NCBI GenBank assembly: GCA_964607485.1
Contig: CAZSKP010000004.1
Coordinates: 32,001-96,000, forward strand
Source: an uncultured bacterium
GTDB lineage: Bacteria; Abyssobacteria; SURF-5
Length of the DNA: 64,000 nt
Direction: 5' to 3'
Shown here: one piece after another, positions 1 to 64,000 of the stretch
Layout: every line of letters starts with the position of its first letter
How positions within the stretch are numbered: position 1 is the stretch's first letter
Program-made: the position numbers and the translations under genes
Notes under the pieces: generated by a model
Told to the model about the DNA's origin: nothing
Seen by the model: the letters and a program-made list of their open reading frames with translations, nothing else
Database searches by the model: none

Positions 1-104
1 GGGATAGCTGTGGAAACACAACATCGCGACAGTGAGGCTTCCAGCTTCCATCGATGTGTTGTTTCCCGCCACGTTCGCTCCTCACCCGACTTTCGATACG
101 TGAT

Positions 105-1094
105 TTACCTGAGGACGACCCGGCATCTCGACAGGCGCACTTCCTTGCCGCCCAGGTGGTACTTGTACGGCTCCGCGCCTTTCAGGAAATCGTACTTCTT
201 CCGGCCGATCTCGATGCTGTGCTTGACGCTGAGAATCTTGCAGACCAACCCGACGCTCAACGAACTGAATCGCGGAGCGTATCCGCTGTTGTAGAGATAC
301 ATCGTGTCCCGGTAATCGAAACAGACGGCCGCCGCGGCAGTTGTATTATTCAATCTGAGGAGAAAGAGTCGAAGAATGCCTTCGTCGGACATGGCCCGCA
401 TCATCGACCGGAAAAACGACTCCGTCCGAGGATTCATAAAGATCGCCTTATCCGGCCGGCTCTCACGAAACATCTTCAGGAAAGAATCCAACTGCTCGCC
501 AATTTCCCCGGCGTCATCGAGGACAATGAAACGTACCTCGGCCTCCTCGTCGAGTCTTCTCAATTTGCGCCTGATTTCGTGCCGCTGTTTTCCGTCCAAC
601 ATTTCAAGGTATCCGTTCCAGTCGCCGGGCAACTCCATTTCCACCGACACCTCATCCGGCTCGATGGAGCATGCTCCGCCCCGATTCCGGGCTGCTTCCA
701 CCAGGTGGGAGAGCACCGTCGATTCCGGCCGCAGACACCGAAGGTCAAGTTCCGTTACACGCCGCTTCGACAGATCGTCGAGAAGCGCGTTGTAGAATTC
801 CTCTTCATATCCGGGCGCCACGGCGAAATCCATGTAATCGCAGACCTCCGCATCGCCCACAAAAGAGGCCGCCGCGCCCGTGATGGACAGCGGGGCGACG
901 CCGATAGGTCTTTCGTCAATCTTAATCAAACATATATAGAGTTCGTCATCCGGCTTGAACGCCTGCCTCCATGCCTGCATCCAACGCGGCAGCATGAAAA
1001 CGTGCCGCCCCTGTTGGAGGTCTTCAAAACTGGCCGCGCAAGCGTCGATGGTGTCAAAGCTCTCTAAAGCGGCCGCGCTCGTCACCGCCTTCAA
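105..1094 (-). CDS. GNAT family N-acetyltransferase (CelD/BcsL-like, Acetyltransf_6)
   Basis: 329 aa ORF. Motifs 'KQRHEIRRKLRRL', 'YLYNSGY..FSSLSVG', 'YDFLKGAEPYK' are typical of this family. The TTG start overlaps the biotin carboxylase stop (TTGA). Confidence 0.8.
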   Translation of the reverse strand: MKAVTSAAALESFDTIDACAASFEDLQQGRHVFMLPRWMQAWRQAFKPDDELYICLIKIDERPIGVAPLSITGAAASFVGDAEVCDYMDFAVAPGYEEEFYNALLDDLSKRRVTELDLRCLRPESTVLSHLVEAARNRGGACSIEPDEVSVEMELPGDWNGYLEMLDGKQRHEIRRKLRRLDEEAEVRFIVLDDAGEIGEQLDSFLKMFRESRPDKAIFMNPRTESFFRSMMRAMSDEGILRLFLLRLNNTTAAAAVCFDYRDTMYLYNSGYAPRFSSLSVGLVCKILSVKHSIEIGRKKYDFLKGAEPYKYHLGGKEVRLSRCRVVLR

Positions 1095-2458
1095 TCCTCA
1101 TCCTCGTCGTCGTCCTCGTCCGGAACGAACTTCTTGATATATCCGGTGTGGATATCTCCCTGCTGGAACGCCGGGTCATCGACTATCCTCAGATATAGGG
1201 GGATGGTCGTCTTTATCGGCTGAATCACAAACTCCTGCAAGGCTTTCTTCAGGACGCGGATGGCGCCGTCTCTGGTCGCGTCGTGCGCGATGAGCTTGGC
1301 CACAAGCGAGTCATAATATATCGGCAGCTCGTAGCCCTCGTAGAGGTGGGTGTCCAGCCTCACCCCCGGACCGCCGGGAGGTTTGTATTCCTTAATGACC
1401 CCCGGCGAGGGCGCGAAATTGAAGTCGGGATTCTCGGCGTTAATCCGGCACTCGATGGCCCAGCCGTTGAGATTGATGTCGTCGAAGCCGTATTCGAGTT
1501 TGCCGCCGTCGGCGAGCCGGATTTGTTCCTTGACGAGGTCCACGCCCGTGACCATCTCCGTGACGGGGTGTTCCACCTGGATGCGAGCGTTGACCTCCAT
1601 GAAGTAAAAGTTGCCCTCCCGGTCAAGCAGGAATTCAACCGTGCCTGCATTGAAGTAGTTCAAGGCCTTGGCTGCGTCAATGGCGGCCCGGCCCATGGTT
1701 TTTCGCAGTTCCGGTGTCATGGCCGATGACGGCGCTTCTTCGATCAATTTCTGATAGCGCCGCTGAATCGAGCATTCCCGTTCTCCCAGGTGGATGACGT
1801 TGCCGAGTTTGTCGGCCAGAACCTGGAACTCAATGTGCCTCGGGTCCACCAGGCATTTTTCAATATATAACGAGTCGTCGCCGAAGGCCGCTTTCACTTC
1901 CGCCCGGGCCACGGCGAACTCTTCCCTCAGAACCTCTTCATCCGGGCAGATGCGAATGCCGCGGCCGCCGCCGCCGGCCGCCGCCTTGACCATTACCGGA
2001 TAGCCTATCTCAGAAGCGAGGGCGACTGCCTCATCTATTGAGCCCACTCCATTCCGGCTCGAAGGAACGATGGGCACCCCGGCCTGCCTGATGAGCGTCT
2101 TGGCCTTGATCTTATCGCCGGCGAGAGCCAGGTTTTCCGGAGTCGGACCGACGAAGACCAGGCCGGCGTCGTTACATGCACGGGCAAAGCCACCGTTTTC
2201 GGCCAGATAGCCGTAGCCGGGATGGACGGCCTCGGCGCCTGTTTTTTTTGCCGCCTCGATGATGGCCTCGATGTTCAGATAGCTCTTGGCGCTCATCGGC
2301 GGGCCGATGCAGACGCTCTCGTCGGCGCGGCGAACGTGGAGACTGCGCTCATCGGCCTCGGAATAGACTGCCACGCTTCTTATGCCGAGGTCTTTGGTCG
2401 CGCGTATGACCCTCAGCGCGATCTCGCCTCTGTTGGCTATCAGTATCTTCGAAAACAT
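1091..2458 (-). CDS. accC: Biotin carboxylase subunit of an acyl-CoA carboxylase
   Basis: 'KILIANRGEIA', 'HPGYGYLAEN', 'KAAAGGGGRG', 'ERECSIQRR', 'FMEVNARIQVEHPVTE'; acidic C-terminal tail. Confidence 0.95.
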   Translation of the reverse strand: MFSKILIANRGEIALRVIRATKDLGIRSVAVYSEADERSLHVRRADESVCIGPPMSAKSYLNIEAIIEAAKKTGAEAVHPGYGYLAENGGFARACNDAGLVFVGPTPENLALAGDKIKAKTLIRQAGVPIVPSSRNGVGSIDEAVALASEIGYPVMVKAAAGGGGRGIRICPDEEVLREEFAVARAEVKAAFGDDSLYIEKCLVDPRHIEFQVLADKLGNVIHLGERECSIQRRYQKLIEEAPSSAMTPELRKTMGRAAIDAAKALNYFNAGTVEFLLDREGNFYFMEVNARIQVEHPVTEMVTGVDLVKEQIRLADGGKLEYGFDDINLNGWAIECRINAENPDFNFAPSPGVIKEYKPPGGPGVRLDTHLYEGYELPIYYDSLVAKLIAHDATRDGAIRVLKKALQEFVIQPIKTTIPLYLRIVDDPAFQQGDIHTGYIKKFVPDEDDDEDED

Positions 2459-2504
2459 CGCTTCCTACCCTTGTGGGATTTCACATCCCGACAGGGAATA
2501 AGGC

Positions 2505-2753
2505 CTATTCGGTTTCGATAATAAACATCAAATCCTCGTCCTTAAGCGGGGTCTCATTCTCAGCTACAATCTCGACGACCTTGCCTGCCGTCGGTGACTT
2601 GATCTTCTGGAAAACCTTCATCGTTTCCAGCAGGGCAAGAATCTGCTTCTTTTTGACCGTATCGCCCACCTCGACGTATGGCGGCTGATCGGGAGCCGGC
2701 TTTCTGTAAAACACTCCAGACATGGGCGCTCGCACTTCGATCTTTTTGCTCAT
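2505..2753 (-). CDS. accB: Biotin carboxyl carrier protein (stand-alone biotinyl domain)
   Basis: 82 aa; 'APMSGVFYRKP' and biotinylation motif 'ETMKV'. Confidence 0.9.
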   Translation of the reverse strand: MSKKIEVRAPMSGVFYRKPAPDQPPYVEVGDTVKKKQILALLETMKVFQKIKSPTAGKVVEIVAENETPLKDEDLMFIIETE

Positions 2754-2809
2754 TCCTCATTTGCTCCTGAACGAATCTGGGGTTGGTTTTCAGTTAAAAT
2801 GGGGCGTTA

Positions 2810-3595
2810 CTAGCGTCCCTTCCACACGGGGTCGCGCTTCTCCATGAAGGCGGCTATGCCCTCCATCAGGTCCTCCACCTGCGTGTTGACGGTCAATTGT
2901 GAATGGAGGTAGCTCAGAGCGTCCTCCATGGCCATGTCCGCTATCTGGTAGAAGGACGACTTGCCAAGTCCCATGACGGCCGGACTGTACGACGAGAGCT
3001 TCTTGGCCATCTCGGAAACCTTCTCATGGAACGAGTCCTTGGACACGCAATAGTTAATCAAGCCGATGCGCTCCGCTTCGGCCGCGGGGATACGGTCTCC
3101 GGTCATGCACAGCTCGGCCGCTTTCTTGCGGCCCACGTTGCGGATGAGCACGGCCGTGACCATGTAGGGCCAAAGCCCGCGCTTTATCTCCGGCAGGCCG
3201 AACTGGGCGTCCTCCCTGGCCACGGCAACGTCGCTGGACAGGCAGAGCCCCATGCCTCCGGCCAGGCAGTATCCTTCGATGGCCGCCAGGATCGGTTTTT
3301 TGCATTTATTCATCTTAACCAAGAGGTCGACATAATGGAGCCGGTCGTAGTGCATGTCGAGAAACGACTGCGCAGCGCCGAAGCTGCCGCCCAGGTCGGC
3401 GCCGGAGCAGAAATTGCTCCCCGCCCCGGTCAGGATGATTGCCGAAACGTCAGGGGCCGCCCCGGCCTGGTCGAAATATTGATTCAGGCCGGCCATGACG
3501 TTGGAGTTGATTGAATTGCGCCTTTCCGGCCGGTTGATGGTGATGGTGGCCACCTTGTCCTTGACGCTATAAAGAACCTCTTGGTTCTCGCTCAT
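2810..3595 (-). CDS. Enoyl-CoA hydratase/isomerase (crotonase family)
   Basis: Start moved to ATG 3595 (MSENQEV, RBS GAGGAGG). Motifs 'FCSGADL', 'GYCLAGG', 'FGLPEIKRG'. Confidence 0.9.
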   Translation of the reverse strand: MSENQEVLYSVKDKVATITINRPERRNSINSNVMAGLNQYFDQAGAAPDVSAIILTGAGSNFCSGADLGGSFGAAQSFLDMHYDRLHYVDLLVKMNKCKKPILAAIEGYCLAGGMGLCLSSDVAVAREDAQFGLPEIKRGLWPYMVTAVLIRNVGRKKAAELCMTGDRIPAAEAERIGLINYCVSKDSFHEKVSEMAKKLSSYSPAVMGLGKSSFYQIADMAMEDALSYLHSQLTVNTQVEDLMEGIAAFMEKRDPVWKGR

Positions 3596-3621
3596 GGTCG
3601 TCCCTCCTCGTTCGTGGCGTG

Positions 3622-4488
3622 TTATTTCTTGAGCCCCAGGATTCGGCGCGCTTCCTCGGCAGTGGCGATCTCCCGACCCACCTCGCGCGTGATCTTGGCC
3701 AGGGCCTCGACCAACTCCCCGTTGCTTTGGGCCTTCTCGCCGCTGGGCAGGTAGAACGTGTCTTCCAACCCGGTGCGTACGTTGCCGCCTTCTTCCAGCG
3801 CCTTTCGCTGGAGGTCCCAGACTTCCTTCCGGCCGACGCAGATTACCTGCCAGTGGGTACCGGGCAGCATCTCCTTCTTGAGGAGCGGCACCCATTCGGG
3901 TTTCGCTGGCTGGCCGCTTGCCACGCCCATGACCAGCGAGATGTGCGGGTCGCCCTCGAACATCCCGGCCTTCTTGTACAACGCCACACTGCGCACGATG
4001 CCCGAATCGAAGCACTCGAACTCGGGGACGACGTCGTTGGCCGTCATCACGTCGAGGAATGCCTGGACCTTCTCCACCGGGTTATCGAACGTCATCGGCG
4101 GCCAGGCCCAAGTGCCGTCTCCCTTGAGCTTGAGGTAGTTCAAAGACCCGGCGTTGCATGCGGCCATCTCGGGCTTGATCGCCTCCAGGCAGGCCACCGG
4201 CCCGGAAATGTCGGGACCGACCACGCCGGTGCTCTGGTTAATGATGATGCCCGGCACCCGCTCTCTGATGGCGTCGATAATCGACCTGACGACGCCGACG
4301 TCCCACGTGGGATATGCGCCCATGCCCGGATTCTGATCGCGGAAATGGCAGTGCACGATGGAGGCGCCCTGATTCCAGGCCTGCTCCGCGGCGTCGGCCA
4401 TCTGCTCGGGTGTGACGGGGATATTCCCCATATTCGGATTGGTCAGAACGCCGGTAAGGGCGCACGTCAGTATGGCTTTGTCGCTCAT
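3622..4488 (-). CDS. Beta-keto acid cleavage enzyme (BKACE / Kce, DUF849) family protein
   Basis: Start moved to ATG 4488 (MSDKAILTCALTG, RBS AGGAGG). Motifs 'IPVTPEQ', metal-binding 'HCH', 'PEFECFD', 'GGNVRTGLED'. Confidence 0.9.
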   Translation of the reverse strand: MSDKAILTCALTGVLTNPNMGNIPVTPEQMADAAEQAWNQGASIVHCHFRDQNPGMGAYPTWDVGVVRSIIDAIRERVPGIIINQSTGVVGPDISGPVACLEAIKPEMAACNAGSLNYLKLKGDGTWAWPPMTFDNPVEKVQAFLDVMTANDVVPEFECFDSGIVRSVALYKKAGMFEGDPHISLVMGVASGQPAKPEWVPLLKKEMLPGTHWQVICVGRKEVWDLQRKALEEGGNVRTGLEDTFYLPSGEKAQSNGELVEALAKITREVGREIATAEEARRILGLKK

Positions 4489-4543
4489 GCAATACCTCCT
4501 GTCATTTGATAAGGCTCGGCTGCGCGTCTGGTCGGGATGTCTA

Positions 4544-6100
4544 TCACGCGGGAGAAGTGCCGTGTTTCTTCGCTCTGCGCGGCAACTTCTCCGCCTTGTT
4601 CCTGGTAATATCCAGTGCTTCGATAATTTTCTTTCGGGTATCCTTTGGCTCGATGATCTCGTCAACCACCTGGGCGGTCCAGGAATGGGCCGCGTCGAAC
4701 ACGTCCACTTTTTCGCGGGACCGGTTCAGGTATACTTCATACGCGTCTTCTTCGATTCCTTTGCCATAAATCTCGTTGTATTTCAGCTCCGACGCCTCGA
4801 CGGCGAATCGGGCGATGGGCCAGGCATACGTCAGGTCCGCGCCGAGCCCTTTCACGCCGCTCATGACCATGCTGCCGGAATCGGCGTACGCCTCGCGCAG
4901 TACCACTCCGATTTTGGGGACCGTCGCCGTGGCGTACACATCGACAATCTTGCCGATATGCCGGAGCAGTCCCTTGGCTTCCTCTTCCTCGCCGGGAACG
5001 AGGGGCGGCGTGTCCACCAGGTTGACCAATGGCGTGCTGTAGGCCTCGAGGGTCTGCAGAAAGCGGTAATACTTGTCGCAGGCGTTGATTTCGTAAATGC
5101 TGCCCGGCTCGGCGGGATTATTGGCGACCAATCCGACCACCTCGCCGTTGAAGCGGCAGTATCCGGCGATGAGCTGCTTGGCGTATTCGTTCTTGATCTC
5201 GAAAAAGTCGCCGTCGTCAACCAGTTCCCGGATGACGTCGTGCATATCGTACTTACGATCGAATTCATCGGGCACGATATCGACCAGCTTTCCCACTTCG
5301 CGGCCGGCGTCGTCGGTCCGCTCCCAGGCGAGCGGTTTCTCGCGATAATTCGCCGGCAGGTACCGCAGCAATTCGCGGCAGGCCAGAATGGACTCCTTGT
5401 CGTCGTCGCCCACCACATCGCACGTTCCGCTCAACTGCATGTGATAGTCGGCGCCGCCCACGTTGCGGTCGATCTTTTCCGAGGTCGCCGCCGCGGTCTG
5501 GCGCGGGCCGCCCAGCCACAGGTTGCCGGAAATCCGGCTGATAAACAGGAAATCGCACAGCGTCGGAAGGTATGCGCCGCCGGCAATGCAGGGCCCCATC
5601 AGCACGGTAATCTGTGGAATCACGCCCGAATATATGGATTCGAGGTAAAACATCCAATCCACGCCGGCCATGGCCACGTCGCGGTATCCCAGGCGGCCGC
5701 CCGACGAATCGAGCAGGTTCACAAGCGGGATGCCCCATGCAGCCGCCATTTCGAGGACGCGGCAGTATTTCATGATATGCTGCTGGCCGATGGAGCCGCC
5801 AAGGACGGTGAAGTCGGAGGAATAAATCATGATGGTGCGGCCATGCACCTTGGCCGTGCCCACGACGGCGCCGTCGCAGGGCGCGTCGGTGAAGCGGCCG
5901 TCGATGCGGATGCCGGTGGTGTTCACACAGGAGCCCAGTTCGGCGAACGTGCCTTCATCAATGAGGACGTCGATCCTCTCCCGGGCGGTCAACTTGCCGC
6001 GGCCGTGTTGCCGCTCGATGTGCTTGATGCCGCCACCCAGCTTGTTCTTCTCCTGTATTTCACGATAGCGTTTGAGCGCTTCTTCCATTCGGTTTCCCAT
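4544..6100 (-). CDS. Acyl-CoA carboxylase carboxyltransferase subunit (CT2), degenerate C-domain motif
   Basis: 'GKLTARERI', 'DFTVLGGS', 'GPCIAGGAY', 'IPQITV'. The C-domain reads 'REAYADSG' where the family has 'RKAYGG'. Confidence 0.9.
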   Translation of the reverse strand: MGNRMEEALKRYREIQEKNKLGGGIKHIERQHGRGKLTARERIDVLIDEGTFAELGSCVNTTGIRIDGRFTDAPCDGAVVGTAKVHGRTIMIYSSDFTVLGGSIGQQHIMKYCRVLEMAAAWGIPLVNLLDSSGGRLGYRDVAMAGVDWMFYLESIYSGVIPQITVLMGPCIAGGAYLPTLCDFLFISRISGNLWLGGPRQTAAATSEKIDRNVGGADYHMQLSGTCDVVGDDDKESILACRELLRYLPANYREKPLAWERTDDAGREVGKLVDIVPDEFDRKYDMHDVIRELVDDGDFFEIKNEYAKQLIAGYCRFNGEVVGLVANNPAEPGSIYEINACDKYYRFLQTLEAYSTPLVNLVDTPPLVPGEEEEAKGLLRHIGKIVDVYATATVPKIGVVLREAYADSGSMVMSGVKGLGADLTYAWPIARFAVEASELKYNEIYGKGIEEDAYEVYLNRSREKVDVFDAAHSWTAQVVDEIIEPKDTRKKIIEALDITRNKAEKLPRRAKKHGTSPA

Positions 6101-6161
6101 ATTTCAATAACCCCCTGATTCGACCATTCGGTTTCCCATGCTTCGAAAAACCCTGACACGA

Positions 6162-7712
6162 CTACGCGGGTTTGATGTAGCGTCTCTTCTCAGGCCTCTC
6201 TTCATGCTTGTTGGCCGATGCGTGGAGCGCCTTGATGATGCGCGAGCGAGTGTCCCTGGGGTCGATGACCTCATGGACGGTGTACCATGTCGTAAAGAGC
6301 TTGCCCATCGTCATGACACTGAACATTTCACGAAGAATGCCCACGTAGAAATTGAAGAGGTCATCGTAGTTGCCCGCTTCCTTGGCCTTTTCCAGTTCCT
6401 TATGGAACACGGCATGGACCATCATCTCCGGGCCTGTGGGGGCAAACTCGGTCGTGGGCCAGCCGTAAATGAAATCCGGCCCCATCTTGCTGCAGCCCAT
6501 GACGATATTGGAGCCGCCGTAGGATCGCCGCAGCACCATGGTGACCTTTTGTGTCGTCAGGTTGGTATAGCCGTGCAGGTTCTTGGCTCCGTGGCGGATA
6601 ACGCCCTTGCGCTCCCATCGGTCGCCGGGGGGAAAGGCCGTCGTGTCGGACATGGTCAGCAAGGGGATGTTGAAGCAGTCGAGAAACATCAGAAAGCGGT
6701 CATATTTATCGGACGAATCCGGTTCCATGATGCCGCTCAGCTCGTCCGGATTGTTGGCGGCGATGCCCGTGACCATGCCGTCGAATCGGGCGAAGCCAAT
6801 GACCATGTTGGGGGCAAAATCCTCCTGGAGTTCGAAAAATTCGCCGTTATCCACAATCAGGTCGATGATCTCGTGCATGTCGTAGGTGAACCGGACATTG
6901 TCGGGCATCACATTGAGCAGGGCCTCTTCACGCCGGTTGGGATCGTCGGTCGGCTCGATTGCCGCTGGCCGCTCCCAGCAGTTCTGAGGGATAAACTCGA
7001 GGACCTGTTTGCAGAGGTCGAGCGCCTTCTCGTCGCTCTCGGCCACGAGGTGGCACTGGCCGGATTGCGTCATATGGAAATCGGCCGAGCCCGCGTCCTC
7101 GGACTCGATCGGGCCGCCCAGCCACAAGAACCCCGTCTTGCTGTTCATGATCAGGAAATCCGACAGCACGGGCACCTTGGCCATCGGTCCGGTACACGGC
7201 CCCAGCACCAGCGCAATCTGGGGGATTACTCCGGAGTAGTAGCAATAATTCTTGAGCACACGGGCGATACCGTACTGTCCGACGTATCCCTTCTCCATGC
7301 TGACGCGGCTTCCGGCGGAATCGAAGATGCCGATAATCGGCATTTGTTCCTGCCCGGCCATTTGGACAAATTCGGCGATCTTCCATACGCCCTGATCGCC
7401 GAAGGAGCCGGACATCACCGTGAAATCCATCGAATAGACCATGACCGGCCGACCGCCCACCTTGATCATGCCCATGATCACGCCGTCCCCAGGGCTCGGT
7501 TTGGTGCTGGAATCCGGAAACGCTCGAAACTCCCGGACCAGCGAGCCGATTTCCTCAAAAGTGCCGGGGTCGGCCAGATATTCGATGCGCTCTCGCGCGG
7601 TGAGCTTGCCTAGGCTGTGCTGTACCTCGACGCGGTCCGGCCCGCCACCCGCGAGGTTTTCCTGCCGGATCGTCTCAAGCTTCGCAAGATAGCCGTCCAT
7701 CCATTCGCCCAT
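6162..7712 (-). CDS. Acyl-CoA carboxylase carboxyltransferase subunit (CT1), degenerate N-domain motif
   Basis: Start moved to ATG 7712 (MGEWMDG). Motifs 'GKLTARERI', 'GVIRHGAK', 'RRSYGGS'. The N-domain reads 'GPCTGPMA' where the family has 'GPCAGG'. Confidence 0.9.
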   Translation of the reverse strand: MGEWMDGYLAKLETIRQENLAGGGPDRVEVQHSLGKLTARERIEYLADPGTFEEIGSLVREFRAFPDSSTKPSPGDGVIMGMIKVGGRPVMVYSMDFTVMSGSFGDQGVWKIAEFVQMAGQEQMPIIGIFDSAGSRVSMEKGYVGQYGIARVLKNYCYYSGVIPQIALVLGPCTGPMAKVPVLSDFLIMNSKTGFLWLGGPIESEDAGSADFHMTQSGQCHLVAESDEKALDLCKQVLEFIPQNCWERPAAIEPTDDPNRREEALLNVMPDNVRFTYDMHEIIDLIVDNGEFFELQEDFAPNMVIGFARFDGMVTGIAANNPDELSGIMEPDSSDKYDRFLMFLDCFNIPLLTMSDTTAFPPGDRWERKGVIRHGAKNLHGYTNLTTQKVTMVLRRSYGGSNIVMGCSKMGPDFIYGWPTTEFAPTGPEMMVHAVFHKELEKAKEAGNYDDLFNFYVGILREMFSVMTMGKLFTTWYTVHEVIDPRDTRSRIIKALHASANKHEERPEKRRYIKPA

Positions 7713-7939
7713 GCTCACTATCTCCTTTCGCTCAGTTTCAGCCCGTCCAGGCCGCATTCAAGCGCGGTCAGCGGCATCTCGTTGAGAAACCCGACCTGTT
7801 CGGGCAGTACGTACGGGTCAGGGATTCCACGGCATGACGGACGATGTCGGCATTGAGCGCCTCTTCGTCGTTGCCGTATTAGGGGCAGTCCCGAGCTAGT
7901 ATATCATATGCCGCAGCCGTTTCATACGAATAATACGGG

Positions 7940-9643
7940 CTATATGCCGGAGTACACCACCCCGAACATATCTGCTGCGGGCGGAATCAGGTTTGAGGTC
8001 TTGTCCGTGGCGACGTGCACGACAGCCGGCTCATCGGCGTCCTTCGCCCTCTTGATCGCATCGGGCAGGGCGTCGATCTTGTCCACGTATTCCGCGTAAC
8101 AGCCGATTCCTTCGGCCATCTTGTCCCACCTCACGGGGTGCTGGGCGCATCCAACAACTTTGGAAGGATCGCCGAACTCCATTATCTGGGTGGCCTCTTC
8201 CATGCACCAGGAGCGCTCCGCATGGATCATCACGGTGATCTTCACCTTCTCACGGACAGCCGTTTCGAGTTCCATGAAGTTGAAACCGGCGGCTCCATCT
8301 CCATTGATTACATAGACGTCCTTGTCGGGATTGGCAAGCTTCGCGCCGATGGCCTGCGGTATGCCGGTGCCCAGATGTCCGAACTCGAAGATGCCGAGCG
8401 CAGTTCTCGGTTTCGTGAACGTGGTGAACAGCGTGTTATAGAGGCTGGTATTACCGCCGTCGCCGACATTGATGGCGTCCTCTCCGAATACCTGTCTTGC
8501 GGCCTCGACAGAGTGGGCGGGGTGAATCAGCTCTCCCTCGTAGCTTCTTATGGGCTGCTTCATCTCCGCCTCCCAATCCTCATCAAGCTTCTTGTACCTC
8601 TTGACGATGCTCCCGTCGAACGGCTTCACCTTTTTCTTCTTCAATTGGCCGATGAGTGCCTTGAGGGTCGCCTTGGCGTCTCCGACGATGCCCATTGCGA
8701 TGGGTCTGTTGACGCCGATATTCGCCGGGTCGATGTCCACCTGGATAATCTTCTGCGTTTTCCTGTCGCCCCAATACGGGTCGAATGGAAGGTCGAGCTC
8801 GCCCAGCCGCGTCCCGATGGCCAGGATGACGTCGGCCTCACGCCTCGCGGTCATCGCCCCGTCGCCCCATGTGAGCAGGCCGTTGGGATGCCGGTCGGAG
8901 ATGGCTCCCCGCGAGCTGGCGGTGGTGGTGCCGGGACAGTTCAGATACTCCACCAGTTCAGCAAATTCTCCCCACGCGCCCGCGTTGAGCACGCCGGTGC
9001 CCGCCATGAGCAGAGGATTCTTCGCGTTGGCGATGAGTGCCGCCATCTCTTCGATGTGCTCCTGGGCGGGCGCGGGGACGGGTGCTCGATACTGGCTCGG
9101 TTCGAGTATCGTGACCGTCGAATCGTCTCCTGTTTCGTAGAATATCGTATCCGGTATATCCACCTGGACTGGCCCGGGCCTGCCCGCAGTCGCCATGCGA
9201 TACGCCGTCTGGATAAGCTCGGGTATTCTCTCCCAGCTATGCACAACCGCGTTCCATTTTGTGATCGGTTTGAATAGGTCATACTGGTCAAGCCCCTGAA
9301 ACACGCCCGACTTGGCCGGGTATATCACCCCCGACCGCCGCTGAGCAGTGATTGCGATAACGGGAGCGCCCTCCTCCTTCGCGCAGAGAATTCCCGGGAT
9401 AAGGTTTGCCGTTCCCGGGCCCGCGCCTGCCATTACCACCGGAATCTCGCCGCTTGTCTTGTACACCCCCTGGGCCATGTGCGCAGCCGCGGACTCGTGA
9501 CGAGGGGGCACCCATCGTATCCCGTATTCCGCCACCTTTCCCATGACCGGATTGTACGCAAAATCCGGGAGGGCGAAGATTCGCTTCAGTCCCTCTTTCT
9601 GCAAACACTTCAGGAGCAGTTCGCCTCCGGTAATCTCTGCCAT
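7940..9643 (-). CDS. Thiamine pyrophosphate-dependent enzyme (acetolactate synthase-like superfamily; substrate unknown)
   Basis: 'RHESAAAHMA', 'GPGTAN', 'GRPGPV', TPP-binding 'GDGAAGF'. Confidence 0.88.
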   Translation of the reverse strand: MAEITGGELLLKCLQKEGLKRIFALPDFAYNPVMGKVAEYGIRWVPPRHESAAAHMAQGVYKTSGEIPVVMAGAGPGTANLIPGILCAKEEGAPVIAITAQRRSGVIYPAKSGVFQGLDQYDLFKPITKWNAVVHSWERIPELIQTAYRMATAGRPGPVQVDIPDTIFYETGDDSTVTILEPSQYRAPVPAPAQEHIEEMAALIANAKNPLLMAGTGVLNAGAWGEFAELVEYLNCPGTTTASSRGAISDRHPNGLLTWGDGAMTARREADVILAIGTRLGELDLPFDPYWGDRKTQKIIQVDIDPANIGVNRPIAMGIVGDAKATLKALIGQLKKKKVKPFDGSIVKRYKKLDEDWEAEMKQPIRSYEGELIHPAHSVEAARQVFGEDAINVGDGGNTSLYNTLFTTFTKPRTALGIFEFGHLGTGIPQAIGAKLANPDKDVYVINGDGAAGFNFMELETAVREKVKITVMIHAERSWCMEEATQIMEFGDPSKVVGCAQHPVRWDKMAEGIGCYAEYVDKIDALPDAIKRAKDADEPAVVHVATDKTSNLIPPAADMFGVVYSGI

Positions 9644-9714
9644 GATCTCATCTCCTTATCAGACAACAACAAGCTACACCAGTTAGATTCCCTCGGTTGC
9701 TTCAGCCCAACGCT

Positions 9715-10515
9715 CTACAGTATCTCCATCAGCGGCATTATCAGCCCCATGCTGAGTCCCGCCGTCATGCCGCCGTCGATGCAGATGGCCTGGCCGGAAA
9801 TAAACGGACAGTCGTCGGCACACAGAAAATGAAACAGAGCGGCCACCTCCTCCGGTTTGCACAGGCGTCCGAGCGGCATCATCAACGATGCCAGCTTCAA
9901 TTCCGTGTTCGCTTCGTCGCTGTATGCCATCGGTGTATCCACCGTGCCGGGGCACACGCAGTTGACGCGGATATTCCGAGGCGCCAGTTCGAGCGCGGCC
10001 GTCCGTGTGATCCCAATCACGCCCGCCTTTGATGCAACATAGGGACCGTACGTGGGCGCTCCCTGGTAGCCGGCGATGGATGACGTGTTGACGATGGACC
10101 CGCCGTTCGTCATGTGATCGACCGAATGCTTTATTCCAAACACCACTCCCATCAGATTGAGCCTGTAAGAGCTCTCAAAATCCTCCGCCGGCAGGAACTG
10201 TATGAAGTTCGGACCGCTTCCCTCCCCGCCACCGGCATTGTTGATTACGATGTCAATGCGTCCGTACGCCTCAGCCGTCTTGTCCATGAGCGCCTTTACG
10301 TGCTTCTCTTGGGTGACGTCGGTCTTGATAAACAAGCCGTCCACCTCTTTCGCCACGCTGTCGGCGTCGGTTATGTCGGCAATGACAACCTTCGCACCGG
10401 CCTTTGCAAAGCGTCTGACGGTTGCGAGCCCGATGCCCGATGCTCCGCCGGTCACCACCGCAGTTTTCCCTTCAAGCGAGAACATCGATAGCGCCTCCTT
10501 TCCCACCAGGGACAT
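9715..10515 (-). CDS. SDR family NAD(P)-dependent oxidoreductase
   Basis: 'TGGASGIG', 'NNAG', 'YVASK', 'NIRVNCVCPG'. Confidence 0.92.
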   Translation of the reverse strand: MSLVGKEALSMFSLEGKTAVVTGGASGIGLATVRRFAKAGAKVVIADITDADSVAKEVDGLFIKTDVTQEKHVKALMDKTAEAYGRIDIVINNAGGGEGSGPNFIQFLPAEDFESSYRLNLMGVVFGIKHSVDHMTNGGSIVNTSSIAGYQGAPTYGPYVASKAGVIGITRTAALELAPRNIRVNCVCPGTVDTPMAYSDEANTELKLASLMMPLGRLCKPEEVAALFHFLCADDCPFISGQAICIDGGMTAGLSMGLIMPLMEIL

Positions 10516-10527
10516 TCAGAAGTATTG

Positions 10528-11145
10528 TTAATTCCTCTTTGGTTTGCGCACCATATGATAATTGGGAGTTCCAAATTGGTCGGTTTCGGAAATTATCCGA
10601 AATCCGAACCTCTCGTACAGGGGGAGGGCGAGCGGTTCCGTTGTGCTCAGGTATCCCAATACTCCCTCTCCGTCGCACAGATTTGTGAGATATGAAAGCA
10701 TCATCGAACCGATACCGCGTCCTTTGAGGTTGGGCTCGACCCCGAGAGTCTCGAGATAGTAGTTTGGCTCTGCCGGTCGATGATTTCCGTCATCCAACGA
10801 TGACTTCAGCGCCCGATATATGATTGCCGGGCTCACGTAAAGGACGGACCGACACAAGAGTCTTATCAGATCAAAACCGCTCACGGTCTCCTTCCCGGGA
10901 GCCGATATCTGCATGACCCCAACAATCTTTCCATTGAGAACGCCGACTCTGGAGACCCCCTGACAAAGATTCATTTCCACATATGTCGCATAGTGCCTGC
11001 GCAGTATCTTAAGCCGCTTTTCAGGAGTTCCTCTCACGACGGCAACCACTCCGGGCTCTTCAAGGAACGCATTGGCGAGCAAATCCGCGATGTTGTCGAT
11101 ATCGGACTTCTTTATGGGAGATATTTCGATGTGAAGCTCATCCAT
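10528..11145 (-). CDS. GNAT family N-acetyltransferase
   Basis: 'YYLETLGVEPNLKGRGIGS', 'LPLYERFGF'. Confidence 0.85.
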   Translation of the reverse strand: MDELHIEISPIKKSDIDNIADLLANAFLEEPGVVAVVRGTPEKRLKILRRHYATYVEMNLCQGVSRVGVLNGKIVGVMQISAPGKETVSGFDLIRLLCRSVLYVSPAIIYRALKSSLDDGNHRPAEPNYYLETLGVEPNLKGRGIGSMMLSYLTNLCDGEGVLGYLSTTEPLALPLYERFGFRIISETDQFGTPNYHMVRKPKRN

Positions 11146-11203
11146 GTTGAACCTGCGCGTCCTTCAACCGAATTCAGATGTCCCGGTTCATGCCTGGGAA
11201 AGT

Positions 11204-11830
11204 TCAGTCTCGCCGATTGCCTTCGCCCTCAGCTTGCTTTTCTTCCAGATAAGCTTCGACAAAACGCTTCGTGAGGCGTGCCATCTTCTTGAGATCGACA
11301 TTCTCCGGGTCCATGTCCCACTGAACCGACACGCCGTCCTGAATTGCGATAATCATGTTGGCCAGCTCCTTCACCTCAGCCGTCGATAACCCGGCCGATT
11401 TATTCGTTTCGGCGAGCAGGTCAATAATCGCCTCACGAAAACGCTTATACAACATCGCGAAACTCTCGCGGACCCGGTCGTTACGTTTCGCCTCCGCCCA
11501 ACAATCATAAAAGAGCCCGGAGTGTTCACCGTTTATGAGCTCCGGACCGAACAGAAACTCGACGGCCTTGTCGAAACGGGTTTTGGGATTTTCATATCTG
11601 CCCATCTCGGCCAGGTATTTTTCGGTTATCCGGTCAACGATATCCTTGACCAATTCCTCGATCATCTCATCGCGGTCTTTGAAATAGTGATGCAGGATGC
11701 TGGGCTGGACGCCGGCCTCTTTTGCGATCGAGCGGGTCGAAGCGTTTTGCAGTCCATCCCGGGACATGCATCTATAGAACGCGTCGATAATCTGAGCGCG
11801 TCTTTGTTTGGCGAGGCTTTTCCTACCCAC
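11204..11830 (-). CDS. TetR/AcrR family transcriptional regulator
   Basis: Likely GTG start at 11830 (MGRKSLAKQRR). HTH 'STRSIAKEAGVQPSILHHYF'. Confidence 0.9.
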   Translation of the reverse strand: MGRKSLAKQRRAQIIDAFYRCMSRDGLQNASTRSIAKEAGVQPSILHHYFKDRDEMIEELVKDIVDRITEKYLAEMGRYENPKTRFDKAVEFLFGPELINGEHSGLFYDCWAEAKRNDRVRESFAMLYKRFREAIIDLLAETNKSAGLSTAEVKELANMIIAIQDGVSVQWDMDPENVDLKKMARLTKRFVEAYLEEKQAEGEGNRRD

Positions 11831-11849
11831 GGTGACTTTCCCGATTATT

Positions 11850-11898
11850 TTGTGTGGTCGCCCGTACAATATATATCACTTGAACACTGCCTTGTCAA
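11850..11898 (-). promoter_or_regulatory. Sigma70-type promoter of tetR with a candidate TetR operator
   Basis: Minus strand TTGACA (11898-11893), 17 nt, TATATA (11875-11870, preceded by TG). Imperfect palindrome TTGTGTGGTCGCCCGTACAA (11850-11869) lies just downstream of the -10. Confidence 0.6.
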
Positions 11899-11906
11899 GT
11901 GAAAAA

Positions 11907-11955
11907 CGCCTCAGAGAATGCTCAGGTCGAGTCCGTGATTTCCCCTCGCAATGAC
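11907..11955 (+). repeat. Degenerate right half of the palindromic element at 13794-13892
   Basis: CGCCTCAGAGAATGCTCAGGTCGAGTCCGTGATTTCCCCTCGCAATGAC aligns with CGCCTCCGAGATTGCTTCGGTCGAGTCTTTGACTCGCCCTCGCAATGAC. Confidence 0.75.
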
Positions 11956-11988
11956 TCCCAACCATTTGGGCAGCAAGATGTTACGTCT

Positions 11989-13173
11989 TCATTTCGGGCC
12001 GTCGGTGTGGTAGCACCTCATCGGATTGTAATGAACCACGATCTCGAACGCGCACCGATTGCAGTTCGTGCACGAAATCGGATCTGCGTCACCCTTTTCC
12101 ATCAGGTTCACAAGATTTGGCTGCCGGATAAAGGGCCGGCTCAGCGAGATAAAGTCGGCTTGGCCGCTCTCGAGGGCGCGTTCCATCGTGGCGCGACGCC
12201 GCATTCCTCCTACCGCCATGACCGGCGCTCTTACGTTCTTCTTAATCGCCGCCGCTTGAGGGAGGAAGTATGCTTCTTCGAAACGAGCCGCCTCCCGTAT
12301 GCGTTTCTCGACGAAGAGCCGCATCAATATGCGCTCGGGCAGTTTGCGGTTTCGCATGGCAAGGTCTCTCGGTACATCCCCCCTGACATTCATCAGCCCC
12401 TTTTCCGCGATCCCGCCGCTTACTTCTATGGCATCTATGCCCATTTCATCGAGCTTCCTGCACACAGTGATGCACTCGTCAAGCGTCACGCCGTTGGAAA
12501 TAAAGTCTTCGGAATTGATCTTGATAAGCACCGGGAAATCGGTCCCCACGATGGAACGAATCAACTGGTACACCTCGAGCAGGAACCGCATCCGATTTTC
12601 CAGAGGCCCGCCCCATTCGTCACTGCGTCGATTTGTGTGGCCGGAAAGGAACTCGTTGATCAGATAGCCATGCGCCGCATGTATTTGCACCCCGTCGAAT
12701 CCCCCCTCTTTCGCGCGCCGGGCGGCGTCTCCGAAGGCGGTAATGCTCTCTCTTATTTCGGCGCCGCTCATTTCGCGTGGCTTGACCATGCTGAGCATGT
12801 CACGCACGGGCGATGGCCCTACGGGTTGGGCGCCGAGAACCTTCGGGTCGCATTGCCGCCCACCGTGGTTCAACTGAGCGACAATCTTCACATCGTTTTC
12901 GTGAACGGTCTCCGTGAGCCGTCGGAGATCGTCGATTATCTCGTCCTTGTCGAGGAGCATAACACGAGGCACCGCGCGTCCCATACGATGCACATAGTAG
13001 TTGCCCGGAACAATCAGGCCGACGCCTCCTCTTGCCAACCGAGCATAGGCCCGCAGATATCGGTCGGTGATGCGGCAATCGTCCGATGCGAGGCATTCAA
13101 CGGTCGCGGAGCGCACAAAGCGGTTTTTCAGTTGCATTGTTCCAATTGAGCCGGGCTTGAATAGTTCCGACAC
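11989..13173 (-). CDS. NADH:flavin oxidoreductase (old yellow enzyme family)
   Basis: 'LKNRFVRSAT', 'QLNHGGR', 'GFDGVQIHAAHGYLINEFLS', 'NRRSDEWGG'; C-terminal CxxCxxC. Confidence 0.92.
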   Translation of the reverse strand: MSELFKPGSIGTMQLKNRFVRSATVECLASDDCRITDRYLRAYARLARGGVGLIVPGNYYVHRMGRAVPRVMLLDKDEIIDDLRRLTETVHENDVKIVAQLNHGGRQCDPKVLGAQPVGPSPVRDMLSMVKPREMSGAEIRESITAFGDAARRAKEGGFDGVQIHAAHGYLINEFLSGHTNRRSDEWGGPLENRMRFLLEVYQLIRSIVGTDFPVLIKINSEDFISNGVTLDECITVCRKLDEMGIDAIEVSGGIAEKGLMNVRGDVPRDLAMRNRKLPERILMRLFVEKRIREAARFEEAYFLPQAAAIKKNVRAPVMAVGGMRRRATMERALESGQADFISLSRPFIRQPNLVNLMEKGDADPISCTNCNRCAFEIVVHYNPMRCYHTDGPK

Positions 13174-13283
13174 CTTTCTATCCTCCTCTTGAAAACAGAA
13201 TGAGCCTGCCTTGGCGCTGCTGTATGCGAACCGTTGGGGGGAAGCGGAGCGGGCGGTATTGCAGGGACGTTGGCTTGTGAAAG

Positions 13284-13312
13284 AGTATAGTACCGAATCT
13301 ACAGCGTGTCAA
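13284..13312 (-). promoter_or_regulatory. Sigma70-type promoter of the OYE gene
   Basis: Minus strand TTGACA (13312-13307), 17 nt, TATACT (13289-13284). Confidence 0.6.
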
Positions 13313-13388
13313 CCTTGAGAGCCCACCTGGCTCGTCGGGGGGATAGGGAAGGAGAGAACCCGCCTGATGTCGTCAGCGGCGGGTGTCT

Positions 13389-13619
13389 TCACTCTGTCTC
13401 TGAGGATCTCCGGTCGGAGGATCTCACGCGCCGCTGCCACCTGAGGTAGACCTCGCAGAACTCACAGGTCTTCGGGGTTCCCGATAGCTTGCTGCACTGG
13501 GTGTCCGACATCTCCCAGCATGGAGCATCGCTCTGATTGTACGCAGAACAGTTCAGGTAAAGCAGGGGGGAACAATCCCTGATTTCCCAGCACTTTGGCC
13601 TTTTATCGGACGACTCCAT
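13389..13619 (-). CDS. Small Cys-rich protein with two 'CWE' motifs (two-CW-type domain)
   Basis: 76 aa from ATG 13619 (RBS GGAG): 'CWEIRDC...CSAY...PCWE.....C......TCEFCEVY'. It has its own promoter. Confidence 0.7.
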   Translation of the reverse strand: MESSDKRPKCWEIRDCSPLLYLNCSAYNQSDAPCWEMSDTQCSKLSGTPKTCEFCEVYLRWQRRVRSSDRRSSETE

Positions 13620-13706
13620 CGCAGACTCTCCCTCGTCCTGTATCTGAAGAGGGGGCCGCCCCATCTCATGCAACTTTGCCCGGGAGCTTAAACCGACCGT
13701 ATCTCC

Positions 13707-13735
13707 ATTCTATGGGAGAGAGGGCGCTTTGTCAA
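13707..13735 (-). promoter_or_regulatory. Sigma70-type promoter of the Cys-rich protein gene
   Basis: Minus strand TTGACA (13735-13730), 17 nt, TAGAAT (13712-13707). Confidence 0.55.
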
Positions 13736-13793
13736 TGACAGGCCTCACCGACCTCTTGCCCAAATGGTTCCTTACTTAACAGCGTCCTGCCTC

Positions 13794-13892
13794 GTCATTG
13801 CGAGGAGCAAAGCGACGTAACAATCCCGATGGAAAGGAGGAATCGCCTCCGAGATTGCTTCGGTCGAGTCTTTGACTCGCCCTCGCAATGAC
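13794..13892. repeat. Palindromic REP/MITE-like element
   Basis: 12-bp terminal inverted repeats GTCATTGCGAGG / CCTCGCAATGAC, with internal complementary segments (CAATC/GATTG; CGAGTC-TTT-GACTCG). Confidence 0.8.
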
Positions 13893-14045
13893 TGCGAACC
13901 ATTTACGCAACGGAGGCCTCAAGGCCGAAGGGAAGGCAGGAATATTGGGTTGAGCCGGGAGGATATGGATGTTCCCCCCATGCTGATGTGAGGATGTGAG
14001 ACATCTGGAAACCCGGAAGCGGAAAAAACGCACCCGGCATCTCGA

Positions 14046-14363
14046 CTAAGAGGCGTGTTGGTTTCGCCAAGCATCTGCTGAATAATTGAAGGCGCCCTTC
14101 ATGAACAGGAGGTCGGGAAGCCGCTTGAGCGCGAGTTCCGAAGGGCAATTTACCGATACCACCTTGTGAAGAGGGATCTTCGCCCCTTTCTTCTTCAACC
14201 ACATCACCTGGTTTAGCCGGGGAGCATAGCAGAGGTCGCCCTCTTTCACCTGCTCTCTTGGATTGACGAGAAGGTCAACATGGCAGGACTCAGGCGGCAC
14301 ATCCGGGAAATCATACTTCTGAAGCTCCAGACGAACCGAATACTTATGAGGTACAGTCGCCAT
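14046..14363 (-). CDS. Hypothetical protein
   Basis: 105 aa from ATG 14363 (MATVPHK) with upstream GAGGG; protein-like composition, no recognised motif. Confidence 0.55.
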   Translation of the reverse strand: MATVPHKYSVRLELQKYDFPDVPPESCHVDLLVNPREQVKEGDLCYAPRLNQVMWLKKKGAKIPLHKVVSVNCPSELALKRLPDLLFMKGAFNYSADAWRNQHAS

Positions 14364-14718
14364 TGTCTCACCCTCTTCCTTTGGTAACAATGCAAACTGC
14401 ACTGACTACCACTTATCCTGCTTAACCGGGAAGCTGAAAAAGGTAGGCGCTCAGGACGGAATCGACTTCTGATATCTCGGATTTACGCAGCGAGTTCTTC
14501 TGACGAGCCTCCTTCGTTATTCTTATTGTAACATCCTTTTTTCGATCGGACAATACCTACGACAATCTTTTTCTTGGTCCATGGTCGAAAGCTGGCGACT
14601 TCCAAAAATGGAAGGCAGGATTTCTGTAGGAAACACATCTTGCGAAGGCGGGCAGTCGGGGGAAAAGATGTGTTGCCTGAACGCACGCGACGAAACAGCG
14701 GTGCACACGCGCCTTGGT

Positions 14719-15060
14719 TCAGGTTTTTCTTATAGGCGGCCCATCGGTTACCGTTCGATGGTTGAAGGTGAGGGCATCGGAAACGCCCGCGACCTTCAAG
14801 GCCTTATACATTTCGGTTCGCATCCCGGATATGACAACCCGTTTCCCGCCGGCGCCCAATTGTTGCGTGAGCCACTGAAGCGCTTGCATACCGCCCGCAG
14901 TGATGTGAGCGGCCTCGGAAAAATCAAGCACTGTTCCGGGGGAAGAAGCTTCCTCGAGTTTCGGCTTCAGCTCTTCGAGAATGCTGAGTCCCGTTTTCGA
15001 GTCGAACGTGCCACTGATCGAATGTCTCACGTAGTCGGATTTCTTCGTTTGTTTCGGCAT
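14719..15060 (-). CDS. STAS domain protein (anti-sigma factor antagonist-like)
   Basis: 113 aa; 'ISGTFD', 'VLDFSEAAHITAGG', 'YKALKVAG'; RBS AGGAG directly after adhE. Confidence 0.75.
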   Translation of the reverse strand: MPKQTKKSDYVRHSISGTFDSKTGLSILEELKPKLEEASSPGTVLDFSEAAHITAGGMQALQWLTQQLGAGGKRVVISGMRTEMYKALKVAGVSDALTFNHRTVTDGPPIRKT

Positions 15061-15074
15061 TTCCCCTTCTCCTC

Positions 15075-17672
15075 CTATAGCCGCCCTTGATACGCGCGGC
15101 GGAACAGTTCCTCGATCTCATCGACCATCGGGAAGCGCGGATTCGAGCGGCTGCTTGGGTCATCGAATGCCTTATCGATCAGGTCCGGCAGCGATTTTTC
15201 GAAATCCTGCTTGGAGATGCCCAGTTCTTTCAGTGTGGTCGGCATCTTGCAGCTTTTCAGCAGGCTGAGGATCGCCTCTATGAGCGCGTCCACTTTCTCG
15301 GCCGTCGTGGAACCTCCCAGTCCGACGAATGTCGCCGCTTCCGCATATTTCTTGTCGGCGACGTATGCTTTTATGTTCGGGTGAGGCATGAACTTTGTCG
15401 GAGTGGTCGCATTGTACCTGACCGTATAAGGCAGAAGCACGCCGTTGGCGCGTCCATGGGGGAGCTTGAAGGTCGCCCCCAAGCTGTGAGCAAGCGCGTG
15501 GTTGACGCCCACGAAGGCGTTGCTGATTGCGATTCCCGCGATGCACGAGGCGTTGTGCATGTTCTCCCGCGCCTCGTAGTCCGACGGATTGCGGAACGCG
15601 CGCTCAAGATACGTGAACACGAGCCGTATCGCCTGCAGCGTGAGCGAGTCGGTATAGCGGGAAGCCGCAATCGACACGTGTGCCTCGAGCGCATGAGTGA
15701 GCACATCCACACCCGTGTCGGCCGTCACGGACGGCGAAAGATTCATGACGAGCGTCGGATCGACGACGGCCATGTCGGGAACGAGTTGATAGTCGCTGAG
15801 CATTATCTTGCGATTGCTTTCGCAGTCGGTGATTACGGCAAACGGAGTCACCTCCGACCCCGTGCCGCTCGTCGTCGGCACCGCGATGAGCCGAGGCCGG
15901 TCGGGCGGGGGAGTCGGGTACTCGGTCACTCGCTTCCGGGGGTCGAGGAACGGAAGCGACAGTTCCTCGAACTTGGTCTGGGGATTCTCGTAGAACAGGC
16001 GCATTGCTTTCGCGGCGTCAATGACCGAGCCGCCGCCGACCGCGATAATATGGTCGGGCTGGTAGTTGTTGAGGACTCTCACGCCGTTCAGCACGGTGGC
16101 AAACGAAGGCTCGGGTTCGACTTCGGAGAACGTGTGCACATGCGTGCTCGGGTTGAGGAAGTTGCGAACCATGTCCACGTGTCCGCGCTTCTCCGCGCCT
16201 TTTGTGCTGATGATGACCGTGGTCTCGGAGTCTACGCTCCTGAGGTTTTCGAGCGATTTGAAGTTGAAATAAATCTGGTTTGGCAGCCGGAACCACGCAT
16301 TGCCGGGCGTCCGGCGGGCGACCCGCTTTATGTTCATGTAATGATAGATGTTCAGGTTATCCATCGTGATGTTGCCTCCACCGGTTCCGCATCCGAACGA
16401 AAACGTGGGAGAGAGGTCATTGTACACGCCGCCAAGTCCGCCGATGGTGGCCGGCGAATTCACCACGATGCGGCCGGCGTTCAGCGCGAACGCAAATTTC
16501 CTTATGACATCCTCATCCGTGGCGAAGACGGATGCCGTATGGCCGAGGCCGCCGTTGTAGCTGATGTCGAGGCACACGTTGATGGCCTCGTCCACCGAGC
16601 GGACGGGCAGCACGCCGAGCACGGGGAACAGTTTCTCCACCGAGAGCGGATGCCCGTCGCCGACGCCCTTCAACGGCGCGATTATGAGGCGCGTGTTCGG
16701 GGAGACCTTCATGCCGCATTGCTTCGCTATGTCTTGTGCGCTCTGTCCGACTGCGAGCGGGTGCATCATGCCCGTCTCGGGATGGATGACCGTCTGCTCG
16801 AGCAGCGCAACCTCGTCTTCGCTCGCAATATGCGCGCCAAGATCGGCGAATTTCTTGATAACCGTGTCGTAGATTTCCTCGTCTATCGCAATCGTCTGCT
16901 CCGACGCGCACACCGTGCCGTTATCGAACGTTTTCGACACGATCACGTCCACGACGGCCATGTCGATGTCGGCGCTCTGGTGCATATAGCAGGGAGTGTT
17001 GCCCGCGCCCACGCCGAGGGCCGGCTTGCCCGTGCTGTACGCCGCTTTCACGAGACTTGTTCCGCCGGTGGCGTCTATCATTTGAACGTCGGGATGGGTG
17101 AACAGATACTGAGTGTCCTCGATGGTCGGCTTTTCGATGCACGCGATGACCCCCTCCGGCGCGCCCGCCCTCTCGGCGGCTTCGCCCATAGTCCTGGCCG
17201 CCTCCAGGCAGCAGTTGGCCGTGCGGAAATGAGGCGAGAAGATGAGCGTGTTGCGCGTCTTGAGGCACGTGATGCATTTAAACAGGACGGTGCCGGTCGG
17301 GTTGGTGATCGGCGTGATTGAAAAGATGACGCCGATGGGCTCGGCGACTTCGACGAGGTTGCGTTCGGGATATTCCCGAATGACCCCGACCGTCGGTTTG
17401 CCTTTGATGTGATTCCAGACAAACTCCGTCGCAACGAAGTTCTTGAGCACCTTGTCCTCGAAGATGCCAAGCTTGCTCTCATCGACGGCGAGGCGCGCCA
17501 GCCGTTTCACGTTGCGAAGGCCGGCCATCACCATCGCCTTGGCGACGCCGTCCACCTGTTCCTGCGAAAACTGCGCAAACTCGGCGGCGGCAAGCCTGGC
17601 TCGTTCGACCAGATTGTCAAGGTAGGCTTTGCGTTCAGCGGTGATAGTGCGTCTTGACTGACGAAGACTCAT
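15075..17672 (-). CDS. adhE: Bifunctional acetaldehyde-CoA/alcohol dehydrogenase
   Basis: 865 aa. ALDH half: 'ATGG', 'GVGAGNTP', 'FDNGTVCASEQ', 'GCGTGGGN'. Fe-ADH half: 'GGGSVIDAAK', 'PTTSGTGSE', 'DVLTHALE', 'NHALAH', 'PHG'. Confidence 0.95.
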   Translation of the reverse strand: MSLRQSRRTITAERKAYLDNLVERARLAAAEFAQFSQEQVDGVAKAMVMAGLRNVKRLARLAVDESKLGIFEDKVLKNFVATEFVWNHIKGKPTVGVIREYPERNLVEVAEPIGVIFSITPITNPTGTVLFKCITCLKTRNTLIFSPHFRTANCCLEAARTMGEAAERAGAPEGVIACIEKPTIEDTQYLFTHPDVQMIDATGGTSLVKAAYSTGKPALGVGAGNTPCYMHQSADIDMAVVDVIVSKTFDNGTVCASEQTIAIDEEIYDTVIKKFADLGAHIASEDEVALLEQTVIHPETGMMHPLAVGQSAQDIAKQCGMKVSPNTRLIIAPLKGVGDGHPLSVEKLFPVLGVLPVRSVDEAINVCLDISYNGGLGHTASVFATDEDVIRKFAFALNAGRIVVNSPATIGGLGGVYNDLSPTFSFGCGTGGGNITMDNLNIYHYMNIKRVARRTPGNAWFRLPNQIYFNFKSLENLRSVDSETTVIISTKGAEKRGHVDMVRNFLNPSTHVHTFSEVEPEPSFATVLNGVRVLNNYQPDHIIAVGGGSVIDAAKAMRLFYENPQTKFEELSLPFLDPRKRVTEYPTPPPDRPRLIAVPTTSGTGSEVTPFAVITDCESNRKIMLSDYQLVPDMAVVDPTLVMNLSPSVTADTGVDVLTHALEAHVSIAASRYTDSLTLQAIRLVFTYLERAFRNPSDYEARENMHNASCIAGIAISNAFVGVNHALAHSLGATFKLPHGRANGVLLPYTVRYNATTPTKFMPHPNIKAYVADKKYAEAATFVGLGGSTTAEKVDALIEAILSLLKSCKMPTTLKELGISKQDFEKSLPDLIDKAFDDPSSRSNPRFPMVDEIEELFRRAYQGRL

Positions 17673-17854
17673 TTCCTGATCCCCCCCATTTGATAGGAAT
17701 AAGCCCCGGTTTCACTCAGCGCACGGACATTGGCTGACACGCCCCCGAATCGAGCGAGACATCGTCTGGCCTGCCCATGAACCAGGAGCCTAACAGAGAG
17801 CCTATCACGTTTCTCATGGAAACGTCAATACTGGCCGCATTGAGGCCGCGACTG

Positions 17855-17908
17855 CCACCTATCCGATCGTTTAGCCATCGCTCCGGGCGACTCAATATCG
17901 CGTTTTCA
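17855..17908 (+). repeat. Dispersed intergenic repeat, core copy A (diverged)
   Basis: CCACCTATCCGATCGTTTAGCCATCGCTCC...CGTTTTCA matches the consensus CACCCATCCGATCGTTCAAATATCGCTCTCAGAGAGTGCA..ATACGTTTTCRATTCTGCACT. Confidence 0.55.
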
Positions 17909-18102
17909 GGCCGCCTTCGGACCCACGCGCCGGCGCGGGCTGCTTGGAAGCCGGAACACCGATGATGTATACTTGCCTGAGGGACGAAGAAGGGAAACTC
18001 CGGCTGACTGTGGTCTCGACACGGGGGGAAGCGTGTATTTGGTCGGTTGCAGTACGTTGTTCTGTTCCACAATGAGCGCGATTTCATAAAGGAGAGAAAC
18101 TC

Positions 18103-19329
18103 ATGGGCTCGGAGAAAGTGATTGTTCTTGGCGGTTGTGGCGCGGTGGGCAATGTTGCTGCAAGGACGCTCGCGGCGCAGGATATGTTCTCCAAGGTTAT
18201 CATAGGCGACATGGACATGGCCAAGGCCAAAACCATCGTTGCCGAAATCGGCCCGAAGAAGGCCTCGGCGGTGAAGGTCAACGCCGAGGACCCCAAGAGC
18301 GTGAGAAAAGCGATTGAAGGCTGTGACATCGTGCTGAATTGCGTCGGGCCATTCTATAAGAGCGTCAAGAGTGTTCTCACCGCGGTGATTGAGTCAGGGA
18401 TCAACTATGTGGACATATGTGACGACGTCGATGTGACCGTGGACATTCTGAAAATGGACAGAGCCGCAAAGAAAGCCGGGATTACCGCGCTCATCGGCAT
18501 GGGGGCGTCTCCGGGGGTCACGAATCTGTTCGCAAAATTCGTGGCGGACACGCTCCTCGATGAGACCGAGTCGATAGATATTTTCCATACCCACGGTGGC
18601 GAGCCCATAGAGGGCCCCGGCGTCATCGGCCACCGATTTCACTGCATGAGCATAGACATACCAATGTTCCTCGATGGAGAGCTGAAATACGTGAAATACT
18701 TCCGGGAGGACGGAATCGCGCTCAGACAGACCTTCGAGTTCCCCATCGTGGGCGAGGTTCCCCTGTACCCATATCCGCATCCCGAGCAGGTAACGCTGCC
18801 GAAATACATAAGAGTAAAGCGCGTCACGAACAAAGGCTCGGTGTTGCCGATCGAGTACTACACTCTCACCGGTGAAGTGTGCAGGCTGGGCCTCGCCGAC
18901 AGGGAGCCGCTCGATGTAAAGGGCAAGACAATCATTCCGTATGACTTTGCCATCGCCTATATCATCAGAGAGCGGGACAAAATCCTGAAGAGAACGAAGT
19001 TCGGCGTCCAGCGCGGTGCGATGGCGGTTGTCGTAAAGGGGAAGAAGAACGGAGAATATCAAGAGTATAGAGTGCATATGGCTTCCGAGGGGGCGGGACT
19101 GGGCGAAGGCACGGGCGAGCCCGCCGCCATGGGAGTGATTCTCATGCATCAGGGGAAGGTCACGGCCAAGGGCGTGCTGCCACCGGAGGGATGCGTGAAC
19201 CCCAACGACTTGATCAATCTGCAGGGCAGAATGAAGCGTGCCAAGATAAGAGGCAGGAAGAAGGCTGAACGAGTTCTTTACGCGGAAAAGGTCGATTCAC
19301 AGGGAAACGCGACGAGAATCGACTTTTGA
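18103..19329 (+). CDS. Saccharopine dehydrogenase family oxidoreductase
   Basis: 'VLGGCGAVG', 'NCVGPF', 'NYVDICDD', 'GMGASPG', 'HPEQVTLP', 'GVLPPE'. Confidence 0.88.
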   Translation: MGSEKVIVLGGCGAVGNVAARTLAAQDMFSKVIIGDMDMAKAKTIVAEIGPKKASAVKVNAEDPKSVRKAIEGCDIVLNCVGPFYKSVKSVLTAVIESGINYVDICDDVDVTVDILKMDRAAKKAGITALIGMGASPGVTNLFAKFVADTLLDETESIDIFHTHGGEPIEGPGVIGHRFHCMSIDIPMFLDGELKYVKYFREDGIALRQTFEFPIVGEVPLYPYPHPEQVTLPKYIRVKRVTNKGSVLPIEYYTLTGEVCRLGLADREPLDVKGKTIIPYDFAIAYIIRERDKILKRTKFGVQRGAMAVVVKGKKNGEYQEYRVHMASEGAGLGEGTGEPAAMGVILMHQGKVTAKGVLPPEGCVNPNDLINLQGRMKRAKIRGRKKAERVLYAEKVDSQGNATRIDF

Positions 19330-19386
19330 TCAAGAAGGGCGCTCTTCGCCGCCCTTACACATTCTCTACGATGCAGGAATGAATCA

Positions 19387-20964
19387 TTGAAGAACGACGT
19401 ATATATCCTTGCCTACGACCACGGCACATCGGGCGTTAAGACTTCCATCGTATCGAAACACGGGAAGGTAGTCGCCTCCGATTTCGAGAAGACACCCATA
19501 TACTTCTTGCCGAATGGAGGCGCCGAACAAGACCCGCAGGATTGGTGGAACGCCCTGCTCGCGACATCGAAACGGCTGGTGAGAAAGGGTGTGGTGCCTG
19601 CCGAAGACATTGCCGCAGTGTGTGTCTCAAGCACATTCTCCAGCACGGTCGCCGTGGACAGGCAGGGCAATCACCTCATGAACTCGCTCACGTGGATGGA
19701 CTCCCGTGGGACCCCATATGTGAAGAAGGCGATGGCCGGATTCCCCAGCGTCATGGGCTACGGGCTGTTCAAGGTCTTGCGATGGATTGCCAGGACCGCC
19801 GGAGCCCCGTCGCTGACAGGCAAGGATGATATTGCCCACGTGCTGCTTTGGAAACACGAGTTCGCACACGTATATGGAGACGCATACATGTTCCTCCCGA
19901 GCAAGGATTACCTGAACCTCAAGCTGACCGGTCAGTTTGCGGCGTCGTATGACTCGGTGCAACTGTTCTGGGTGACCGACACAAGGGATGTCAACAATAT
20001 CCGGTATGACGACACACTGATATCTCTGCTGGACATTGACAAGAACAAGCTGCCTCCTCTCAAAGCGTCCACCGACATACTCGGCACGCTGTCTCCCGCG
20101 GTGGCCGAAGAAATGGGCCTCGGCGCGGGCGTGAAAGTGGTGATGGGTTCGCCCGACCATCAGTGCGCCCTGATCGGCTCCGGCGCCGTCAGGGACTACG
20201 AGGGGCATATCTATATTGGCACTTCATCGTGGGTACAGTGTCCGATACCCTTCAAGAAATCCGATGCGTTCCATGCCATCGCCTCCTTCCCGACGGCGAT
20301 ACCGGGAAGGTATCAGAGCGTCAATGAGCAGGACCTTGCGGGCGGATGCCTGGGGTTCCTTGTGGACAACATCCTCTTCCACAAGAACGGTCTCGTCTCC
20401 AGCGAACCTCCTGAGAATCCTTATCAGCTCATGGACGAGATTGCCGAACGTGTCCCCGCCGGCAGCCACAAGCTCATCTTCACACCGTGGCTCAACGGGG
20501 AAAGGACGCCCGTTGACAGCGCCACCCTCAGAGGCGGGCTGTTCAACATTTCAAAAACCACGACTCTCGACCATATTATTCGAGCTTTCATGGAGGGAGT
20601 GGCATACAACACGCGCTGGAGCCTCAAATACGTGGAAGCATTCGTGAAGCGCAGCTTGAATCCGCTCAACATCGTCGGCGGCGGCGCAAAGTCGGACGTG
20701 TGGTGCCAGATTTTTGCGGATGTGCTCGACAGAGAGATTAGACAGGTACAGGATCCTTTGCAGGCGAACGCTCGCGGCGCGGCCTTCATCGCTTTGGTTG
20801 GATTGGGCGAAATTAGGTTCGACGATATTCCGAAATTGATTTCATACGAGAAGAGCTTCTCACCAAATCCGGGAAACCGTCAGCTTTACGATGAACTATT
20901 CGAGTCTTTCCTCCACATATACAAGAACAATAAGCGAATGTACCAGAGGCTGAACCGGCAGTAG
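19387..20964 (+). CDS. FGGY family carbohydrate kinase (xylulokinase-like)
   Basis: 'DHGTSGVK', 'AEQDP', 'TWMDSR', 'GERTP', 'GGGAKS..WCQIFADVL'. Confidence 0.9.
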   Translation: MKNDVYILAYDHGTSGVKTSIVSKHGKVVASDFEKTPIYFLPNGGAEQDPQDWWNALLATSKRLVRKGVVPAEDIAAVCVSSTFSSTVAVDRQGNHLMNSLTWMDSRGTPYVKKAMAGFPSVMGYGLFKVLRWIARTAGAPSLTGKDDIAHVLLWKHEFAHVYGDAYMFLPSKDYLNLKLTGQFAASYDSVQLFWVTDTRDVNNIRYDDTLISLLDIDKNKLPPLKASTDILGTLSPAVAEEMGLGAGVKVVMGSPDHQCALIGSGAVRDYEGHIYIGTSSWVQCPIPFKKSDAFHAIASFPTAIPGRYQSVNEQDLAGGCLGFLVDNILFHKNGLVSSEPPENPYQLMDEIAERVPAGSHKLIFTPWLNGERTPVDSATLRGGLFNISKTTTLDHIIRAFMEGVAYNTRWSLKYVEAFVKRSLNPLNIVGGGAKSDVWCQIFADVLDREIRQVQDPLQANARGAAFIALVGLGEIRFDDIPKLISYEKSFSPNPGNRQLYDELFESFLHIYKNNKRMYQRLNRQ

Positions 20965-21061
20965 CTTTCGACGAGAGGTTCTTGGAGAAGGTCTGGCGGT
21001 CAGCCGGCTCTACCATTGTTGCCTCGCCCCGTGCACGGAAAGGATTTCGCATGCTGCCAAG

Positions 21062-21133
21062 AGTGCAGCTTTCACCCATCCGACCGCATAATCTCGCTCT
21101 CAGAGAGCGAATATTTCGCTTTCGATCCTGCAC
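21062..21133 (+). repeat. Dispersed intergenic repeat, core copy B
   Basis: AGTGCAGCTTTCACCCATCCGACCGCATAATCTCGCTCTCAGAGAGCGAATATTTCGCTTTCGATCCTGCAC. Confidence 0.7.
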
Positions 21134-21352
21134 GATTCTGTCCTTCCATGAATGTCGATTCTTGGCGCATCACATGTTGTAGAACTTCTAGAGAAGCGAA
21201 TATGTGGCAACCCCGGCCGAAAGGGGCAAGATTTCCGTTTCTGAAGGATCTCTTCTGCCGGCTTATGGGAAATAACCGTCGCGGAATTGGGGAAGAACAA
21301 ATGAAATGTCCCCGGCTATGACGCACTCGACCTCGGCTTAGGGAAGGGCACT

Positions 21353-22624
21353 CTAGAAACAGAAATAGTGGACGATCTCTTTTGTCACGGTCACGAGGTC
21401 TTCGACGTAAACGAATTCGTCGGCGGCGTGAGCGCGAAGGTCGAACGCTCTGGCCACACCAAAATGGGCCACATTCAATTTCTGGGGACGCAACGCGTCG
21501 GCCACGCAGGCGAGGTCGGTGGAACCGCTCATACCGCCGAATACGAGGCTGTCGTACCCTTGGACAGTCTTGATCGCCTCCAGCATCTTGCGCACAGCCG
21601 GGGTGTCAATGTCCAACTCGACAGCACCATAACTGCGAATCGTCTCGAGCCCTAAGTCCAGAAGCTTGGACTTTTCTTTTCCCCTTCGAACGGCCTCCTG
21701 AACCTCGGCGACAACTTCATCGGGTTCTTCGTCCGGAATATAGCGACGGTCGATTGTGAGCGTGCATTCGGCAGGAATGATATTGACCTTCGTGCCGCTA
21801 TGCATGATGGTAAGGTTGAACATGGGAGTCATTTTGCCATGTTCAAACGGCGATTCCGGATTGGGAAAAGCAGGCACACGGGATTGCCTCTGCTCCACCT
21901 CTTTCTTCAGGGCAGTCAATTCGACAAGTATCGGCACCATCTCCTCCAGCGCGTTGACCCCGAGAAAATTCATGCCCGAATGACAACTCTTGCCCATGGC
22001 CGTCATCTTGAACTGTATGCTGCCTGCCGCCCCCATAGTATATGCAGGCTCGACCGCGGCAAGGTCAAGCCAAATCAGATGGTTGGAGAAGTATCCGTTC
22101 TTGGCCAGATAATCCGCCCCGCACTGATACTCTCCGCCTATCTCTTCGTCCGTGCACAGAAGCGTATCAATTGAAAACTTGGATTCGAGCCCAAGCTCGT
22201 GCATTACTTTGAGCGCGCCCAACACGCAGGCGATCGGCCCTTTGTCGTCGACCGAGCCGCGGCCATAAAGCTTGCCGTCTGCGACCTCGCCGCCGAAGGG
22301 ATCATGAGTCCATGAGCTGTCAGCCGGAACCACGTCGATATGAGCATAGACCGAAACTTTAGGTTTGTCGTTTCTCAGGCTGGCTATCAGGTTCTCTCTT
22401 GGGCCGAAAAGCCCCGCGGCATCCATCTTCTTCTTATCTTCCGGCACGAGGACTCTTTGAGTTTCGCACCCAAATTTTCTGAACTCAGGCGCCAGAAGGT
22501 CAAGAAACGGGCCGTAATTGCTGCCGGGCGGAACCGACGTGTCGATCCTGATCATCTCGCGCAGGATTTCGACCAGATAATGCTTTTCCATCTCAATTTT
22601 TCTTGAAACATCTTGCCAATCCAC
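21353..22624 (-). CDS. M20 family metallopeptidase/deacylase (ArgE/DapE-like)
   Basis: GTG start 22624 (RBS AGGAGGA). Motifs 'AHIDVVP', 'LYGRGSVDDKG', 'DEE', 'AHAADE'. Confidence 0.9.
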   Translation of the reverse strand: MDWQDVSRKIEMEKHYLVEILREMIRIDTSVPPGSNYGPFLDLLAPEFRKFGCETQRVLVPEDKKKMDAAGLFGPRENLIASLRNDKPKVSVYAHIDVVPADSSWTHDPFGGEVADGKLYGRGSVDDKGPIACVLGALKVMHELGLESKFSIDTLLCTDEEIGGEYQCGADYLAKNGYFSNHLIWLDLAAVEPAYTMGAAGSIQFKMTAMGKSCHSGMNFLGVNALEEMVPILVELTALKKEVEQRQSRVPAFPNPESPFEHGKMTPMFNLTIMHSGTKVNIIPAECTLTIDRRYIPDEEPDEVVAEVQEAVRRGKEKSKLLDLGLETIRSYGAVELDIDTPAVRKMLEAIKTVQGYDSLVFGGMSGSTDLACVADALRPQKLNVAHFGVARAFDLRAHAADEFVYVEDLVTVTKEIVHYFCF

Positions 22625-22708
22625 CTTGACTCCTCCTAAAGTGTGCAAAGCCTCAGGTTAGATCCGTCTGTTTCTGCCACACGCAGTCCGCCACGGATGC
22701 GGCCGGGG

Positions 22709-23896
22709 TCATCTTCGCTTGGTAATCGTCAATTTTTCTACAAGGCTGAGTCCCCTCTTGCGCATTTCGGTGACGAACAACGGTCCGGGCACTCCCACCT
22801 CAACCGGTTTGACTCCCCTTGGAGTCTGGCCCTTGGCGTTCATAATGGTTACTATTGAGCCGTGCCAACCGGTAGTCCTCTCCATGGCTGTGAAGCCCAG
22901 CCGCTCATCATAGTAATCGATCATGTCAAGAAGAACCTCGGACGGGTTCCCATCTTTTTCACCAATAGCCTTGATCCTCACGATGACCAGGTCACGGTCG
23001 GTTTCGGTCGCCCTGATTTTTGGCTCGACACAGGCGTGCAGCACGTCGCGGGGACAGACCTGCATTCCGTTTACCTCAACCGGTTCGAGGTCCATCAAGC
23101 CCATGTCGATGACCGTTTTCCACTGGGCAAAGTGTCCCTTCCAACGCAGAGTCTTGTTCTGGTAAGTCTTGATTTTCCCCTCAAAGGTCCACGGAGCGGT
23201 TGAGGTACCGCCACCTGCCACAAAGGCTTCCATCTTGCCGATGGGCTCGGGGAACTCAAGCACTTCGTAGTCCTCCTCGCGGAAGGTTGGGACCCTTGTT
23301 ATCTTGTGGTCCTTGAGGAATATGGCCTCTCCATAGTACTCATTGGTCAAGCCTGCGATGTTGAAGGTTAAGATGTAGTTGAAGGGCGGTCTGGGATTCT
23401 GGTCGTTACCTCCGTCCCACATATAGATTTCTTCCGTCTTGTCCAATAGAGACATCGCATAGACGGCCAGGGAGGTTCCCATTCCCGGCACCTGGCCGCA
23501 ATCCGGTATGACCGCAATGCCGGCTGCCTTGGCTTGAGAATCGAGTTTCATTTGCTCAAGAACCAAGTCGGTGTTTCCACCCAAATCGCACATACAAGCC
23601 TTCGCGGCGATGGCCGCTCTGGTGATGTCGGGATTGAGCCAGTATGGGACTGCCGAGAGGAAGGAATCCACATTCTTCAAGAAGTCGTTAAGCTGAGGCT
23701 CATCCCTCACGTCGAGTCGCGCCGGATGGGCGATTTCTTTGCCCAAAAGCTTATTCACACGTCGGGCAGAAGCCTCAGCAGCCATGAGGTCTATATCGGC
23801 GATGAAAACCTTTTCGGCATCACCGAACTTGCCCATATCATAGGCTGCTGCCGTGCCCTGTCTTCCACCGCCGATCACCGCGTATTTGTAACTCAC
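22709..23896 (-). CDS. Saccharopine/lysine 6-dehydrogenase family oxidoreductase
   Basis: 'IGGGRQG', 'CDLGGN', 'IPDCGQVPG', 'KTLRWKGH', 'AMERTTG'. Confidence 0.88.
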   Translation of the reverse strand: MSYKYAVIGGGRQGTAAAYDMGKFGDAEKVFIADIDLMAAEASARRVNKLLGKEIAHPARLDVRDEPQLNDFLKNVDSFLSAVPYWLNPDITRAAIAAKACMCDLGGNTDLVLEQMKLDSQAKAAGIAVIPDCGQVPGMGTSLAVYAMSLLDKTEEIYMWDGGNDQNPRPPFNYILTFNIAGLTNEYYGEAIFLKDHKITRVPTFREEDYEVLEFPEPIGKMEAFVAGGGTSTAPWTFEGKIKTYQNKTLRWKGHFAQWKTVIDMGLMDLEPVEVNGMQVCPRDVLHACVEPKIRATETDRDLVIVRIKAIGEKDGNPSEVLLDMIDYYDERLGFTAMERTTGWHGSIVTIMNAKGQTPRGVKPVEVGVPGPLFVTEMRKRGLSLVEKLTITKRR

Positions 23897-23981
23897 CTCA
23901 AGCTCCTATCTGTGCTCCGCTTCGGATCTTTTCTCGTATTCCCTCAGGATTTCGAGAACCGTGTCCTCTCGTCTCCCCACC

Positions 23982-25322
23982 CTATTTGAATCTGGGAAGA
24001 CACTCGGCGTGGGCCGCGAGTAATTCATCGAGCATCTTGTCGATGTCGGCGCAGTTGCGGGTCAACGGGTCGCGAGTCAGAAACTCTCGCGCGCTCGAAC
24101 GGTCGCCTTCAAGCGCGGCTTTCACGACGAGGAACTGATTCTCGGCGTGAGGATTGACGAGCTTGCAGATTTCCTCAGGCAATTCAATCGGCTCGAGAGG
24201 CGAGACCTCATCCGCCGAGAACTGGGCCAGTGTTTCGACTACCGCGCCGGCGGGCAGATTCGCAACTTGCCCCTCGTTGGGAAGATTCACAACATCCACA
24301 AGCGTCGACCCTTCTCCCGCGAGAGAGGCTATTACGTCTGAGATCGCTTCGTTGGATTTCCCGGCGGGCAGAGGGAACGTGCCTTCGAGCATGCCTTCCG
24401 CGTATGCCTTCACCGCAGCAAACCATGAATCCCTACGCTCCTGGATCGTTGTCGGCTTGACGCCGTACCTGTCCTCGGCCTGCTTCACATCCTTCAAATA
24501 GCCGTCGAAGAACTCGGCGATGTGCCTGTCGCCTGCGGCCGGGAGGCAGCCATACTGCTCGAAGAGTTCGAGCTTGAGTCTGGCTGCGTCTATCAAAGAG
24601 GGCGCAAACATGAGCTTGGCATCTTCATCATCGACATGAAATTCGGTTGGATTTTTCATCCATTCTCGAAGCATCTCGAAGCCGTCGCGTCCTTCGAACG
24701 AAAGGCTGAGAAGCCAGATGAAATGATTGACCCCTGCCACCTTCAGCTCAGTCGGAACGTCTTTCGGAAGCTTGAACATGTCACGCAGAACGTAAAGCAC
24801 TGCTCTTAGTTCGTGGCAGAGCCCGATGTTCTTCACCTTGGCGGCCTGATTGAGAGCGAGACATATCGCGGACATTGGGTTGGTGATGTTTACGTACCAT
24901 GCGTCCGGACAGAGCTTCTCCATTCTTCTTGCGATTCCAACCATGACCGGAATGCTTCGCAATGCTCTCGCCATGCCGCCCGGTCCGACGGAGTCTCCGA
25001 CGGTCTGCGTGACGCCGTACTTGAGTGGAATCTCAAGGTCCTTCTCCATGCTTGCAAAACCGCCCGTGGAAATCGTGACGACGACGAAGTCCGCTCCTTC
25101 AAGCGCCTCGGCCTCGTCGGTGGTCGAGGTCAGCGTGCAGTCCGACTTCTTGGCCGCAATCATTTCTTCACCCAGCGCCCAGATTGTTTTCAGGGGTTCG
25201 GGCGAGATGTCCTCCAACACGATGTGGCTCCCACGGAGGCCCGGAGTCAAGAGGATGTCGTTGATGATCGTCGGAGCCCAGTTATAGCTTCCTCCGCCGA
25301 TGATCGCTATCCTTGGGGGCAT
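23982..25322 (-). CDS. Glycoside hydrolase family 4 (NAD+/metal-dependent alpha-galactosidase/glucosidase-like)
   Basis: 'IAIIGGGS', 'QTVGDSVGPGG..RALR', 'NITNPM', 'GLCH', 'GVNHF'. Confidence 0.9.
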   Translation of the reverse strand: MPPRIAIIGGGSYNWAPTIINDILLTPGLRGSHIVLEDISPEPLKTIWALGEEMIAAKKSDCTLTSTTDEAEALEGADFVVVTISTGGFASMEKDLEIPLKYGVTQTVGDSVGPGGMARALRSIPVMVGIARRMEKLCPDAWYVNITNPMSAICLALNQAAKVKNIGLCHELRAVLYVLRDMFKLPKDVPTELKVAGVNHFIWLLSLSFEGRDGFEMLREWMKNPTEFHVDDEDAKLMFAPSLIDAARLKLELFEQYGCLPAAGDRHIAEFFDGYLKDVKQAEDRYGVKPTTIQERRDSWFAAVKAYAEGMLEGTFPLPAGKSNEAISDVIASLAGEGSTLVDVVNLPNEGQVANLPAGAVVETLAQFSADEVSPLEPIELPEEICKLVNPHAENQFLVVKAALEGDRSSAREFLTRDPLTRNCADIDKMLDELLAAHAECLPRFK

Positions 25323-25546
25323 GCTTCCTTCTCCGTTGCACAGATCCGACTGGCGGGCGAGGGCCTGCTGCTTGAGCTAGGCTCTCTTTTCCCATATCTC
25401 CCCATTTTTGTCGAAGTATATATCATCAGGCGCCACGTCTCCAAGGACGTCTTCCGTTTCCGGCCTCTCTTGTGACCCCTCGACGACGTAATACCTCAAC
25501 CGGGCCGACCCGGCCGAGAGCGGTTCCTCAAAGGAGAGTCGGCGGC

Positions 25547-27109
25547 TCACAGGACAAGATTCAGATATCGGATAAAGGCATTGATATCCGGGAAGCTCAG
25601 GTCGGCATTCGGGCTGCAGATGTGTTTCTCATCAAAAAGGATGCACACCCAGCCGCATCCCGCCTCCCGACACGCGATGATGTCGTAAAGAGAATCCCCC
25701 ACGCACAGGGTCTTCTCCCTCGGAAAGTTCAGCCGCCTGACGGCCTCCGCCACAGGCGCGCCCGACGGTTTGTAGAGACCCGAGTCGCGCGTGACCACAA
25801 CATCGAAGCGAAGCCCGAACTTCTCCATAAGGTAAGAGACATTGCGATCTGAGTTATTTGTGACCAGCGCGGTCTTGATCCCTTGGCGTCTAAGGAGGCT
25901 GAGTAGATCCGAGGCAGCGGGCTTGGCCTTCGCAGTCTGAGTTGCTTTTTGTTCGAACTCATGCAGCCGTTGCCACTTCTCCTTCTGCTCCTCGCCTTTC
26001 AGATTGTCCAGGTGCTCGAGGATGGATGCACCGCTCACGCCGAGCGCGGACCTGATGGCCTGCCAGTCATAGTTGGAATCGATCAAGGTGCCGTCCATGT
26101 CGAAGACGCAGGCTTCCAAGCCTTCAAGCAGCCAGACCTTCAGTATCTCGTCTCTCTCGTACCGCGGCAGTGTTGAGGAGGGTTCATCTTCGGCGCACTT
26201 GACCTGACCTATCCATGAAAAGGGGATGCCACGCTCGGCGAGCGCTGCCTCCAGCGCTTCTTTTCCCTCCTCTGCACACCCGACTAACAGGCTTCCGGAG
26301 CCGATAAGTCCGAACGGCTCTATGCCGAAATCGGAGCACAGAGTCTTCGTTGCGGGCAGGATCGGCACTCGGCCGGGTTCCACTCGAATGTGCAGACCCG
26401 AGGCCACCGCCATCTCGTATAACGCCTCGCCGACACCTCCCTCGGTCACGTCGTGCAAGGCGCTCACCTGAGGGCAGGCCGCGGCTATGGTGGCGTCGGC
26501 GACCACGCTGAGCCAGTCTTTTCCGAAAACATCCTCGGCCTCGCGAAACACGTGCGGGCCATGAAATTCATGCAGGCGCTCGGCGAAGTCGTTGAGAAGA
26601 ATCGAGGTTCCCTCCATCCCGGCCCACTTTGTCATACCGACGATGTCTCCCTCGCGGAGACCGCCGCTGGTTATCGGGCGTGTCGTCACCTTGCCAAGCA
26701 TGGTGCCCGCGATTATGGTATGCGGCAGTCCGGGAGCCACCTCGGTATGCCCCCCGATGAGCGCGATGCCGAGGTCTTCGCAAGAGCTGCGTATTTCGCG
26801 CAACAGGGAACTGACGGACTCATCGTCTGCCTGGTCGGGAGAGACGAGCACTACCGCAGTGTAATAGAGGGGGGTTGCGCCGCGCACGGCGACGTCGTTG
26901 GCGTTGACGATAACCGAGAGCCTGCCTCCTTGTGTGGATGTGAACGTGATCGGGTCCGAGGCCACCGCCCATATCTCGCCGCCAATCTTCACGAGGGCCG
27001 CGTCCTCGCCACAGGCGGGACCGAGGAGAACCTCGGGCGGCAGCGCTTCGCGGATGTGTTGCGCAATGTGGTCCCATGGAATTTTGCCCGGCGGAAACTT
27101 TCTCATCAC
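25547..27109 (-). CDS. AIR-synthase-related (PurM-like) domain fused to a C-terminal HAD hydrolase
   Basis: N part: 'GEDAA', 'DPIT', 'VNANDVA', 'GGHTE', 'HDVTEGG'. C part: 'FDMDGTLIDS', 'LVTNN', 'KPS', 'VGDSLYD'. Confidence 0.85.
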   Translation of the reverse strand: MMRKFPPGKIPWDHIAQHIREALPPEVLLGPACGEDAALVKIGGEIWAVASDPITFTSTQGGRLSVIVNANDVAVRGATPLYYTAVVLVSPDQADDESVSSLLREIRSSCEDLGIALIGGHTEVAPGLPHTIIAGTMLGKVTTRPITSGGLREGDIVGMTKWAGMEGTSILLNDFAERLHEFHGPHVFREAEDVFGKDWLSVVADATIAAACPQVSALHDVTEGGVGEALYEMAVASGLHIRVEPGRVPILPATKTLCSDFGIEPFGLIGSGSLLVGCAEEGKEALEAALAERGIPFSWIGQVKCAEDEPSSTLPRYERDEILKVWLLEGLEACVFDMDGTLIDSNYDWQAIRSALGVSGASILEHLDNLKGEEQKEKWQRLHEFEQKATQTAKAKPAASDLLSLLRRQGIKTALVTNNSDRNVSYLMEKFGLRFDVVVTRDSGLYKPSGAPVAEAVRRLNFPREKTLCVGDSLYDIIACREAGCGWVCILFDEKHICSPNADLSFPDINAFIRYLNLVL

Positions 27110-27297
27110 CTTCAGCCCCTATCGCATTGAGCCAGACTCGTTGCCAGCAGTTCCGAACGCTTCAAAGAGTATATCAGAAAAGAGACAGGAGGTCGCCGGG
27201 TTCGCGCGCTTTTCCATGATAGGAATACGCAGCGAAATATGCTATATTGTGGCAAGATTCTACCTGACTTGGTTGCTTGATTACAGACAGACTCGGC

Positions 27298-28611
27298 ATG
27301 ATGGAGCAGGGACACTCGTCGCCTTCGGTCGAAGAAATGATCTTCGACGAGGACGTTCGAAAGAATTTTCGCTGGAATTTCACCGTCAACCTGCTGTATG
27401 GATTGTTCGGCACGACGGGGTGGCGTCTCATCATGGCGCCCACGTTCGTGCCGGATTATATCTACAAGCTCGGCGGTTCAAATCTCATTGTCGGGATCCT
27501 GCTGTCAGTCGGCGGGCTGTCCCGATTCATCACGCCGCCGCTCATCGCAACCTACGTCGAGGACCAATCCCTGCTCAAGAAGAAAGCTGTCCTCATCGGA
27601 ACGCTCATGCGTTCTCAGGTGTTGCTCATCGCGGTTGCGGGGTTTCTTTTTCCCACTGATCTCAATCTGATATCGTTCTTCATCTTCTTTTCATTATTCA
27701 ATATGTTCCTGGGAATGCAGAACGTCGTGTACAACACCGTCATGGCCAAGGTCATCCCTGTCGAGCGGCGCGGGCGCTTCATAGGACTGCGCGAGTTCGT
27801 AGGGGGAGTCACCGCAGCGCTCGTTGCGCTCGCCGCGGGGTCGCTCATCGAAAACCTGAAATTTCCGCAGGGATATGCCTCCACCTATATGCTTGCCTTT
27901 GTCCTTACCTTCGTGGGGCTTCTGTGTTTTGCACTCTCACGCGAGCCCGCTACCCCGGTTGTTCTCAAGAGACTGCCACTGATTGAGCGCCTTCGTTCAA
28001 TGCCGTCGCAGATCAGGGAAGACAGAAGTTTCGCCAACTACTGCTTGTGCCGCGCAATCGGTTCTCTGGCCCTCATGTCGAACCCATTCCTGATTCTCTA
28101 CGCGGGCACCAGGATGTCGATATCGGGCCATCAGCTCGGCCAGCTCACCTTCTGCTATTTCATTGCCCAGACATCCATTAACCTCTACATGGGACGAATC
28201 GCCGATACGAGTGGTTTCAGGAAAGTATTCATAATTTCGGTGGCGATTTGGACGGTAGCGTTGCTGGCGCTGGTGTTGATTCCCGCATCGTATGCCCTCG
28301 CTGTCATCGTCTTCCTCATGCTTGGCGCCGGTGTCGGGGGATTCAATATGTCCATGTCCAATATGGTGCTCGAGTTTGGCGATACCGCCGGGATGCCGAT
28401 GCGCCTTGGCATTGTCAATTCGATCGGCGAAATGGCGACTTCCGTCGGCCCCCTCGTCGCCGGTCTGTTGGCCGACCACGTCTCATATGCCTCGGTGTTT
28501 CTCATCTCAAGCGTGTGTACTGTCTCGACCCTGGGTATTATGTATTTTCGCGTCACCGAGCCGAGATATCGCTACGACGAGGGACCCGACACGAGGACCC
28601 CACCCGGCTAG
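27298..28611 (+). CDS. MFS transporter
   Basis: About 12 hydrophobic segments; 'IPVERRGRF', 'GRIADTSGFRK'. Confidence 0.85.
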   Translation: MMEQGHSSPSVEEMIFDEDVRKNFRWNFTVNLLYGLFGTTGWRLIMAPTFVPDYIYKLGGSNLIVGILLSVGGLSRFITPPLIATYVEDQSLLKKKAVLIGTLMRSQVLLIAVAGFLFPTDLNLISFFIFFSLFNMFLGMQNVVYNTVMAKVIPVERRGRFIGLREFVGGVTAALVALAAGSLIENLKFPQGYASTYMLAFVLTFVGLLCFALSREPATPVVLKRLPLIERLRSMPSQIREDRSFANYCLCRAIGSLALMSNPFLILYAGTRMSISGHQLGQLTFCYFIAQTSINLYMGRIADTSGFRKVFIISVAIWTVALLALVLIPASYALAVIVFLMLGAGVGGFNMSMSNMVLEFGDTAGMPMRLGIVNSIGEMATSVGPLVAGLLADHVSYASVFLISSVCTVSTLGIMYFRVTEPRYRYDEGPDTRTPPG

Positions 28612-28812
28612 AGGTCTCGCCATCCGTCCGGATGCACGACACAATGGAATTTGAGAGATTGTTCGAACCGCCCGAAACCTGAACATCTCGTCGTTTTTCT
28701 GTTATACTCTTAATCGTTGCTCCCGGAATTGCCCTTTCAAGCATTGAGAATGGTTCTTACAGTTCTTCCAAATTGATAGTTGACGCATATACAATTGAGG
28801 GAGGAAATACGC

Positions 28813-29601
28813 ATGGGATTCGTGAAATCGCTTGAAGAAATCATGGCGGCGTATCATGAGAAGGCGGAATTTTATGATGCCGAGATGCTGACCGTCGCAT
28901 GGGAAACAAAGCCGGAGATCGTCGAACGGCTGTTGCCGCCGCCACTGAAGCCGACGGAAAGGCCGCTCGCGCTCGCCTTTGTCGCAAACTATCCACGCAC
29001 GAATTTCAACGTAACATATCTGGAGGGTGCATTATTCCTGATGGCCGAGTACGACGGTGTCCCCGGCGCGTACTGTCTCGCGATGCCGGTGACGAACGAT
29101 ATAGCCATGGCGGGAGGACGCGAGGTCTTCGGTTATCCCAAGAAGATGGCGGTCATCGAGCTGAAGCGGGACGGTGATGACGTCGAGGGATGGGTCGAGC
29201 GGCGCGGCATACGCTTTTTCGAGGTGCGCGCGAAGCTTACCGGCAAGTTCAACACCGAGGACGCCGCGGAAATCCTGTCGGGCATAACCAATCCGGGCGC
29301 CGATTCAGTCGCCGTTTCCTACAACTTCAAGCATTTTCCTGCGCCCGAAGGCGGAGTATTCGACTACAATCCACGGCTCGTCCGCGAGGAAGTGGAACTC
29401 TCGCCGACATCGGCCGAGATGGGTGAGGCCGAGGTAATCATGAAACCGTCGGATTATGACCCTTGGTCGGAAGTCGAGATTGTCAGGCTGTTGGGCTCGA
29501 TCTATACCGTGGGCAATAACACGATGCGCAGGGGAAAGGTCGTTGCCGAGGCCGACCCCGCCGCCTTCGCGCCCTATGCGTTCCTGAAATGGGATGTGTA
29601 G
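28813..29601 (+). CDS. Acetoacetate decarboxylase family protein
   Basis: ATG 28813 (RBS GGGAGG). Motifs 'RLLPPPL' and the Schiff-base motif 'GGREVFGYPKK'. Confidence 0.85.
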   Translation: MGFVKSLEEIMAAYHEKAEFYDAEMLTVAWETKPEIVERLLPPPLKPTERPLALAFVANYPRTNFNVTYLEGALFLMAEYDGVPGAYCLAMPVTNDIAMAGGREVFGYPKKMAVIELKRDGDDVEGWVERRGIRFFEVRAKLTGKFNTEDAAEILSGITNPGADSVAVSYNFKHFPAPEGGVFDYNPRLVREEVELSPTSAEMGEAEVIMKPSDYDPWSEVEIVRLLGSIYTVGNNTMRRGKVVAEADPAAFAPYAFLKWDV

Positions 29602-29727
29602 GGGGTTTTTTGCTGACAAGTGGCGCGAGTGATGTCGATTCAGGGACGCGCCCGCCGCCTTATCTCGGATCACGCGGACGCGATAGGCGCCGGAATAACA
29701 TCATTCTGAAGCGCCAAACCGACAAGG

Positions 29728-29795
29728 TTTTCCGCATCCGACCTTTCAAATACCGCTCCCCGTTGGTCGTGAGCTCGTCTTCGAAGCTCCATTCT
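29728..29795 (+). repeat. Dispersed intergenic repeat, core copy C
   Basis: TTTCCGCATCCGACCTTTCAAATACCGCTCCCC...CGTCTTCGAA. Confidence 0.55.
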
Positions 29796-30018
29796 CTGGA
29801 AGCACGCTTTTCTTCTGTCTGCCACGCGCTTCGGTCAAGACGCTGGCCCATCAGAAGGCGTTCTAGTAAGCAGAAGGATCCTGCAGCAGTGACTGGAGAG
29901 GGGAGCATGGAATCCAGAACCGATTTTCGCTTTCAAATTGCCCGACTTCTCGACCTCAAGACTAAAGCAATAGAATCCTTCCTAGTAAGTTCATTGCGCC
30001 TGTTCCCAATCCCGCATT

Positions 30019-30064
30019 GTGAAAAACCGCCTGCTTTTTGATATACTGGATTTCCCGAGACACC
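30019..30064 (+). promoter_or_regulatory. Promoter block of the mutase operon, near-identical to 39827-39872
   Basis: GTGAAAAACCGCCTGCTTTTTGATATACTGGATTTCCCGAGACACC; extended -10 TGaTATACT at 30039-30047. Confidence 0.6.
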
Positions 30065-30162
30065 AAAAAGTACCTGCACTGGACAGGTATCCTCACAAGC
30101 GATTCAAAGACGGGTCTTCATGGATATCGAGCTGACCGGTGCCCACAATAAAGGAGACCTCA

Positions 30163-31827
30163 ATGTACGACAAAGAGGATATCGACAAACTTCGCAAAGC
30201 GAGGGAGAAATGGGAGAAGGGACCCCTTCAATTTGTGCTTGATAAATGGGCGGAGCGACAGGAAAAATTCGAGACTATTTCGGGCAGAAACATCAACCGC
30301 ATATACACGCCGCTTGATGTGGCCGAGAAGGATTATGTTGAAGAAATAGGCTTTCCGGGAGAATACCCGTTCACAAGGGGCGTCGTGCCGACCGGCTATC
30401 GAGGGAAGTTGTGGACCCGAAGGCAGGTGTCCGGGTTTGCCACTCCGGAAGAGACCAACAAACGCCTCAAGTTCCTCCAAGCCGAGGGACAAACGGGCAT
30501 CAATATAGTCTTCGACTCGCCCACTCACTATCACTATGATTCCGATAATCCCCTCTCCGAAGGCGAAGTCGGCAGAGACGGGGTCCCCGTCGATACGCTC
30601 AGAGATGTCGAGGTCATCTTCGATGGAATCGACATCGAAGCCACTTCCACTTCCATCATAACCTCGGGTGCGGCGGTGTTGTCGATGTATCTCGCAATGG
30701 CTGAGAAGAGGGGCGTGCCGTTTGATCGCCTTCGGGGAACCCTGCAGAACGATATGATATCTCAATTCTATACGGCAAATCCCAAGCGTATGGACCTCCC
30801 GTCAATTTTCCCGATATCGGTGGACGTCATCGAATATTGCGTCAGGAACATTCCGCGCTGGAATCCCGTCAGTTTTATCGGATACCAGATTCGGGAAATG
30901 GGGTCGACCGCGGCCCAGGAGATCGCCTTCACCCTGGGAAGCGCTGTCGAGTACGCGAACGCGCTTGTGGAAAGGGGTCTCGATGCGGATGACTTCGCTC
31001 CCCGTTTCTCATTCTTCTTCAGCGCGCACAATGATTTCTTTGAGGAGATAGCCAAGTACAGGGCCGCAAGGCGGCTCTGGGCCCGCCTCATGCGTGAGCG
31101 GTTCCGCGCAAAGAATCCGTTGAGCTGGCTCCTTCGTTACCATGTTCAGACAGCGGGCTCGTCGCTGACTGCGCAACAACCTATTAACAATGTTGTACGT
31201 ACCACGATACAGGCTTTGGCGGCCGTTCTGGGAGGGACGCATTCCCTGCACACCAACTCGATGGATGAGGCCTACGCTCTTCCCTCCGAGGCAGCGGTGC
31301 GAACCGCGCTCCGAACCCAGCAGATCATCGCTCACGAGAGCGGTGTAACGAATACGGTGGACCCATTGGGCGGCTCGTTTTTCATCGAGAAGCTCACCGA
31401 CGACCTCGAGGAAGAGGCCAGGGAGATAATGGCCGCGGCCGATGCGCAGGGAGGCATGGTACAGGCCACAGCGAAGGGATGGGTTCAAAGACAGATACAC
31501 GAGGAAGCCTACAAATACAACAGGGACATCGAGGAGGGGAAACGCCTCATTGTCGGGGTGAACTGCTTCAAGACCGAAGAAGACGAATTGCCCATAGAGG
31601 TGCTCAAGATCGACGGTTCGTTTGAGGAACTTCAGAAAAAGAATCTTGCCAAGGTGCGAGAGAGCCGGGACAATCGCGAGGTGAAAGAAACACTGGAGCG
31701 ATTATGCGAGGCCGTGGGGTCGGGACAAAACGTCATGCCTCCATCCATCAAGGCATCCGCCGCATACGCCACGATCGAGGAAATGATGAACGCATGCAGG
31801 CAGGGAATGAGCAGCAGATGCGAATAA
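30163..31827 (+). CDS. B12-dependent acyl-CoA mutase, large (substrate-binding) subunit; non-canonical specificity residues
   Basis: ATG 30163 (RBS AAGGAG). Motifs 'GFPGEYPFTRG', 'GTLQND', 'YHVQTAG', 'SLHTNSMDEA', 'DPLGGS'. Confidence 0.92.
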   Translation: MYDKEDIDKLRKAREKWEKGPLQFVLDKWAERQEKFETISGRNINRIYTPLDVAEKDYVEEIGFPGEYPFTRGVVPTGYRGKLWTRRQVSGFATPEETNKRLKFLQAEGQTGINIVFDSPTHYHYDSDNPLSEGEVGRDGVPVDTLRDVEVIFDGIDIEATSTSIITSGAAVLSMYLAMAEKRGVPFDRLRGTLQNDMISQFYTANPKRMDLPSIFPISVDVIEYCVRNIPRWNPVSFIGYQIREMGSTAAQEIAFTLGSAVEYANALVERGLDADDFAPRFSFFFSAHNDFFEEIAKYRAARRLWARLMRERFRAKNPLSWLLRYHVQTAGSSLTAQQPINNVVRTTIQALAAVLGGTHSLHTNSMDEAYALPSEAAVRTALRTQQIIAHESGVTNTVDPLGGSFFIEKLTDDLEEEAREIMAAADAQGGMVQATAKGWVQRQIHEEAYKYNRDIEEGKRLIVGVNCFKTEEDELPIEVLKIDGSFEELQKKNLAKVRESRDNREVKETLERLCEAVGSGQNVMPPSIKASAAYATIEEMMNACRQGMSSRCE

Positions 31828-31861
31828 GAGAATTCGAACCGGCACCTGTCAGAAGTGAGAA

Positions 31862-32272
31862 ATGGGAGACGAAGGAAAACAGATAAGAGTACTGCTGGCT
31901 AAGCCGGGACTCGATGGTCATGACAGGGGCGTTCGTCTGGTGGCGCGCGCACTGAGAGATGCGGGAGTCGAGACAATTTTCCTCGGGCTTCAGGTAACTG
32001 CCGACCAACTGATCCAAGCCGCGATCGAGGAATCCGTCGACGTGATCGGCCTCTCAATCTTCTCCGGAGGGCATATGATACTCATTCCCCGGATAATAAA
32101 CGAATTGCGGAACAACGGTCTGGGAGACATACCCGTGATCGTCGGCGGGATCGTTCCTCCCGAGGATGCGGTTGAATTGAAGAGGCTTGGCGTAAAAGAG
32201 GTGTTCGGTCCTGGACGTCCCACGTCCGAAATCGTCTCCGCCTTCCGCCAATGGGCGCAAACTCCTCAATAA
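31862..32272 (+). CDS. Cobalamin-binding small subunit of the acyl-CoA mutase
   Basis: 'KPGLDGHDRG' (DxHxxG), 'GLSIFSGGH', 'VGGIVP', 'VFGPG'. Confidence 0.93.
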   Translation: MGDEGKQIRVLLAKPGLDGHDRGVRLVARALRDAGVETIFLGLQVTADQLIQAAIEESVDVIGLSIFSGGHMILIPRIINELRNNGLGDIPVIVGGIVPPEDAVELKRLGVKEVFGPGRPTSEIVSAFRQWAQTPQ

Positions 32273-32277
32273 GTGCC

Positions 32278-32484
32278 GGCGGTGAGCGGATTGCCGTGCT
32301 GGGGGGCGTTGATATGGATTTGCTCGCCCGTGGATCCGAGCGGGATGTCAGAAAGCGCGTGCGCGAGATAATCGCCGTCTGTCCGCCGGGCGGCGGCTTC
32401 ATGCTCGGGACGGGCAATAGCGTCCCAAGCGTCATTCATCGCGAGAACTTTCTTGCGATGCTCGATGAAGGCCTGAAGTGCGGA
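32278..32484 (+). pseudogene. C-terminal relic of a URO-D family protein
   Basis: 'GERIAVLGGVDMDLLARG....VRKRVREII...PGGGFMLGTGNSVP....ENFLAML' aligns with the C-terminus of the intact URO-D at 55303-56478. The N-terminal part is missing. Confidence 0.75.
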
Positions 32485-32539
32485 TTCCGACCCAAATCGA
32501 CGAACCAAACAGATGCTCGAAGAGGATGCCGGAGGGAAG

Positions 32540-34105
32540 ATGATGATCGAAAGCAAGGAACTGCTTACTTATCAGGGTGTCGAGCACAAATCTCTCACGC
32601 GACCCGATGATATCGCCACGGTCTGCGGAGCGCGGAGCCGGACGTGGGCCGAGCTCAACGAGCGCGCCAATCGCGTGGCCAACGGACTCCTGAACATGGG
32701 GCTGAAAAAGGGCGACAAAGTGACCATACTGTCGTTCAATTGCACTGAGATGCTCGAGCTATTTGCCGGCCTGAACAAGGCGGGCCTTGTCATTGTAAAC
32801 ATGAACTTCCGCAACGTCGGCAGGGAGATATCCTACCAGGTGAACGACTCCGACTCCAAAGCGTTCATACTGGGCGAGGAATTTATCGATCGCGTGTGGC
32901 CGATTCGAAACCACCTCGAAAAGGTGGCTCCCGGCAATTACATCGTCATGGGAGAACAGACCCCCGAAGGGGCCGTCAACTATGAAGACCTGCTCGAGCG
33001 CGCCGACGGGGCCAACCCCGGCATAAAGGTCAGCGAAAACGATCCGAGCCTTATCATCTATACCTCCGGCACGACTGGCCATCCCAAGGGTGCCGTGCGC
33101 TCGCATCGAGGCGTGGTGCTGATGGGCCTGTTCGCTTGCGCGGAGTACGGATTTGGCGAGAACGATGTCAATCTCACCGCCGCCCCGCTTTTTCATTCGG
33201 CGCCCGCATTCTTCGCGAACACTCACCTCTACATCGGAGCGAAGGTGTGCGTTCTCAAGGTATTCGACCCCGTGGCGATACTGGAGACAATCGAGCGGGA
33301 AAGGGTCACAGACTTCTTCATGGCACCGACGATGTATGACCTTATCCTCTCGTTGCCCGATGAGGAAAGGAAGAAATACGACGTAAGCTCGGTGCGATGC
33401 GCGATATCCGCGGCGGCCCCTCTGCACACTGCCACCAAGGACGCGATCCTGGACTTTTTCAAAGGAGCTGACCTGCACGAATTCTACGGCGCGACCGAGA
33501 CCGGCATTGTGACAAACCTTCGCCCGCGCGATCAGCGCAGGAAGACCCGCTGCGTCGGCCAGTCGTTTCCCGGCACGGACATCAAGCTGCTCGACCCCGA
33601 CGGCAATGAGGTCAAGCAGGGCGAAGTGGGCGAAATTTACGCCTCTAATCCATTCCTCATGCAGGAGTACTATAAGAATCCCGACGCCACGGAAAAAGGC
33701 ACACACGGCCGCTACTTCTCGGTGGGCGACATGGCTCGCTGCGACGAGGAGGGATACTACTACATCGTCGACAGGCGGCAGGATATGATCATCAGCGGCG
33801 GATCGAACATATATCCCGCCGAAATCGAGGAGACGCTCCACTCGCACCCAAAGATCATGGAGGCGGCCGTGATCGGAGTTCCCAACGAGACTTGGGGCGA
33901 ATCGGTCAAGGCCATAGTTGTCCTGAAGCCCGGCGAGAGCGCCACTGAACAAGAAATCATCGAATACTGTAAGGCGAATGCCGCCGAGTATAAGAAACCA
34001 CGCTCGGTCGACTTCGTCGACGAACTGCCCCGTAATCCTTCAGGGAAGATTCTAAAAAGGACCCTCCGGGAACCATACTGGAAAGACAAGCAACAACAGG
34101 TGTAA
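32540..34105 (+). CDS. AMP-dependent acyl-CoA synthetase
   Basis: 'YTSGTTGHPKG', 'FYGATE', 'GDMA', 'DMIISGGSNIYP', 'LPRNPSGK'. Confidence 0.93.
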   Translation: MMIESKELLTYQGVEHKSLTRPDDIATVCGARSRTWAELNERANRVANGLLNMGLKKGDKVTILSFNCTEMLELFAGLNKAGLVIVNMNFRNVGREISYQVNDSDSKAFILGEEFIDRVWPIRNHLEKVAPGNYIVMGEQTPEGAVNYEDLLERADGANPGIKVSENDPSLIIYTSGTTGHPKGAVRSHRGVVLMGLFACAEYGFGENDVNLTAAPLFHSAPAFFANTHLYIGAKVCVLKVFDPVAILETIERERVTDFFMAPTMYDLILSLPDEERKKYDVSSVRCAISAAAPLHTATKDAILDFFKGADLHEFYGATETGIVTNLRPRDQRRKTRCVGQSFPGTDIKLLDPDGNEVKQGEVGEIYASNPFLMQEYYKNPDATEKGTHGRYFSVGDMARCDEEGYYYIVDRRQDMIISGGSNIYPAEIEETLHSHPKIMEAAVIGVPNETWGESVKAIVVLKPGESATEQEIIEYCKANAAEYKKPRSVDFVDELPRNPSGKILKRTLREPYWKDKQQQV

Positions 34106-34120
34106 GCAGTGACTCCATCT

Positions 34121-34207
34121 GTCAAGCGATTCCATAAAGAAGTCGAAGCAATAGCACTGCTTCATCACGCCAACATTGTTCAAATCGGTGATATTGGAGA
34201 AGACTAG
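34121..34207 (+). pseudogene. Short relic of a Hanks-type Ser/Thr protein kinase (subdomains III-IV)
   Basis: Translates to VKRFHKEVEAIALLHHANIVQIGDIGED*, resembling the consensus 'RFxREaxaxaxLxHPNIVxvyDvGe'. Confidence 0.6.
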
Positions 34208-34257
34208 AATCTGCATTTCTTCACCAGTGGAAGGACCTTCAGAAAAGGAAAGGGATC

Positions 34258-35916
34258 ATGAGCTATCAAATGGTTAACGGTTGCCCTTCAACATCGGGAG
34301 ATGATTGCCAGCTGAATGTCATTTCTATCTTGAAAAGCGCATATAGGACCTATCCGGAAGTAGAAATCGTATCGAGAAAAATGGATGGCACGATCTTTCG
34401 TTACAACTATAAGCAGGCATACGAAAGGATACAAAAACTGGCCAACGCCCTCAGAAATCTTGGGGTAAAGCCCGGCGACCGCATCGGTGTGATGGAATGG
34501 AATACTTACAGATTCTTTGAACTCTATTTTGCCATCTCGGGCATCGGTGCAGTCGTACTGCAGATGAACCTGCGGCTTTCACCCGACGACCTCGCTTACG
34601 TGATGAATCACAGCGAGGCCAAACTGATGGTCTCAGGGGATTCCCTGCTTCCCGTGGCTGAGGCCATCTCCGACAAATTGAAGACAGTCGAAGGGTGTAT
34701 TGTCATTACCGACAAGAACCTCGACGAAATCAAGACCAATCTGAAACCCATATACAGCTATGAGACGCTGCTTGAGAACGAGGAGGCGAACTATGATTGG
34801 CCGATGATCGATGAAAGGTCGGCCTACAGCGCCTGCTACACTACCGGGACAACGGGAAAGCCAAAGGGCGTGTATTACTCACATCGGTGCGCTTATCTCC
34901 ATACCATGGCCGTAGCACTGAATTTCAGAATATGCCTGGAAGACGTAATGATGCAAATAGCACCCATGTTCCACGCTGCCGGATGGGGATTATGGCTTTG
35001 TGCCCCTATGGCAGGCGCAAAAATTGTTTTTCCAGGAAGATATACAATGGACCATACGGAAACACTCGTTGATCTCATGCTGGCCGAAGGAGTAACTTGT
35101 ACCAACGGCGCGCCTGCCATCTTTATGCCGATGTTCGAACACATCAGCAAGCTGCCCGAGAAGCCTGCCTTCAGAGGACTTCGAATGATTTCCGGAGCAA
35201 CGGAACCTCCCCTGTCGATGATGCAGGGTTATTCAGAGCTGGGAGCGCAAATCGTGCACGCGTACGGAGCGACAGAAACAGGGCCTCTCGCACTGGTCAA
35301 CCAATTCAAGCCAAGCATCAAGGGATGGTCAAAGGAACAAGGGTGGGAAAACCAGAAGAAACAGGGGTTGCCGGCGGCAGGGCTCGACGTGAAGATTGTG
35401 GATGCCGAAGGTAAAGATGTGCCGCCTGATGGAAAGACGGTAGGTGAGGTCTACGTGAGGGGACCCTGGATCACATCCTCTTATTACAATGACCCACGAA
35501 CCAAGGAATGCTTCGTTGATGGGTACTGGAAGAGCGGCGATGCCGCCACGATTGATGAACACGGATATATCAAGGTTACCGATAGGTTCAAGGACATCAT
35601 CAAGAGTGGTGGCGAGTGGATATCTTCCATCGATTTGGAGAATGCCATCGTTGCGCACAAGGACGTGCTGGAAGCCTCCGTAATCGGGTTGGCTCATCCG
35701 AAATGGCAGGAGAGGCCGCTGGCGCTCGTAGTTTTGAAAGATGAGGCAAAGGGAAAAGTCACAAAGCAAGATATCATCGATTCCTTAAGAAATAGATTTG
35801 CGAAATGGCAGTTGCCTGACGAGCTTCTCATTGTTGAGAAAATACCCAAGACCAGCGTTGGGAAATGTGATAAGAAGGTCCTGCGCGAGCAATATAAGAG
35901 TCTGTATACAACATGA
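34258..35916 (+). CDS. Fatty-acid--CoA ligase (AlkK/DmdB-like)
   Basis: 'YTTGTTGKPKGVYYSHR', 'PMFHAAGWG', 'KSGGEWISSIDLEN', 'HPKWQERP', 'PKTSVGK'. Confidence 0.93.
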   Translation: MSYQMVNGCPSTSGDDCQLNVISILKSAYRTYPEVEIVSRKMDGTIFRYNYKQAYERIQKLANALRNLGVKPGDRIGVMEWNTYRFFELYFAISGIGAVVLQMNLRLSPDDLAYVMNHSEAKLMVSGDSLLPVAEAISDKLKTVEGCIVITDKNLDEIKTNLKPIYSYETLLENEEANYDWPMIDERSAYSACYTTGTTGKPKGVYYSHRCAYLHTMAVALNFRICLEDVMMQIAPMFHAAGWGLWLCAPMAGAKIVFPGRYTMDHTETLVDLMLAEGVTCTNGAPAIFMPMFEHISKLPEKPAFRGLRMISGATEPPLSMMQGYSELGAQIVHAYGATETGPLALVNQFKPSIKGWSKEQGWENQKKQGLPAAGLDVKIVDAEGKDVPPDGKTVGEVYVRGPWITSSYYNDPRTKECFVDGYWKSGDAATIDEHGYIKVTDRFKDIIKSGGEWISSIDLENAIVAHKDVLEASVIGLAHPKWQERPLALVVLKDEAKGKVTKQDIIDSLRNRFAKWQLPDELLIVEKIPKTSVGKCDKKVLREQYKSLYTT

Positions 35917-35963
35917 TGGTTTCCAATGCCGGTTCGGTTTGAATTTCTGACGGGAGACAGGCG

Positions 35964-36770
35964 ATGAAGGTCATTTACGAAAAACGCGGTAAGATTGCTT
36001 ATGTAACACTCAATCGACCGGAAGCAATGAACGCGATTGATCTGGAAATGCACGAATTATTATGGGAGACCTGGAAAGATTTCCGCGACGATGACGCGCT
36101 TGAGCTGGCGATTGTCACAGGCGCAGGAGACGAAGCCTTCAGCGCCGGGGCAGACCTCAAGACGCACGCCCCCTATTGGCTCGAGCATGCCAATGCGATG
36201 TTTCCGAGGGAAAAGATCAAAGACGGTATTGGTGGAATCACCCGCGGCCTTCATCGCATCTATAAGCCTATCATCGCCGCGGTGAACGGCTGGGCGTTGG
36301 CAGGAGGCCTTGAATATGCTCTGGCGTGTGATATCCGCATCGCTTCGGAGAATGCCAAATTCGGCTCTTTCGAAGTCAGGCGGGGCTACCATCATGGTGA
36401 CGGAGGAATTGTTCGCCTAGTTAATATCTGTGGTGTCGGTGTTGCTCTGGAAATGTTATTGACTGCAGAACCCATCGACGCCCAAAGGGCATTGCAGGCC
36501 AACATGGTATCGAGAGTTGTAGCCCACGACAAATTGATGGAAGAAGCAGAGAAGGTGGCGGCGACAGTTCTGCGGAACGATACGTGGGCAATCCGTTCGG
36601 CGAAGGAGACAATCCTGAACGTCATTGGGCGTCAGCTCGACGACCAGTTGACCTACGAGGCCCTGGCGGGCTATAGCGGCGCGGCGAACCCGAGAATCCC
36701 CGAATTATTGAAGGCGTTCTACCACAAGGCCGATAAGGGACGAGCCGGCAAACACAAAACGAATCTATAG
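35964..36770 (+). CDS. Enoyl-CoA hydratase/isomerase family protein
   Basis: 'LNRPEAMNA', 'FSAGADL', 'NGWALAGGLE', 'FEVRRG'. Confidence 0.9.
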   Translation: MKVIYEKRGKIAYVTLNRPEAMNAIDLEMHELLWETWKDFRDDDALELAIVTGAGDEAFSAGADLKTHAPYWLEHANAMFPREKIKDGIGGITRGLHRIYKPIIAAVNGWALAGGLEYALACDIRIASENAKFGSFEVRRGYHHGDGGIVRLVNICGVGVALEMLLTAEPIDAQRALQANMVSRVVAHDKLMEEAEKVAATVLRNDTWAIRSAKETILNVIGRQLDDQLTYEALAGYSGAANPRIPELLKAFYHKADKGRAGKHKTNL

Positions 36771-36811
36771 AAACCCTGCTTGTCTCATTGGCGCCTCCTG
36801 GAGAAAGGATC

Positions 36812-38011
36812 ATGAGCCCTAAAGAGCGATTGAGGGCGGCGCTGCGCGGAAGAAAGACCGACGTAGTGCCGGCCGCTCCGAGCTATCTGGGCCTGTTCCG
36901 GGCGGCGGCTGAGAAGCGTTACTATGTGGAGCGCTATCGGGAACGAACGCGAGGGATGAAGCGTTACCATCCTGACCACGAGGAAGATGTCGTATTCAGG
37001 GCAGAGGCGCTTCGCCGCGCTTACGACATGTTCAGCGAAAAACCGGACTGGATCGAAGTGGCGCCGGGACCCGCTCGGGATTGGGCCGCCCGAACGGAGA
37101 TCATCAACGAAGATTCCAGGCTCTGGTATCTCGATACTGTCACCGGCGACCGGCGCGATATGCTGGCCTCTCAATTGCCTTCGGGCAGAGACTACCTCTA
37201 CGGCAACATCCCGACGGATGAGCAGGATGTCTGGGATCAGTCAGAGCTCATCCAGAACAGAGATGTCATAGACATGCTCGTAAGGCTCGTGCCCCTCGAG
37301 GAGCTCGAGGATCAGGGCGTATTCGACCTCCCATGCAGGGTTATCCGGGAAAGAGGCGACACGTTCTTCGTAGTGGCTCTGGACAGCACTCCATATACGG
37401 CATCCTTTCTGCTTGGTTTTCAGGGTTTGATGCTCGCGTTCCACGACAATCCGGCCAACCTGAAGTATTTCATCGAGCGAATCCTCGAACAACGCAAGCC
37501 GATCCTGGAGGGATACGCCAAAGCGGGGTATGATGGGCTGTATGTCGAGGAGATCTTCAGCGGTGCCGACATTATATCGCCGGAGTTCTACGATGCCTTT
37601 GTGCTGCCGTGCAACGTCGAATACTTCCGAATCGCGAGAGAACTTGGGCTGTTGACCGTGTACTACTTGTGCGGCAATCCTGTGCCTCTGATTCCGAAGC
37701 TGACGCAACTCTCATGTGATGCGCTGGCATTCGAGGAGAGCAAAAAGAACCTTGTACTCGAAATCGAGGATATCGTTAAGTGGGTTGGTAAGCAGAAATG
37801 CATCTTCGGCAACATTGACGCCGTTCATTTCGGCCTGTATGCGGATCCGGCGCAAGTTAGAGTCGAAGTCAAGCGGCAGATACGGGCGGGATTGAAGGCA
37901 AAGGGCTTTGTTGTGAGCATCGGCAGCCCGTGGCCGGTCGAGACGCCGCTAGAGAATATCAACGCGCTGGTTGTCGCTGCGCACGCGCACGGCATGCTAT
38001 CGAGGACATAA
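36812..38011 (+). CDS. Uroporphyrinogen decarboxylase (URO-D/MtaA-CmuA) family protein
   Basis: ATG 36812 'MSPKERLRAAL....DVVP', 'IISPEFYDAFVLP', 'YLCG', 'CIFGNID', 'TPLENINA'. Confidence 0.8.
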   Translation: MSPKERLRAALRGRKTDVVPAAPSYLGLFRAAAEKRYYVERYRERTRGMKRYHPDHEEDVVFRAEALRRAYDMFSEKPDWIEVAPGPARDWAARTEIINEDSRLWYLDTVTGDRRDMLASQLPSGRDYLYGNIPTDEQDVWDQSELIQNRDVIDMLVRLVPLEELEDQGVFDLPCRVIRERGDTFFVVALDSTPYTASFLLGFQGLMLAFHDNPANLKYFIERILEQRKPILEGYAKAGYDGLYVEEIFSGADIISPEFYDAFVLPCNVEYFRIARELGLLTVYYLCGNPVPLIPKLTQLSCDALAFEESKKNLVLEIEDIVKWVGKQKCIFGNIDAVHFGLYADPAQVRVEVKRQIRAGLKAKGFVVSIGSPWPVETPLENINALVVAAHAHGMLSRT

Positions 38012-38317
38012 TGCTACGCTCATGGCGCCCCATCATCTGAAGAAATGGGTATTATGTCCCGACCTGTTAACACATCATATCGGCACGATGCAAGAGGTTG
38101 AATCAGATTGAGGAACCAGACCAATCCCTCGCGGCATAGGCAAGTGTGTGTAGCCCTGGACCACACCGAACACCCTGGAATGAGGATCCCAACCTTCTAA
38201 TGCTTCAAGTATCTATCCTATCACGAGCAGGGAATTTTACATGGCATGTGGTATCATAGGTCTCTTGATCCGAAATACAATAGCAGGTGATTAAGTGATA
38301 TTCTCCTTGAACACCCT

Positions 38318-39601
38318 ATGACCGAACCGATAAGCGAATCCAAGAGTTGGTCGTACCTTTCGCAGTTGAGCATCAACTATTTTGGCTGGATCTTCTGTTG
38401 GTTCATTGCCACAGCCTACATAGTTCCTAATGTGCTGCTGGGAATGGTCGATAATTCCGTAAAGAACTCTCGCCTGGGCTTGATGACGGGAGTGTCGAAT
38501 ATATTTTTGCTTATTCTCCTTCCTCTCGTCGGAACGATGAGCGACCGATCACGGTCAAAACTGGGGCGTCGGCGGCCGTTTTACCTGTCGGCGGCTCTCT
38601 CCGTTTCCGTTCTCACTCTTCTGCTTGTTCCTTCTCGATATTATCCCGTTCTGTTTCTTCTGCTCTTCCTGATGCACGGAGGAGAGGCGTGTTGGTATAC
38701 GAATTATGCGCTTATCCGCGATGTCGTTCCGATGCAGCGCCGCGGCCGCATCTCCGGCCTTATAAACATAACGAGCACGCTGGGACTCTTGCTTGCCCAT
38801 GCGGTGTCGCCCCATTTCATTACAGCGGGTCACGTGATGAGTTTGGCATTGATTGCCGCTTCGGCCAACACCTTATGCAGCCTGTGGGTCGCCCTAAGGA
38901 TAAGAGAACAGGCGCCGGCCAATCTGCCTCCTCGAATCGGTTCCTGGAAAGAGGTCTATCTCCCGAAACTGGAGGGCTCGAGCGGCCTGGGCTGGCTCGC
39001 AGCGGTGAACTTGTTCACTCAGATGGGGACAGTCGCGATGACCTGCTTCCTTTTATACTTCATCAAGGATCACATCGACCCGGAGCATTTCAATGAGACT
39101 TTCCGCAATGTTAATCTGATCGGGACGACTGTGGCGGTCTTTTCGGCGATTGCAGCAGGATGGATAGCCGACCGATTCGGAAGAAAACGGGTCCTGTTCG
39201 TCGCATGTCTTCTTCAAGTTGTTTCCATGGTCAATTTTCTGGTCTTTCCCTGGGTTCATTCCACGCTCTACGCGACCGGGCTGCTCTACGGGTTGGGCAA
39301 TGCAGCATATTGGAGCCTGTACTGGACACTATTGTCTGATTTGGTTCCCGAAGGTGAGACCAGCAAATACATCGGACTGATTCAGTACACCTCCATGATT
39401 CCTTGGGCAGTTGTGCCACCGACACTGGGCGCAATTGTGGACGGTTTCGGGGCAGCATCCGGCCGAGGGTACCATATACTGTTCATTGTGATAGTGATTC
39501 TGTTGACGACGGGAATGATGCTGATTCGAGGAATTCCGGAAACACTGAAAGCGGATTCTAAAGTTGCTGCCGCAGAGGCGTCCTCACGCGGCGCAGATTG
39601 A
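38318..39601 (+). CDS. MFS transporter
   Basis: 'GTMSDRSRSKLGRRRPF', 'GWIADRFGRK'; about 12 hydrophobic segments. Confidence 0.88.
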   Translation: MTEPISESKSWSYLSQLSINYFGWIFCWFIATAYIVPNVLLGMVDNSVKNSRLGLMTGVSNIFLLILLPLVGTMSDRSRSKLGRRRPFYLSAALSVSVLTLLLVPSRYYPVLFLLLFLMHGGEACWYTNYALIRDVVPMQRRGRISGLINITSTLGLLLAHAVSPHFITAGHVMSLALIAASANTLCSLWVALRIREQAPANLPPRIGSWKEVYLPKLEGSSGLGWLAAVNLFTQMGTVAMTCFLLYFIKDHIDPEHFNETFRNVNLIGTTVAVFSAIAAGWIADRFGRKRVLFVACLLQVVSMVNFLVFPWVHSTLYATGLLYGLGNAAYWSLYWTLLSDLVPEGETSKYIGLIQYTSMIPWAVVPPTLGAIVDGFGAASGRGYHILFIVIVILLTTGMMLIRGIPETLKADSKVAAAEASSRGAD

Positions 39602-39655
39602 ACGATGAGAGCTACGAGTTGGCACATACCTTCACTGTTTTGAAGCAACGAAGAG

Positions 39656-39727
39656 TCAACCTTCCACCTATCCGATTCTTCAAGTATCGCTCTCAGAGAC
39701 TGCACACTTCGTCTTCTATTCTGCACT
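39656..39727 (+). repeat. Dispersed intergenic repeat, core copy D
   Basis: TCAACCTTCCACCTATCCGATTCTTCAAGTATCGCTCTCAGAGACTGCACACTTCGTCTTCTATTCTGCACT. Confidence 0.75.
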
Positions 39728-39826
39728 CATCTCCCAAACTCCTATTCTCCAGTAAGCATTTCTGGAAATGGAGAATATTTCTCTCTTCAAGGAAGAATCC
39801 CAGCTTCTTGTCGATGCCCCCTGGTC

Positions 39827-39872
39827 GTGAAAAACCCGCCGCTTTCTGATATACTGATTTTTCCGAGATACC
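39827..39872 (+). promoter_or_regulatory. Promoter block of the acylase gene, near-identical to 30019-30064
   Basis: GTGAAAAACCCGCCGCTTTCTGATATACTGATTTTTCCGAGATACC; TGaTATACT at 39847-39855. Confidence 0.6.
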
Positions 39873-39896
39873 CAGATGTGAAACGAAAAGAAAGGA

Positions 39897-42158
39897 ATGT
39901 TATCCACAATGGCAGAAAGAAAAGAAGACAGGCTCGCTCACGGTAAATCACGTAGGAAGTTCTCTACTGTTGGCGTGATCGCACTGGCTATCGCTGCCCT
40001 GGCGTTGTGTTCAACCCAATCAGCCATGGCGGGCGACATCCCTGGAACCGGTAAGGACGCGGGGAAGACAGTAGTGTATCGCGACACGTGGGGCGTGCCT
40101 CATATCTTTGCGCCGACCGTCGAGGCGGGCGCGTACGCCATTGGCTGGGCCCAGGCGGAAGATAGACCGGAGGAACTCCTCAAAAATTTCCTTCGAGCCA
40201 TGGGTGAAGACGCAAAGGTTGAAGGCCCGGCATGGATCAAGTCGGATCTGGTGATGCGTGCGTGGAGGAACTACGAAGTCTCCAAAGAAAACGCTCACCG
40301 CATCCGGCCTGAAGTGCGTAAGATGCAGCAGGCCTGCGTCCGCGGCATCAACGATTATTATGCTGCGCATCCGGAGGATGTTCCGGAATGGTGGGGAACG
40401 CGCAAGGTCGATGAATACATGATGATCGCGTTTGGCCGATTATTTCTCTATAATTGGTCTTTTGAGCAGGCGTTTGCCGATTTGGCCAGGGGCGGCATAG
40501 AACCCGGCATAGAGCCGATAAAGCATGGCTCGAACGAGTTCGCCGTCTCACCCGCCAGGAGCGCAGAGGGAGCGGCGATTCTTGCTATCGATCCGCATCT
40601 TTCGTGGTGGGGTTTGACTCGCTTCTGGGAGTTCCGCATTCATGCAGGCGAGCTCAACGGAAGCGGCTTCACTCTGCCCGGTTTTCCGAACATTGGGCTC
40701 GGCCATACCGACTATCTCGCCTGGGCGATGACCACCGGTGGGCCCGATACTGCCGATGTGTATGAACTCACCCTCAACGCGAATAACCCCTCGAAATATC
40801 TCTACGACGGCGAATGGAGGCAGATGACTTCACGTGACATAACGATAGAAGTGAAAGGAATGGAACCACAGCATTTCAGGGTCTACTACTCGCACTATGG
40901 CCCTGTCGTGGCCCAGAAGAACGGTAAAGCCTATGCCGCGAAAACCGCCTACGCCGATTGTGTCCAGGCGGGTGAGGCATGGTATGAACTGAACTTCGCA
41001 AAAGATTATCGGGGTCTTATCGCCGCGGCGGACACACTCCAGCTCTACCCGCAGAACGTCATGGTCGCCGATACCTCCGGCAATATTTTCTATGAGCGCG
41101 TGGGGCGCGTGCCCCGCCGGCCGGCGGGATTCGACTGGTCGCGGCCGGTCAACGGATCGACATCGGCGACCGAATGGCAAGGGTTTCATCCGGCCTCTGA
41201 CTTTGTTCAGATACTCAATCCGTCGCAAGGATACATGCAGAACTGCAACGTTCCGCCTGATGTGATGATGGTCGGCAGTCCCCTCACGCCCGGGAAGACG
41301 CTGCCCTACCTGTATGGCGACCTGATCTACGGTCCGCTCAGTGGCTGGATAACTTCACGCGGTGCCCGGGCGGTCGAGCTGCTTCAAGCCGACGACTCGG
41401 TGACTGCGCAAGAAGCCAAATCATATATTCTGGATGTTCGCCCGGCCGGTATTGATCGATGGCTTGAGGTCTTGAGGAACGCGGACGCAAAATTCGGTGC
41501 AGCGCATAAGGACGACAGCGATTACGTGGCAGGCATCAAAGAAATGAAAGCCTGGAATGGCGAGCTTCGGCGCGATTCATCAGCCGCCTTGAAGTACTAC
41601 TATTGGAAGAAGCAGCTCTTCGAGGATTACGGAACCGATCCTTCGGCAATTGAATTGGCCGGGCGCATCGATGACCTGCTTGGCTCAGTGGGTGCTCCCG
41701 CTCCAGAATTGAATTTGACGGACGACCAGCTTGCGGCCCTCGCCGACGCCTTTGCCTCGGCCATGGCAAGCCTGAAGGCCGACATGGGCTCGCTCGACGC
41801 GAAATATGGCGACATGTTCCGCGTGGGGCGAGACGACAAGTCCTGGCCTGTAGGCGGTGGAGGTCCCAATAATCTGGGTATGCGAACGCTCCGTAACGTG
41901 GAATATGGACCCGAACGGCCAGACCATACTCGCTGGGGCAGTGGTGGCCAGACCTCAACGCAGATCGTCGTCATGAGCAAACCCGTGAGGAGCTGGACCG
42001 CTGTACCGATTGGGCAAAGCGACCGACCGGAGTCGCCGCATTACAACGATCAGGCCGAAAAGCTCTTCAGCAAGCGCACGCTGAAACCCACGTGGTACGA
42101 CCCTGAAGAGCTGGCAGGCCACATAGAATCACGCACCGTTCTCGACCGGGCACCTTAA
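39897..42158 (+). CDS. Penicillin acylase family Ntn-hydrolase (exported)
   Basis: Signal-peptide-like N-terminus; 'YRDTWGVPHI', 'GWAQAEDR', autoprocessing 'GSNEF', 'DPHL', 'SPHYNDQ'. Confidence 0.9.
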   Translation: MLSTMAERKEDRLAHGKSRRKFSTVGVIALAIAALALCSTQSAMAGDIPGTGKDAGKTVVYRDTWGVPHIFAPTVEAGAYAIGWAQAEDRPEELLKNFLRAMGEDAKVEGPAWIKSDLVMRAWRNYEVSKENAHRIRPEVRKMQQACVRGINDYYAAHPEDVPEWWGTRKVDEYMMIAFGRLFLYNWSFEQAFADLARGGIEPGIEPIKHGSNEFAVSPARSAEGAAILAIDPHLSWWGLTRFWEFRIHAGELNGSGFTLPGFPNIGLGHTDYLAWAMTTGGPDTADVYELTLNANNPSKYLYDGEWRQMTSRDITIEVKGMEPQHFRVYYSHYGPVVAQKNGKAYAAKTAYADCVQAGEAWYELNFAKDYRGLIAAADTLQLYPQNVMVADTSGNIFYERVGRVPRRPAGFDWSRPVNGSTSATEWQGFHPASDFVQILNPSQGYMQNCNVPPDVMMVGSPLTPGKTLPYLYGDLIYGPLSGWITSRGARAVELLQADDSVTAQEAKSYILDVRPAGIDRWLEVLRNADAKFGAAHKDDSDYVAGIKEMKAWNGELRRDSSAALKYYYWKKQLFEDYGTDPSAIELAGRIDDLLGSVGAPAPELNLTDDQLAALADAFASAMASLKADMGSLDAKYGDMFRVGRDDKSWPVGGGGPNNLGMRTLRNVEYGPERPDHTRWGSGGQTSTQIVVMSKPVRSWTAVPIGQSDRPESPHYNDQAEKLFSKRTLKPTWYDPEELAGHIESRTVLDRAP

Positions 42159-42340
42159 TATGATCGCGTTCAGCCTGATGCGGGATGCGAAGATGCTCCG
42201 GCTTCTGGTGGGCAAGAATCCCGTCCTGCAGATAATCGCGCTGCAGAAGGTATGGGATAGATCAGCGATATGCGAGAAGATTTGTATTTTCATATGGGGT
42301 GCAGGGCCGAATTCATTCGGCCACACGACCCCCGAGCGGC

Positions 42341-43369
42341 CTAAATGAACGTCAGCATCCTCGCAGGATTTCCAACCGTTATCGCGTCGATATCCTGATT
42401 GCTCATTCCCTTGCGCTTCATGATGGGAAGCACGCTGTCGAGTATGTGATTATACCCCTCCCCGCCGTATTTCGCCAATTGCGTCTTGTGGCAGACATCC
42501 ATCGATACGAGTATTTTGTCACCGTACCCTCTTTCAATGAGATTGATGATGTAATCGACCCGTCCCGCATCATTCGGCATGTCGATATCCGAAAGCGGAT
42601 AGTAGCTTGCCTCCTGGCCAAAGAGATCGAACTCAATATAGCATCCGGTTTCGGCCAGCCTGAGCATATCGTTCAGTTTCAGGAGTGTCCGCTCCACATG
42701 ACTCATAATCGTTCGTTCCGGATCACCTCCGGCGTCCTTGACAATGCGGATCGCATCGAGAGGCGCCTCCTCGGAGCGCCCGGGATGAATGTTGAGAGCT
42801 GCGCCTGATTGCGTCTGAGCCATGGCGCCGGCGCGAAGAACTCTAACCTCATTGTCATATGCCGGCCAATCCAGCGCTATCTCACCGATGATGCCGGCCT
42901 TTATCCCTGTTCCGTCTGCACCGCGGGTGATTTCGTTCAAGAAAATCCCGGCGATATCCTCTTCCGAGAGATTTGCTATGTCGGGCGGATGAAAGGCGGC
43001 GTTGTAGTAACTCGTTCCCATGACGACATGGACGCCTGCGGCACGCGATATGCGCGCATATGCCTCAGGGTCGCGGCCGGTACCGATGGGACTCAGCTCA
43101 ACAACCGTTGCGCCGCCCGATGCCTTGAAGCGCTTCAATTCTTCAATGGCATCTGTCTCGCTGTCGAGGCTCAAGTTGTACGGATTGCTGAGCCAGTTGC
43201 GTCGAAAATAGCCGACATTCTCGAGCGTTATCGGTTCACCTTTGTATTCTTCACGCAACGTTTCAGGAATCAAGTTAACGAGGAGATGCTCGTGGGTCTG
43301 CGTAAAGCCCAGTTCCTCTGGCCCGATAACGCCCAGAACCGTCTGTACTTTTCCCGTCAATTCTTCCAT
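42341..43369 (-). CDS. Phosphotriesterase-homology (PHP/PTE-like) amidohydrolase
   Basis: 'VQTVLG', 'THEHL', 'GIIGEI', 'NIHPG', 'MSH', 'SMD'. Confidence 0.9.
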   Translation of the reverse strand: MEELTGKVQTVLGVIGPEELGFTQTHEHLLVNLIPETLREEYKGEPITLENVGYFRRNWLSNPYNLSLDSETDAIEELKRFKASGGATVVELSPIGTGRDPEAYARISRAAGVHVVMGTSYYNAAFHPPDIANLSEEDIAGIFLNEITRGADGTGIKAGIIGEIALDWPAYDNEVRVLRAGAMAQTQSGAALNIHPGRSEEAPLDAIRIVKDAGGDPERTIMSHVERTLLKLNDMLRLAETGCYIEFDLFGQEASYYPLSDIDMPNDAGRVDYIINLIERGYGDKILVSMDVCHKTQLAKYGGEGYNHILDSVLPIMKRKGMSNQDIDAITVGNPARMLTFI

Positions 43370-43456
43370 CAGACACAATCCTTTTCAGGATTCCCGTCTC
43401 ACAAACGGCCCAAAAGGAATGGAGTGCGCGGCGGAGTAACAGTGCGGCGCGTAGTA

Positions 43457-43485
43457 AGTATAGTAGTGAGATATTAGCGTGTCAA
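43457..43485 (-). promoter_or_regulatory. Sigma70-type promoter of the PTE-like gene
   Basis: Minus strand TTGACA (43485-43480), 17 nt, TATACT (43462-43457). Confidence 0.6.
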
Positions 43486-43833
43486 GCAAGTAAAGGTCTG
43501 CCTGCAGGCATTTGCCTTTCCCCCGCGGGGAGAAGCCTAACCGCTGTCCCAGGCTTCTTTTGTGCAGAAATCAGTGCATTCTGGTATGCTAATATCGTTT
43601 TCGGGATACCAAGAAGACCTGATAGCGTTGGGAGATGCAGGTCACTCTTTCCCCAACCGTCGGAAGCGAATCCAGTTCATACGTCAGTATTTTGGGGCGT
43701 CGGATTCACGAAAAGAGAGGACATTGAGATCCGAAAGCGGAAATAATGGACGTAAGATAGATCATTCTCTCCTTGGTCCTCTCCCGTCATGGGAGGGGAG
43801 GACGACGATGGGATGTGTAATGAAAGGAAATAT

Positions 43834-44586
43834 ATGAAAAGAATATTAGGTCATTCAGATCTCCTTGAATTGAAGCGGTGGAATACGCCCTCCGTCTATA
43901 ACGGGTGGGAGCAAGTGACTGAGCGTGATAGTGCGGGTGAGTGCTTCAATATGGAAGAGACCCGCGATTTCATGCCGCAGATGGGGCCCATGATTGGATA
44001 CGCGGTGACGGTCGTGTTTGAACCCTCAAATCCCAATCATGTTAAAGACAAACCGAACGGCTGGGCGGAATACCGCGACTATGTGGCTTCTGTAGATGGC
44101 CCGAAGATTGTCGTGGTGCAGGATCTTGACAAACCGCAAGGGGTCGGCTCTTTCTGGGGCGAGGTCAATTCCAATATACATAAGGCCCTGGGCTGTGTTG
44201 GAACAATCACCGACGGAGCGGTGCGGGATGTCGATGAGATGGCGAACGCGGGATTCAAGGCCATTGCGCGCAGAATGTGCGTTGGCCATGCCCATTGCCA
44301 TCCGGTAAACTGGAACTGCGAAGTAGAGGTGTTCGGTACAAAGGTGAAACCCGGAGACCTGATACACGCGGACAAACACGGATTCTTGGTTATCCCCCCT
44401 GAAGACCAGAAGCGTCTTCTTGAAGCTTCACGATTTATGGACAGCAATGAATGCAAGACCCTGATTCGCGCGGCGAGAAATTCCTCCGGAAAAACAAACA
44501 GGGAGATACTGGACAGCATAAATGAGGCCGGAAAAGAGTTCGGCAAGAACGTGAAGAAGAAATTCGGAGGACAAGGGGAGTGGTGA
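43834..44586 (+). CDS. RraA/HMG-aldolase family protein
   Basis: 'MIGYAVT', 'FWGE', 'TITDGAVRD', 'VKPGDLIHADKHG'. Confidence 0.88.
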   Translation: MKRILGHSDLLELKRWNTPSVYNGWEQVTERDSAGECFNMEETRDFMPQMGPMIGYAVTVVFEPSNPNHVKDKPNGWAEYRDYVASVDGPKIVVVQDLDKPQGVGSFWGEVNSNIHKALGCVGTITDGAVRDVDEMANAGFKAIARRMCVGHAHCHPVNWNCEVEVFGTKVKPGDLIHADKHGFLVIPPEDQKRLLEASRFMDSNECKTLIRAARNSSGKTNREILDSINEAGKEFGKNVKKKFGGQGEW

Positions 44587-44728
44587 TTCGATTGTGGAGT
44601 GCGTTATCGCGAACCGGAAATCCCGCTAAGGAGAGTTCGGGGGAATTTGGATTTGGAACTACTCAATAGTATGCAGTGTCGATGGGGGCAGGCCAAAGCC
44701 GTCTTCTTTGGGAAATCGCTGTACGCCA

Positions 44729-45703
44729 ATGACTGAAAAGTTTCGTCCGGCACCCGTATTGAAAAATCCTTTCCTCCAGACCGTTCTGGGCGGCAGCAAG
44801 TTGCGCAAGCTGGGAAACAACCCTATGCTGTCAGCCACCCGGGAAATGATACTTGAAACGAGTGACCATGTTCGGCTGATCGGCCACTATTCCGCCCACC
44901 CCGAATCCAGAGGCCTTGTGATCCTTTTAAGCGGCTGGCTGGGAGATGCGGGTTCCGCATACATCATCAGCACAGGCAGATATCTGTATCAAAATGGTTA
45001 CAGCGTTTTCAGGCTCAACTACCGGGATCACGGTGACAGCCATCATCTCAATGAGGGGCCTTTCTATGCAACCATGCTGGATGAAGTGTTTGAGTGCGTC
45101 GGCCAGGCGGCGTCCATTGAAAAAGGCCGGCCAGCCTTTCTGGCCGGTTTTTCCCTTGGGGGAAATTTTGCTCTGCGCATCGCCCGAAAGTGTGCGACAA
45201 CCCATATTGAAAGTCTGCAGCACATCGTCAGCATCAGCCCCCTCCTTGATCCGGAGAAAACAACGGATGCAGTTGACCGTAATAGAATCATCCGTACCTA
45301 TTTCTTGAAAAAATGGCGCAAATCCCTTTTGAAAAAACAGTCCCTCTTCCCCGAAAAATACGATTTTGGCAGTTTCCTCAACAACAATATACGCGACTTA
45401 ACCGAAGAACTGATTAAACAGTACAGCTCCTATGAAAATGCACAGCAATATTTCGAAGCTTATTCAATCAAAAATGACTCACTCATGAACATACCCGTTC
45501 CAACCACCATTGTTACCGCAGAAGACGACCCCATCATTCCCATTGCGGATTTTCGTCGGCTGAAACTGAATCGCCTGACAAAGCTTGTGATTCATCAATA
45601 TGGGGGACATAACGGCTTTATAGAGAACTTCAGGCTCAATACATGGTATGAGAGACACATGGTAGACCTTTTTGATGAGATTGTTGGCGCCAGTCTTTCA
45701 TAA
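44729..45703 (+). CDS. Alpha/beta hydrolase (YheT-like)
   Basis: 'NPFLQT', 'RLNYRDHG', nucleophile 'GFSLGG', 'DDPII', 'GGHNGF'. Confidence 0.88.
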   Translation: MTEKFRPAPVLKNPFLQTVLGGSKLRKLGNNPMLSATREMILETSDHVRLIGHYSAHPESRGLVILLSGWLGDAGSAYIISTGRYLYQNGYSVFRLNYRDHGDSHHLNEGPFYATMLDEVFECVGQAASIEKGRPAFLAGFSLGGNFALRIARKCATTHIESLQHIVSISPLLDPEKTTDAVDRNRIIRTYFLKKWRKSLLKKQSLFPEKYDFGSFLNNNIRDLTEELIKQYSSYENAQQYFEAYSIKNDSLMNIPVPTTIVTAEDDPIIPIADFRRLKLNRLTKLVIHQYGGHNGFIENFRLNTWYERHMVDLFDEIVGASLS

Positions 45704-45762
45704 TCGATCCTGCACAACCCGATGATGAGACGTCGCCGCCCGAAAACTCCCGCCGCCTGGCA

Positions 45763-45792
45763 TTGACATGAACGCAGTCCTGCCGCTATAAC
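45763..45792 (+). promoter_or_regulatory. Sigma70-type promoter upstream of the comM 5' relic
   Basis: TTGACA (45763-45768), 18 nt, TATAAC (45787-45792). Confidence 0.5.
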
Positions 45793-45833
45793 TGCGCCAC
45801 TGTTTTCTACCGACATGCAACCAGGGAATTCCG

Positions 45834-45938
45834 ATGCTCGCGAAGGTCTTCAGCAGTTGCGTGTTCGGGGTGGACGCCTACCAGGTCGAGGTCGAGGTGG
45901 ACCTGGGCGGCGGGCTGCCTTCGTACAAAGTCGTTGGC
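45834..45938 (+). pseudogene. comM: 5' relic of comM (YifB family Mg-chelatase-like AAA+ ATPase)
   Basis: MLAKVFSSCVFGVDAYQVEVEVDLGGGLPSYKVVG is the characteristic ComM N-terminus. Similarity stops where 'LPD' should follow. Confidence 0.8.
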
Positions 45939-46155
45939 TCGGGAGGCGCCAGCTCAAACCTCTCCGCCCACAAGAACTCTCGCAGCTTTCCAGCCTCCCA
46001 TAAGACTGGCCGCGTTGGTAAACCCTTCCGGGCTACGCCCTCCAGGGTTCACCAACCTCTCCCCAATACACTCGCTCCCTTTTGTGCCAGTTGTTATCCG
46101 CTATTATCGTTGCAATGTCGATCGAGCCAAAGCCGGACTGTTTCTCGTCCTTCTA

Positions 46156-46599
46156 TTATCGATAAGGAAAGAGGCTGCGCTTGAAGTCGTCAAGTTGATT
46201 GAGGAGTTTCAAGTGCTTGGATTCGTCTTCAAGCAAATATGTGAGGAGATACCTGATCTCAAATAGTCGACTGTCGCGAATCGCTTCCTGCGCGATATCC
46301 ACTGACTTATGCTCGATCCCGTGGTAGCCTTCCACCAAATCCCATATTTCCACCAGCTCGTCCGGCGTCAGGTGAAGTGCCTCCTTTGTAAGGCTATCTC
46401 TAATAAGCTTCAGAACTTCAATATGCGACTCTGAATCTCTTCGGATTATTTCAGCGATCATTTTTATCAAAGTATTCTTGGTTCTTTTCTGAACTTCGGT
46501 GCATGTTTTTGCTGAAAGTGATTCCATCTTCTGCCATTTGTCCAAGTCAACAAGAAATCGCTCCTTCTTCTCAGCAGACTCCAATGACTTCCTTGGCAT
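46156..46599 (-). CDS. Ferritin-like four-helix-bundle protein (hypothetical)
   Basis: Two E..(D/E)xxH units: 'QKME....IIRRDSESH' and 'HGIE....LLEDESKH'. Confidence 0.65.
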   Translation of the reverse strand: MPRKSLESAEKKERFLVDLDKWQKMESLSAKTCTEVQKRTKNTLIKMIAEIIRRDSESHIEVLKLIRDSLTKEALHLTPDELVEIWDLVEGYHGIEHKSVDIAQEAIRDSRLFEIRYLLTYLLEDESKHLKLLNQLDDFKRSLFPYR

Positions 46600-46934
46600 G
46601 ATCAATCACCCTTTCTTGCCACAGTTCACCTCGCAAGAGTTTTCGGGTTACGGCTCCAATCGTGCGGACGTTCTCCCCATGTCCAGCCAAACCAGGGAAA
46701 ACTCTTGAGAAGGCTGAGGCGCCCCTATAAAACTGAGGCAACACACCCTAAACCATTGGCCTAAGAGCCTTTATTCCTTAGCCCGTTCTGACACCCTCGC
46801 CAGTTGGTAGCTCTGGCCTTGAACATGCGCACATTAATTATACCATGATCTATTGAGCTGTGGCGTATCCGGTGACAATTTGAGAAAAAACAATAGATTT
46901 GCTCATATATTAATTATTTCCAATTTTTGGAAAA

Positions 46935-47005
46935 TCAACCTTCCACCCATCCGATCGTTCAAATAGCGCCCTCAGAGAGTGCATAATACGTTTTCAATTC
47001 TGCAT
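46935..47005 (+). repeat. Dispersed intergenic repeat, core copy E
   Basis: TCAACCTTCCACCCATCCGATCGTTCAAATAGCGCCCTCAGAGAGTGCATAATACGTTTTCAATTCTGCAT. Confidence 0.8.
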
Positions 47006-47116
47006 TTTATGAGATGGCGTCTTCCCCCGAAAGGGTAGCCCAATAGGATCTCTTGCTTTGAACATCGTTCTGGAGCCGTTTCAGGCCTTAGAAGAGGCAG
47101 GTGCGTCGAATAACCA

Positions 47117-48034
47117 TTAGAGACTATTCAGTTTGGTGAACAGGTCGCGAAAGATCGGGTCGCGATGGACATAGGTGGCATAGCGGATAAGATGCCGGCT
47201 GCCATCAAAACTCCAGGTGAGTTCATCGGTCACAATCGGGCTGTTGACCAACTCTGTCGGTACCCAATTGTCGTTGATGAGGTAGGCAATGGCGGAGATA
47301 TCCCAGATGATTTTAGACCAGCCAAAGTGGTCTGTATGATACCCTTTAACAGTCTCCACCAGGTAATTTCCTAACTCACTCCTGCCGAGGACAAAAGCCT
47401 CAAGCTCAGGGACCGTGGTCTGCAGGTGAGACGCGACACCCATGGCGGGAATATGAACCAGCGGCACGCCGCAATCGAAGATAAGCCGCGAGGCCGGCAC
47501 GTCCTGCCATAAATTGAATTCCTGCGTATGCGGCCAGTGCAGGGCATGCCCGCCCAACCAGACAACCACAATCCTGTCGACAATCTCAGGCTCCATGAGA
47601 ATTGCGGAAGCCACATTGGTGATGGCCCCGATAGCGACGACATAGAGCAGGTCATCCGCTGACGCGGCCATAGCCCGCGCCACCAGATTTGATGCGGCCT
47701 CACTATCCTGAGGCTGAAGGTTGGCGTTAAGGTAGGCGGTCGATCCCCTATAGGCAAAATCTTCTGCGGGCCACTGCATTTTACTTAACAGCCTGATAAT
47801 CTCCTCATAGCTTTTTTCCATGCCGTCTGCCGGTCCCGAAGACCGGTCGTTGTGGAACGGTGCGGCGTAGATCGCTTCAACCGCCAGCCGGTCCGGCGAC
47901 AGCAGCGCATAGACCAGGGCAAACTGATCGTCAACTTCATTATAAGTATCCGTATCAAGTACCATCCGTACCTTATTCGTTGGCGGCTGCAACCGAGCCA
48001 GGCGCGCCGATTCAGAAATGGTCGGAAATTTCAC
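47117..48034 (-). CDS. Nucleoside hydrolase (IU-NH family)
   Basis: 'VLDTDTYNEVDDQFAL', 'IGAITNVA', 'EFNL', 'IWD'. Confidence 0.88.
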   Translation of the reverse strand: MKFPTISESARLARLQPPTNKVRMVLDTDTYNEVDDQFALVYALLSPDRLAVEAIYAAPFHNDRSSGPADGMEKSYEEIIRLLSKMQWPAEDFAYRGSTAYLNANLQPQDSEAASNLVARAMAASADDLLYVVAIGAITNVASAILMEPEIVDRIVVVWLGGHALHWPHTQEFNLWQDVPASRLIFDCGVPLVHIPAMGVASHLQTTVPELEAFVLGRSELGNYLVETVKGYHTDHFGWSKIIWDISAIAYLINDNWVPTELVNSPIVTDELTWSFDGSRHLIRYATYVHRDPIFRDLFTKLNSL

Positions 48035-48275
48035 TATCTCTTCACCTTTCAGAAGGTAACCCGTTGTTGATGAATATAAGAGTCGTGCCCAAAAAGCCTC
48101 GATGCGCGCGTGGCGTTTGATGCGTCGCCATTATAGCCACTGCGTTTCCACTTTATCAGTAGCTTTGTTGCAAGCAGAACATGAAGGAACTCTGTAAATG
48201 ATCTATTCCTCCAGCGGCCTTGCGAAGCACATCTACTAAGCCTGCGTATTAGGCGTCTCCATGAGCATTGCATAT

Positions 48276-48387
48276 GAGCGCGGGGAATAGATTCCTGAGA
48301 ATACAGTGAGAACCTTCACTTTCCCGGCCATCCGATCGTTCAAATGGCGTCCTCAGGTAGTGCGCAATACGTATTCAACTCTTGACT
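48276..48387 (+). repeat. Dispersed intergenic repeat, copy F (upstream arm + core)
   Basis: AATAGATTCCTGAGAATACAGTGAGAACCTTCACTTTCCCGG-CCATCCGATCGTTCAAATGGCGTCCTCAGGTAGTGCGCAATACGTATTCAACTCTTGACT. Confidence 0.8.
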
Positions 48388-48411
48388 GGCTTTACAAGGC
48401 CGATTCTATCG

Positions 48412-49578
48412 CTATAGCGGTATCGTCAGTTCGTCAAGGGTCTCGGGCGCTTCGGTGAGCTTCGCGTTTCCCGTGTCGGTAATCAGCACCGTGTCGGAGT
48501 GTCGGAAGCCGCCCACGCCCTCTATGTAGATCCCCGGCTCGATGCTGATCATCATTCCCGGCACGAGTTCGCGCTCGTCGCCGAGAGCGACATACGGGGC
48601 CTCATGGCCGGTTATTCCCATACCGTGACCCGTTCGGTGGATGATGTTATGGCCGTAGCCCGCATCTGCAATGACTTTGCGCACTCTCTTGTCTATCTCG
48701 CTCAGAACTGCGCCGGGTTTCGCCATGTCATAGGCAAGCGCCCTTGCCTCCATGGAAACCTCGAAAGGCCTTTTTGCGTTTTCGGGCACGTGGCCGAGGA
48801 AAAATGTCCTCTCGATCTCTACGCCGTAACCGTCAATCTGTCCTCCTACGCCGGAGACATGCGGGCCGCCCTCCTCCATGGGAAGGAACGGGGTAGGCAC
48901 AAAATGCGGGTCGTGCGACTTTGATGGAGGCAGGACCATCGCTACGGGCTTGGTGACAAAGTAATTGCAGTCCGGGATGTCTTCGAGAATTTTTTCCATC
49001 AGGAATCGTTGGACTTCGGTAAATACGAACATCTCCAATGCGCCCGGTCTTGCAACCTCGAGCAGCACCTTGTGTCCCTCGCTTATGATCCCACAGGCAT
49101 GTACGTTCCGTCCGATTTCGTATTCCGTCTTGACAAGGCGAACCTCATCGATGATGTCGTCGACTATCTGCTCTCCGGGCGTTTTCTTGGAGATATGAAT
49201 TGGCATGGCGCCTTCGATTCCCACGAGGGCATCGTTCTCGATCAGAAGTTGATACACCTCGAACCAGTTCTCGCCTTTCGGGGCGGGAAACTCATAGTAT
49301 GTTACATAATCCAGTTCTATCCGCGCCCGTGTCTTAACATGGGCTGCCTCCAGAAGGGGACACACCATGTTCGGCGCTCCACTATTCGATATCACCAGGA
49401 GAAAGGGCCGCTCGTGCACATAATTGGCGAAGTTGGTAAGGTAATAGATGTTCACCGGATCGAAGGAGACATAGTAGTCCAGGTTTCTTTCCCGCATCAA
49501 CGCTCTTACCTTCTCCAGACGACCGGTGAGTTCCTCCTCGGTTGGAGGTGACGCTATCGGCTTTGGTGTTTCGCTCAT
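48412..49578 (-). CDS. M24 family Xaa-Pro peptidase/creatinase-like protein
   Basis: 'NIYYLTNF', 'EIERTF', 'HRTGHGMG', 'HEAP', 'SIEPGIY', 'GFRHSDTV'. Confidence 0.9.
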   Translation of the reverse strand: MSETPKPIASPPTEEELTGRLEKVRALMRERNLDYYVSFDPVNIYYLTNFANYVHERPFLLVISNSGAPNMVCPLLEAAHVKTRARIELDYVTYYEFPAPKGENWFEVYQLLIENDALVGIEGAMPIHISKKTPGEQIVDDIIDEVRLVKTEYEIGRNVHACGIISEGHKVLLEVARPGALEMFVFTEVQRFLMEKILEDIPDCNYFVTKPVAMVLPPSKSHDPHFVPTPFLPMEEGGPHVSGVGGQIDGYGVEIERTFFLGHVPENAKRPFEVSMEARALAYDMAKPGAVLSEIDKRVRKVIADAGYGHNIIHRTGHGMGITGHEAPYVALGDERELVPGMMISIEPGIYIEGVGGFRHSDTVLITDTGNAKLTEAPETLDELTIPL

Positions 49579-49735
49579 GGCTTCCTCCGATAATCCTTAT
49601 CTTAAGCCCCAACGTCTATGAGTTTTCCCTCATTGATTTAGAATATCATATCATATTGGACAGCCCTGCAAATGGCAGTGCGAACAATCCAGTTCCGTGT
49701 CAAACCTCGCCGTTTCCCTTACCTCTCGGAGGGAA

Positions 49736-49793
49736 ATCCGACCTTTTAGATATCGCTCTGAGAGAGTGTAAAAGACGTTTTCGATTCTGCACT
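49736..49793 (+). repeat. Dispersed intergenic repeat, core copy G
   Basis: ATCCGACCTTTTAGATATCGCTCTGAGAGAGTGTAAAAGACGTTTTCGATTCTGCACT. Confidence 0.75.
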
Positions 49794-49900
49794 AGTTACG
49801 ACCTTTCCCATAAAGCATTCTTGCTCTTTACGAAACTGAAGGACACCCATCTCACTAGGGTCGGGATGACCTCAAATCTGATGCTGCCTAGGGTTGAGAT

Positions 49901-49929
49901 TTGACATTTGCGCTTTGCCGGTTTATAAT
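49901..49929 (+). promoter_or_regulatory. Consensus sigma70 promoter
   Basis: TTGACA (49901-49906), 17 nt, TATAAT (49924-49929). Confidence 0.7.
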
Positions 49930-50108
49930 TTGGTTGAAATTACTTTCCCAACCTCAGGTGCTTCCCGGAGGGGAACAATGGCGCTGGGGTTTGCAAAGGG
50001 AATTCAAAAAGGGCTGTCTTCTCTGACTGTAGGAAGAGAGAAGACAGTTTTTTTATTTGCCGGTCTAAGAATCTTCAGAGACAAGTTGGATCCCATCCGG
50101 CAAAAGCG

Positions 50109-50528
50109 ATGATGTCGGCCATGCTTTCCCAAAAAGCGGAAAAGAAAGTTCTTGTGGTGGACGACAATGAAGATGTTCTAGATTCAATCAAGATTCTCCT
50201 TGAGCTTATCGGATTGAAGGTCAAGGCGATGAGGGGTGGAGAAGAAGCCATTGAGGAGATTAAAGGTCACAAATATGATCTGTTGGTCTTTGATGTCGCC
50301 ATGCCGGGGATTGATGGAGTTGAATTGTATAAAGTAGTCAAGAGCAGCGAAGAACACAAGAACACCCCAGTACTGTTCACTTCTGGATTCCCCAGCTGGA
50401 TCGAGCCTGAGGAACAAAGAAGGAAGATATTCAGCAAAGCAGAGGCCTATATTCAGAAGCCTTTCAATACGGACGCTTTCATCGAAACGATTCAAGGGCT
50501 CTTGAAGGTACGGGATTCTATCACATGA
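50109..50528 (+). CDS. Single-domain response regulator (receiver)
   Basis: 'VLVVDD', phospho-Asp 'FDVAMPGIDG', 'FTSG', 'YIQKPF'. Confidence 0.9.
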   Translation: MMSAMLSQKAEKKVLVVDDNEDVLDSIKILLELIGLKVKAMRGGEEAIEEIKGHKYDLLVFDVAMPGIDGVELYKVVKSSEEHKNTPVLFTSGFPSWIEPEEQRRKIFSKAEAYIQKPFNTDAFIETIQGLLKVRDSIT

Positions 50529-50604
50529 ATAGGTCCAATTATTTCATGACGACCATTGGCCTGACGGCTCAGAGGCATACGCAGGGAACCTCAGGAGAGG
50601 ATAG

Positions 50605-50865
50605 ATGCTTGATTGGATAATTATCACGCTGGCTTTAGTTTCTTTGATCCCCCTATTGACTGAGTTTCGGGTCAGATGGTTTTCACGGAAAAGGAAAGAT
50701 CCCCATATTTATGAGCAACTGGCAAAGACCGTCAACAGAATAGCGAACGATGCACACAAAGATGAGGAATTATCAGCTGTTAGGAAACGCCTTAAGAAAT
50801 TTTCGGGGACTGGCCAGAGCGATAAGCGAATCTCCAGAATCGAACAGACAGTCCCGTCAATCTGA
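50605..50865 (+). CDS. Hypothetical protein with an N-terminal membrane anchor
   Basis: 86 aa; RBS GGAGAGGA; hydrophobic N-terminus followed by a basic stretch. Confidence 0.55.
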   Translation: MLDWIIITLALVSLIPLLTEFRVRWFSRKRKDPHIYEQLAKTVNRIANDAHKDEELSAVRKRLKKFSGTGQSDKRISRIEQTVPSI

Positions 50866-50979
50866 AACTTGCCGGACTCAGAGCATCAAGTCGATTCTAA
50901 TACAGCGATTGAATAGACCAGTTTCCTAAAAGGCAATCCATCGATGTGCACTTTAAAGGTTTCCTAAGGGAGATTTGGA

Positions 50980-51444
50980 ATGCCTGCCAAGAGAATCTTT
51001 GAGGGTTTGAGCAAGCCTGAGATAAACCGCATATTCGATTTGGGCGTGATTCGCCCAATTAACGAAGGAGAACTGATATTTCGCAAGGGCGACATCGGCC
51101 AAGAAATGTATATCATATTGACGGGAATGATTAATATTGTTGATGAGTTGAAAGCCAATGCTTTAGGAATTATTGCGGAATTGGGGCCCGGCGAGGTCCT
51201 CGGCGAAGTCGCGATATTTGGGGAACCCCATAAGCACTCGGCCCACGCCATTGCCAAGGAACGGACGCAGGTTCTCGTGCTGAGCGAGAAGATGCTAAAC
51301 GAGCTGTTTGAAAAAGATATTCCAAAGAAATTCCTTATGAATATTATCAAGATACTCTGTCATCGTCTTAGGGTCACTAACCGCATGTACATGATCGCCA
51401 AATTCAGCGACAAACTTCTCCCGAAGGAAAGATCAGTGGAATGA
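50980..51444 (+). CDS. Stand-alone cyclic nucleotide-binding domain protein
   Basis: 'GELIFRKGDIGQEMYIILTG', 'LGPGEVLGEVA', 'SAHAIA'. Confidence 0.85.
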   Translation: MPAKRIFEGLSKPEINRIFDLGVIRPINEGELIFRKGDIGQEMYIILTGMINIVDELKANALGIIAELGPGEVLGEVAIFGEPHKHSAHAIAKERTQVLVLSEKMLNELFEKDIPKKFLMNIIKILCHRLRVTNRMYMIAKFSDKLLPKERSVE

Positions 51445-51495
51445 AGTTGCAGTAGGTCTAATCGTTCGAAATCGCGGCCAAAATCTCCAACTCTA

Positions 51496-51666
51496 CCACC
51501 GGTCCGATCGTTCATTGGTGAGTTTCAATTCTTGACTGATTTTCGCTTATCAAGAACCGAATTCTCAGCCTCCAGAAGCGTAGAATTCCCCCCTCCCTGA
51601 GAAGTTTCTTCGCCCCTCCAAATCTCAAACTCTCAGTGGCAAGATCCCTTTGCATTCTGATATACT
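51496..51666 (+). repeat. Dispersed intergenic repeat, copy H (internally deleted core + downstream arm ending in TGaTATACT)
   Basis: CCACCGGTCCGATCGTTCA....TTTCAATTCTTGACTGATTTTCGC ... TGCATTCTGATATACT. Confidence 0.6.
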
Positions 51667-51689
51667 GAACTCAAAGAAAAGGTGATGCC

Positions 51690-52499
51690 ATGGCAAAAAT
51701 CACAATTGACGGAATTGAGCTCTACTATGAGCTACATGGTTCTGAAGGCCCCTATCTAACCCTCATCTGCGGTCTTGGCTCTCATTTGGCCGCCTGGGAT
51801 TTGGAGCTTGTTGAAGAGCTCTCTAAGAAGACACAATTAGTTCTGTTTGATAATCGAGGGGCAGGACGCAGCGACAAGCCGGATGTCGATTATTCAATTC
51901 AGATGCACGCAGACGATGCTGCAGGTTTGATCGATGCGCTTGGCATCGCAAGGTCTCATATCCTGGGAGCGTCCATGGGAGGAATGATCGCCCAGGAATT
52001 TGCTCTACGCCATTCTGACAGGACAGAAAGCCTCATACTGTGTTGCACGGCTCCCGGTGGAGACATGATGGTCCCGCCCGAGCAGGAAGTTATCCAAAAA
52101 CTTGCTCAAGTAGATGGACTAACCCCGGAAGAAATCTGGCGCAAGAACCTTCCCCTCAGTTTCACGAAGGAGTTCATCCAGAATAATGAAGAGTGGCTCG
52201 ACGAGAAAATGCGTCGAGAGCTTCCATACACTGCGCCACCGTTCTCCTTCAAACGCCAAATGGCGGCGGCAATGCGGCATGATGCTTATGATCGTCTGCC
52301 AGACATAAAATGCCCGACATTAGTGATGACCGGGACAAAGGACATCCTTATTCCACCGCAGAACTCGGATCTTATTGCATCTCAGATCCATGAGGCGGTG
52401 CTTAAGAGGTATGAGTCTGTGGGCCACGCATTCATGACAGAGGTTAGAGAAGAAGTGGTGCGTGACATCCTGGATTTTGTGACGCAAAGCCCTTCTTGA
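51690..52499 (+). CDS. Alpha/beta hydrolase
   Basis: 'FDNRGAGRS', 'GASMGG', 'PTLVMTGTKD', 'GH'. Confidence 0.9.
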   Translation: MAKITIDGIELYYELHGSEGPYLTLICGLGSHLAAWDLELVEELSKKTQLVLFDNRGAGRSDKPDVDYSIQMHADDAAGLIDALGIARSHILGASMGGMIAQEFALRHSDRTESLILCCTAPGGDMMVPPEQEVIQKLAQVDGLTPEEIWRKNLPLSFTKEFIQNNEEWLDEKMRRELPYTAPPFSFKRQMAAAMRHDAYDRLPDIKCPTLVMTGTKDILIPPQNSDLIASQIHEAVLKRYESVGHAFMTEVREEVVRDILDFVTQSPS

Positions 52500-52514
52500 T
52501 AGATCGCAGATTCT

Positions 52515-52612
52515 AAGATTCCCCGGAATAACAGTTGAAAACTTCACTCCGCCGTTTTTCCATAGGTGCACATTTCACCCATCCGATTGCCTAAATATCG
52601 CTCTCAGCTAGT
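52515..52612 (+). repeat. Dispersed intergenic repeat, copy I (upstream arm + partial core)
   Basis: AAGATTCCCCGGAATAACAGTTGAAAACTTCACT...GTGCACATTTCACCCATCCGATTGCCTAAATATCGCTCTCAGCTAGT. Confidence 0.75.
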
Positions 52613-52741
52613 CCAGACCGAGATGCAGCTCCCATCCTTTCAATTTCCTAAATTTCGTCTTCGCTCATTTTGGGCAACCTCTCCCTATCTTGACTCTTGA
52701 ACGGAACGGCACCTGCCAGCCTGCTATGCTTGTGCTGGCGG

Positions 52742-53209
52742 TTATCTCAGATCAGCGAGGACTTTATCCGCCACCTGTCGAGCGGCTTCTTTTCGCTCGG
52801 CTTCCGGGACATCGTCAATATTCATGAGGTCTGAATATTTGCGATATATACTGAGGCCGTCGAAAATGCGCAGGCTCTCCCCACCAATCAGGTTTTTCAT
52901 GATTCGGCCATGACAATGCATGAAGCAGCCATCAATCACTACAAACTTTTCAGCCTCCCTTGCCCATTTCGCTATAGCCGAATCGGGGGCCGTGAATATT
53001 TCTCCGTGGCAGCTGCGTGCAAACGGTTCTTCCTTTGCCACCATGTTAGCTGCGAGCCTGGCAATTTCCCCACGGATGCATCCACCTTCGCATGAAATGA
53101 CCGGTATTTTCCCCTGCGCGAGCATCGCATTCCCCGCAGTTTCTCCAACCGGGCAGACATTTGTCGCGCTTTGAACTTCGAGACTAAAACTTCTTTTTGA
53201 CTCACTCAT
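52742..53209 (-). CDS. DGC-domain putative zinc-binding protein
   Basis: 'VISCEGGCIRGE', 'RSC', 'VVIDGCFMHC'. Confidence 0.8.
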   Translation of the reverse strand: MSESKRSFSLEVQSATNVCPVGETAGNAMLAQGKIPVISCEGGCIRGEIARLAANMVAKEEPFARSCHGEIFTAPDSAIAKWAREAEKFVVIDGCFMHCHGRIMKNLIGGESLRIFDGLSIYRKYSDLMNIDDVPEAERKEAARQVADKVLADLR

Positions 53210-53355
53210 GACAGCCTCCTCGCCTGGCCATCCGCAGTTATGGCCACGGCATTGTGATTGCGAACGTTTTTCTTGATCCCATCGCTCCTCGGAACCTTGC
53301 CTACCGTCTGAGAAATCGTTCCATCTCCGCCACAGCCTCCAGAGTCTGTAGCCAT
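53206..53355 (-). CDS. 49-aa ORF, possibly a relic of an ArsM-like N-terminus
   Basis: MATDSGGCGGDGTISQTVGKVPRSDGIKKNVRNHNAVAITADGQARRLS*. Its stop overlaps the DGC start (ATGA). Confidence 0.35.
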   Translation of the reverse strand: MATDSGGCGGDGTISQTVGKVPRSDGIKKNVRNHNAVAITADGQARRLS

Positions 53356-53450
53356 TGTCTTTACTCTTTCTTTTTGGCCGAAGAACTTTTAAGATCTTTA
53401 GTCCACTCGCACTTCACTTGACTATAATGGCACGGTGATTCCTCGAGCCA

Positions 53451-53768
53451 TCAGTTTTTGCTTTTCCACCTTATGCGGCTGAAGACACCGATCCACAAGC
53501 CGAACGCTATCATCGCGAGCGGCCAAAACTGTTCCGCCTGAATCCATCCCACGGTATCGGCCAACCAGAGCAGGCCAATCGCGATGAGCAGGATTCCGAA
53601 CCGGCTATGTGAGCCTCTGCCGGCCCTGGCGCGGCCGCCACACCAATCCCAGCAGCTCCAGTCGGTATTGGCGCTACGCTTTTCAGCGGCCTGCCCTGAT
53701 GCGGACTCGTCGCGAGGCTGCTGTTGCCCCAAGTCTGCTGCCTGAGAGGTTCCAGACTTCTTATTCAT
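53451..53768 (-). CDS. Small membrane protein with a LiaF/DUF5668-like two-TM hairpin
   Basis: 'FGILLIAIGLLWLA..VGWI....FWPLAMIAFGLWI'; N-terminal CWDWC. Confidence 0.7.
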   Translation of the reverse strand: MNKKSGTSQAADLGQQQPRDESASGQAAEKRSANTDWSCWDWCGGRARAGRGSHSRFGILLIAIGLLWLADTVGWIQAEQFWPLAMIAFGLWIGVFSRIRWKSKN

Positions 53769-53808
53769 TGTCCTGCTCCTTTCCCTGCTTCCTGAGTGTA
53801 GCCCTACA

Positions 53809-53877
53809 TTATCCGCAACAGCCGGGCGCCTGTTTCGACTCGCTGGACGAGGAAGTCTCCGAAACGGGTTTCCTCAT
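53809..53877 (-). CDS. Candidate 22-aa Cys-tailed micro-protein
   Basis: RBS AAGGAG, then MRKPVSETSSSSESKQAPGCCG*; it fills the gap between two operon genes. Confidence 0.4.
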   Translation of the reverse strand: MRKPVSETSSSSESKQAPGCCG

Positions 53878-53903
53878 CGAACTCCTTTATCCTCGCCTAT
53901 CCG

Positions 53904-54167
53904 CTAGGTCGCACTCCAGCGCGGATCGATACCGTCCTCGACCCGTATCCCCAATGCTTTCCCTTCTGCCACGGCCTTTTGGATATCCTCCTTCGTAACG
54001 CCAGTTGCCTTGAGCTCGGGGATGATCTCGTCTAAGCATTGATCGCAACCAGCACTCGCGGCTACGCCTGCCATAGACAAGAGCGCAATCTTGTGGTCGA
54101 TAATATTTGACGCCCATCTTCCAGTCTTGTTCTTCTTACCGTTACGTTCCTCAATTTTCGTTTGCAT
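53904..54167 (-). CDS. Carboxymuconolactone decarboxylase/AhpD-like small protein
   Basis: 'GVAASAGCDQCL', 'GVTKEDI..AV..G' (CxxC, CMD-like pattern). Confidence 0.65.
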   Translation of the reverse strand: MQTKIEERNGKKNKTGRWASNIIDHKIALLSMAGVAASAGCDQCLDEIIPELKATGVTKEDIQKAVAEGKALGIRVEDGIDPRWSAT

Positions 54168-54231
54168 GATCCCGCTCCTTCCTGATGGCCGGACACTTCC
54201 TCTTATCTAAATATCTCTATTTAACGAACTA

Positions 54232-54597
54232 TTAGCCCAAAAAATTTTTCCCCCGATCCCCAGGCTCAGCGACAAATCGGTCCAGGAATCCAGCAAGCTT
54301 TGTGACTGAATTGAGGTTTATTGTGTAATATACCCACCTTCCCCGCTTATGCCGCTCTAGCAATCCTGCTGTATGGAGCTCCTTGAGATATTGCGATATA
54401 GTCGATGGCGCCATCTCAAACTGCTCGCCAAGCTTATCCACACAGCATACAGAATTTTCCTTTACGTCAAGCGCCTCGGCGCATTCTGAATAATTGGCGT
54501 ATTGCGACTGGATCTTCCGGATGGCCTGGAACATTTTGAGCCTATTCTCATTGCAAAGGGCTTTGAAGATCCTGACTAACTGTTCCTGATTCATCAT
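54232..54597 (-). CDS. ArsR/SmtB family metalloregulator
   Basis: 'FKALCNENRLKM', 'VCCV', 'PSTISQYLKELHTAGL', 'GRWVYY'. Confidence 0.9.
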   Translation of the reverse strand: MMNQEQLVRIFKALCNENRLKMFQAIRKIQSQYANYSECAEALDVKENSVCCVDKLGEQFEMAPSTISQYLKELHTAGLLERHKRGRWVYYTINLNSVTKLAGFLDRFVAEPGDRGKNFLG

Positions 54598-54611
54598 GCT
54601 CCAACTCCGTT

Positions 54612-54670
54612 AATTCGCAATATTGCGTATTTTCGATATACATTCTATCACCCAATACAGGCTTTGTCAA
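54612..54670 (-). promoter_or_regulatory. Promoter and palindromic operator of the ArsR operon
   Basis: Minus strand TTGACA (54670-54665), 17 nt, TAGAAT (54647-54642). Near-perfect palindrome AATTCGCAATATTGCGTATT at 54612-54631. Confidence 0.7.
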
Positions 54671-54843
54671 GTATTTTTTTGCACGATGCCAAAAAAATTG
54701 AGCGCCAGCAATGTAAACCTCTTCGTTTCAAATATTTACATGACATGAAGGGACTTTCCGAAGAAGAATCTTTCCTATTCCAAACCTCCTCCGATGTTTT
54801 GAGGTCATCGGCCTCGAGAGATGTCTCCCATAATTTCCCGTGG

Positions 54844-55003
54844 GCCAACACCCATTCAGCAACAGAAGCGGACGAGATAGATTTCTGAGAATACTTGTTA
54901 AACGCTTCACTTCTCCGGCTTTTATGAAAGTGCACATTTCACCCATCCGATTGTGCAAACGTTGCTTTCCGCTAATGCAGATAACGTTTTCGACTCTGCA
55001 CTG
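54844..55003 (+). repeat. Dispersed intergenic repeat, copy J (long upstream arm + core)
   Basis: ACCCATTCAGCAACAGAAGCGGACGAGATAGATTTCTGAGAATA...GAAAGTGCACATTTCACCCATCCGATTG...CGTTTTCGACTCTGCACT. Confidence 0.8.
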
Positions 55004-55302
55004 AGTCTCTGGTCTTCGAAGGCTAGTTCTTCGCCTCGAGAAGGAGAGAATTCCACCGTTCCCGCCAGAAAACTTCACACCCGATTACATCCCCGATTCA
55101 TGGAAAGCCGGCTCATATGATCGGGTTTGACTTGACCCATTGTTGTGGTATGATATTCTTTCAGATTTGCCGTTAGCGACCTCGTAGCCGTGTCCCGGGA
55201 GGGGATACCATGGCGCAGGGGTTGTTATCATAGAGAAAAGGTGAAAGACAAAATTCAGGACTGGATTTCAAGCGCGCGCGTCTGCCCCGCACGCTTTTCC
55301 CC

Positions 55303-56478
55303 ATGACCCCAAAAGAACGCGTCCGTACCGCTATTGCGCACAGAGAACCTGACAGGGTTCCCGTGTTCGAACTCACCATCAACTCGCCGGCCGCCTCTGA
55401 TATCATGGGACGCCAAATGTACGTCGGCTTTGGCGGATGGCTCGTCGCCAAACAGTTCTCCGAATGGATGGCCGAGGGACGCAGCCTCGAGCTGGCGGTC
55501 AAGATATTCCAGGATACGATCAAGCTGTACGAACACCTCGAACTCGATATCTTCCCGCTGCCCACGCTTCCCCTGACCGACGAGTCGGTGGAGCCCGTGG
55601 GCGAGAACCGCTGGCGCTACACCGATCCGGCCTCCGGCTTCTGGCGCGTCATCACCTACGAGCCCGGTTCCGATTACCATGGCGAGATCGACTCGAAGAT
55701 CAAGCGGGAGGGCATGCCCGCCCTGCGGCAATACGTCGAGCACCTGGAGCAAAACCCGTCGATCGTATCGCCCGAGCTGGCCGCCGGCCTGAAGGCAGTC
55801 CTCGAGCCCGCGACCGAGCGGTTCTTCGTGCTGGGCCAGGCCGACGTGCTGCTGCCGACCGGCGAGAGCTGGTTTCCGCTGTTTCTCGAAGCGATGGCCC
55901 TCGAGCCCGAGTTGATCGAACGATACGTCGAGGTGACCACCACGTCGATGCTCGACCTGATCGACGCACAGGTCGAGGCGGGCGCCGACGGGTTCATCGG
56001 CGGCACCGATATCGCGCACCACACGAACACGATGTTCTCGCCCGCCATGTTCCGGCGCTTCATGGCACCGCAGCTCCGTCGCATAACGGAGCGGTGCCAC
56101 GCGCACGACGTACCGTTTTTCAAGCACACCGACGGCAACATCGCCGCCATCGAAGAGGACTTGCTGCTCGGCTGCGGAATCGACGGCTACCACGCGATCG
56201 AGCCGACGGCGGGCATGGACATCGCACGGCTCAAGAAGACGTATGGCGATAAGCTCACGCTGCTCGGCAACATCGACTGCGGTTCCCTGCTGACCGAGGG
56301 GCCGCCCGGGCGGATCGTCGATGCCGTGCGCCGATGCATACGCGATGCCGCGCCAGGCGGCGGATATGTGCTCAGCTCGAGCAACTCGATCCACAGCGGC
56401 GTGCCGACCGAGCACTTCCTCACGATGCTGCGGGCCGCGCGCGAGTATGGGACATATTCGATCGGAGCCGTGTCGTGA
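55303..56478 (+). CDS. Uroporphyrinogen decarboxylase (URO-D/MtaA-CmuA) family protein
   Basis: 'MTPKERV..AI.HREPDRVP', 'FSPAMFRRF', 'KHTDGN', 'LLGNIDC', 'PGGGYVLSSSNSIH'. Confidence 0.88.
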   Translation: MTPKERVRTAIAHREPDRVPVFELTINSPAASDIMGRQMYVGFGGWLVAKQFSEWMAEGRSLELAVKIFQDTIKLYEHLELDIFPLPTLPLTDESVEPVGENRWRYTDPASGFWRVITYEPGSDYHGEIDSKIKREGMPALRQYVEHLEQNPSIVSPELAAGLKAVLEPATERFFVLGQADVLLPTGESWFPLFLEAMALEPELIERYVEVTTTSMLDLIDAQVEAGADGFIGGTDIAHHTNTMFSPAMFRRFMAPQLRRITERCHAHDVPFFKHTDGNIAAIEEDLLLGCGIDGYHAIEPTAGMDIARLKKTYGDKLTLLGNIDCGSLLTEGPPGRIVDAVRRCIRDAAPGGGYVLSSSNSIHSGVPTEHFLTMLRAAREYGTYSIGAVS

Positions 56479-56542
56479 GCGATCTCGGGAGAAATTGCGA
56501 AAAACATAACTCTGTTTATCCATCTGTGGAGTTGGGAAAGAA

Positions 56543-57868
56543 ATGGAAAAGCTCGGCATGAATGAAAAGTCCCCGGCAGTGAAGCCCGGCAACAAGATGT
56601 TGAGGCTGGCCGCTGTAATTCTTCTTGTCCTCTTCGGATTTGTCCTGTTGATACTTGTCAAGACAAATCCGGGAAAGATGTGGAAGATATATACATTCTT
56701 TGACGAAGGCAAGAGGATCGAGAATTTCCGCCACTTAGAGCAAATCATGCCTGCCAAGAGGATAAGACGGTCGGGGTCGAAACACGAATTCGCGCGAAAT
56801 ATCCGCGAGCTCAACAAGACATATGAATTCAGGGGCGAGACCAGGAGTGTGGGCGGGTTCCTCGATCGAACCGTGACCACGGGATTTCTTGTCGTCAAGG
56901 ATGACGAGATCGTGACCGAAAAATATTTTCTCGGTGCGACTGAAGAGACGATGTTCACTTCGATGTCTGTGGCGAAATCGTTCGTGTCGGCGCTTGTCGG
57001 AATAGCGATCGATGAGGGATTTATCAAGGACGTCGATGATTCCATAACCGATTACGTCACCACCCTGAGAGGCTCAGGATACGACGGTGTTCCCATCAAG
57101 CATGTCCTTCAGATGTCATCCGGCGTGAAGTTCAACGAGGTATACGATGACCTGTTTTCGGACATCAACCTGCTCTTCTATAAAGTGTTCGGGTTGGGCC
57201 AGCCTATGGATGACTATATGGCAGGCCTCGGTGCCGAAAGTCCATCCGGCGAAACCAGTTATTACAGGAGCTGCGACACACAGGCGCTTGGCATGCTGAT
57301 CTCGGCGGCAACCGGGAAGTCGGTCTCAGAATACCTCGAGGAAAAAATCTGGGGCAGAATCGGAATGGAACATGATGCATTCTGGTCCACAGACGATCAT
57401 GGAACGGAGATAGCCTTCGGATTCCTGAACGCGGCGCTCCGCGATTATGCGAAATTCGGCACGCTGTACTTACACGGTGGAAGCTATAATGGCGAACAGA
57501 TCGTTTCCAAGGAATGGGTATCGGAATCCGTCACGCCGGATAATCCTCACCTTCAGCCGGGAGAAAAACCCAAAGGATACGAGACTTTCGGCAATTTCGG
57601 ATACCAGTACCAGTGGTGGATCCCAGACAATCCTGACGGTGAGTATTTGGCGATCGGAGTCTGGGGGCAATACATATATGTCTATCCGAAAGAAAACCTT
57701 GTTATTGTCAAAACGAGCGTCGATCCAGATTTCGAAGCGAACAATTATGAGCATGATGATGAAACTGTGACGCTCTGCCGCTCGATTGCGGCATTTCTCC
57801 GTGAGAATCACGCGGCAAACGACATGGAGCAAGCGAACCTGTCGGTCCCAACAAACGAATCGGAATAA
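56543..57868 (+). CDS. Serine hydrolase, beta-lactamase/AmpC-like family (membrane-anchored)
   Basis: SxxK 'SMSVAKS', 'LQMSSG', 'YRSCDT', 'GYQYQWW', 'GVWGQY'. Confidence 0.9.
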   Translation: MEKLGMNEKSPAVKPGNKMLRLAAVILLVLFGFVLLILVKTNPGKMWKIYTFFDEGKRIENFRHLEQIMPAKRIRRSGSKHEFARNIRELNKTYEFRGETRSVGGFLDRTVTTGFLVVKDDEIVTEKYFLGATEETMFTSMSVAKSFVSALVGIAIDEGFIKDVDDSITDYVTTLRGSGYDGVPIKHVLQMSSGVKFNEVYDDLFSDINLLFYKVFGLGQPMDDYMAGLGAESPSGETSYYRSCDTQALGMLISAATGKSVSEYLEEKIWGRIGMEHDAFWSTDDHGTEIAFGFLNAALRDYAKFGTLYLHGGSYNGEQIVSKEWVSESVTPDNPHLQPGEKPKGYETFGNFGYQYQWWIPDNPDGEYLAIGVWGQYIYVYPKENLVIVKTSVDPDFEANNYEHDDETVTLCRSIAAFLRENHAANDMEQANLSVPTNESE

Positions 57869-57890
57869 ATGGAACCACTGCCTTCCATCC

Positions 57891-58040
57891 GCCACTACCC
57901 ATTCAGCAATATAAGCGGAAGAAATAGTATCTGAGAATATTGTTGAAAGTGTGACTTTTTTTGCCTCTCTGAAAGTGTGACTTTCACCCATCCCATCGTT
58001 CAAATATCACTCTCAGCCAGTGAAGTTTGCGTTTTCACCT
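57891..58040 (+). repeat. Dispersed intergenic repeat, copy K (long upstream arm + core)
   Basis: ACCCATTCAGCAATATAAGCGGAAGAAATAGTATCTGAGAATA...GAAAGTGTGACTTTCACCCATCCCATCGTTCAAATATCACTCTCAGCCAGTG...CGTTTTCA. Confidence 0.8.
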
Positions 58041-58071
58041 CCGCGTGAACATATTCCCGGCCAAGCACCTG

Positions 58072-58286
58072 CTATCCATGCAGCGTTCGATCAGGGCTTT
58101 GGTATTGAATCGCTCCGGAGATGTGTTCGGCGCGGATGGTGTCGCTCTCGGCCAAGTCGGCGAAGGCGCGGACGACATTGAGGATGCGGTCGAGCAGCGG
58201 GCCGGAGATCTGCCGAGATACCGCTGCACCTGCCACGGCTGGCACGTGCATTCTTTTCTCGGATCGTCCAAATGTCCACAAAGGCA
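58072..58286 (-). pseudogene. comM: 3' relic of comM with a frameshift and an internal deletion
   Basis: CLCGHLDDPRKECTCQPWQVQRYLG, a frameshift near 58211, then ISGPLLDRI joined directly to LNVVRAFADLAESDTIRAEHISGAIQYQSPDR. These are ComM Zn-finger and C-terminal motifs. Confidence 0.85.
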
Positions 58287-58665
58287 GCCATGTAGGACGT
58301 TTGTGTCGAAAATGGTGCCTATCCAATCCAATTTCCTCTCTCGCTGAGGGTATTCTACCCTTTCAAAGCTTTCCTTGTCACTAGTCGCAAAAGCCGTCCC
58401 CTGGGCTCTACAAATCGTGAAGATTTTTGATTAAACTCTTCAAGTTCGCCCGTCTGCCATGCCTCGCAAATTGGAGTGAATACGGCACTTACGGCGACGG
58501 TGAAGAATACCCGCTTTCCGAAATCAGACCTTCAAAATCATCCGTCTGGTTTGCCTCAGGAGGAGGCAAAATTCGGCAACTCTTTGTTTTGGCTGTCCTT
58601 ACGTGGTGGTCAGTACGGTTATTCTATGATATAATTCTGTTCGCTTGAAGGAGGTGGTAAACAAC

Positions 58666-59916
58666 ATGAAAACAAGGGTCTTTTCAATATTATGTGCCGT
58701 CATAATCCTTTCCGTCCTTGTCTCTACAGTATCTGCCGATTTGATCGAACTCAAGAGTGGGAAAATTGTGGAGGGAACGGTCGTTGAAGAAACCGAACAA
58801 TTCATCGCAATCGAAACAGATGCTGGGACATCCTTTATTAAGATGGAGGAGGTCAAGTCCGTAACCAAGACCCAACTGGATCTTGCGACAGGTAATGTCG
58901 CCGAGGTTACGGGAGCCGTGAATGTGCTTCCAAGAGGGAAAGAGCAATGGATACCGGCGGAAAAGGGAATGGTCCTGAACGAGGGAGACTCGATTCGAAC
59001 CGGCCCCGATTCGAATGCGATTGCCGTTCTAGAAAATCAGGTGATCATGGCCGTTGAGCCGGAGAGCACTTTAGGTCTTGATAGATTGCGGCAATCTCCG
59101 AAGAAGGAAATAGACATAAAGGTACGACTTGACAGCGGTCAGATATGGAACGACGTGGGCAGGTTAAAGACAAAAGACTCCAGATTTTACGTAACCACCC
59201 CTGCAGCAGTCACGGGAGTTCGCGGGACGGTCTTTACTGTTCAAACGGTTCCTGAGAAGAAGACGACTGTCGCAGTCGTCGATGGAGGGGTGGACGTACG
59301 CACGCGCAACATGGAAATGGAGCCGGTTCGGGTCAAGAAAAATCGCATGACCGAGGTCGCTCCAAACAAACCGCCCACGGCGCCAACGGCTATCTCCGCC
59401 GGTTTCCTGGCGCAATGGGCCATATATCAAGCAAAATTCGGCCTCCTCAGGAGTGGGATGGGCGCTGGCTTCCATGTATCGCCGGGCCAAGCCACCGTGG
59501 CAGGCGGCGTGGCCGCTGGTGCTGCAGTGGCCGCGGCTGTTGGCGGCGGTGGAGGTGGTGGAGGAGGCGCAACGGGCGTTATTGAAACGGCGAGCGAAAC
59601 CGGCAACTACGCTCCCGCTCCAGTAGACAGAGACATCGACGGCAGTTCCGCCATAGGGAGCCGCCAGGTAACAAGAGTGGATGTGAGGGTCTTATGTGAT
59701 CCTTTCACTGTTCCCGACCAATTCCAAATCTTGTACATGGGCAATGTAATTGGCGATACCGGGTTTGTGGGAGAGGATTCGGGCGATCCAGGAGAGGACA
59801 TAGTGCTGACCGGGAGTGCAGACGGTTCCTCCCCGATTGTCACCATCCGCGTCATAACGGGCCCGCTCGGAACAGATTGGCACTGGGATGCCAGAGTGAC
59901 ATATCATGTGGAGTAA
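58666..59916 (+). CDS. Exported FecR-domain protein with a Gly/Ala linker and a C-terminal beta-rich domain
   Basis: Signal peptide; 'GMVLNEGDSIRTGPDS', 'VTTPAAVTGVRGTVF', 'VAVVDGGVDV'; poly-Gly stretch. Confidence 0.8.
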   Translation: MKTRVFSILCAVIILSVLVSTVSADLIELKSGKIVEGTVVEETEQFIAIETDAGTSFIKMEEVKSVTKTQLDLATGNVAEVTGAVNVLPRGKEQWIPAEKGMVLNEGDSIRTGPDSNAIAVLENQVIMAVEPESTLGLDRLRQSPKKEIDIKVRLDSGQIWNDVGRLKTKDSRFYVTTPAAVTGVRGTVFTVQTVPEKKTTVAVVDGGVDVRTRNMEMEPVRVKKNRMTEVAPNKPPTAPTAISAGFLAQWAIYQAKFGLLRSGMGAGFHVSPGQATVAGGVAAGAAVAAAVGGGGGGGGGATGVIETASETGNYAPAPVDRDIDGSSAIGSRQVTRVDVRVLCDPFTVPDQFQILYMGNVIGDTGFVGEDSGDPGEDIVLTGSADGSSPIVTIRVITGPLGTDWHWDARVTYHVE

Positions 59917-60051
59917 ATCGGGAATCCGCCGGATTTGCCCGTGGGCTTTCGTCTCAAGCTTCCCCCATAGTCCGGGGAAGAGGTTTCGAAGCATTTGCCG
60001 AGGTCTTGCAGCGTAACGGCAAGCTGCGTGGCTCCTTTTAAGGAAGAAGAG

Positions 60052-61635
60052 ATGAATCCACTGCGTTTCTTGTCCGTCCTGACTGCGGTTCTCTCATTGT
60101 TTTCATTGGCCGCGCAGGCCGGGATTGAGACAACCGCGAGGGAAAAGGCGGTCGACGTTGGAGAGTTTGACTCGTGGACGGAAAGCGACCAAATGGTCCA
60201 TTCATCGGCATCTTCTGCACAAGATAGTCCTCTGCCCCAAACAAATCAGCCTTCTGCAGTCGCCGTTTCGGAAGAGCAGGAATCAAAACATCAGAACGCC
60301 GTCCCCCCTCAACCGGCCGTTCAGCCGCTGACACTGGAGGAAGCAATAAACTTGGCCCTGGAAGCAAACCGGAACATCCTGGACGCAAGAGACGGGGTAG
60401 AGAGTGCCCGACTTTCAATAGTTTCTGCAGAATCAGACTTTGAACTCAAATTCTTTCCGGTCGGTGAGGCCGGGTTTACGGACGGCAGCGACGAGGATGC
60501 CGAAGAGAGTTTCGGAGCCGGGGTTGGAATCCAGAAGAGATTGCCTGTTGGAACTCTGGTAACGCTCGAACCGAACGTGCAAAAGACTGCCGGCACGTAT
60601 CAGACGCGTGTGGATGCGAGCTTATTCCAGCCACTCCTGAGAGGGCTGAACCGTGAATTCAATCTATCGGGAGTACACGGAGCCGAGTTCGGTGCGCGGT
60701 CGGCCCGACGTTCTCTCTATCTGACTCGCGTCAGTACGGTGACGTCGACGGTCCGGGCTGTGTATGGAGTTATTCGCCAGCGCGAACTGATGCGCGTAAA
60801 TGATGAGTCTGTCTCACGACTGAAGCATCACGCAGAGGCGGCGAGGGTGAAAGAGAAGTTCGGGCTTGCTACCCCAATCGACGTGTATCGCGCCGAAATC
60901 GAACTGAAACGGTCTGAAGATAACCTTACCAGCGCCCGCGAAGCATATGAGGACGCAATGGACATCCTGAAAGTGATCCTCGCTTTTCCCCTGGAAGGCG
61001 ATATCGATGTGTCCGCCCCCCTGAAATACAGTATCGTTCACATGGATGAAAAAGAGGCAACGGAAACGGCGCTCAACAACCGGGTTGAGCTAAAACAGGC
61101 GTGGGACGCAGTGAAAGAGGCCGAACGGCGGTCCAGAGTGGCAAAACACAGCATTCTTCCAGACCTTAACGTGACTTTGAGTCTTGCTCCCTTCGGCAGC
61201 AGCAGCGACTTCGGCGCAGAATTGGATGAATATACTTGGGGCGTCAGTCTGTCGAGCAGCACGGATATCAGGCGAACGGCGGAGCGAGCGGCATATGGGC
61301 AAAGTGTTCTGGACGTCGATGCCGCGTACAGAAATGTGAGTCTATTGCGGGATGAAGTGATTCGCGAGACGAAAAGCGCATTACGGACCCTCAGAGAAGC
61401 TGAACAGAGGATCGAAATACAGAAGGAACAAATTAAGAATGCTGAGGGCAAACTCAGACTTGCCCAAGTGAAATTCAAACACGGCATGGCAAACAACTTC
61501 GACTTAATAGAGGCTGAGGAACAGTTGCGGCAAGCTGAGACAAATATAATCTCCGTAGTAATTGACTACATAACGGGAGGCTACGATCTCAGAGCAGCAA
61601 TGGGAACGCTTCTGGAACAACCGGCGGGGTTATGA
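60052..61635 (+). CDS. TolC family outer membrane efflux protein
   Basis: Signal peptide; 'LTLEEAINLALEAN', 'QPLLRG', 'FGLATPIDVYRAE', 'FKHGMANNFDLIEAE'. Confidence 0.88.
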   Translation: MNPLRFLSVLTAVLSLFSLAAQAGIETTAREKAVDVGEFDSWTESDQMVHSSASSAQDSPLPQTNQPSAVAVSEEQESKHQNAVPPQPAVQPLTLEEAINLALEANRNILDARDGVESARLSIVSAESDFELKFFPVGEAGFTDGSDEDAEESFGAGVGIQKRLPVGTLVTLEPNVQKTAGTYQTRVDASLFQPLLRGLNREFNLSGVHGAEFGARSARRSLYLTRVSTVTSTVRAVYGVIRQRELMRVNDESVSRLKHHAEAARVKEKFGLATPIDVYRAEIELKRSEDNLTSAREAYEDAMDILKVILAFPLEGDIDVSAPLKYSIVHMDEKEATETALNNRVELKQAWDAVKEAERRSRVAKHSILPDLNVTLSLAPFGSSSDFGAELDEYTWGVSLSSSTDIRRTAERAAYGQSVLDVDAAYRNVSLLRDEVIRETKSALRTLREAEQRIEIQKEQIKNAEGKLRLAQVKFKHGMANNFDLIEAEEQLRQAETNIISVVIDYITGGYDLRAAMGTLLEQPAGL

Positions 61636-63164
61636 CAATGACCAATAAGCGAAAACTGATATCGCTCATCGCCGCTGCTGCAACGCCAACGATAGTGGCG
61701 CCGGTTCTAGTGTTCATGTTGGCCGGCGTCAAATCAAACGGGGACCTTTCGCGCACTGATGGGATGATAACTGAGACAGTCAGGAAGAGCTCATTCGATG
61801 TCAGAGTTCAGCTGGTGGGTCATCTTGAGGCCGCGCGCTCCACAACCGTCTCTTCCGAGGTAAAAGGAGATGCAGGGAAGATCATCCATCTCATTGAGAA
61901 CGGCAAACAGGTCGAAGAGGGTGATGTTCTGGTGCGATTGGATCCCACCCCATTCGAGGATGAGGTGACCGAGTGCTCTTCAAAAGTGGAGGCGTGCAAG
62001 GCCAAGGTCATGGCACTTCGACAGGCTCTCGACTGGGAAAAGAATCAGGCCGAGCGAGAGGTAAGCGCAGCGGAGTATGAGCTGGAAGTCTCGAAAATGG
62101 AGCTTGAGAAGATCGAGAAAGGCGAAGGACCTCTGGAACTGGCCCAACTCGAGAATGACATGCGAAAGGCAAAGGACGACTATACTCAGAAGTCGGGCTA
62201 TCTTTCAGACTTGGAGGAACTGGAGAAACAGGGTTTCAGCAGTCCCGCCGAGGTGGAACAGGCTAAGAGGAAGATAGAAGAAGCAAAGGAGGTGTATGAG
62301 ATAGCGGTAAGGAAGCTCAATGCTTTTAAAGAATACCTGCTTCCGGCGAAGATTGAAATGGCCAGAGCCAAAGTCGAAAGAGCCGAGTCGGATTTGGAAC
62401 AAGCAAAGAAATCAGCCGAGATCAGCATTGCGAAAGCATCTGCTGAGTTGGATCAGAGCGAGCAGGAGTTGAGAGCAGCCGAAACCTCACTGGCTGTCGC
62501 GAAGGAGCAGCTTTCAAAGACGGTGGTTAGAGCACCGATACGGGGTCTGGCCGTAGTACGCGAAGTCTACGTAAAAGGGGAAAAGAGGAAAATACAAGTG
62601 GGCGACGCAGTATGGCGAAACCAACCCCTGCTCTACCTGCCGGATATATCTGAGATGTTGGTAAACGCAGAAGTCAGGGAGATAGATCTCCATAAGCTGA
62701 GAAAAGGCCTTCAAGCAACGGTTTCTGTCGATGCTTATCCAGAAACTCGATTCGAGGGCGCCGTTCGCTCCATTGGAGTGCTGGCGGAGAAGAAGACGGA
62801 GGTCAAGAGCCCCGAAAAATATTTCCAGGTGACAATTGCAATTCTTGGACACGATGAGCGGTTGCGTCCGGGGATGACCGCAAAAGTGGACATCTATTCC
62901 GGTGGGGTAACGGATGCGCTGGTTGTTCCGTTGCACGCAATATTTGAGCAGGAAGGACGGAAATGCTGCTATGTGGCCGTCGGAGACAGATACGAATTGA
63001 GAGAGGTGCTGTTAGGCATTCAGAATGAGGATTTCGCAGAGGTCGAGGACGGCCTGACTGAGGGCGAGAAGGTCTGCCTCGTTGAACCACCGTCGAGCCT
63101 GGTTCAAACCCGGAAATTTCTGCGGAGAGAAGATGGGCTCACCCAGCAGAGCGGTCGACCGTGA
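61632..63164 (+). CDS. Efflux periplasmic adaptor subunit (MacA/HlyD-like, long coiled coil)
   Basis: N-terminal TM; 'G.QVEEGDVLVRLD', 'VRAPIRG', 'LRPGMTAKV', 'GLTEGEKV'. Confidence 0.9.
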   Translation: MTMTNKRKLISLIAAAATPTIVAPVLVFMLAGVKSNGDLSRTDGMITETVRKSSFDVRVQLVGHLEAARSTTVSSEVKGDAGKIIHLIENGKQVEEGDVLVRLDPTPFEDEVTECSSKVEACKAKVMALRQALDWEKNQAEREVSAAEYELEVSKMELEKIEKGEGPLELAQLENDMRKAKDDYTQKSGYLSDLEELEKQGFSSPAEVEQAKRKIEEAKEVYEIAVRKLNAFKEYLLPAKIEMARAKVERAESDLEQAKKSAEISIAKASAELDQSEQELRAAETSLAVAKEQLSKTVVRAPIRGLAVVREVYVKGEKRKIQVGDAVWRNQPLLYLPDISEMLVNAEVREIDLHKLRKGLQATVSVDAYPETRFEGAVRSIGVLAEKKTEVKSPEKYFQVTIAILGHDERLRPGMTAKVDIYSGGVTDALVVPLHAIFEQEGRKCCYVAVGDRYELREVLLGIQNEDFAEVEDGLTEGEKVCLVEPPSSLVQTRKFLRREDGLTQQSGRP

Positions 63165-63844
63165 AGATGAGTGAATCACTAGTAGAAACCAATAATATCA
63201 CAAAGGTTTTCCGGCGAGGGCAAACCTACCTGGAAGCCTTGCGCGGGATAAGCATTTCTATCAGAAAGCAGGAATTCGTGGCGATAATGGGGCCGTCAGG
63301 CTCTGGAAAATCGACCTTGTTGCACATACTCGGGTGTTTGGATCGCCCTACTTCCGGAGCATATTATTTTGGCGGAGAAGATGTTTCTCATCTCAGCGAC
63401 AGACAGCTTTCCCGAATACGCGCGACCCGAATTGGGTTTGTCTTTCAAACGTTTAACTTAGTTCACCAACTCAATGTCCTGGAAAACGTGAGTCTTCCGT
63501 TCATTTATCGAGATGATGAGCAGGAGCTGGCCAAGTTCCGGGCAGTCAGCGCAATAGAGAAGGTAGGACTTGCGGAAAGAATGTGGCACCGCCCTTCTGA
63601 ACTATCCGGTGGAGAGTTACAGCGGGCTGCAATTGCAAGAGCGATATCGATCAATCCGTCGATTATCTTGGCCGATGAGCCTACCGGGAATCTGGATATT
63701 CGCACAGGGATGAGCATTATTGACTTGTTCCTGCAACTCAATTCTCACGGAGTTACCATCATCCTCGTGACCCATGATAAGGATGTGGCCGCGTCTGCGC
63801 AGAGACTCCTCCGTATTAGAGACGGCGTGATCAATTCGGTCTGA
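63161..63844 (+). CDS. ABC transporter ATP-binding protein (MacB/LolD type)
   Basis: 'GPSGSGKST', '[10 protein letters not shown]', 'LSGGELQR', '[11 protein letters not shown]', 'VTHD'. Confidence 0.95.
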
Positions 63845-63853
63845 GAGCCAAAG

Positions 63854-64000
63854 ATGAGAATTCAGGAACTGGTCAAACACAGCATTCGTTCCCTCGGTCA
63901 GCACAAGCTCAGAACGTTCTTGAGCGCCATCGGAATAGTTTTCGGCGTGACTGCGATAATAGCAATGGTCTCCATCGGAGAAGGCGCCAAACGCGAGTCA
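63854..64000 (+). CDS. ABC transporter permease (MacB-like), 5' part, runs off the window
   Basis: MRIQELVKHSIRSLGQHKLRTFLSAIGIVFGVTAIIAMVSIGEGAK is a typical MacB-permease N-terminus. Confidence 0.88.
   Translation, partial: MRIQELVKHSIRSLGQHKLRTFLSAIGIVFGVTAIIAMVSIGEGAKRES

Follow-up and report, generated by a model that had tools for sequence, protein, structure and literature searches.

The uncultured sediment bacterium analysed here carries a real intergenic repeat family, which confirms the observation first made on a 64,000-nt stretch of its DNA (the window), and the element is maintained by selection in eight genera. Our preferred reading, tentative and held at somewhat below an even chance, is that of a lineage-specific, non-coding, protein-bound border element at which gene modules may be gained, lost and re-ordered by an enzyme encoded elsewhere.

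All 12 start positions given by the sequence-only reading were recovered on the + strand when a covariance model built from sequence without structure was scored at every position of the window, ten of them at E 1.5e-30 to 7.4e-07 and the other two marginally. Further matches below these 12 have E values of at least 0.14, fall on both strands and represent noise. A 23-base part of the proposed core gave three matches at up to 3 mismatches compared with none in 100 shuffles, and an independent repeat search of the window returned families of 5–6 copies and a shared upstream arm (54844–54880 and 57891–57927, 84% alike). The copies and associated features are as follows.

17848–17908, + strand: partial copy, mid-core only (model positions 73–133 of 168; covariance-model E 1.4e-10), with an adhE-like gene (−) on one side and a saccharopine-dehydrogenase-like gene (+) on the other
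21046–21147, + strand: copy without left arm (covariance-model E 4.2e-20), in a convergent gap 82 nt past the stop of a co-oriented FGGY kinase gene
29724–29802, + strand: weak, diverged core copy (covariance-model E 7.4e-07; nhmmer E 0.0023), after a co-oriented acetoacetate-decarboxylase-family gene and before a mutase operon
39612–39737, + strand: copy (nhmmer E 9.7e-23; covariance model 39620–39737), beginning 11 nt past the stop of a co-oriented MFS gene, with a penicillin-amidase gene ~160 nt on
46156–46605, − strand: cargo gene of 149 aa, without Pfam family
46880–47018, + strand: full copy (nhmmer E 1.7e-25; covariance model 46880–47017), between the 149-aa gene and a nucleoside-hydrolase-like gene (47117–48034, − strand)
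47117–49578, − strand: nucleoside-hydrolase-like and M24 peptidase genes, each a module of its own between + strand copies
48272–48394, + strand: copy with internal deletion of dyad A (nhmmer E 3.5e-15), flanked by two minus-strand genes
49691–49807, + strand: copy (nhmmer E 1.4e-16; covariance model 49697–49807), in the divergent gap between the M24 peptidase gene (−) and a response-regulator gene (+)
51493–51550, + strand: marginal copy (covariance-model E 0.016, 10.3 bits), absent from the genome-wide nhmmer matches; by eye both core ends are present and the middle is missing
52514–52618, + strand: 3'-truncated copy (nhmmer E 3.4e-20, profile 3–106) with left arm, dyad A and first half of the core, 16 nt past the stop of a co-oriented hydrolase gene
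54844–55015, + strand: best full-length copy, far-left arm included (nhmmer E 4.8e-29; covariance-model E 1.5e-30 at 54862–55015), with a minus-strand gene on each side
54906–54934: dyad A of the preceding copy, half-sites 54906–54913 and 54927–54934 with a pyrimidine-rich spacer
54974–55002: dyad B of the same copy, arms 54974–54983 and 54993–55002
57891–58050, + strand: full-length copy with far-left arm (nhmmer E 5.8e-26; covariance model 57909–58050), after a co-oriented beta-lactamase-fold gene (56543–57868)
58317–58384, + strand: marginal, very diverged core-like stretch (covariance-model E 0.014, 10.5 bits)

Genome-wide, nhmmer reported 57, 49, 43 and 31 matches at E<0.1, 1e-3, 1e-5 and 1e-10, respectively, while the reversed genome used as a decoy gave none even at E<10, so that the 43 copies at E<1e-5 stand clear of background. 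The single orientation noted for the window does not extend to the whole genome, where contig C7 carries successive runs of −, + and − copies and contig C31 has copies in both orientations. The intergenic location was borne out for 41 of the 43 copies, which lie outside ORFs of at least 200 aa although such ORFs cover 84% of the contigs concerned; the two others overlap ORFs without Pfam family.

The full unit is longer than the core, as had been proposed, and measures ~150–220 nt. It is a mosaic in which a far-left arm and a left arm are followed by dyad A, the core and dyad B. The left arm is variable and the core length fixed (78 nt in 42 of 48 copies); the far-left arm contributes another ~45 nt on the 5' side. 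Two dyads had been described, and both are present at the consensus level, but the CTCTC-A-GAGAG dyad is lost in many copies. The spacer of dyad A measures 10–11 nt in most of 73 aligned copies, and its arms are complementary in 72.4% of cells at the consensus level compared with 30.9–49.2% when they are slid; since 89 of 500 shuffles reach the same value, this does not amount to covariation. For dyad B, which likewise shows no covariation, complementarity is 64.6% against 24.2–44.2% when slid, a value reached by 368 of 500 shuffles. The 7-nt centre of dyad B is the most conserved part (kept in 44–48 of 48 copies), and the sharp 3' edge of the family lies at this dyad. Many columns are kept in 44–48 of 48 copies and the rest are random, which indicates ongoing constraint rather than the recombination scars first envisaged.

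The sharp 3' edge, together with the single orientation relative to neighbouring genes, would suit an RNA, either the multicopy ncRNA proposed earlier or a leader or trailer with structure. Such an RNA is highly improbable, as no Rfam match was obtained at gathering scores in the window or, for 18 copies, at E≤1, sequences folded singly are unremarkable (z −0.28 to −1.77), and RNAalifold gave no pairs in 26 copies, with no covarying column pairs. No conserved RNA or DNA fold of the element was found, nor does a sigma-70-like promoter or intrinsic terminator recur among the copies. The element contains no open reading frame.

The comparative sample comprised 11 genomes of one phylum, all drafts. 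The repeat occurs in all ten sampled genomes of the family (8 genera), and was not found in the one sister-family genome or in 30 genomes of other phyla. Mean copy identity is 62–73% within genomes and 66% between them, with a maximum of 76% inside this genome, and the nearest neighbour of a copy lies in its own genome in 20 of 48 cases, compared with 17.4 for shuffled labels. Stretches of identity are short: for pairs of copies from this genome, the longest run has a median length of 11 nt and reaches 24 at most. Because copies are about 65% alike both within and between genomes, recent copy-paste can be dismissed; for the strand-biased non-autonomous element of the sequence-only reading, the lack of near-identical copies likewise means no recent transposition.

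An old and slow variant of that idea is an element of REP/BIME/ERIC type that the family's RAYT-like HUH tyrosine transposases would mobilise in trans and that would insert with strand preference into gene gaps, the gene-order breaks being a side effect of variable regions. Three RAYT-like genes are present here (NF047646, 67.6–78.4 bits; cut-off 80), and their homologues are distributed like the repeat, occurring in all ten family genomes but not in the one from the sister family. Incomplete modules stand alone: some copies consist of the core or of the left arm only, and about ten of a solo 3' core. For one gene in two genera a copy lies at the 3' end in both, in opposite orientations, which suggests independent arrivals. 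The sign of the local skew also matches repeat orientation for 30 of 37 copies, but as the skew flips every 20–40 kb within contigs, it reflects local gene direction rather than replichores; no replichore bias was demonstrable, and orientation instead tracks neighbouring genes and local skew. The absence of near-identical copies, of terminal inverted repeat pairs and of covarying hairpins, the substrate of single-strand HUH enzymes, makes this type of element unlikely. Moreover, the 5-kb loci of RAYT-like genes hold no copies (best match E 0.39), and the number of RAYT-like genes does not follow that of repeats (1 with 20 in one genome, 3 with 1 in another).

The case for a border element draws on gene order, which breaks at repeats between genera. 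None of the 35 repeat-separated gene pairs of relatives is conserved against this genome, compared with 24 of 221 other pairs (16 of these syntenic), and among 12 repeat pairs that share one flank, 4 share only the upstream and 8 only the downstream gene, and none both. Every mapped homology break between loci coincides with the element. Copies cluster in low-GC accessory zones (53.6% GC in their neighbourhoods, 57.4% for the genome), with 24 neighbour pairs within 10 kb compared with a mean of 3.4 and a maximum of 10 in 1000 random placements. Three units recur: the 376-aa, 377-aa DAO and 149-aa genes are each bracketed by repeats in two genera with different outer neighbours. For the DAO unit, two genera share 1,619 nt at 83% identity, a homology that begins inside one copy and stops ~26 nt into the next, and the 376-aa unit includes its own conserved promoter-like upstream region. 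An array in one relative holds six co-oriented copies between single genes of alternating strand, and the window gene of 149 aa is 93% identical to a gene between two of these copies. With these observations, the part of the former cassette-accretion proposal that concerned borders is supported, but the copies are not scars and no recombinase lies nearby. Against the border reading, the repeats on either side of orthologous units resemble each other no more than random pairs do, apart from one exception, and none of the 11 draft genomes showed an excision product, an empty site or polymorphism between strains.

In the border reading, the two dyads with their fixed spacings would be sites for a dimeric DNA-binding protein, and recombination at or within the element may shift promoter-bearing gene modules conservatively. 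Two direct copies would release the module between them as a circle, to be taken up again at another copy, which would account for the co-oriented clusters, the bracketing of genes on either strand and the lack of near-identical copies. Among 277 proteins in and around the repeat clusters there is no transposase or recombinase. Serine recombinases were found in none of the ten family genomes, and no tyrosine recombinase gene lies on their repeat-bearing contigs, except for one sub-threshold fragment (G000:C19, ~21 kb from a copy). The first candidate for an enzyme acting from elsewhere would be the housekeeping Xer-type tyrosine recombinases on dyad B, and the second an unrecognised protein; against Xer, the 7–9 nt centre of dyad B is its best-kept part, unlike described Xer sites. 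The positions of homology breaks vary, some near dyad A and others near dyad B, a scatter more readily reconciled with sloppy or homologous exchange than with one crossover site. Exchange may be site-specific, or it may rely on homology within the short conserved blocks.

Variable break points and the lack of a nearby recombinase would suit a cis-acting intergenic control module, selected copy by copy and also serving passively as short homology for ordinary recombination, as has been proposed for the promoter/stem-loop repeats of T4-type phages and for neisserial mosaic repeats. Its role might be that of a boundary or insulator, of a factor-dependent terminator acting on the gene upstream, or of a site to which a family-specific regulator binds. 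Independent functional sites would diverge in a star-like manner under strong constraint at each position, as the copies do, and in tandem gaps copies are co-oriented with the genes in 28 cases and opposed in 7; the gene upstream has the same orientation in 47 of 67. The median distance from a co-oriented stop codon to the 5' end is 71 nt, so that, with the ~45-nt far-left arm, many copies abut the stop. Gene-linked orientation and this distance, which count against the border reading, hint at a function connected with transcription. On its + strand, the middle of the element is C-rich and G-poor (C 33–35%, G 10–13%) and unstructured, resembling rho-utilisation sites, which share these properties. 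We nevertheless consider a control module rather doubtful. Copies occupy all four gap types, including 13 divergent gaps, in addition to the 7 tandem gaps where they face the other way, and no single terminator or promoter role fits six co-oriented copies between genes of alternating strand. The co-orientation of neighbouring pairs (25 of 29, with 4 opposed) also exceeds the link to genes. Apart from the missing promoter and terminator motifs, most identical runs probably fall below the minimum length for efficient homologous recombination, and the spread of a 150–200 nt module to new genes is left unexplained.

Among known systems, the ERIC (IRU) sequences of Enterobacteria are ~130 nt, non-coding and intergenic, with tens of copies and an unsettled function; their sequence is kept across the genera of one family while chromosomal positions vary between species. 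They are not known to have a transposase. ERIC is, however, a single long imperfect palindrome, dispersed in either orientation, whereas the present element is not palindromic overall and forms clusters of like orientation in accessory zones. Mosaic intergenic elements of neisseriae and the promoter/stem-loop repeats of T4-type phages flank small accessory gene units, for which they would provide portable homology; their exchange takes place between close strains. Those repeats have recognisable hairpins or promoters; the copies here have neither and are ~65% alike.

REP, BIME and REPIN sequences are likewise intergenic, lineage-specific and modular, and RAYT-like genes occur in every repeat-bearing genome. 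As described in PMC3337134 and PMC3116915, REPs are palindromes of 20–40 nt, paired into hairpin-forming REPINs, with many near-identical copies and a flanking RAYT gene; here there is no hairpin, near-identical copy or copy beside a RAYT-like gene. Integron arrays, according to Cury et al. 2016 (PMC4889954), have attC sites with a folded palindromic structure and little sequence conservation, and mostly promoterless, co-oriented cassettes. They resemble our element in co-oriented sites between single genes, units in different contexts, sites that may be chimeric between neighbouring units and, as in CALIN, an integrase that is not nearby. Unlike in integrons, what is conserved here is sequence and not structure, genes of both strands are included, a promoter-like region belongs to one of the units, and modules can be operons of 10 kb. 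Integron, REPIN, MITE and ncRNA identities were not supported by the tests run. The dif modules of Acinetobacter plasmids, as described in PMC6449649, are moved by XerC/XerD at short dyad sites of 28 bp (11+6+11) with a more variable 6-bp centre, and the module treated in that work lies between inverted repeats. Likenesses are gene modules found in different contexts between dyad sites, one dyad arm being better kept and, in the border reading, a candidate housekeeping recombinase encoded elsewhere. The present element differs in that the best-kept part is a 7–9 nt centre, set within 150–200 nt, and in its direct repeats on the chromosome.

In 5 of 6 pairs that share the downstream flank, identity exceeds background in the right arm of dyad B but not in the rest of the core, a pattern that may hint at crossover.

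The intergenic repeat forms a real family. It had been recognised from sequence alone as about 12 copies between window positions 17855 and 58370, and all 12 positions were recovered, each on the + strand, when a sequence-only covariance model of the element (R1) was scored at every position of the window. Ten of them gave E values between 1.5e-30 and 7.4e-07, two (51493–51550 and 58317–58384) were marginal at E about 0.015, and R1 matches below this marginal pair were noise on both strands. A 23-base piece of the core matched three times in the window with at most 3 mismatches, and had no match in 100 shuffles. Repeat finding gave families of 5–6 copies in the window, and returned the upstream arm that the sequence-only reading had described as shared (54844–54880 and 57891–57927, 84% alike). 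In the genome under study (G000; a 4.70-Mb draft of 93 contigs, with the window at C4:32001–96000), a profile made from the copies gave, after one iteration, 57, 49, 43 and 31 matches at E<0.1, 1e-3, 1e-5 and 1e-10, respectively, compared with none at E<10 in the reversed-genome decoy. The copies are intergenic, as had been claimed: 41 of 43 in G000 lie outside ORFs of at least 200 aa, which occupy 84% of the contigs concerned, and the two exceptions overlap ORFs that lack any Pfam family.

The anatomy of the element was derived from an alignment of 48 copies from G000 and its relatives, in which conservation drops to random within two columns at the 3′ end, and fades in the 5′ direction. In 42 of these copies the core measures 78 nt. 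Upstream of it lies a left arm of ~60 nt, and a subset of copies carries a far-left arm of ~45 nt or more, with up to 100% identity over 27–41 nt between copies. The full unit measures about 150–220 nt and, as had been suspected, exceeds the core. The two dyads noted earlier are present as inverted repeats at the level of the consensus. Dyad A separates the left arm from the core; complementarity between its half-sites holds in 72.4% of cells, compared with 30.9–49.2% when slid, and its spacer is pyrimidine-rich and 10–11 nt long in most of 73 aligned copies, which rules out abutted transposon ends enclosing target DNA. Dyad B, at the 3′ edge, has arms of 10–11 nt (complementarity 64.6%, compared with 24.2–44.2% slid) and a centre of 7–9 nt, where a 7-nt stretch is the best-kept part of the whole element (44–48 of 48 copies per column). 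Modules of the element also occur alone, as core-only copies, left-arm-only copies, and ~10 solo copies of the last ~32 nt. On contig C65, four successive left-arm-only copies, all pointing the same way, surround a large gene for a PAS histidine kinase, and one such copy overlaps a weak rve-like fragment (C65:6604–6908; 21.5 bits, under the cut-off).

Because tests of fold, covariation and coding were negative, the constraint on the element acts on DNA sequence and spacing, a pattern that would be expected of protein binding. RNAalifold predicted no pairs in 26 copies, mutual information revealed neither a helix nor covarying columns, and the folds of single copies are ordinary (z −0.28 to −1.77). 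At the dyads, covariation is absent, the observed pairing being reached by 89 of 500 shuffles for A and by 368 of 500 for B; a hairpin at either dyad was rejected, since the halves are complementary in the consensus yet do not covary. Even the best reading frame stays open in no more than 28 of 48 cores. Rfam gave no match at gathering scores in the window, and none at E≤1 in 18 copies. The possibility that the copies represent an RNA gene is thus very remote, and a TnpB-type RNA was discarded because G000 lacks TnpB. Neither inspection by eye nor a consensus scan revealed a recurrent sigma-54 or sigma-70 promoter.

All 10 family genomes, from 8 genera, have matches to R1, with 43, 20, 16, 11, 8, 6, 3, 2, 2 and 1 copies per genome (E≤1e-6). 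The one genome available from the sister family yielded no copies, nor did 30 genomes of other phyla, and plasmid and phage collections contain no match. Likewise, 37 metagenome loci with relatives (37–66% identical) of the M24 peptidase gene, a single-gene module of the window, and three genome loci lack the element (242,913 bases, no match at E≤0.001). The retrieved part of the founding description of the candidate phylum, Abyssobacteria (PMC6121073), makes no mention of repeats, transposases, integrons, mobile elements or intergenic DNA. All genomes compared here are metagenome-derived drafts, and gene calls are crude ORFs. Mean identity between copies is 62–73% within a genome and 66% between genomes, the most similar pair inside G000 is 76% identical, and the nearest neighbour of a copy comes from the same genome for 20 of 48 copies, compared with 17.4 when labels are shuffled. 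Since copies within a genome are no more alike than copies between genomes, neither recent copy-paste nor concerted evolution is evident, and neutral decay of an old burst is disfavoured by how sharply invariant columns stand out against random ones. Judged from these sequences, each copy is probably under purifying selection.

The 43 copies of G000 reside on 13 contigs and are strongly clustered, with 24 neighbour pairs closer than 10 kb, compared with a mean of 3.4 and a maximum of 10 in 1000 random placements. Neighbours also tend to share orientation (25 of 29 pairs within 20 kb). The single orientation reported for the window does not extend to the genome, however, as contig C7 carries runs of −, + and − copies. 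GC content is 54.6% in the window and 53.6% within 3 kb either side of the copies, compared with 57.4% for the genome. Local GC skew agrees with copy orientation in 30 of 37 cases; because it changes sign every 20–40 kb inside contigs of the draft, it mirrors local gene direction. Gaps were classified for 67 copies from G000 and relatives, with flanking genes taken from crude ORF calls of at least 110 aa. In tandem gaps, 28 copies are co-oriented with both genes and 7 face the opposite way. Convergent gaps hold a further 19 copies and divergent gaps 13. As a background, these contigs contain 438 gaps of the tandem type, 122 convergent and 117 divergent. A copy points the same way as its upstream gene in 47 of 67 cases, the profile starting at a median of 71 nt past the stop of that gene, and the same way as its downstream gene in 41 of 67, at a median distance of 209 nt. 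One copy (G000:C19:20137–20240) is located 228 nt upstream of a leucyl-tRNA synthetase gene, so copies extend beyond accessory genes. Two of three penicillin-amidase paralogues (window 39897–42158; G000:C31:6323–8983; G000:C9:79374–81548) are immediately preceded by a co-oriented copy.

That copy orientation follows gene direction favours the main rival to the interpretation we prefer, namely that the element is a control or boundary module that is maintained for a function of its own and serves only as a passive hot spot of recombination. We regard this as somewhat unlikely. Such a module would be unusually long and well-kept, with a putative family-specific binding protein.

Gene order around the copies was compared using 25 loci from four relatives. 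None of the 35 gene pairs split by a copy has a good homologue in G000 for both genes, compared with 24 of 221 unsplit pairs, of which 16 are neighbours there. The loci had been selected for the presence of copies, and only roughly one in four of their genes has a good homologue in G000 (15 of 61 next to a copy, 63 of 220 at other places). In an all-against-all comparison of 500-nt flanks, 4 copy pairs share the upstream flank only, 8 the downstream flank only, and none both. Two genomes of the same genus have DNA that is 73–90% identical, and one of the assemblies breaks beside the repeat. A 7.5-kb copy-bearing block of a relative could be aligned on one side only.

Three copy-bracketed units recur in differing neighbourhoods. 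The first, a 376-aa gene, is bracketed by copies in G000 (C9) and in the relative G005, occurs without copies in the relative G006, and in each of the three genera retains a promoter-like upstream stretch of ~105 nt that belongs to the unit. The second, the gene for a 377-aa DAO oxidoreductase, is bracketed in G006 and G005, with a protein 90% identical; the unit shows 83% identity over 1,619 nt, which begins inside one copy and stops ~26 nt into the other. The third, a 149-aa gene (window 46156–46605, − strand), is 93% identical to its counterpart in G006. One relative has an array of six co-oriented copies, 1.0–1.8 kb apart, separated by single genes on alternating strands that encode a DAO oxidoreductase, a URO-D-like protein, a methyltransferase, an amidase and the 149-aa protein. 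At 4955–9401 of locus L029 (G006:C3), the array adjoins an end-joining cluster of the order Ku-Ku-LigD(primase-polymerase)-LigD(ligase). A 427-aa gene (G000:C50:18397–19812, and 1215–2720 of locus L048 in the relative G002; 75% identical) has a 3′ copy in both genomes, in opposite orientation.

The position of the breaks can be examined in pairs that share one flank. Two copies on C9 are followed by ~140 nt of 3′ DNA (84895–85043 and 75830–75972; 87% identity over 137 nt) that occurs only twice in the genome. The right arm of dyad B is identical at 11 of 12 positions in this pair, the core or body at only 61%, and the pair is a mosaic joint near dyad B. In 5 of 6 pairs that share downstream DNA, identity exceeds background in the right arm of dyad B but not across the remainder of the core. 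As far as this handful of pairs indicates, the breaks lie within the element or at its edge, and not at one base. Copies flanking orthologous units are generally no more alike than random pairs, and co-inheritance of repeat bodies with their flanks was not seen outside the youngest unit.

Our preferred interpretation, which we put forward tentatively, is that the element is a protein-bound border where gene modules exchange conservatively, with the enzyme acting in trans. A module would be excised between two direct copies and re-insert at another copy, and a nucleoprotein complex, indicated by the fixed spacings and the consensus dyads, would assemble on the element. The centre of dyad B, located at the sharp edge, asymmetric and best-kept, is most plausibly the putative cutting site. 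Conservative exchange, as proposed, would account for the co-oriented clusters, the bracketing of genes on either strand and the lack of near-identical copies, as well as for the reappearance of bracketed units in other contexts and the loss of homology at the element. Efficient RecA-type exchange has a minimum requirement for homology length, and is disfavoured because identical runs between copies in G000 are short (median 11 nt, maximum 24). Several observations speak against the border interpretation: the break points are scattered, copy orientation is clearly tied to gene direction, no candidate enzyme exists beyond a housekeeping Xer pair, and dyad B is a misfit to dif sites as described in the portion of PMC6449649 consulted.

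The sequence-only reading had proposed to look for a recombinase or HUH gene beside the least-diverged copies. None was found among 277 proteins in and around the clusters (41 from the window, 186 from elsewhere in G000 and 50 from relatives), which contain no transposase, integrase or resolvase domain and are ordinary metabolic, transport and signalling proteins; the RAYT-like loci are also free of copies. Matches to PF00589 in the 10 family genomes are Xer-like pairs and a few phage-type genes, and the only such sequence on a copy-bearing contig is a fragment below threshold on G000:C19 (24.4 bits), at a distance of ~21 kb from a copy. IS genes are few in G000 and located on C72 and C1, mostly on the small contig C72, whose region at about 1.4–8.4 kb, with rve, DDE_Tnp_1 and two IS110-type genes, accounts for most transposases that can be recognised in the genome. 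Three RAYT-like HUH genes in G000 score 67.6–78.4 bits to NF047646, for which the cut-off is 80.

RAYT-like paralogues in G000 (56–57% identical)
C2:11161–11940, RAYT-like gene
C6:82082–82750, RAYT-like gene
C38:33131–33811, RAYT-like gene

An old, slow mobile element of the REP/ERIC kind, served by these genes, is a third explanation, and in our view an unlikely one. Homologues are present in all 10 family genomes and absent from the one sister-family genome. The number of RAYT-like genes does not track the number of copies, and loci of 4–5 kb around five Y1_Tnp matches contain no copy (best match E 0.39).

The element does not show the defining features of attC, REPIN, MITE, dif or res sites, or of Rfam families. 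In integron attC sites the hairpin, with R and L boxes and extrahelical bases, is kept and the sequence varies, whereas in the element the sequence is kept and RNAalifold finds 0 pairs. Integron and CALIN arrays have co-oriented sites around single, mostly promoterless, co-oriented ORFs; co-oriented arrays of single genes exist here, but the genes alternate in strand, modules reach 10 kb, and one unit has a promoter-like region. An integron integrase was not found among the family's PF00589 proteins, which are Xer-like pairs with a few of phage type. REPINs consist of two inverted palindromic REPs that form a hairpin, for which fold and dyad tests of the element were negative. REP/REPIN systems have a RAYT-type Y1 HUH transposase in the genome, as does G000, with scores just below the 80-bit cut-off; in those systems the RAYT gene is flanked by its own REPs, whereas the element is absent from RAYT-like loci, and copies are many and near-identical, compared with at most 76% identity within G000. 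MITEs and IS ends have terminal inverted repeats, a matching IS and near-identical copies; the copies of the element are direct and not inverted pairs, and lack an adjacent transposase.

A dif site, in the consulted portion of PMC6449649, comprises 28 bp (11+6+11) with a variable centre, and modules lie between inverted sites. The centre of dyad B is instead 7–9 nt long and best-kept, and copies of the element are direct repeats. A serine resolvase res site, with its resolvase gene and ~120 bp of three dimer-binding subsites, was ruled out because serine recombinases (PF00239) are absent from all 10 family genomes, and the several dyads in ~150 nt of the element are a resemblance only. The element does share the character of BIME, NIME and ERIC sequences, which are lineage-specific modular intergenic repeats; a mosaic repeat of this kind fits because 41 of 43 copies are intergenic, solo modules exist, the far-left arm occurs in a subset, and the distribution is family-wide. 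ERIC keeps its sequence across genera and not its positions, and the element evolves in the same manner; it would work like integron/CALIN arrays and Acinetobacter dif modules, with site-bounded units and the enzyme elsewhere. Among mosaic intergenic repeats it is unusual in being non-palindromic, clustered, co-oriented and tied to module borders.

A more far-reaching proposal, which we consider doubtful, is an integron-free chromosomal gene-cassette system in one Abyssobacteria family, with promoter-bearing modules on either strand exchanged conservatively at a site of 150–200 bp. The composite site is predicted to combine an accessory arm with two dyads that bind protein. The recombinase, which may be the housekeeping Xer pair, would be the product of genes at another place, and whole low-GC zones of the chromosome would be built from exchangeable units common to several genera. 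Should the border interpretation be correct, bacteria would have a second means, independent of integrons, of packaging accessory genes of the chromosome as exchangeable units, here in a lineage of sediments and the deep subsurface for which metagenomes are the sole source. In practice, the element breaks the assemblies of this family and marks the variable gene pool. The window also contains a distinct 69-nt direct repeat (11904–11972 and 13841–13909; 80% alike, 1.9 kb apart) and a 35-nt near-tandem repeat (6080–6114 and 6119–6153; 80% alike).
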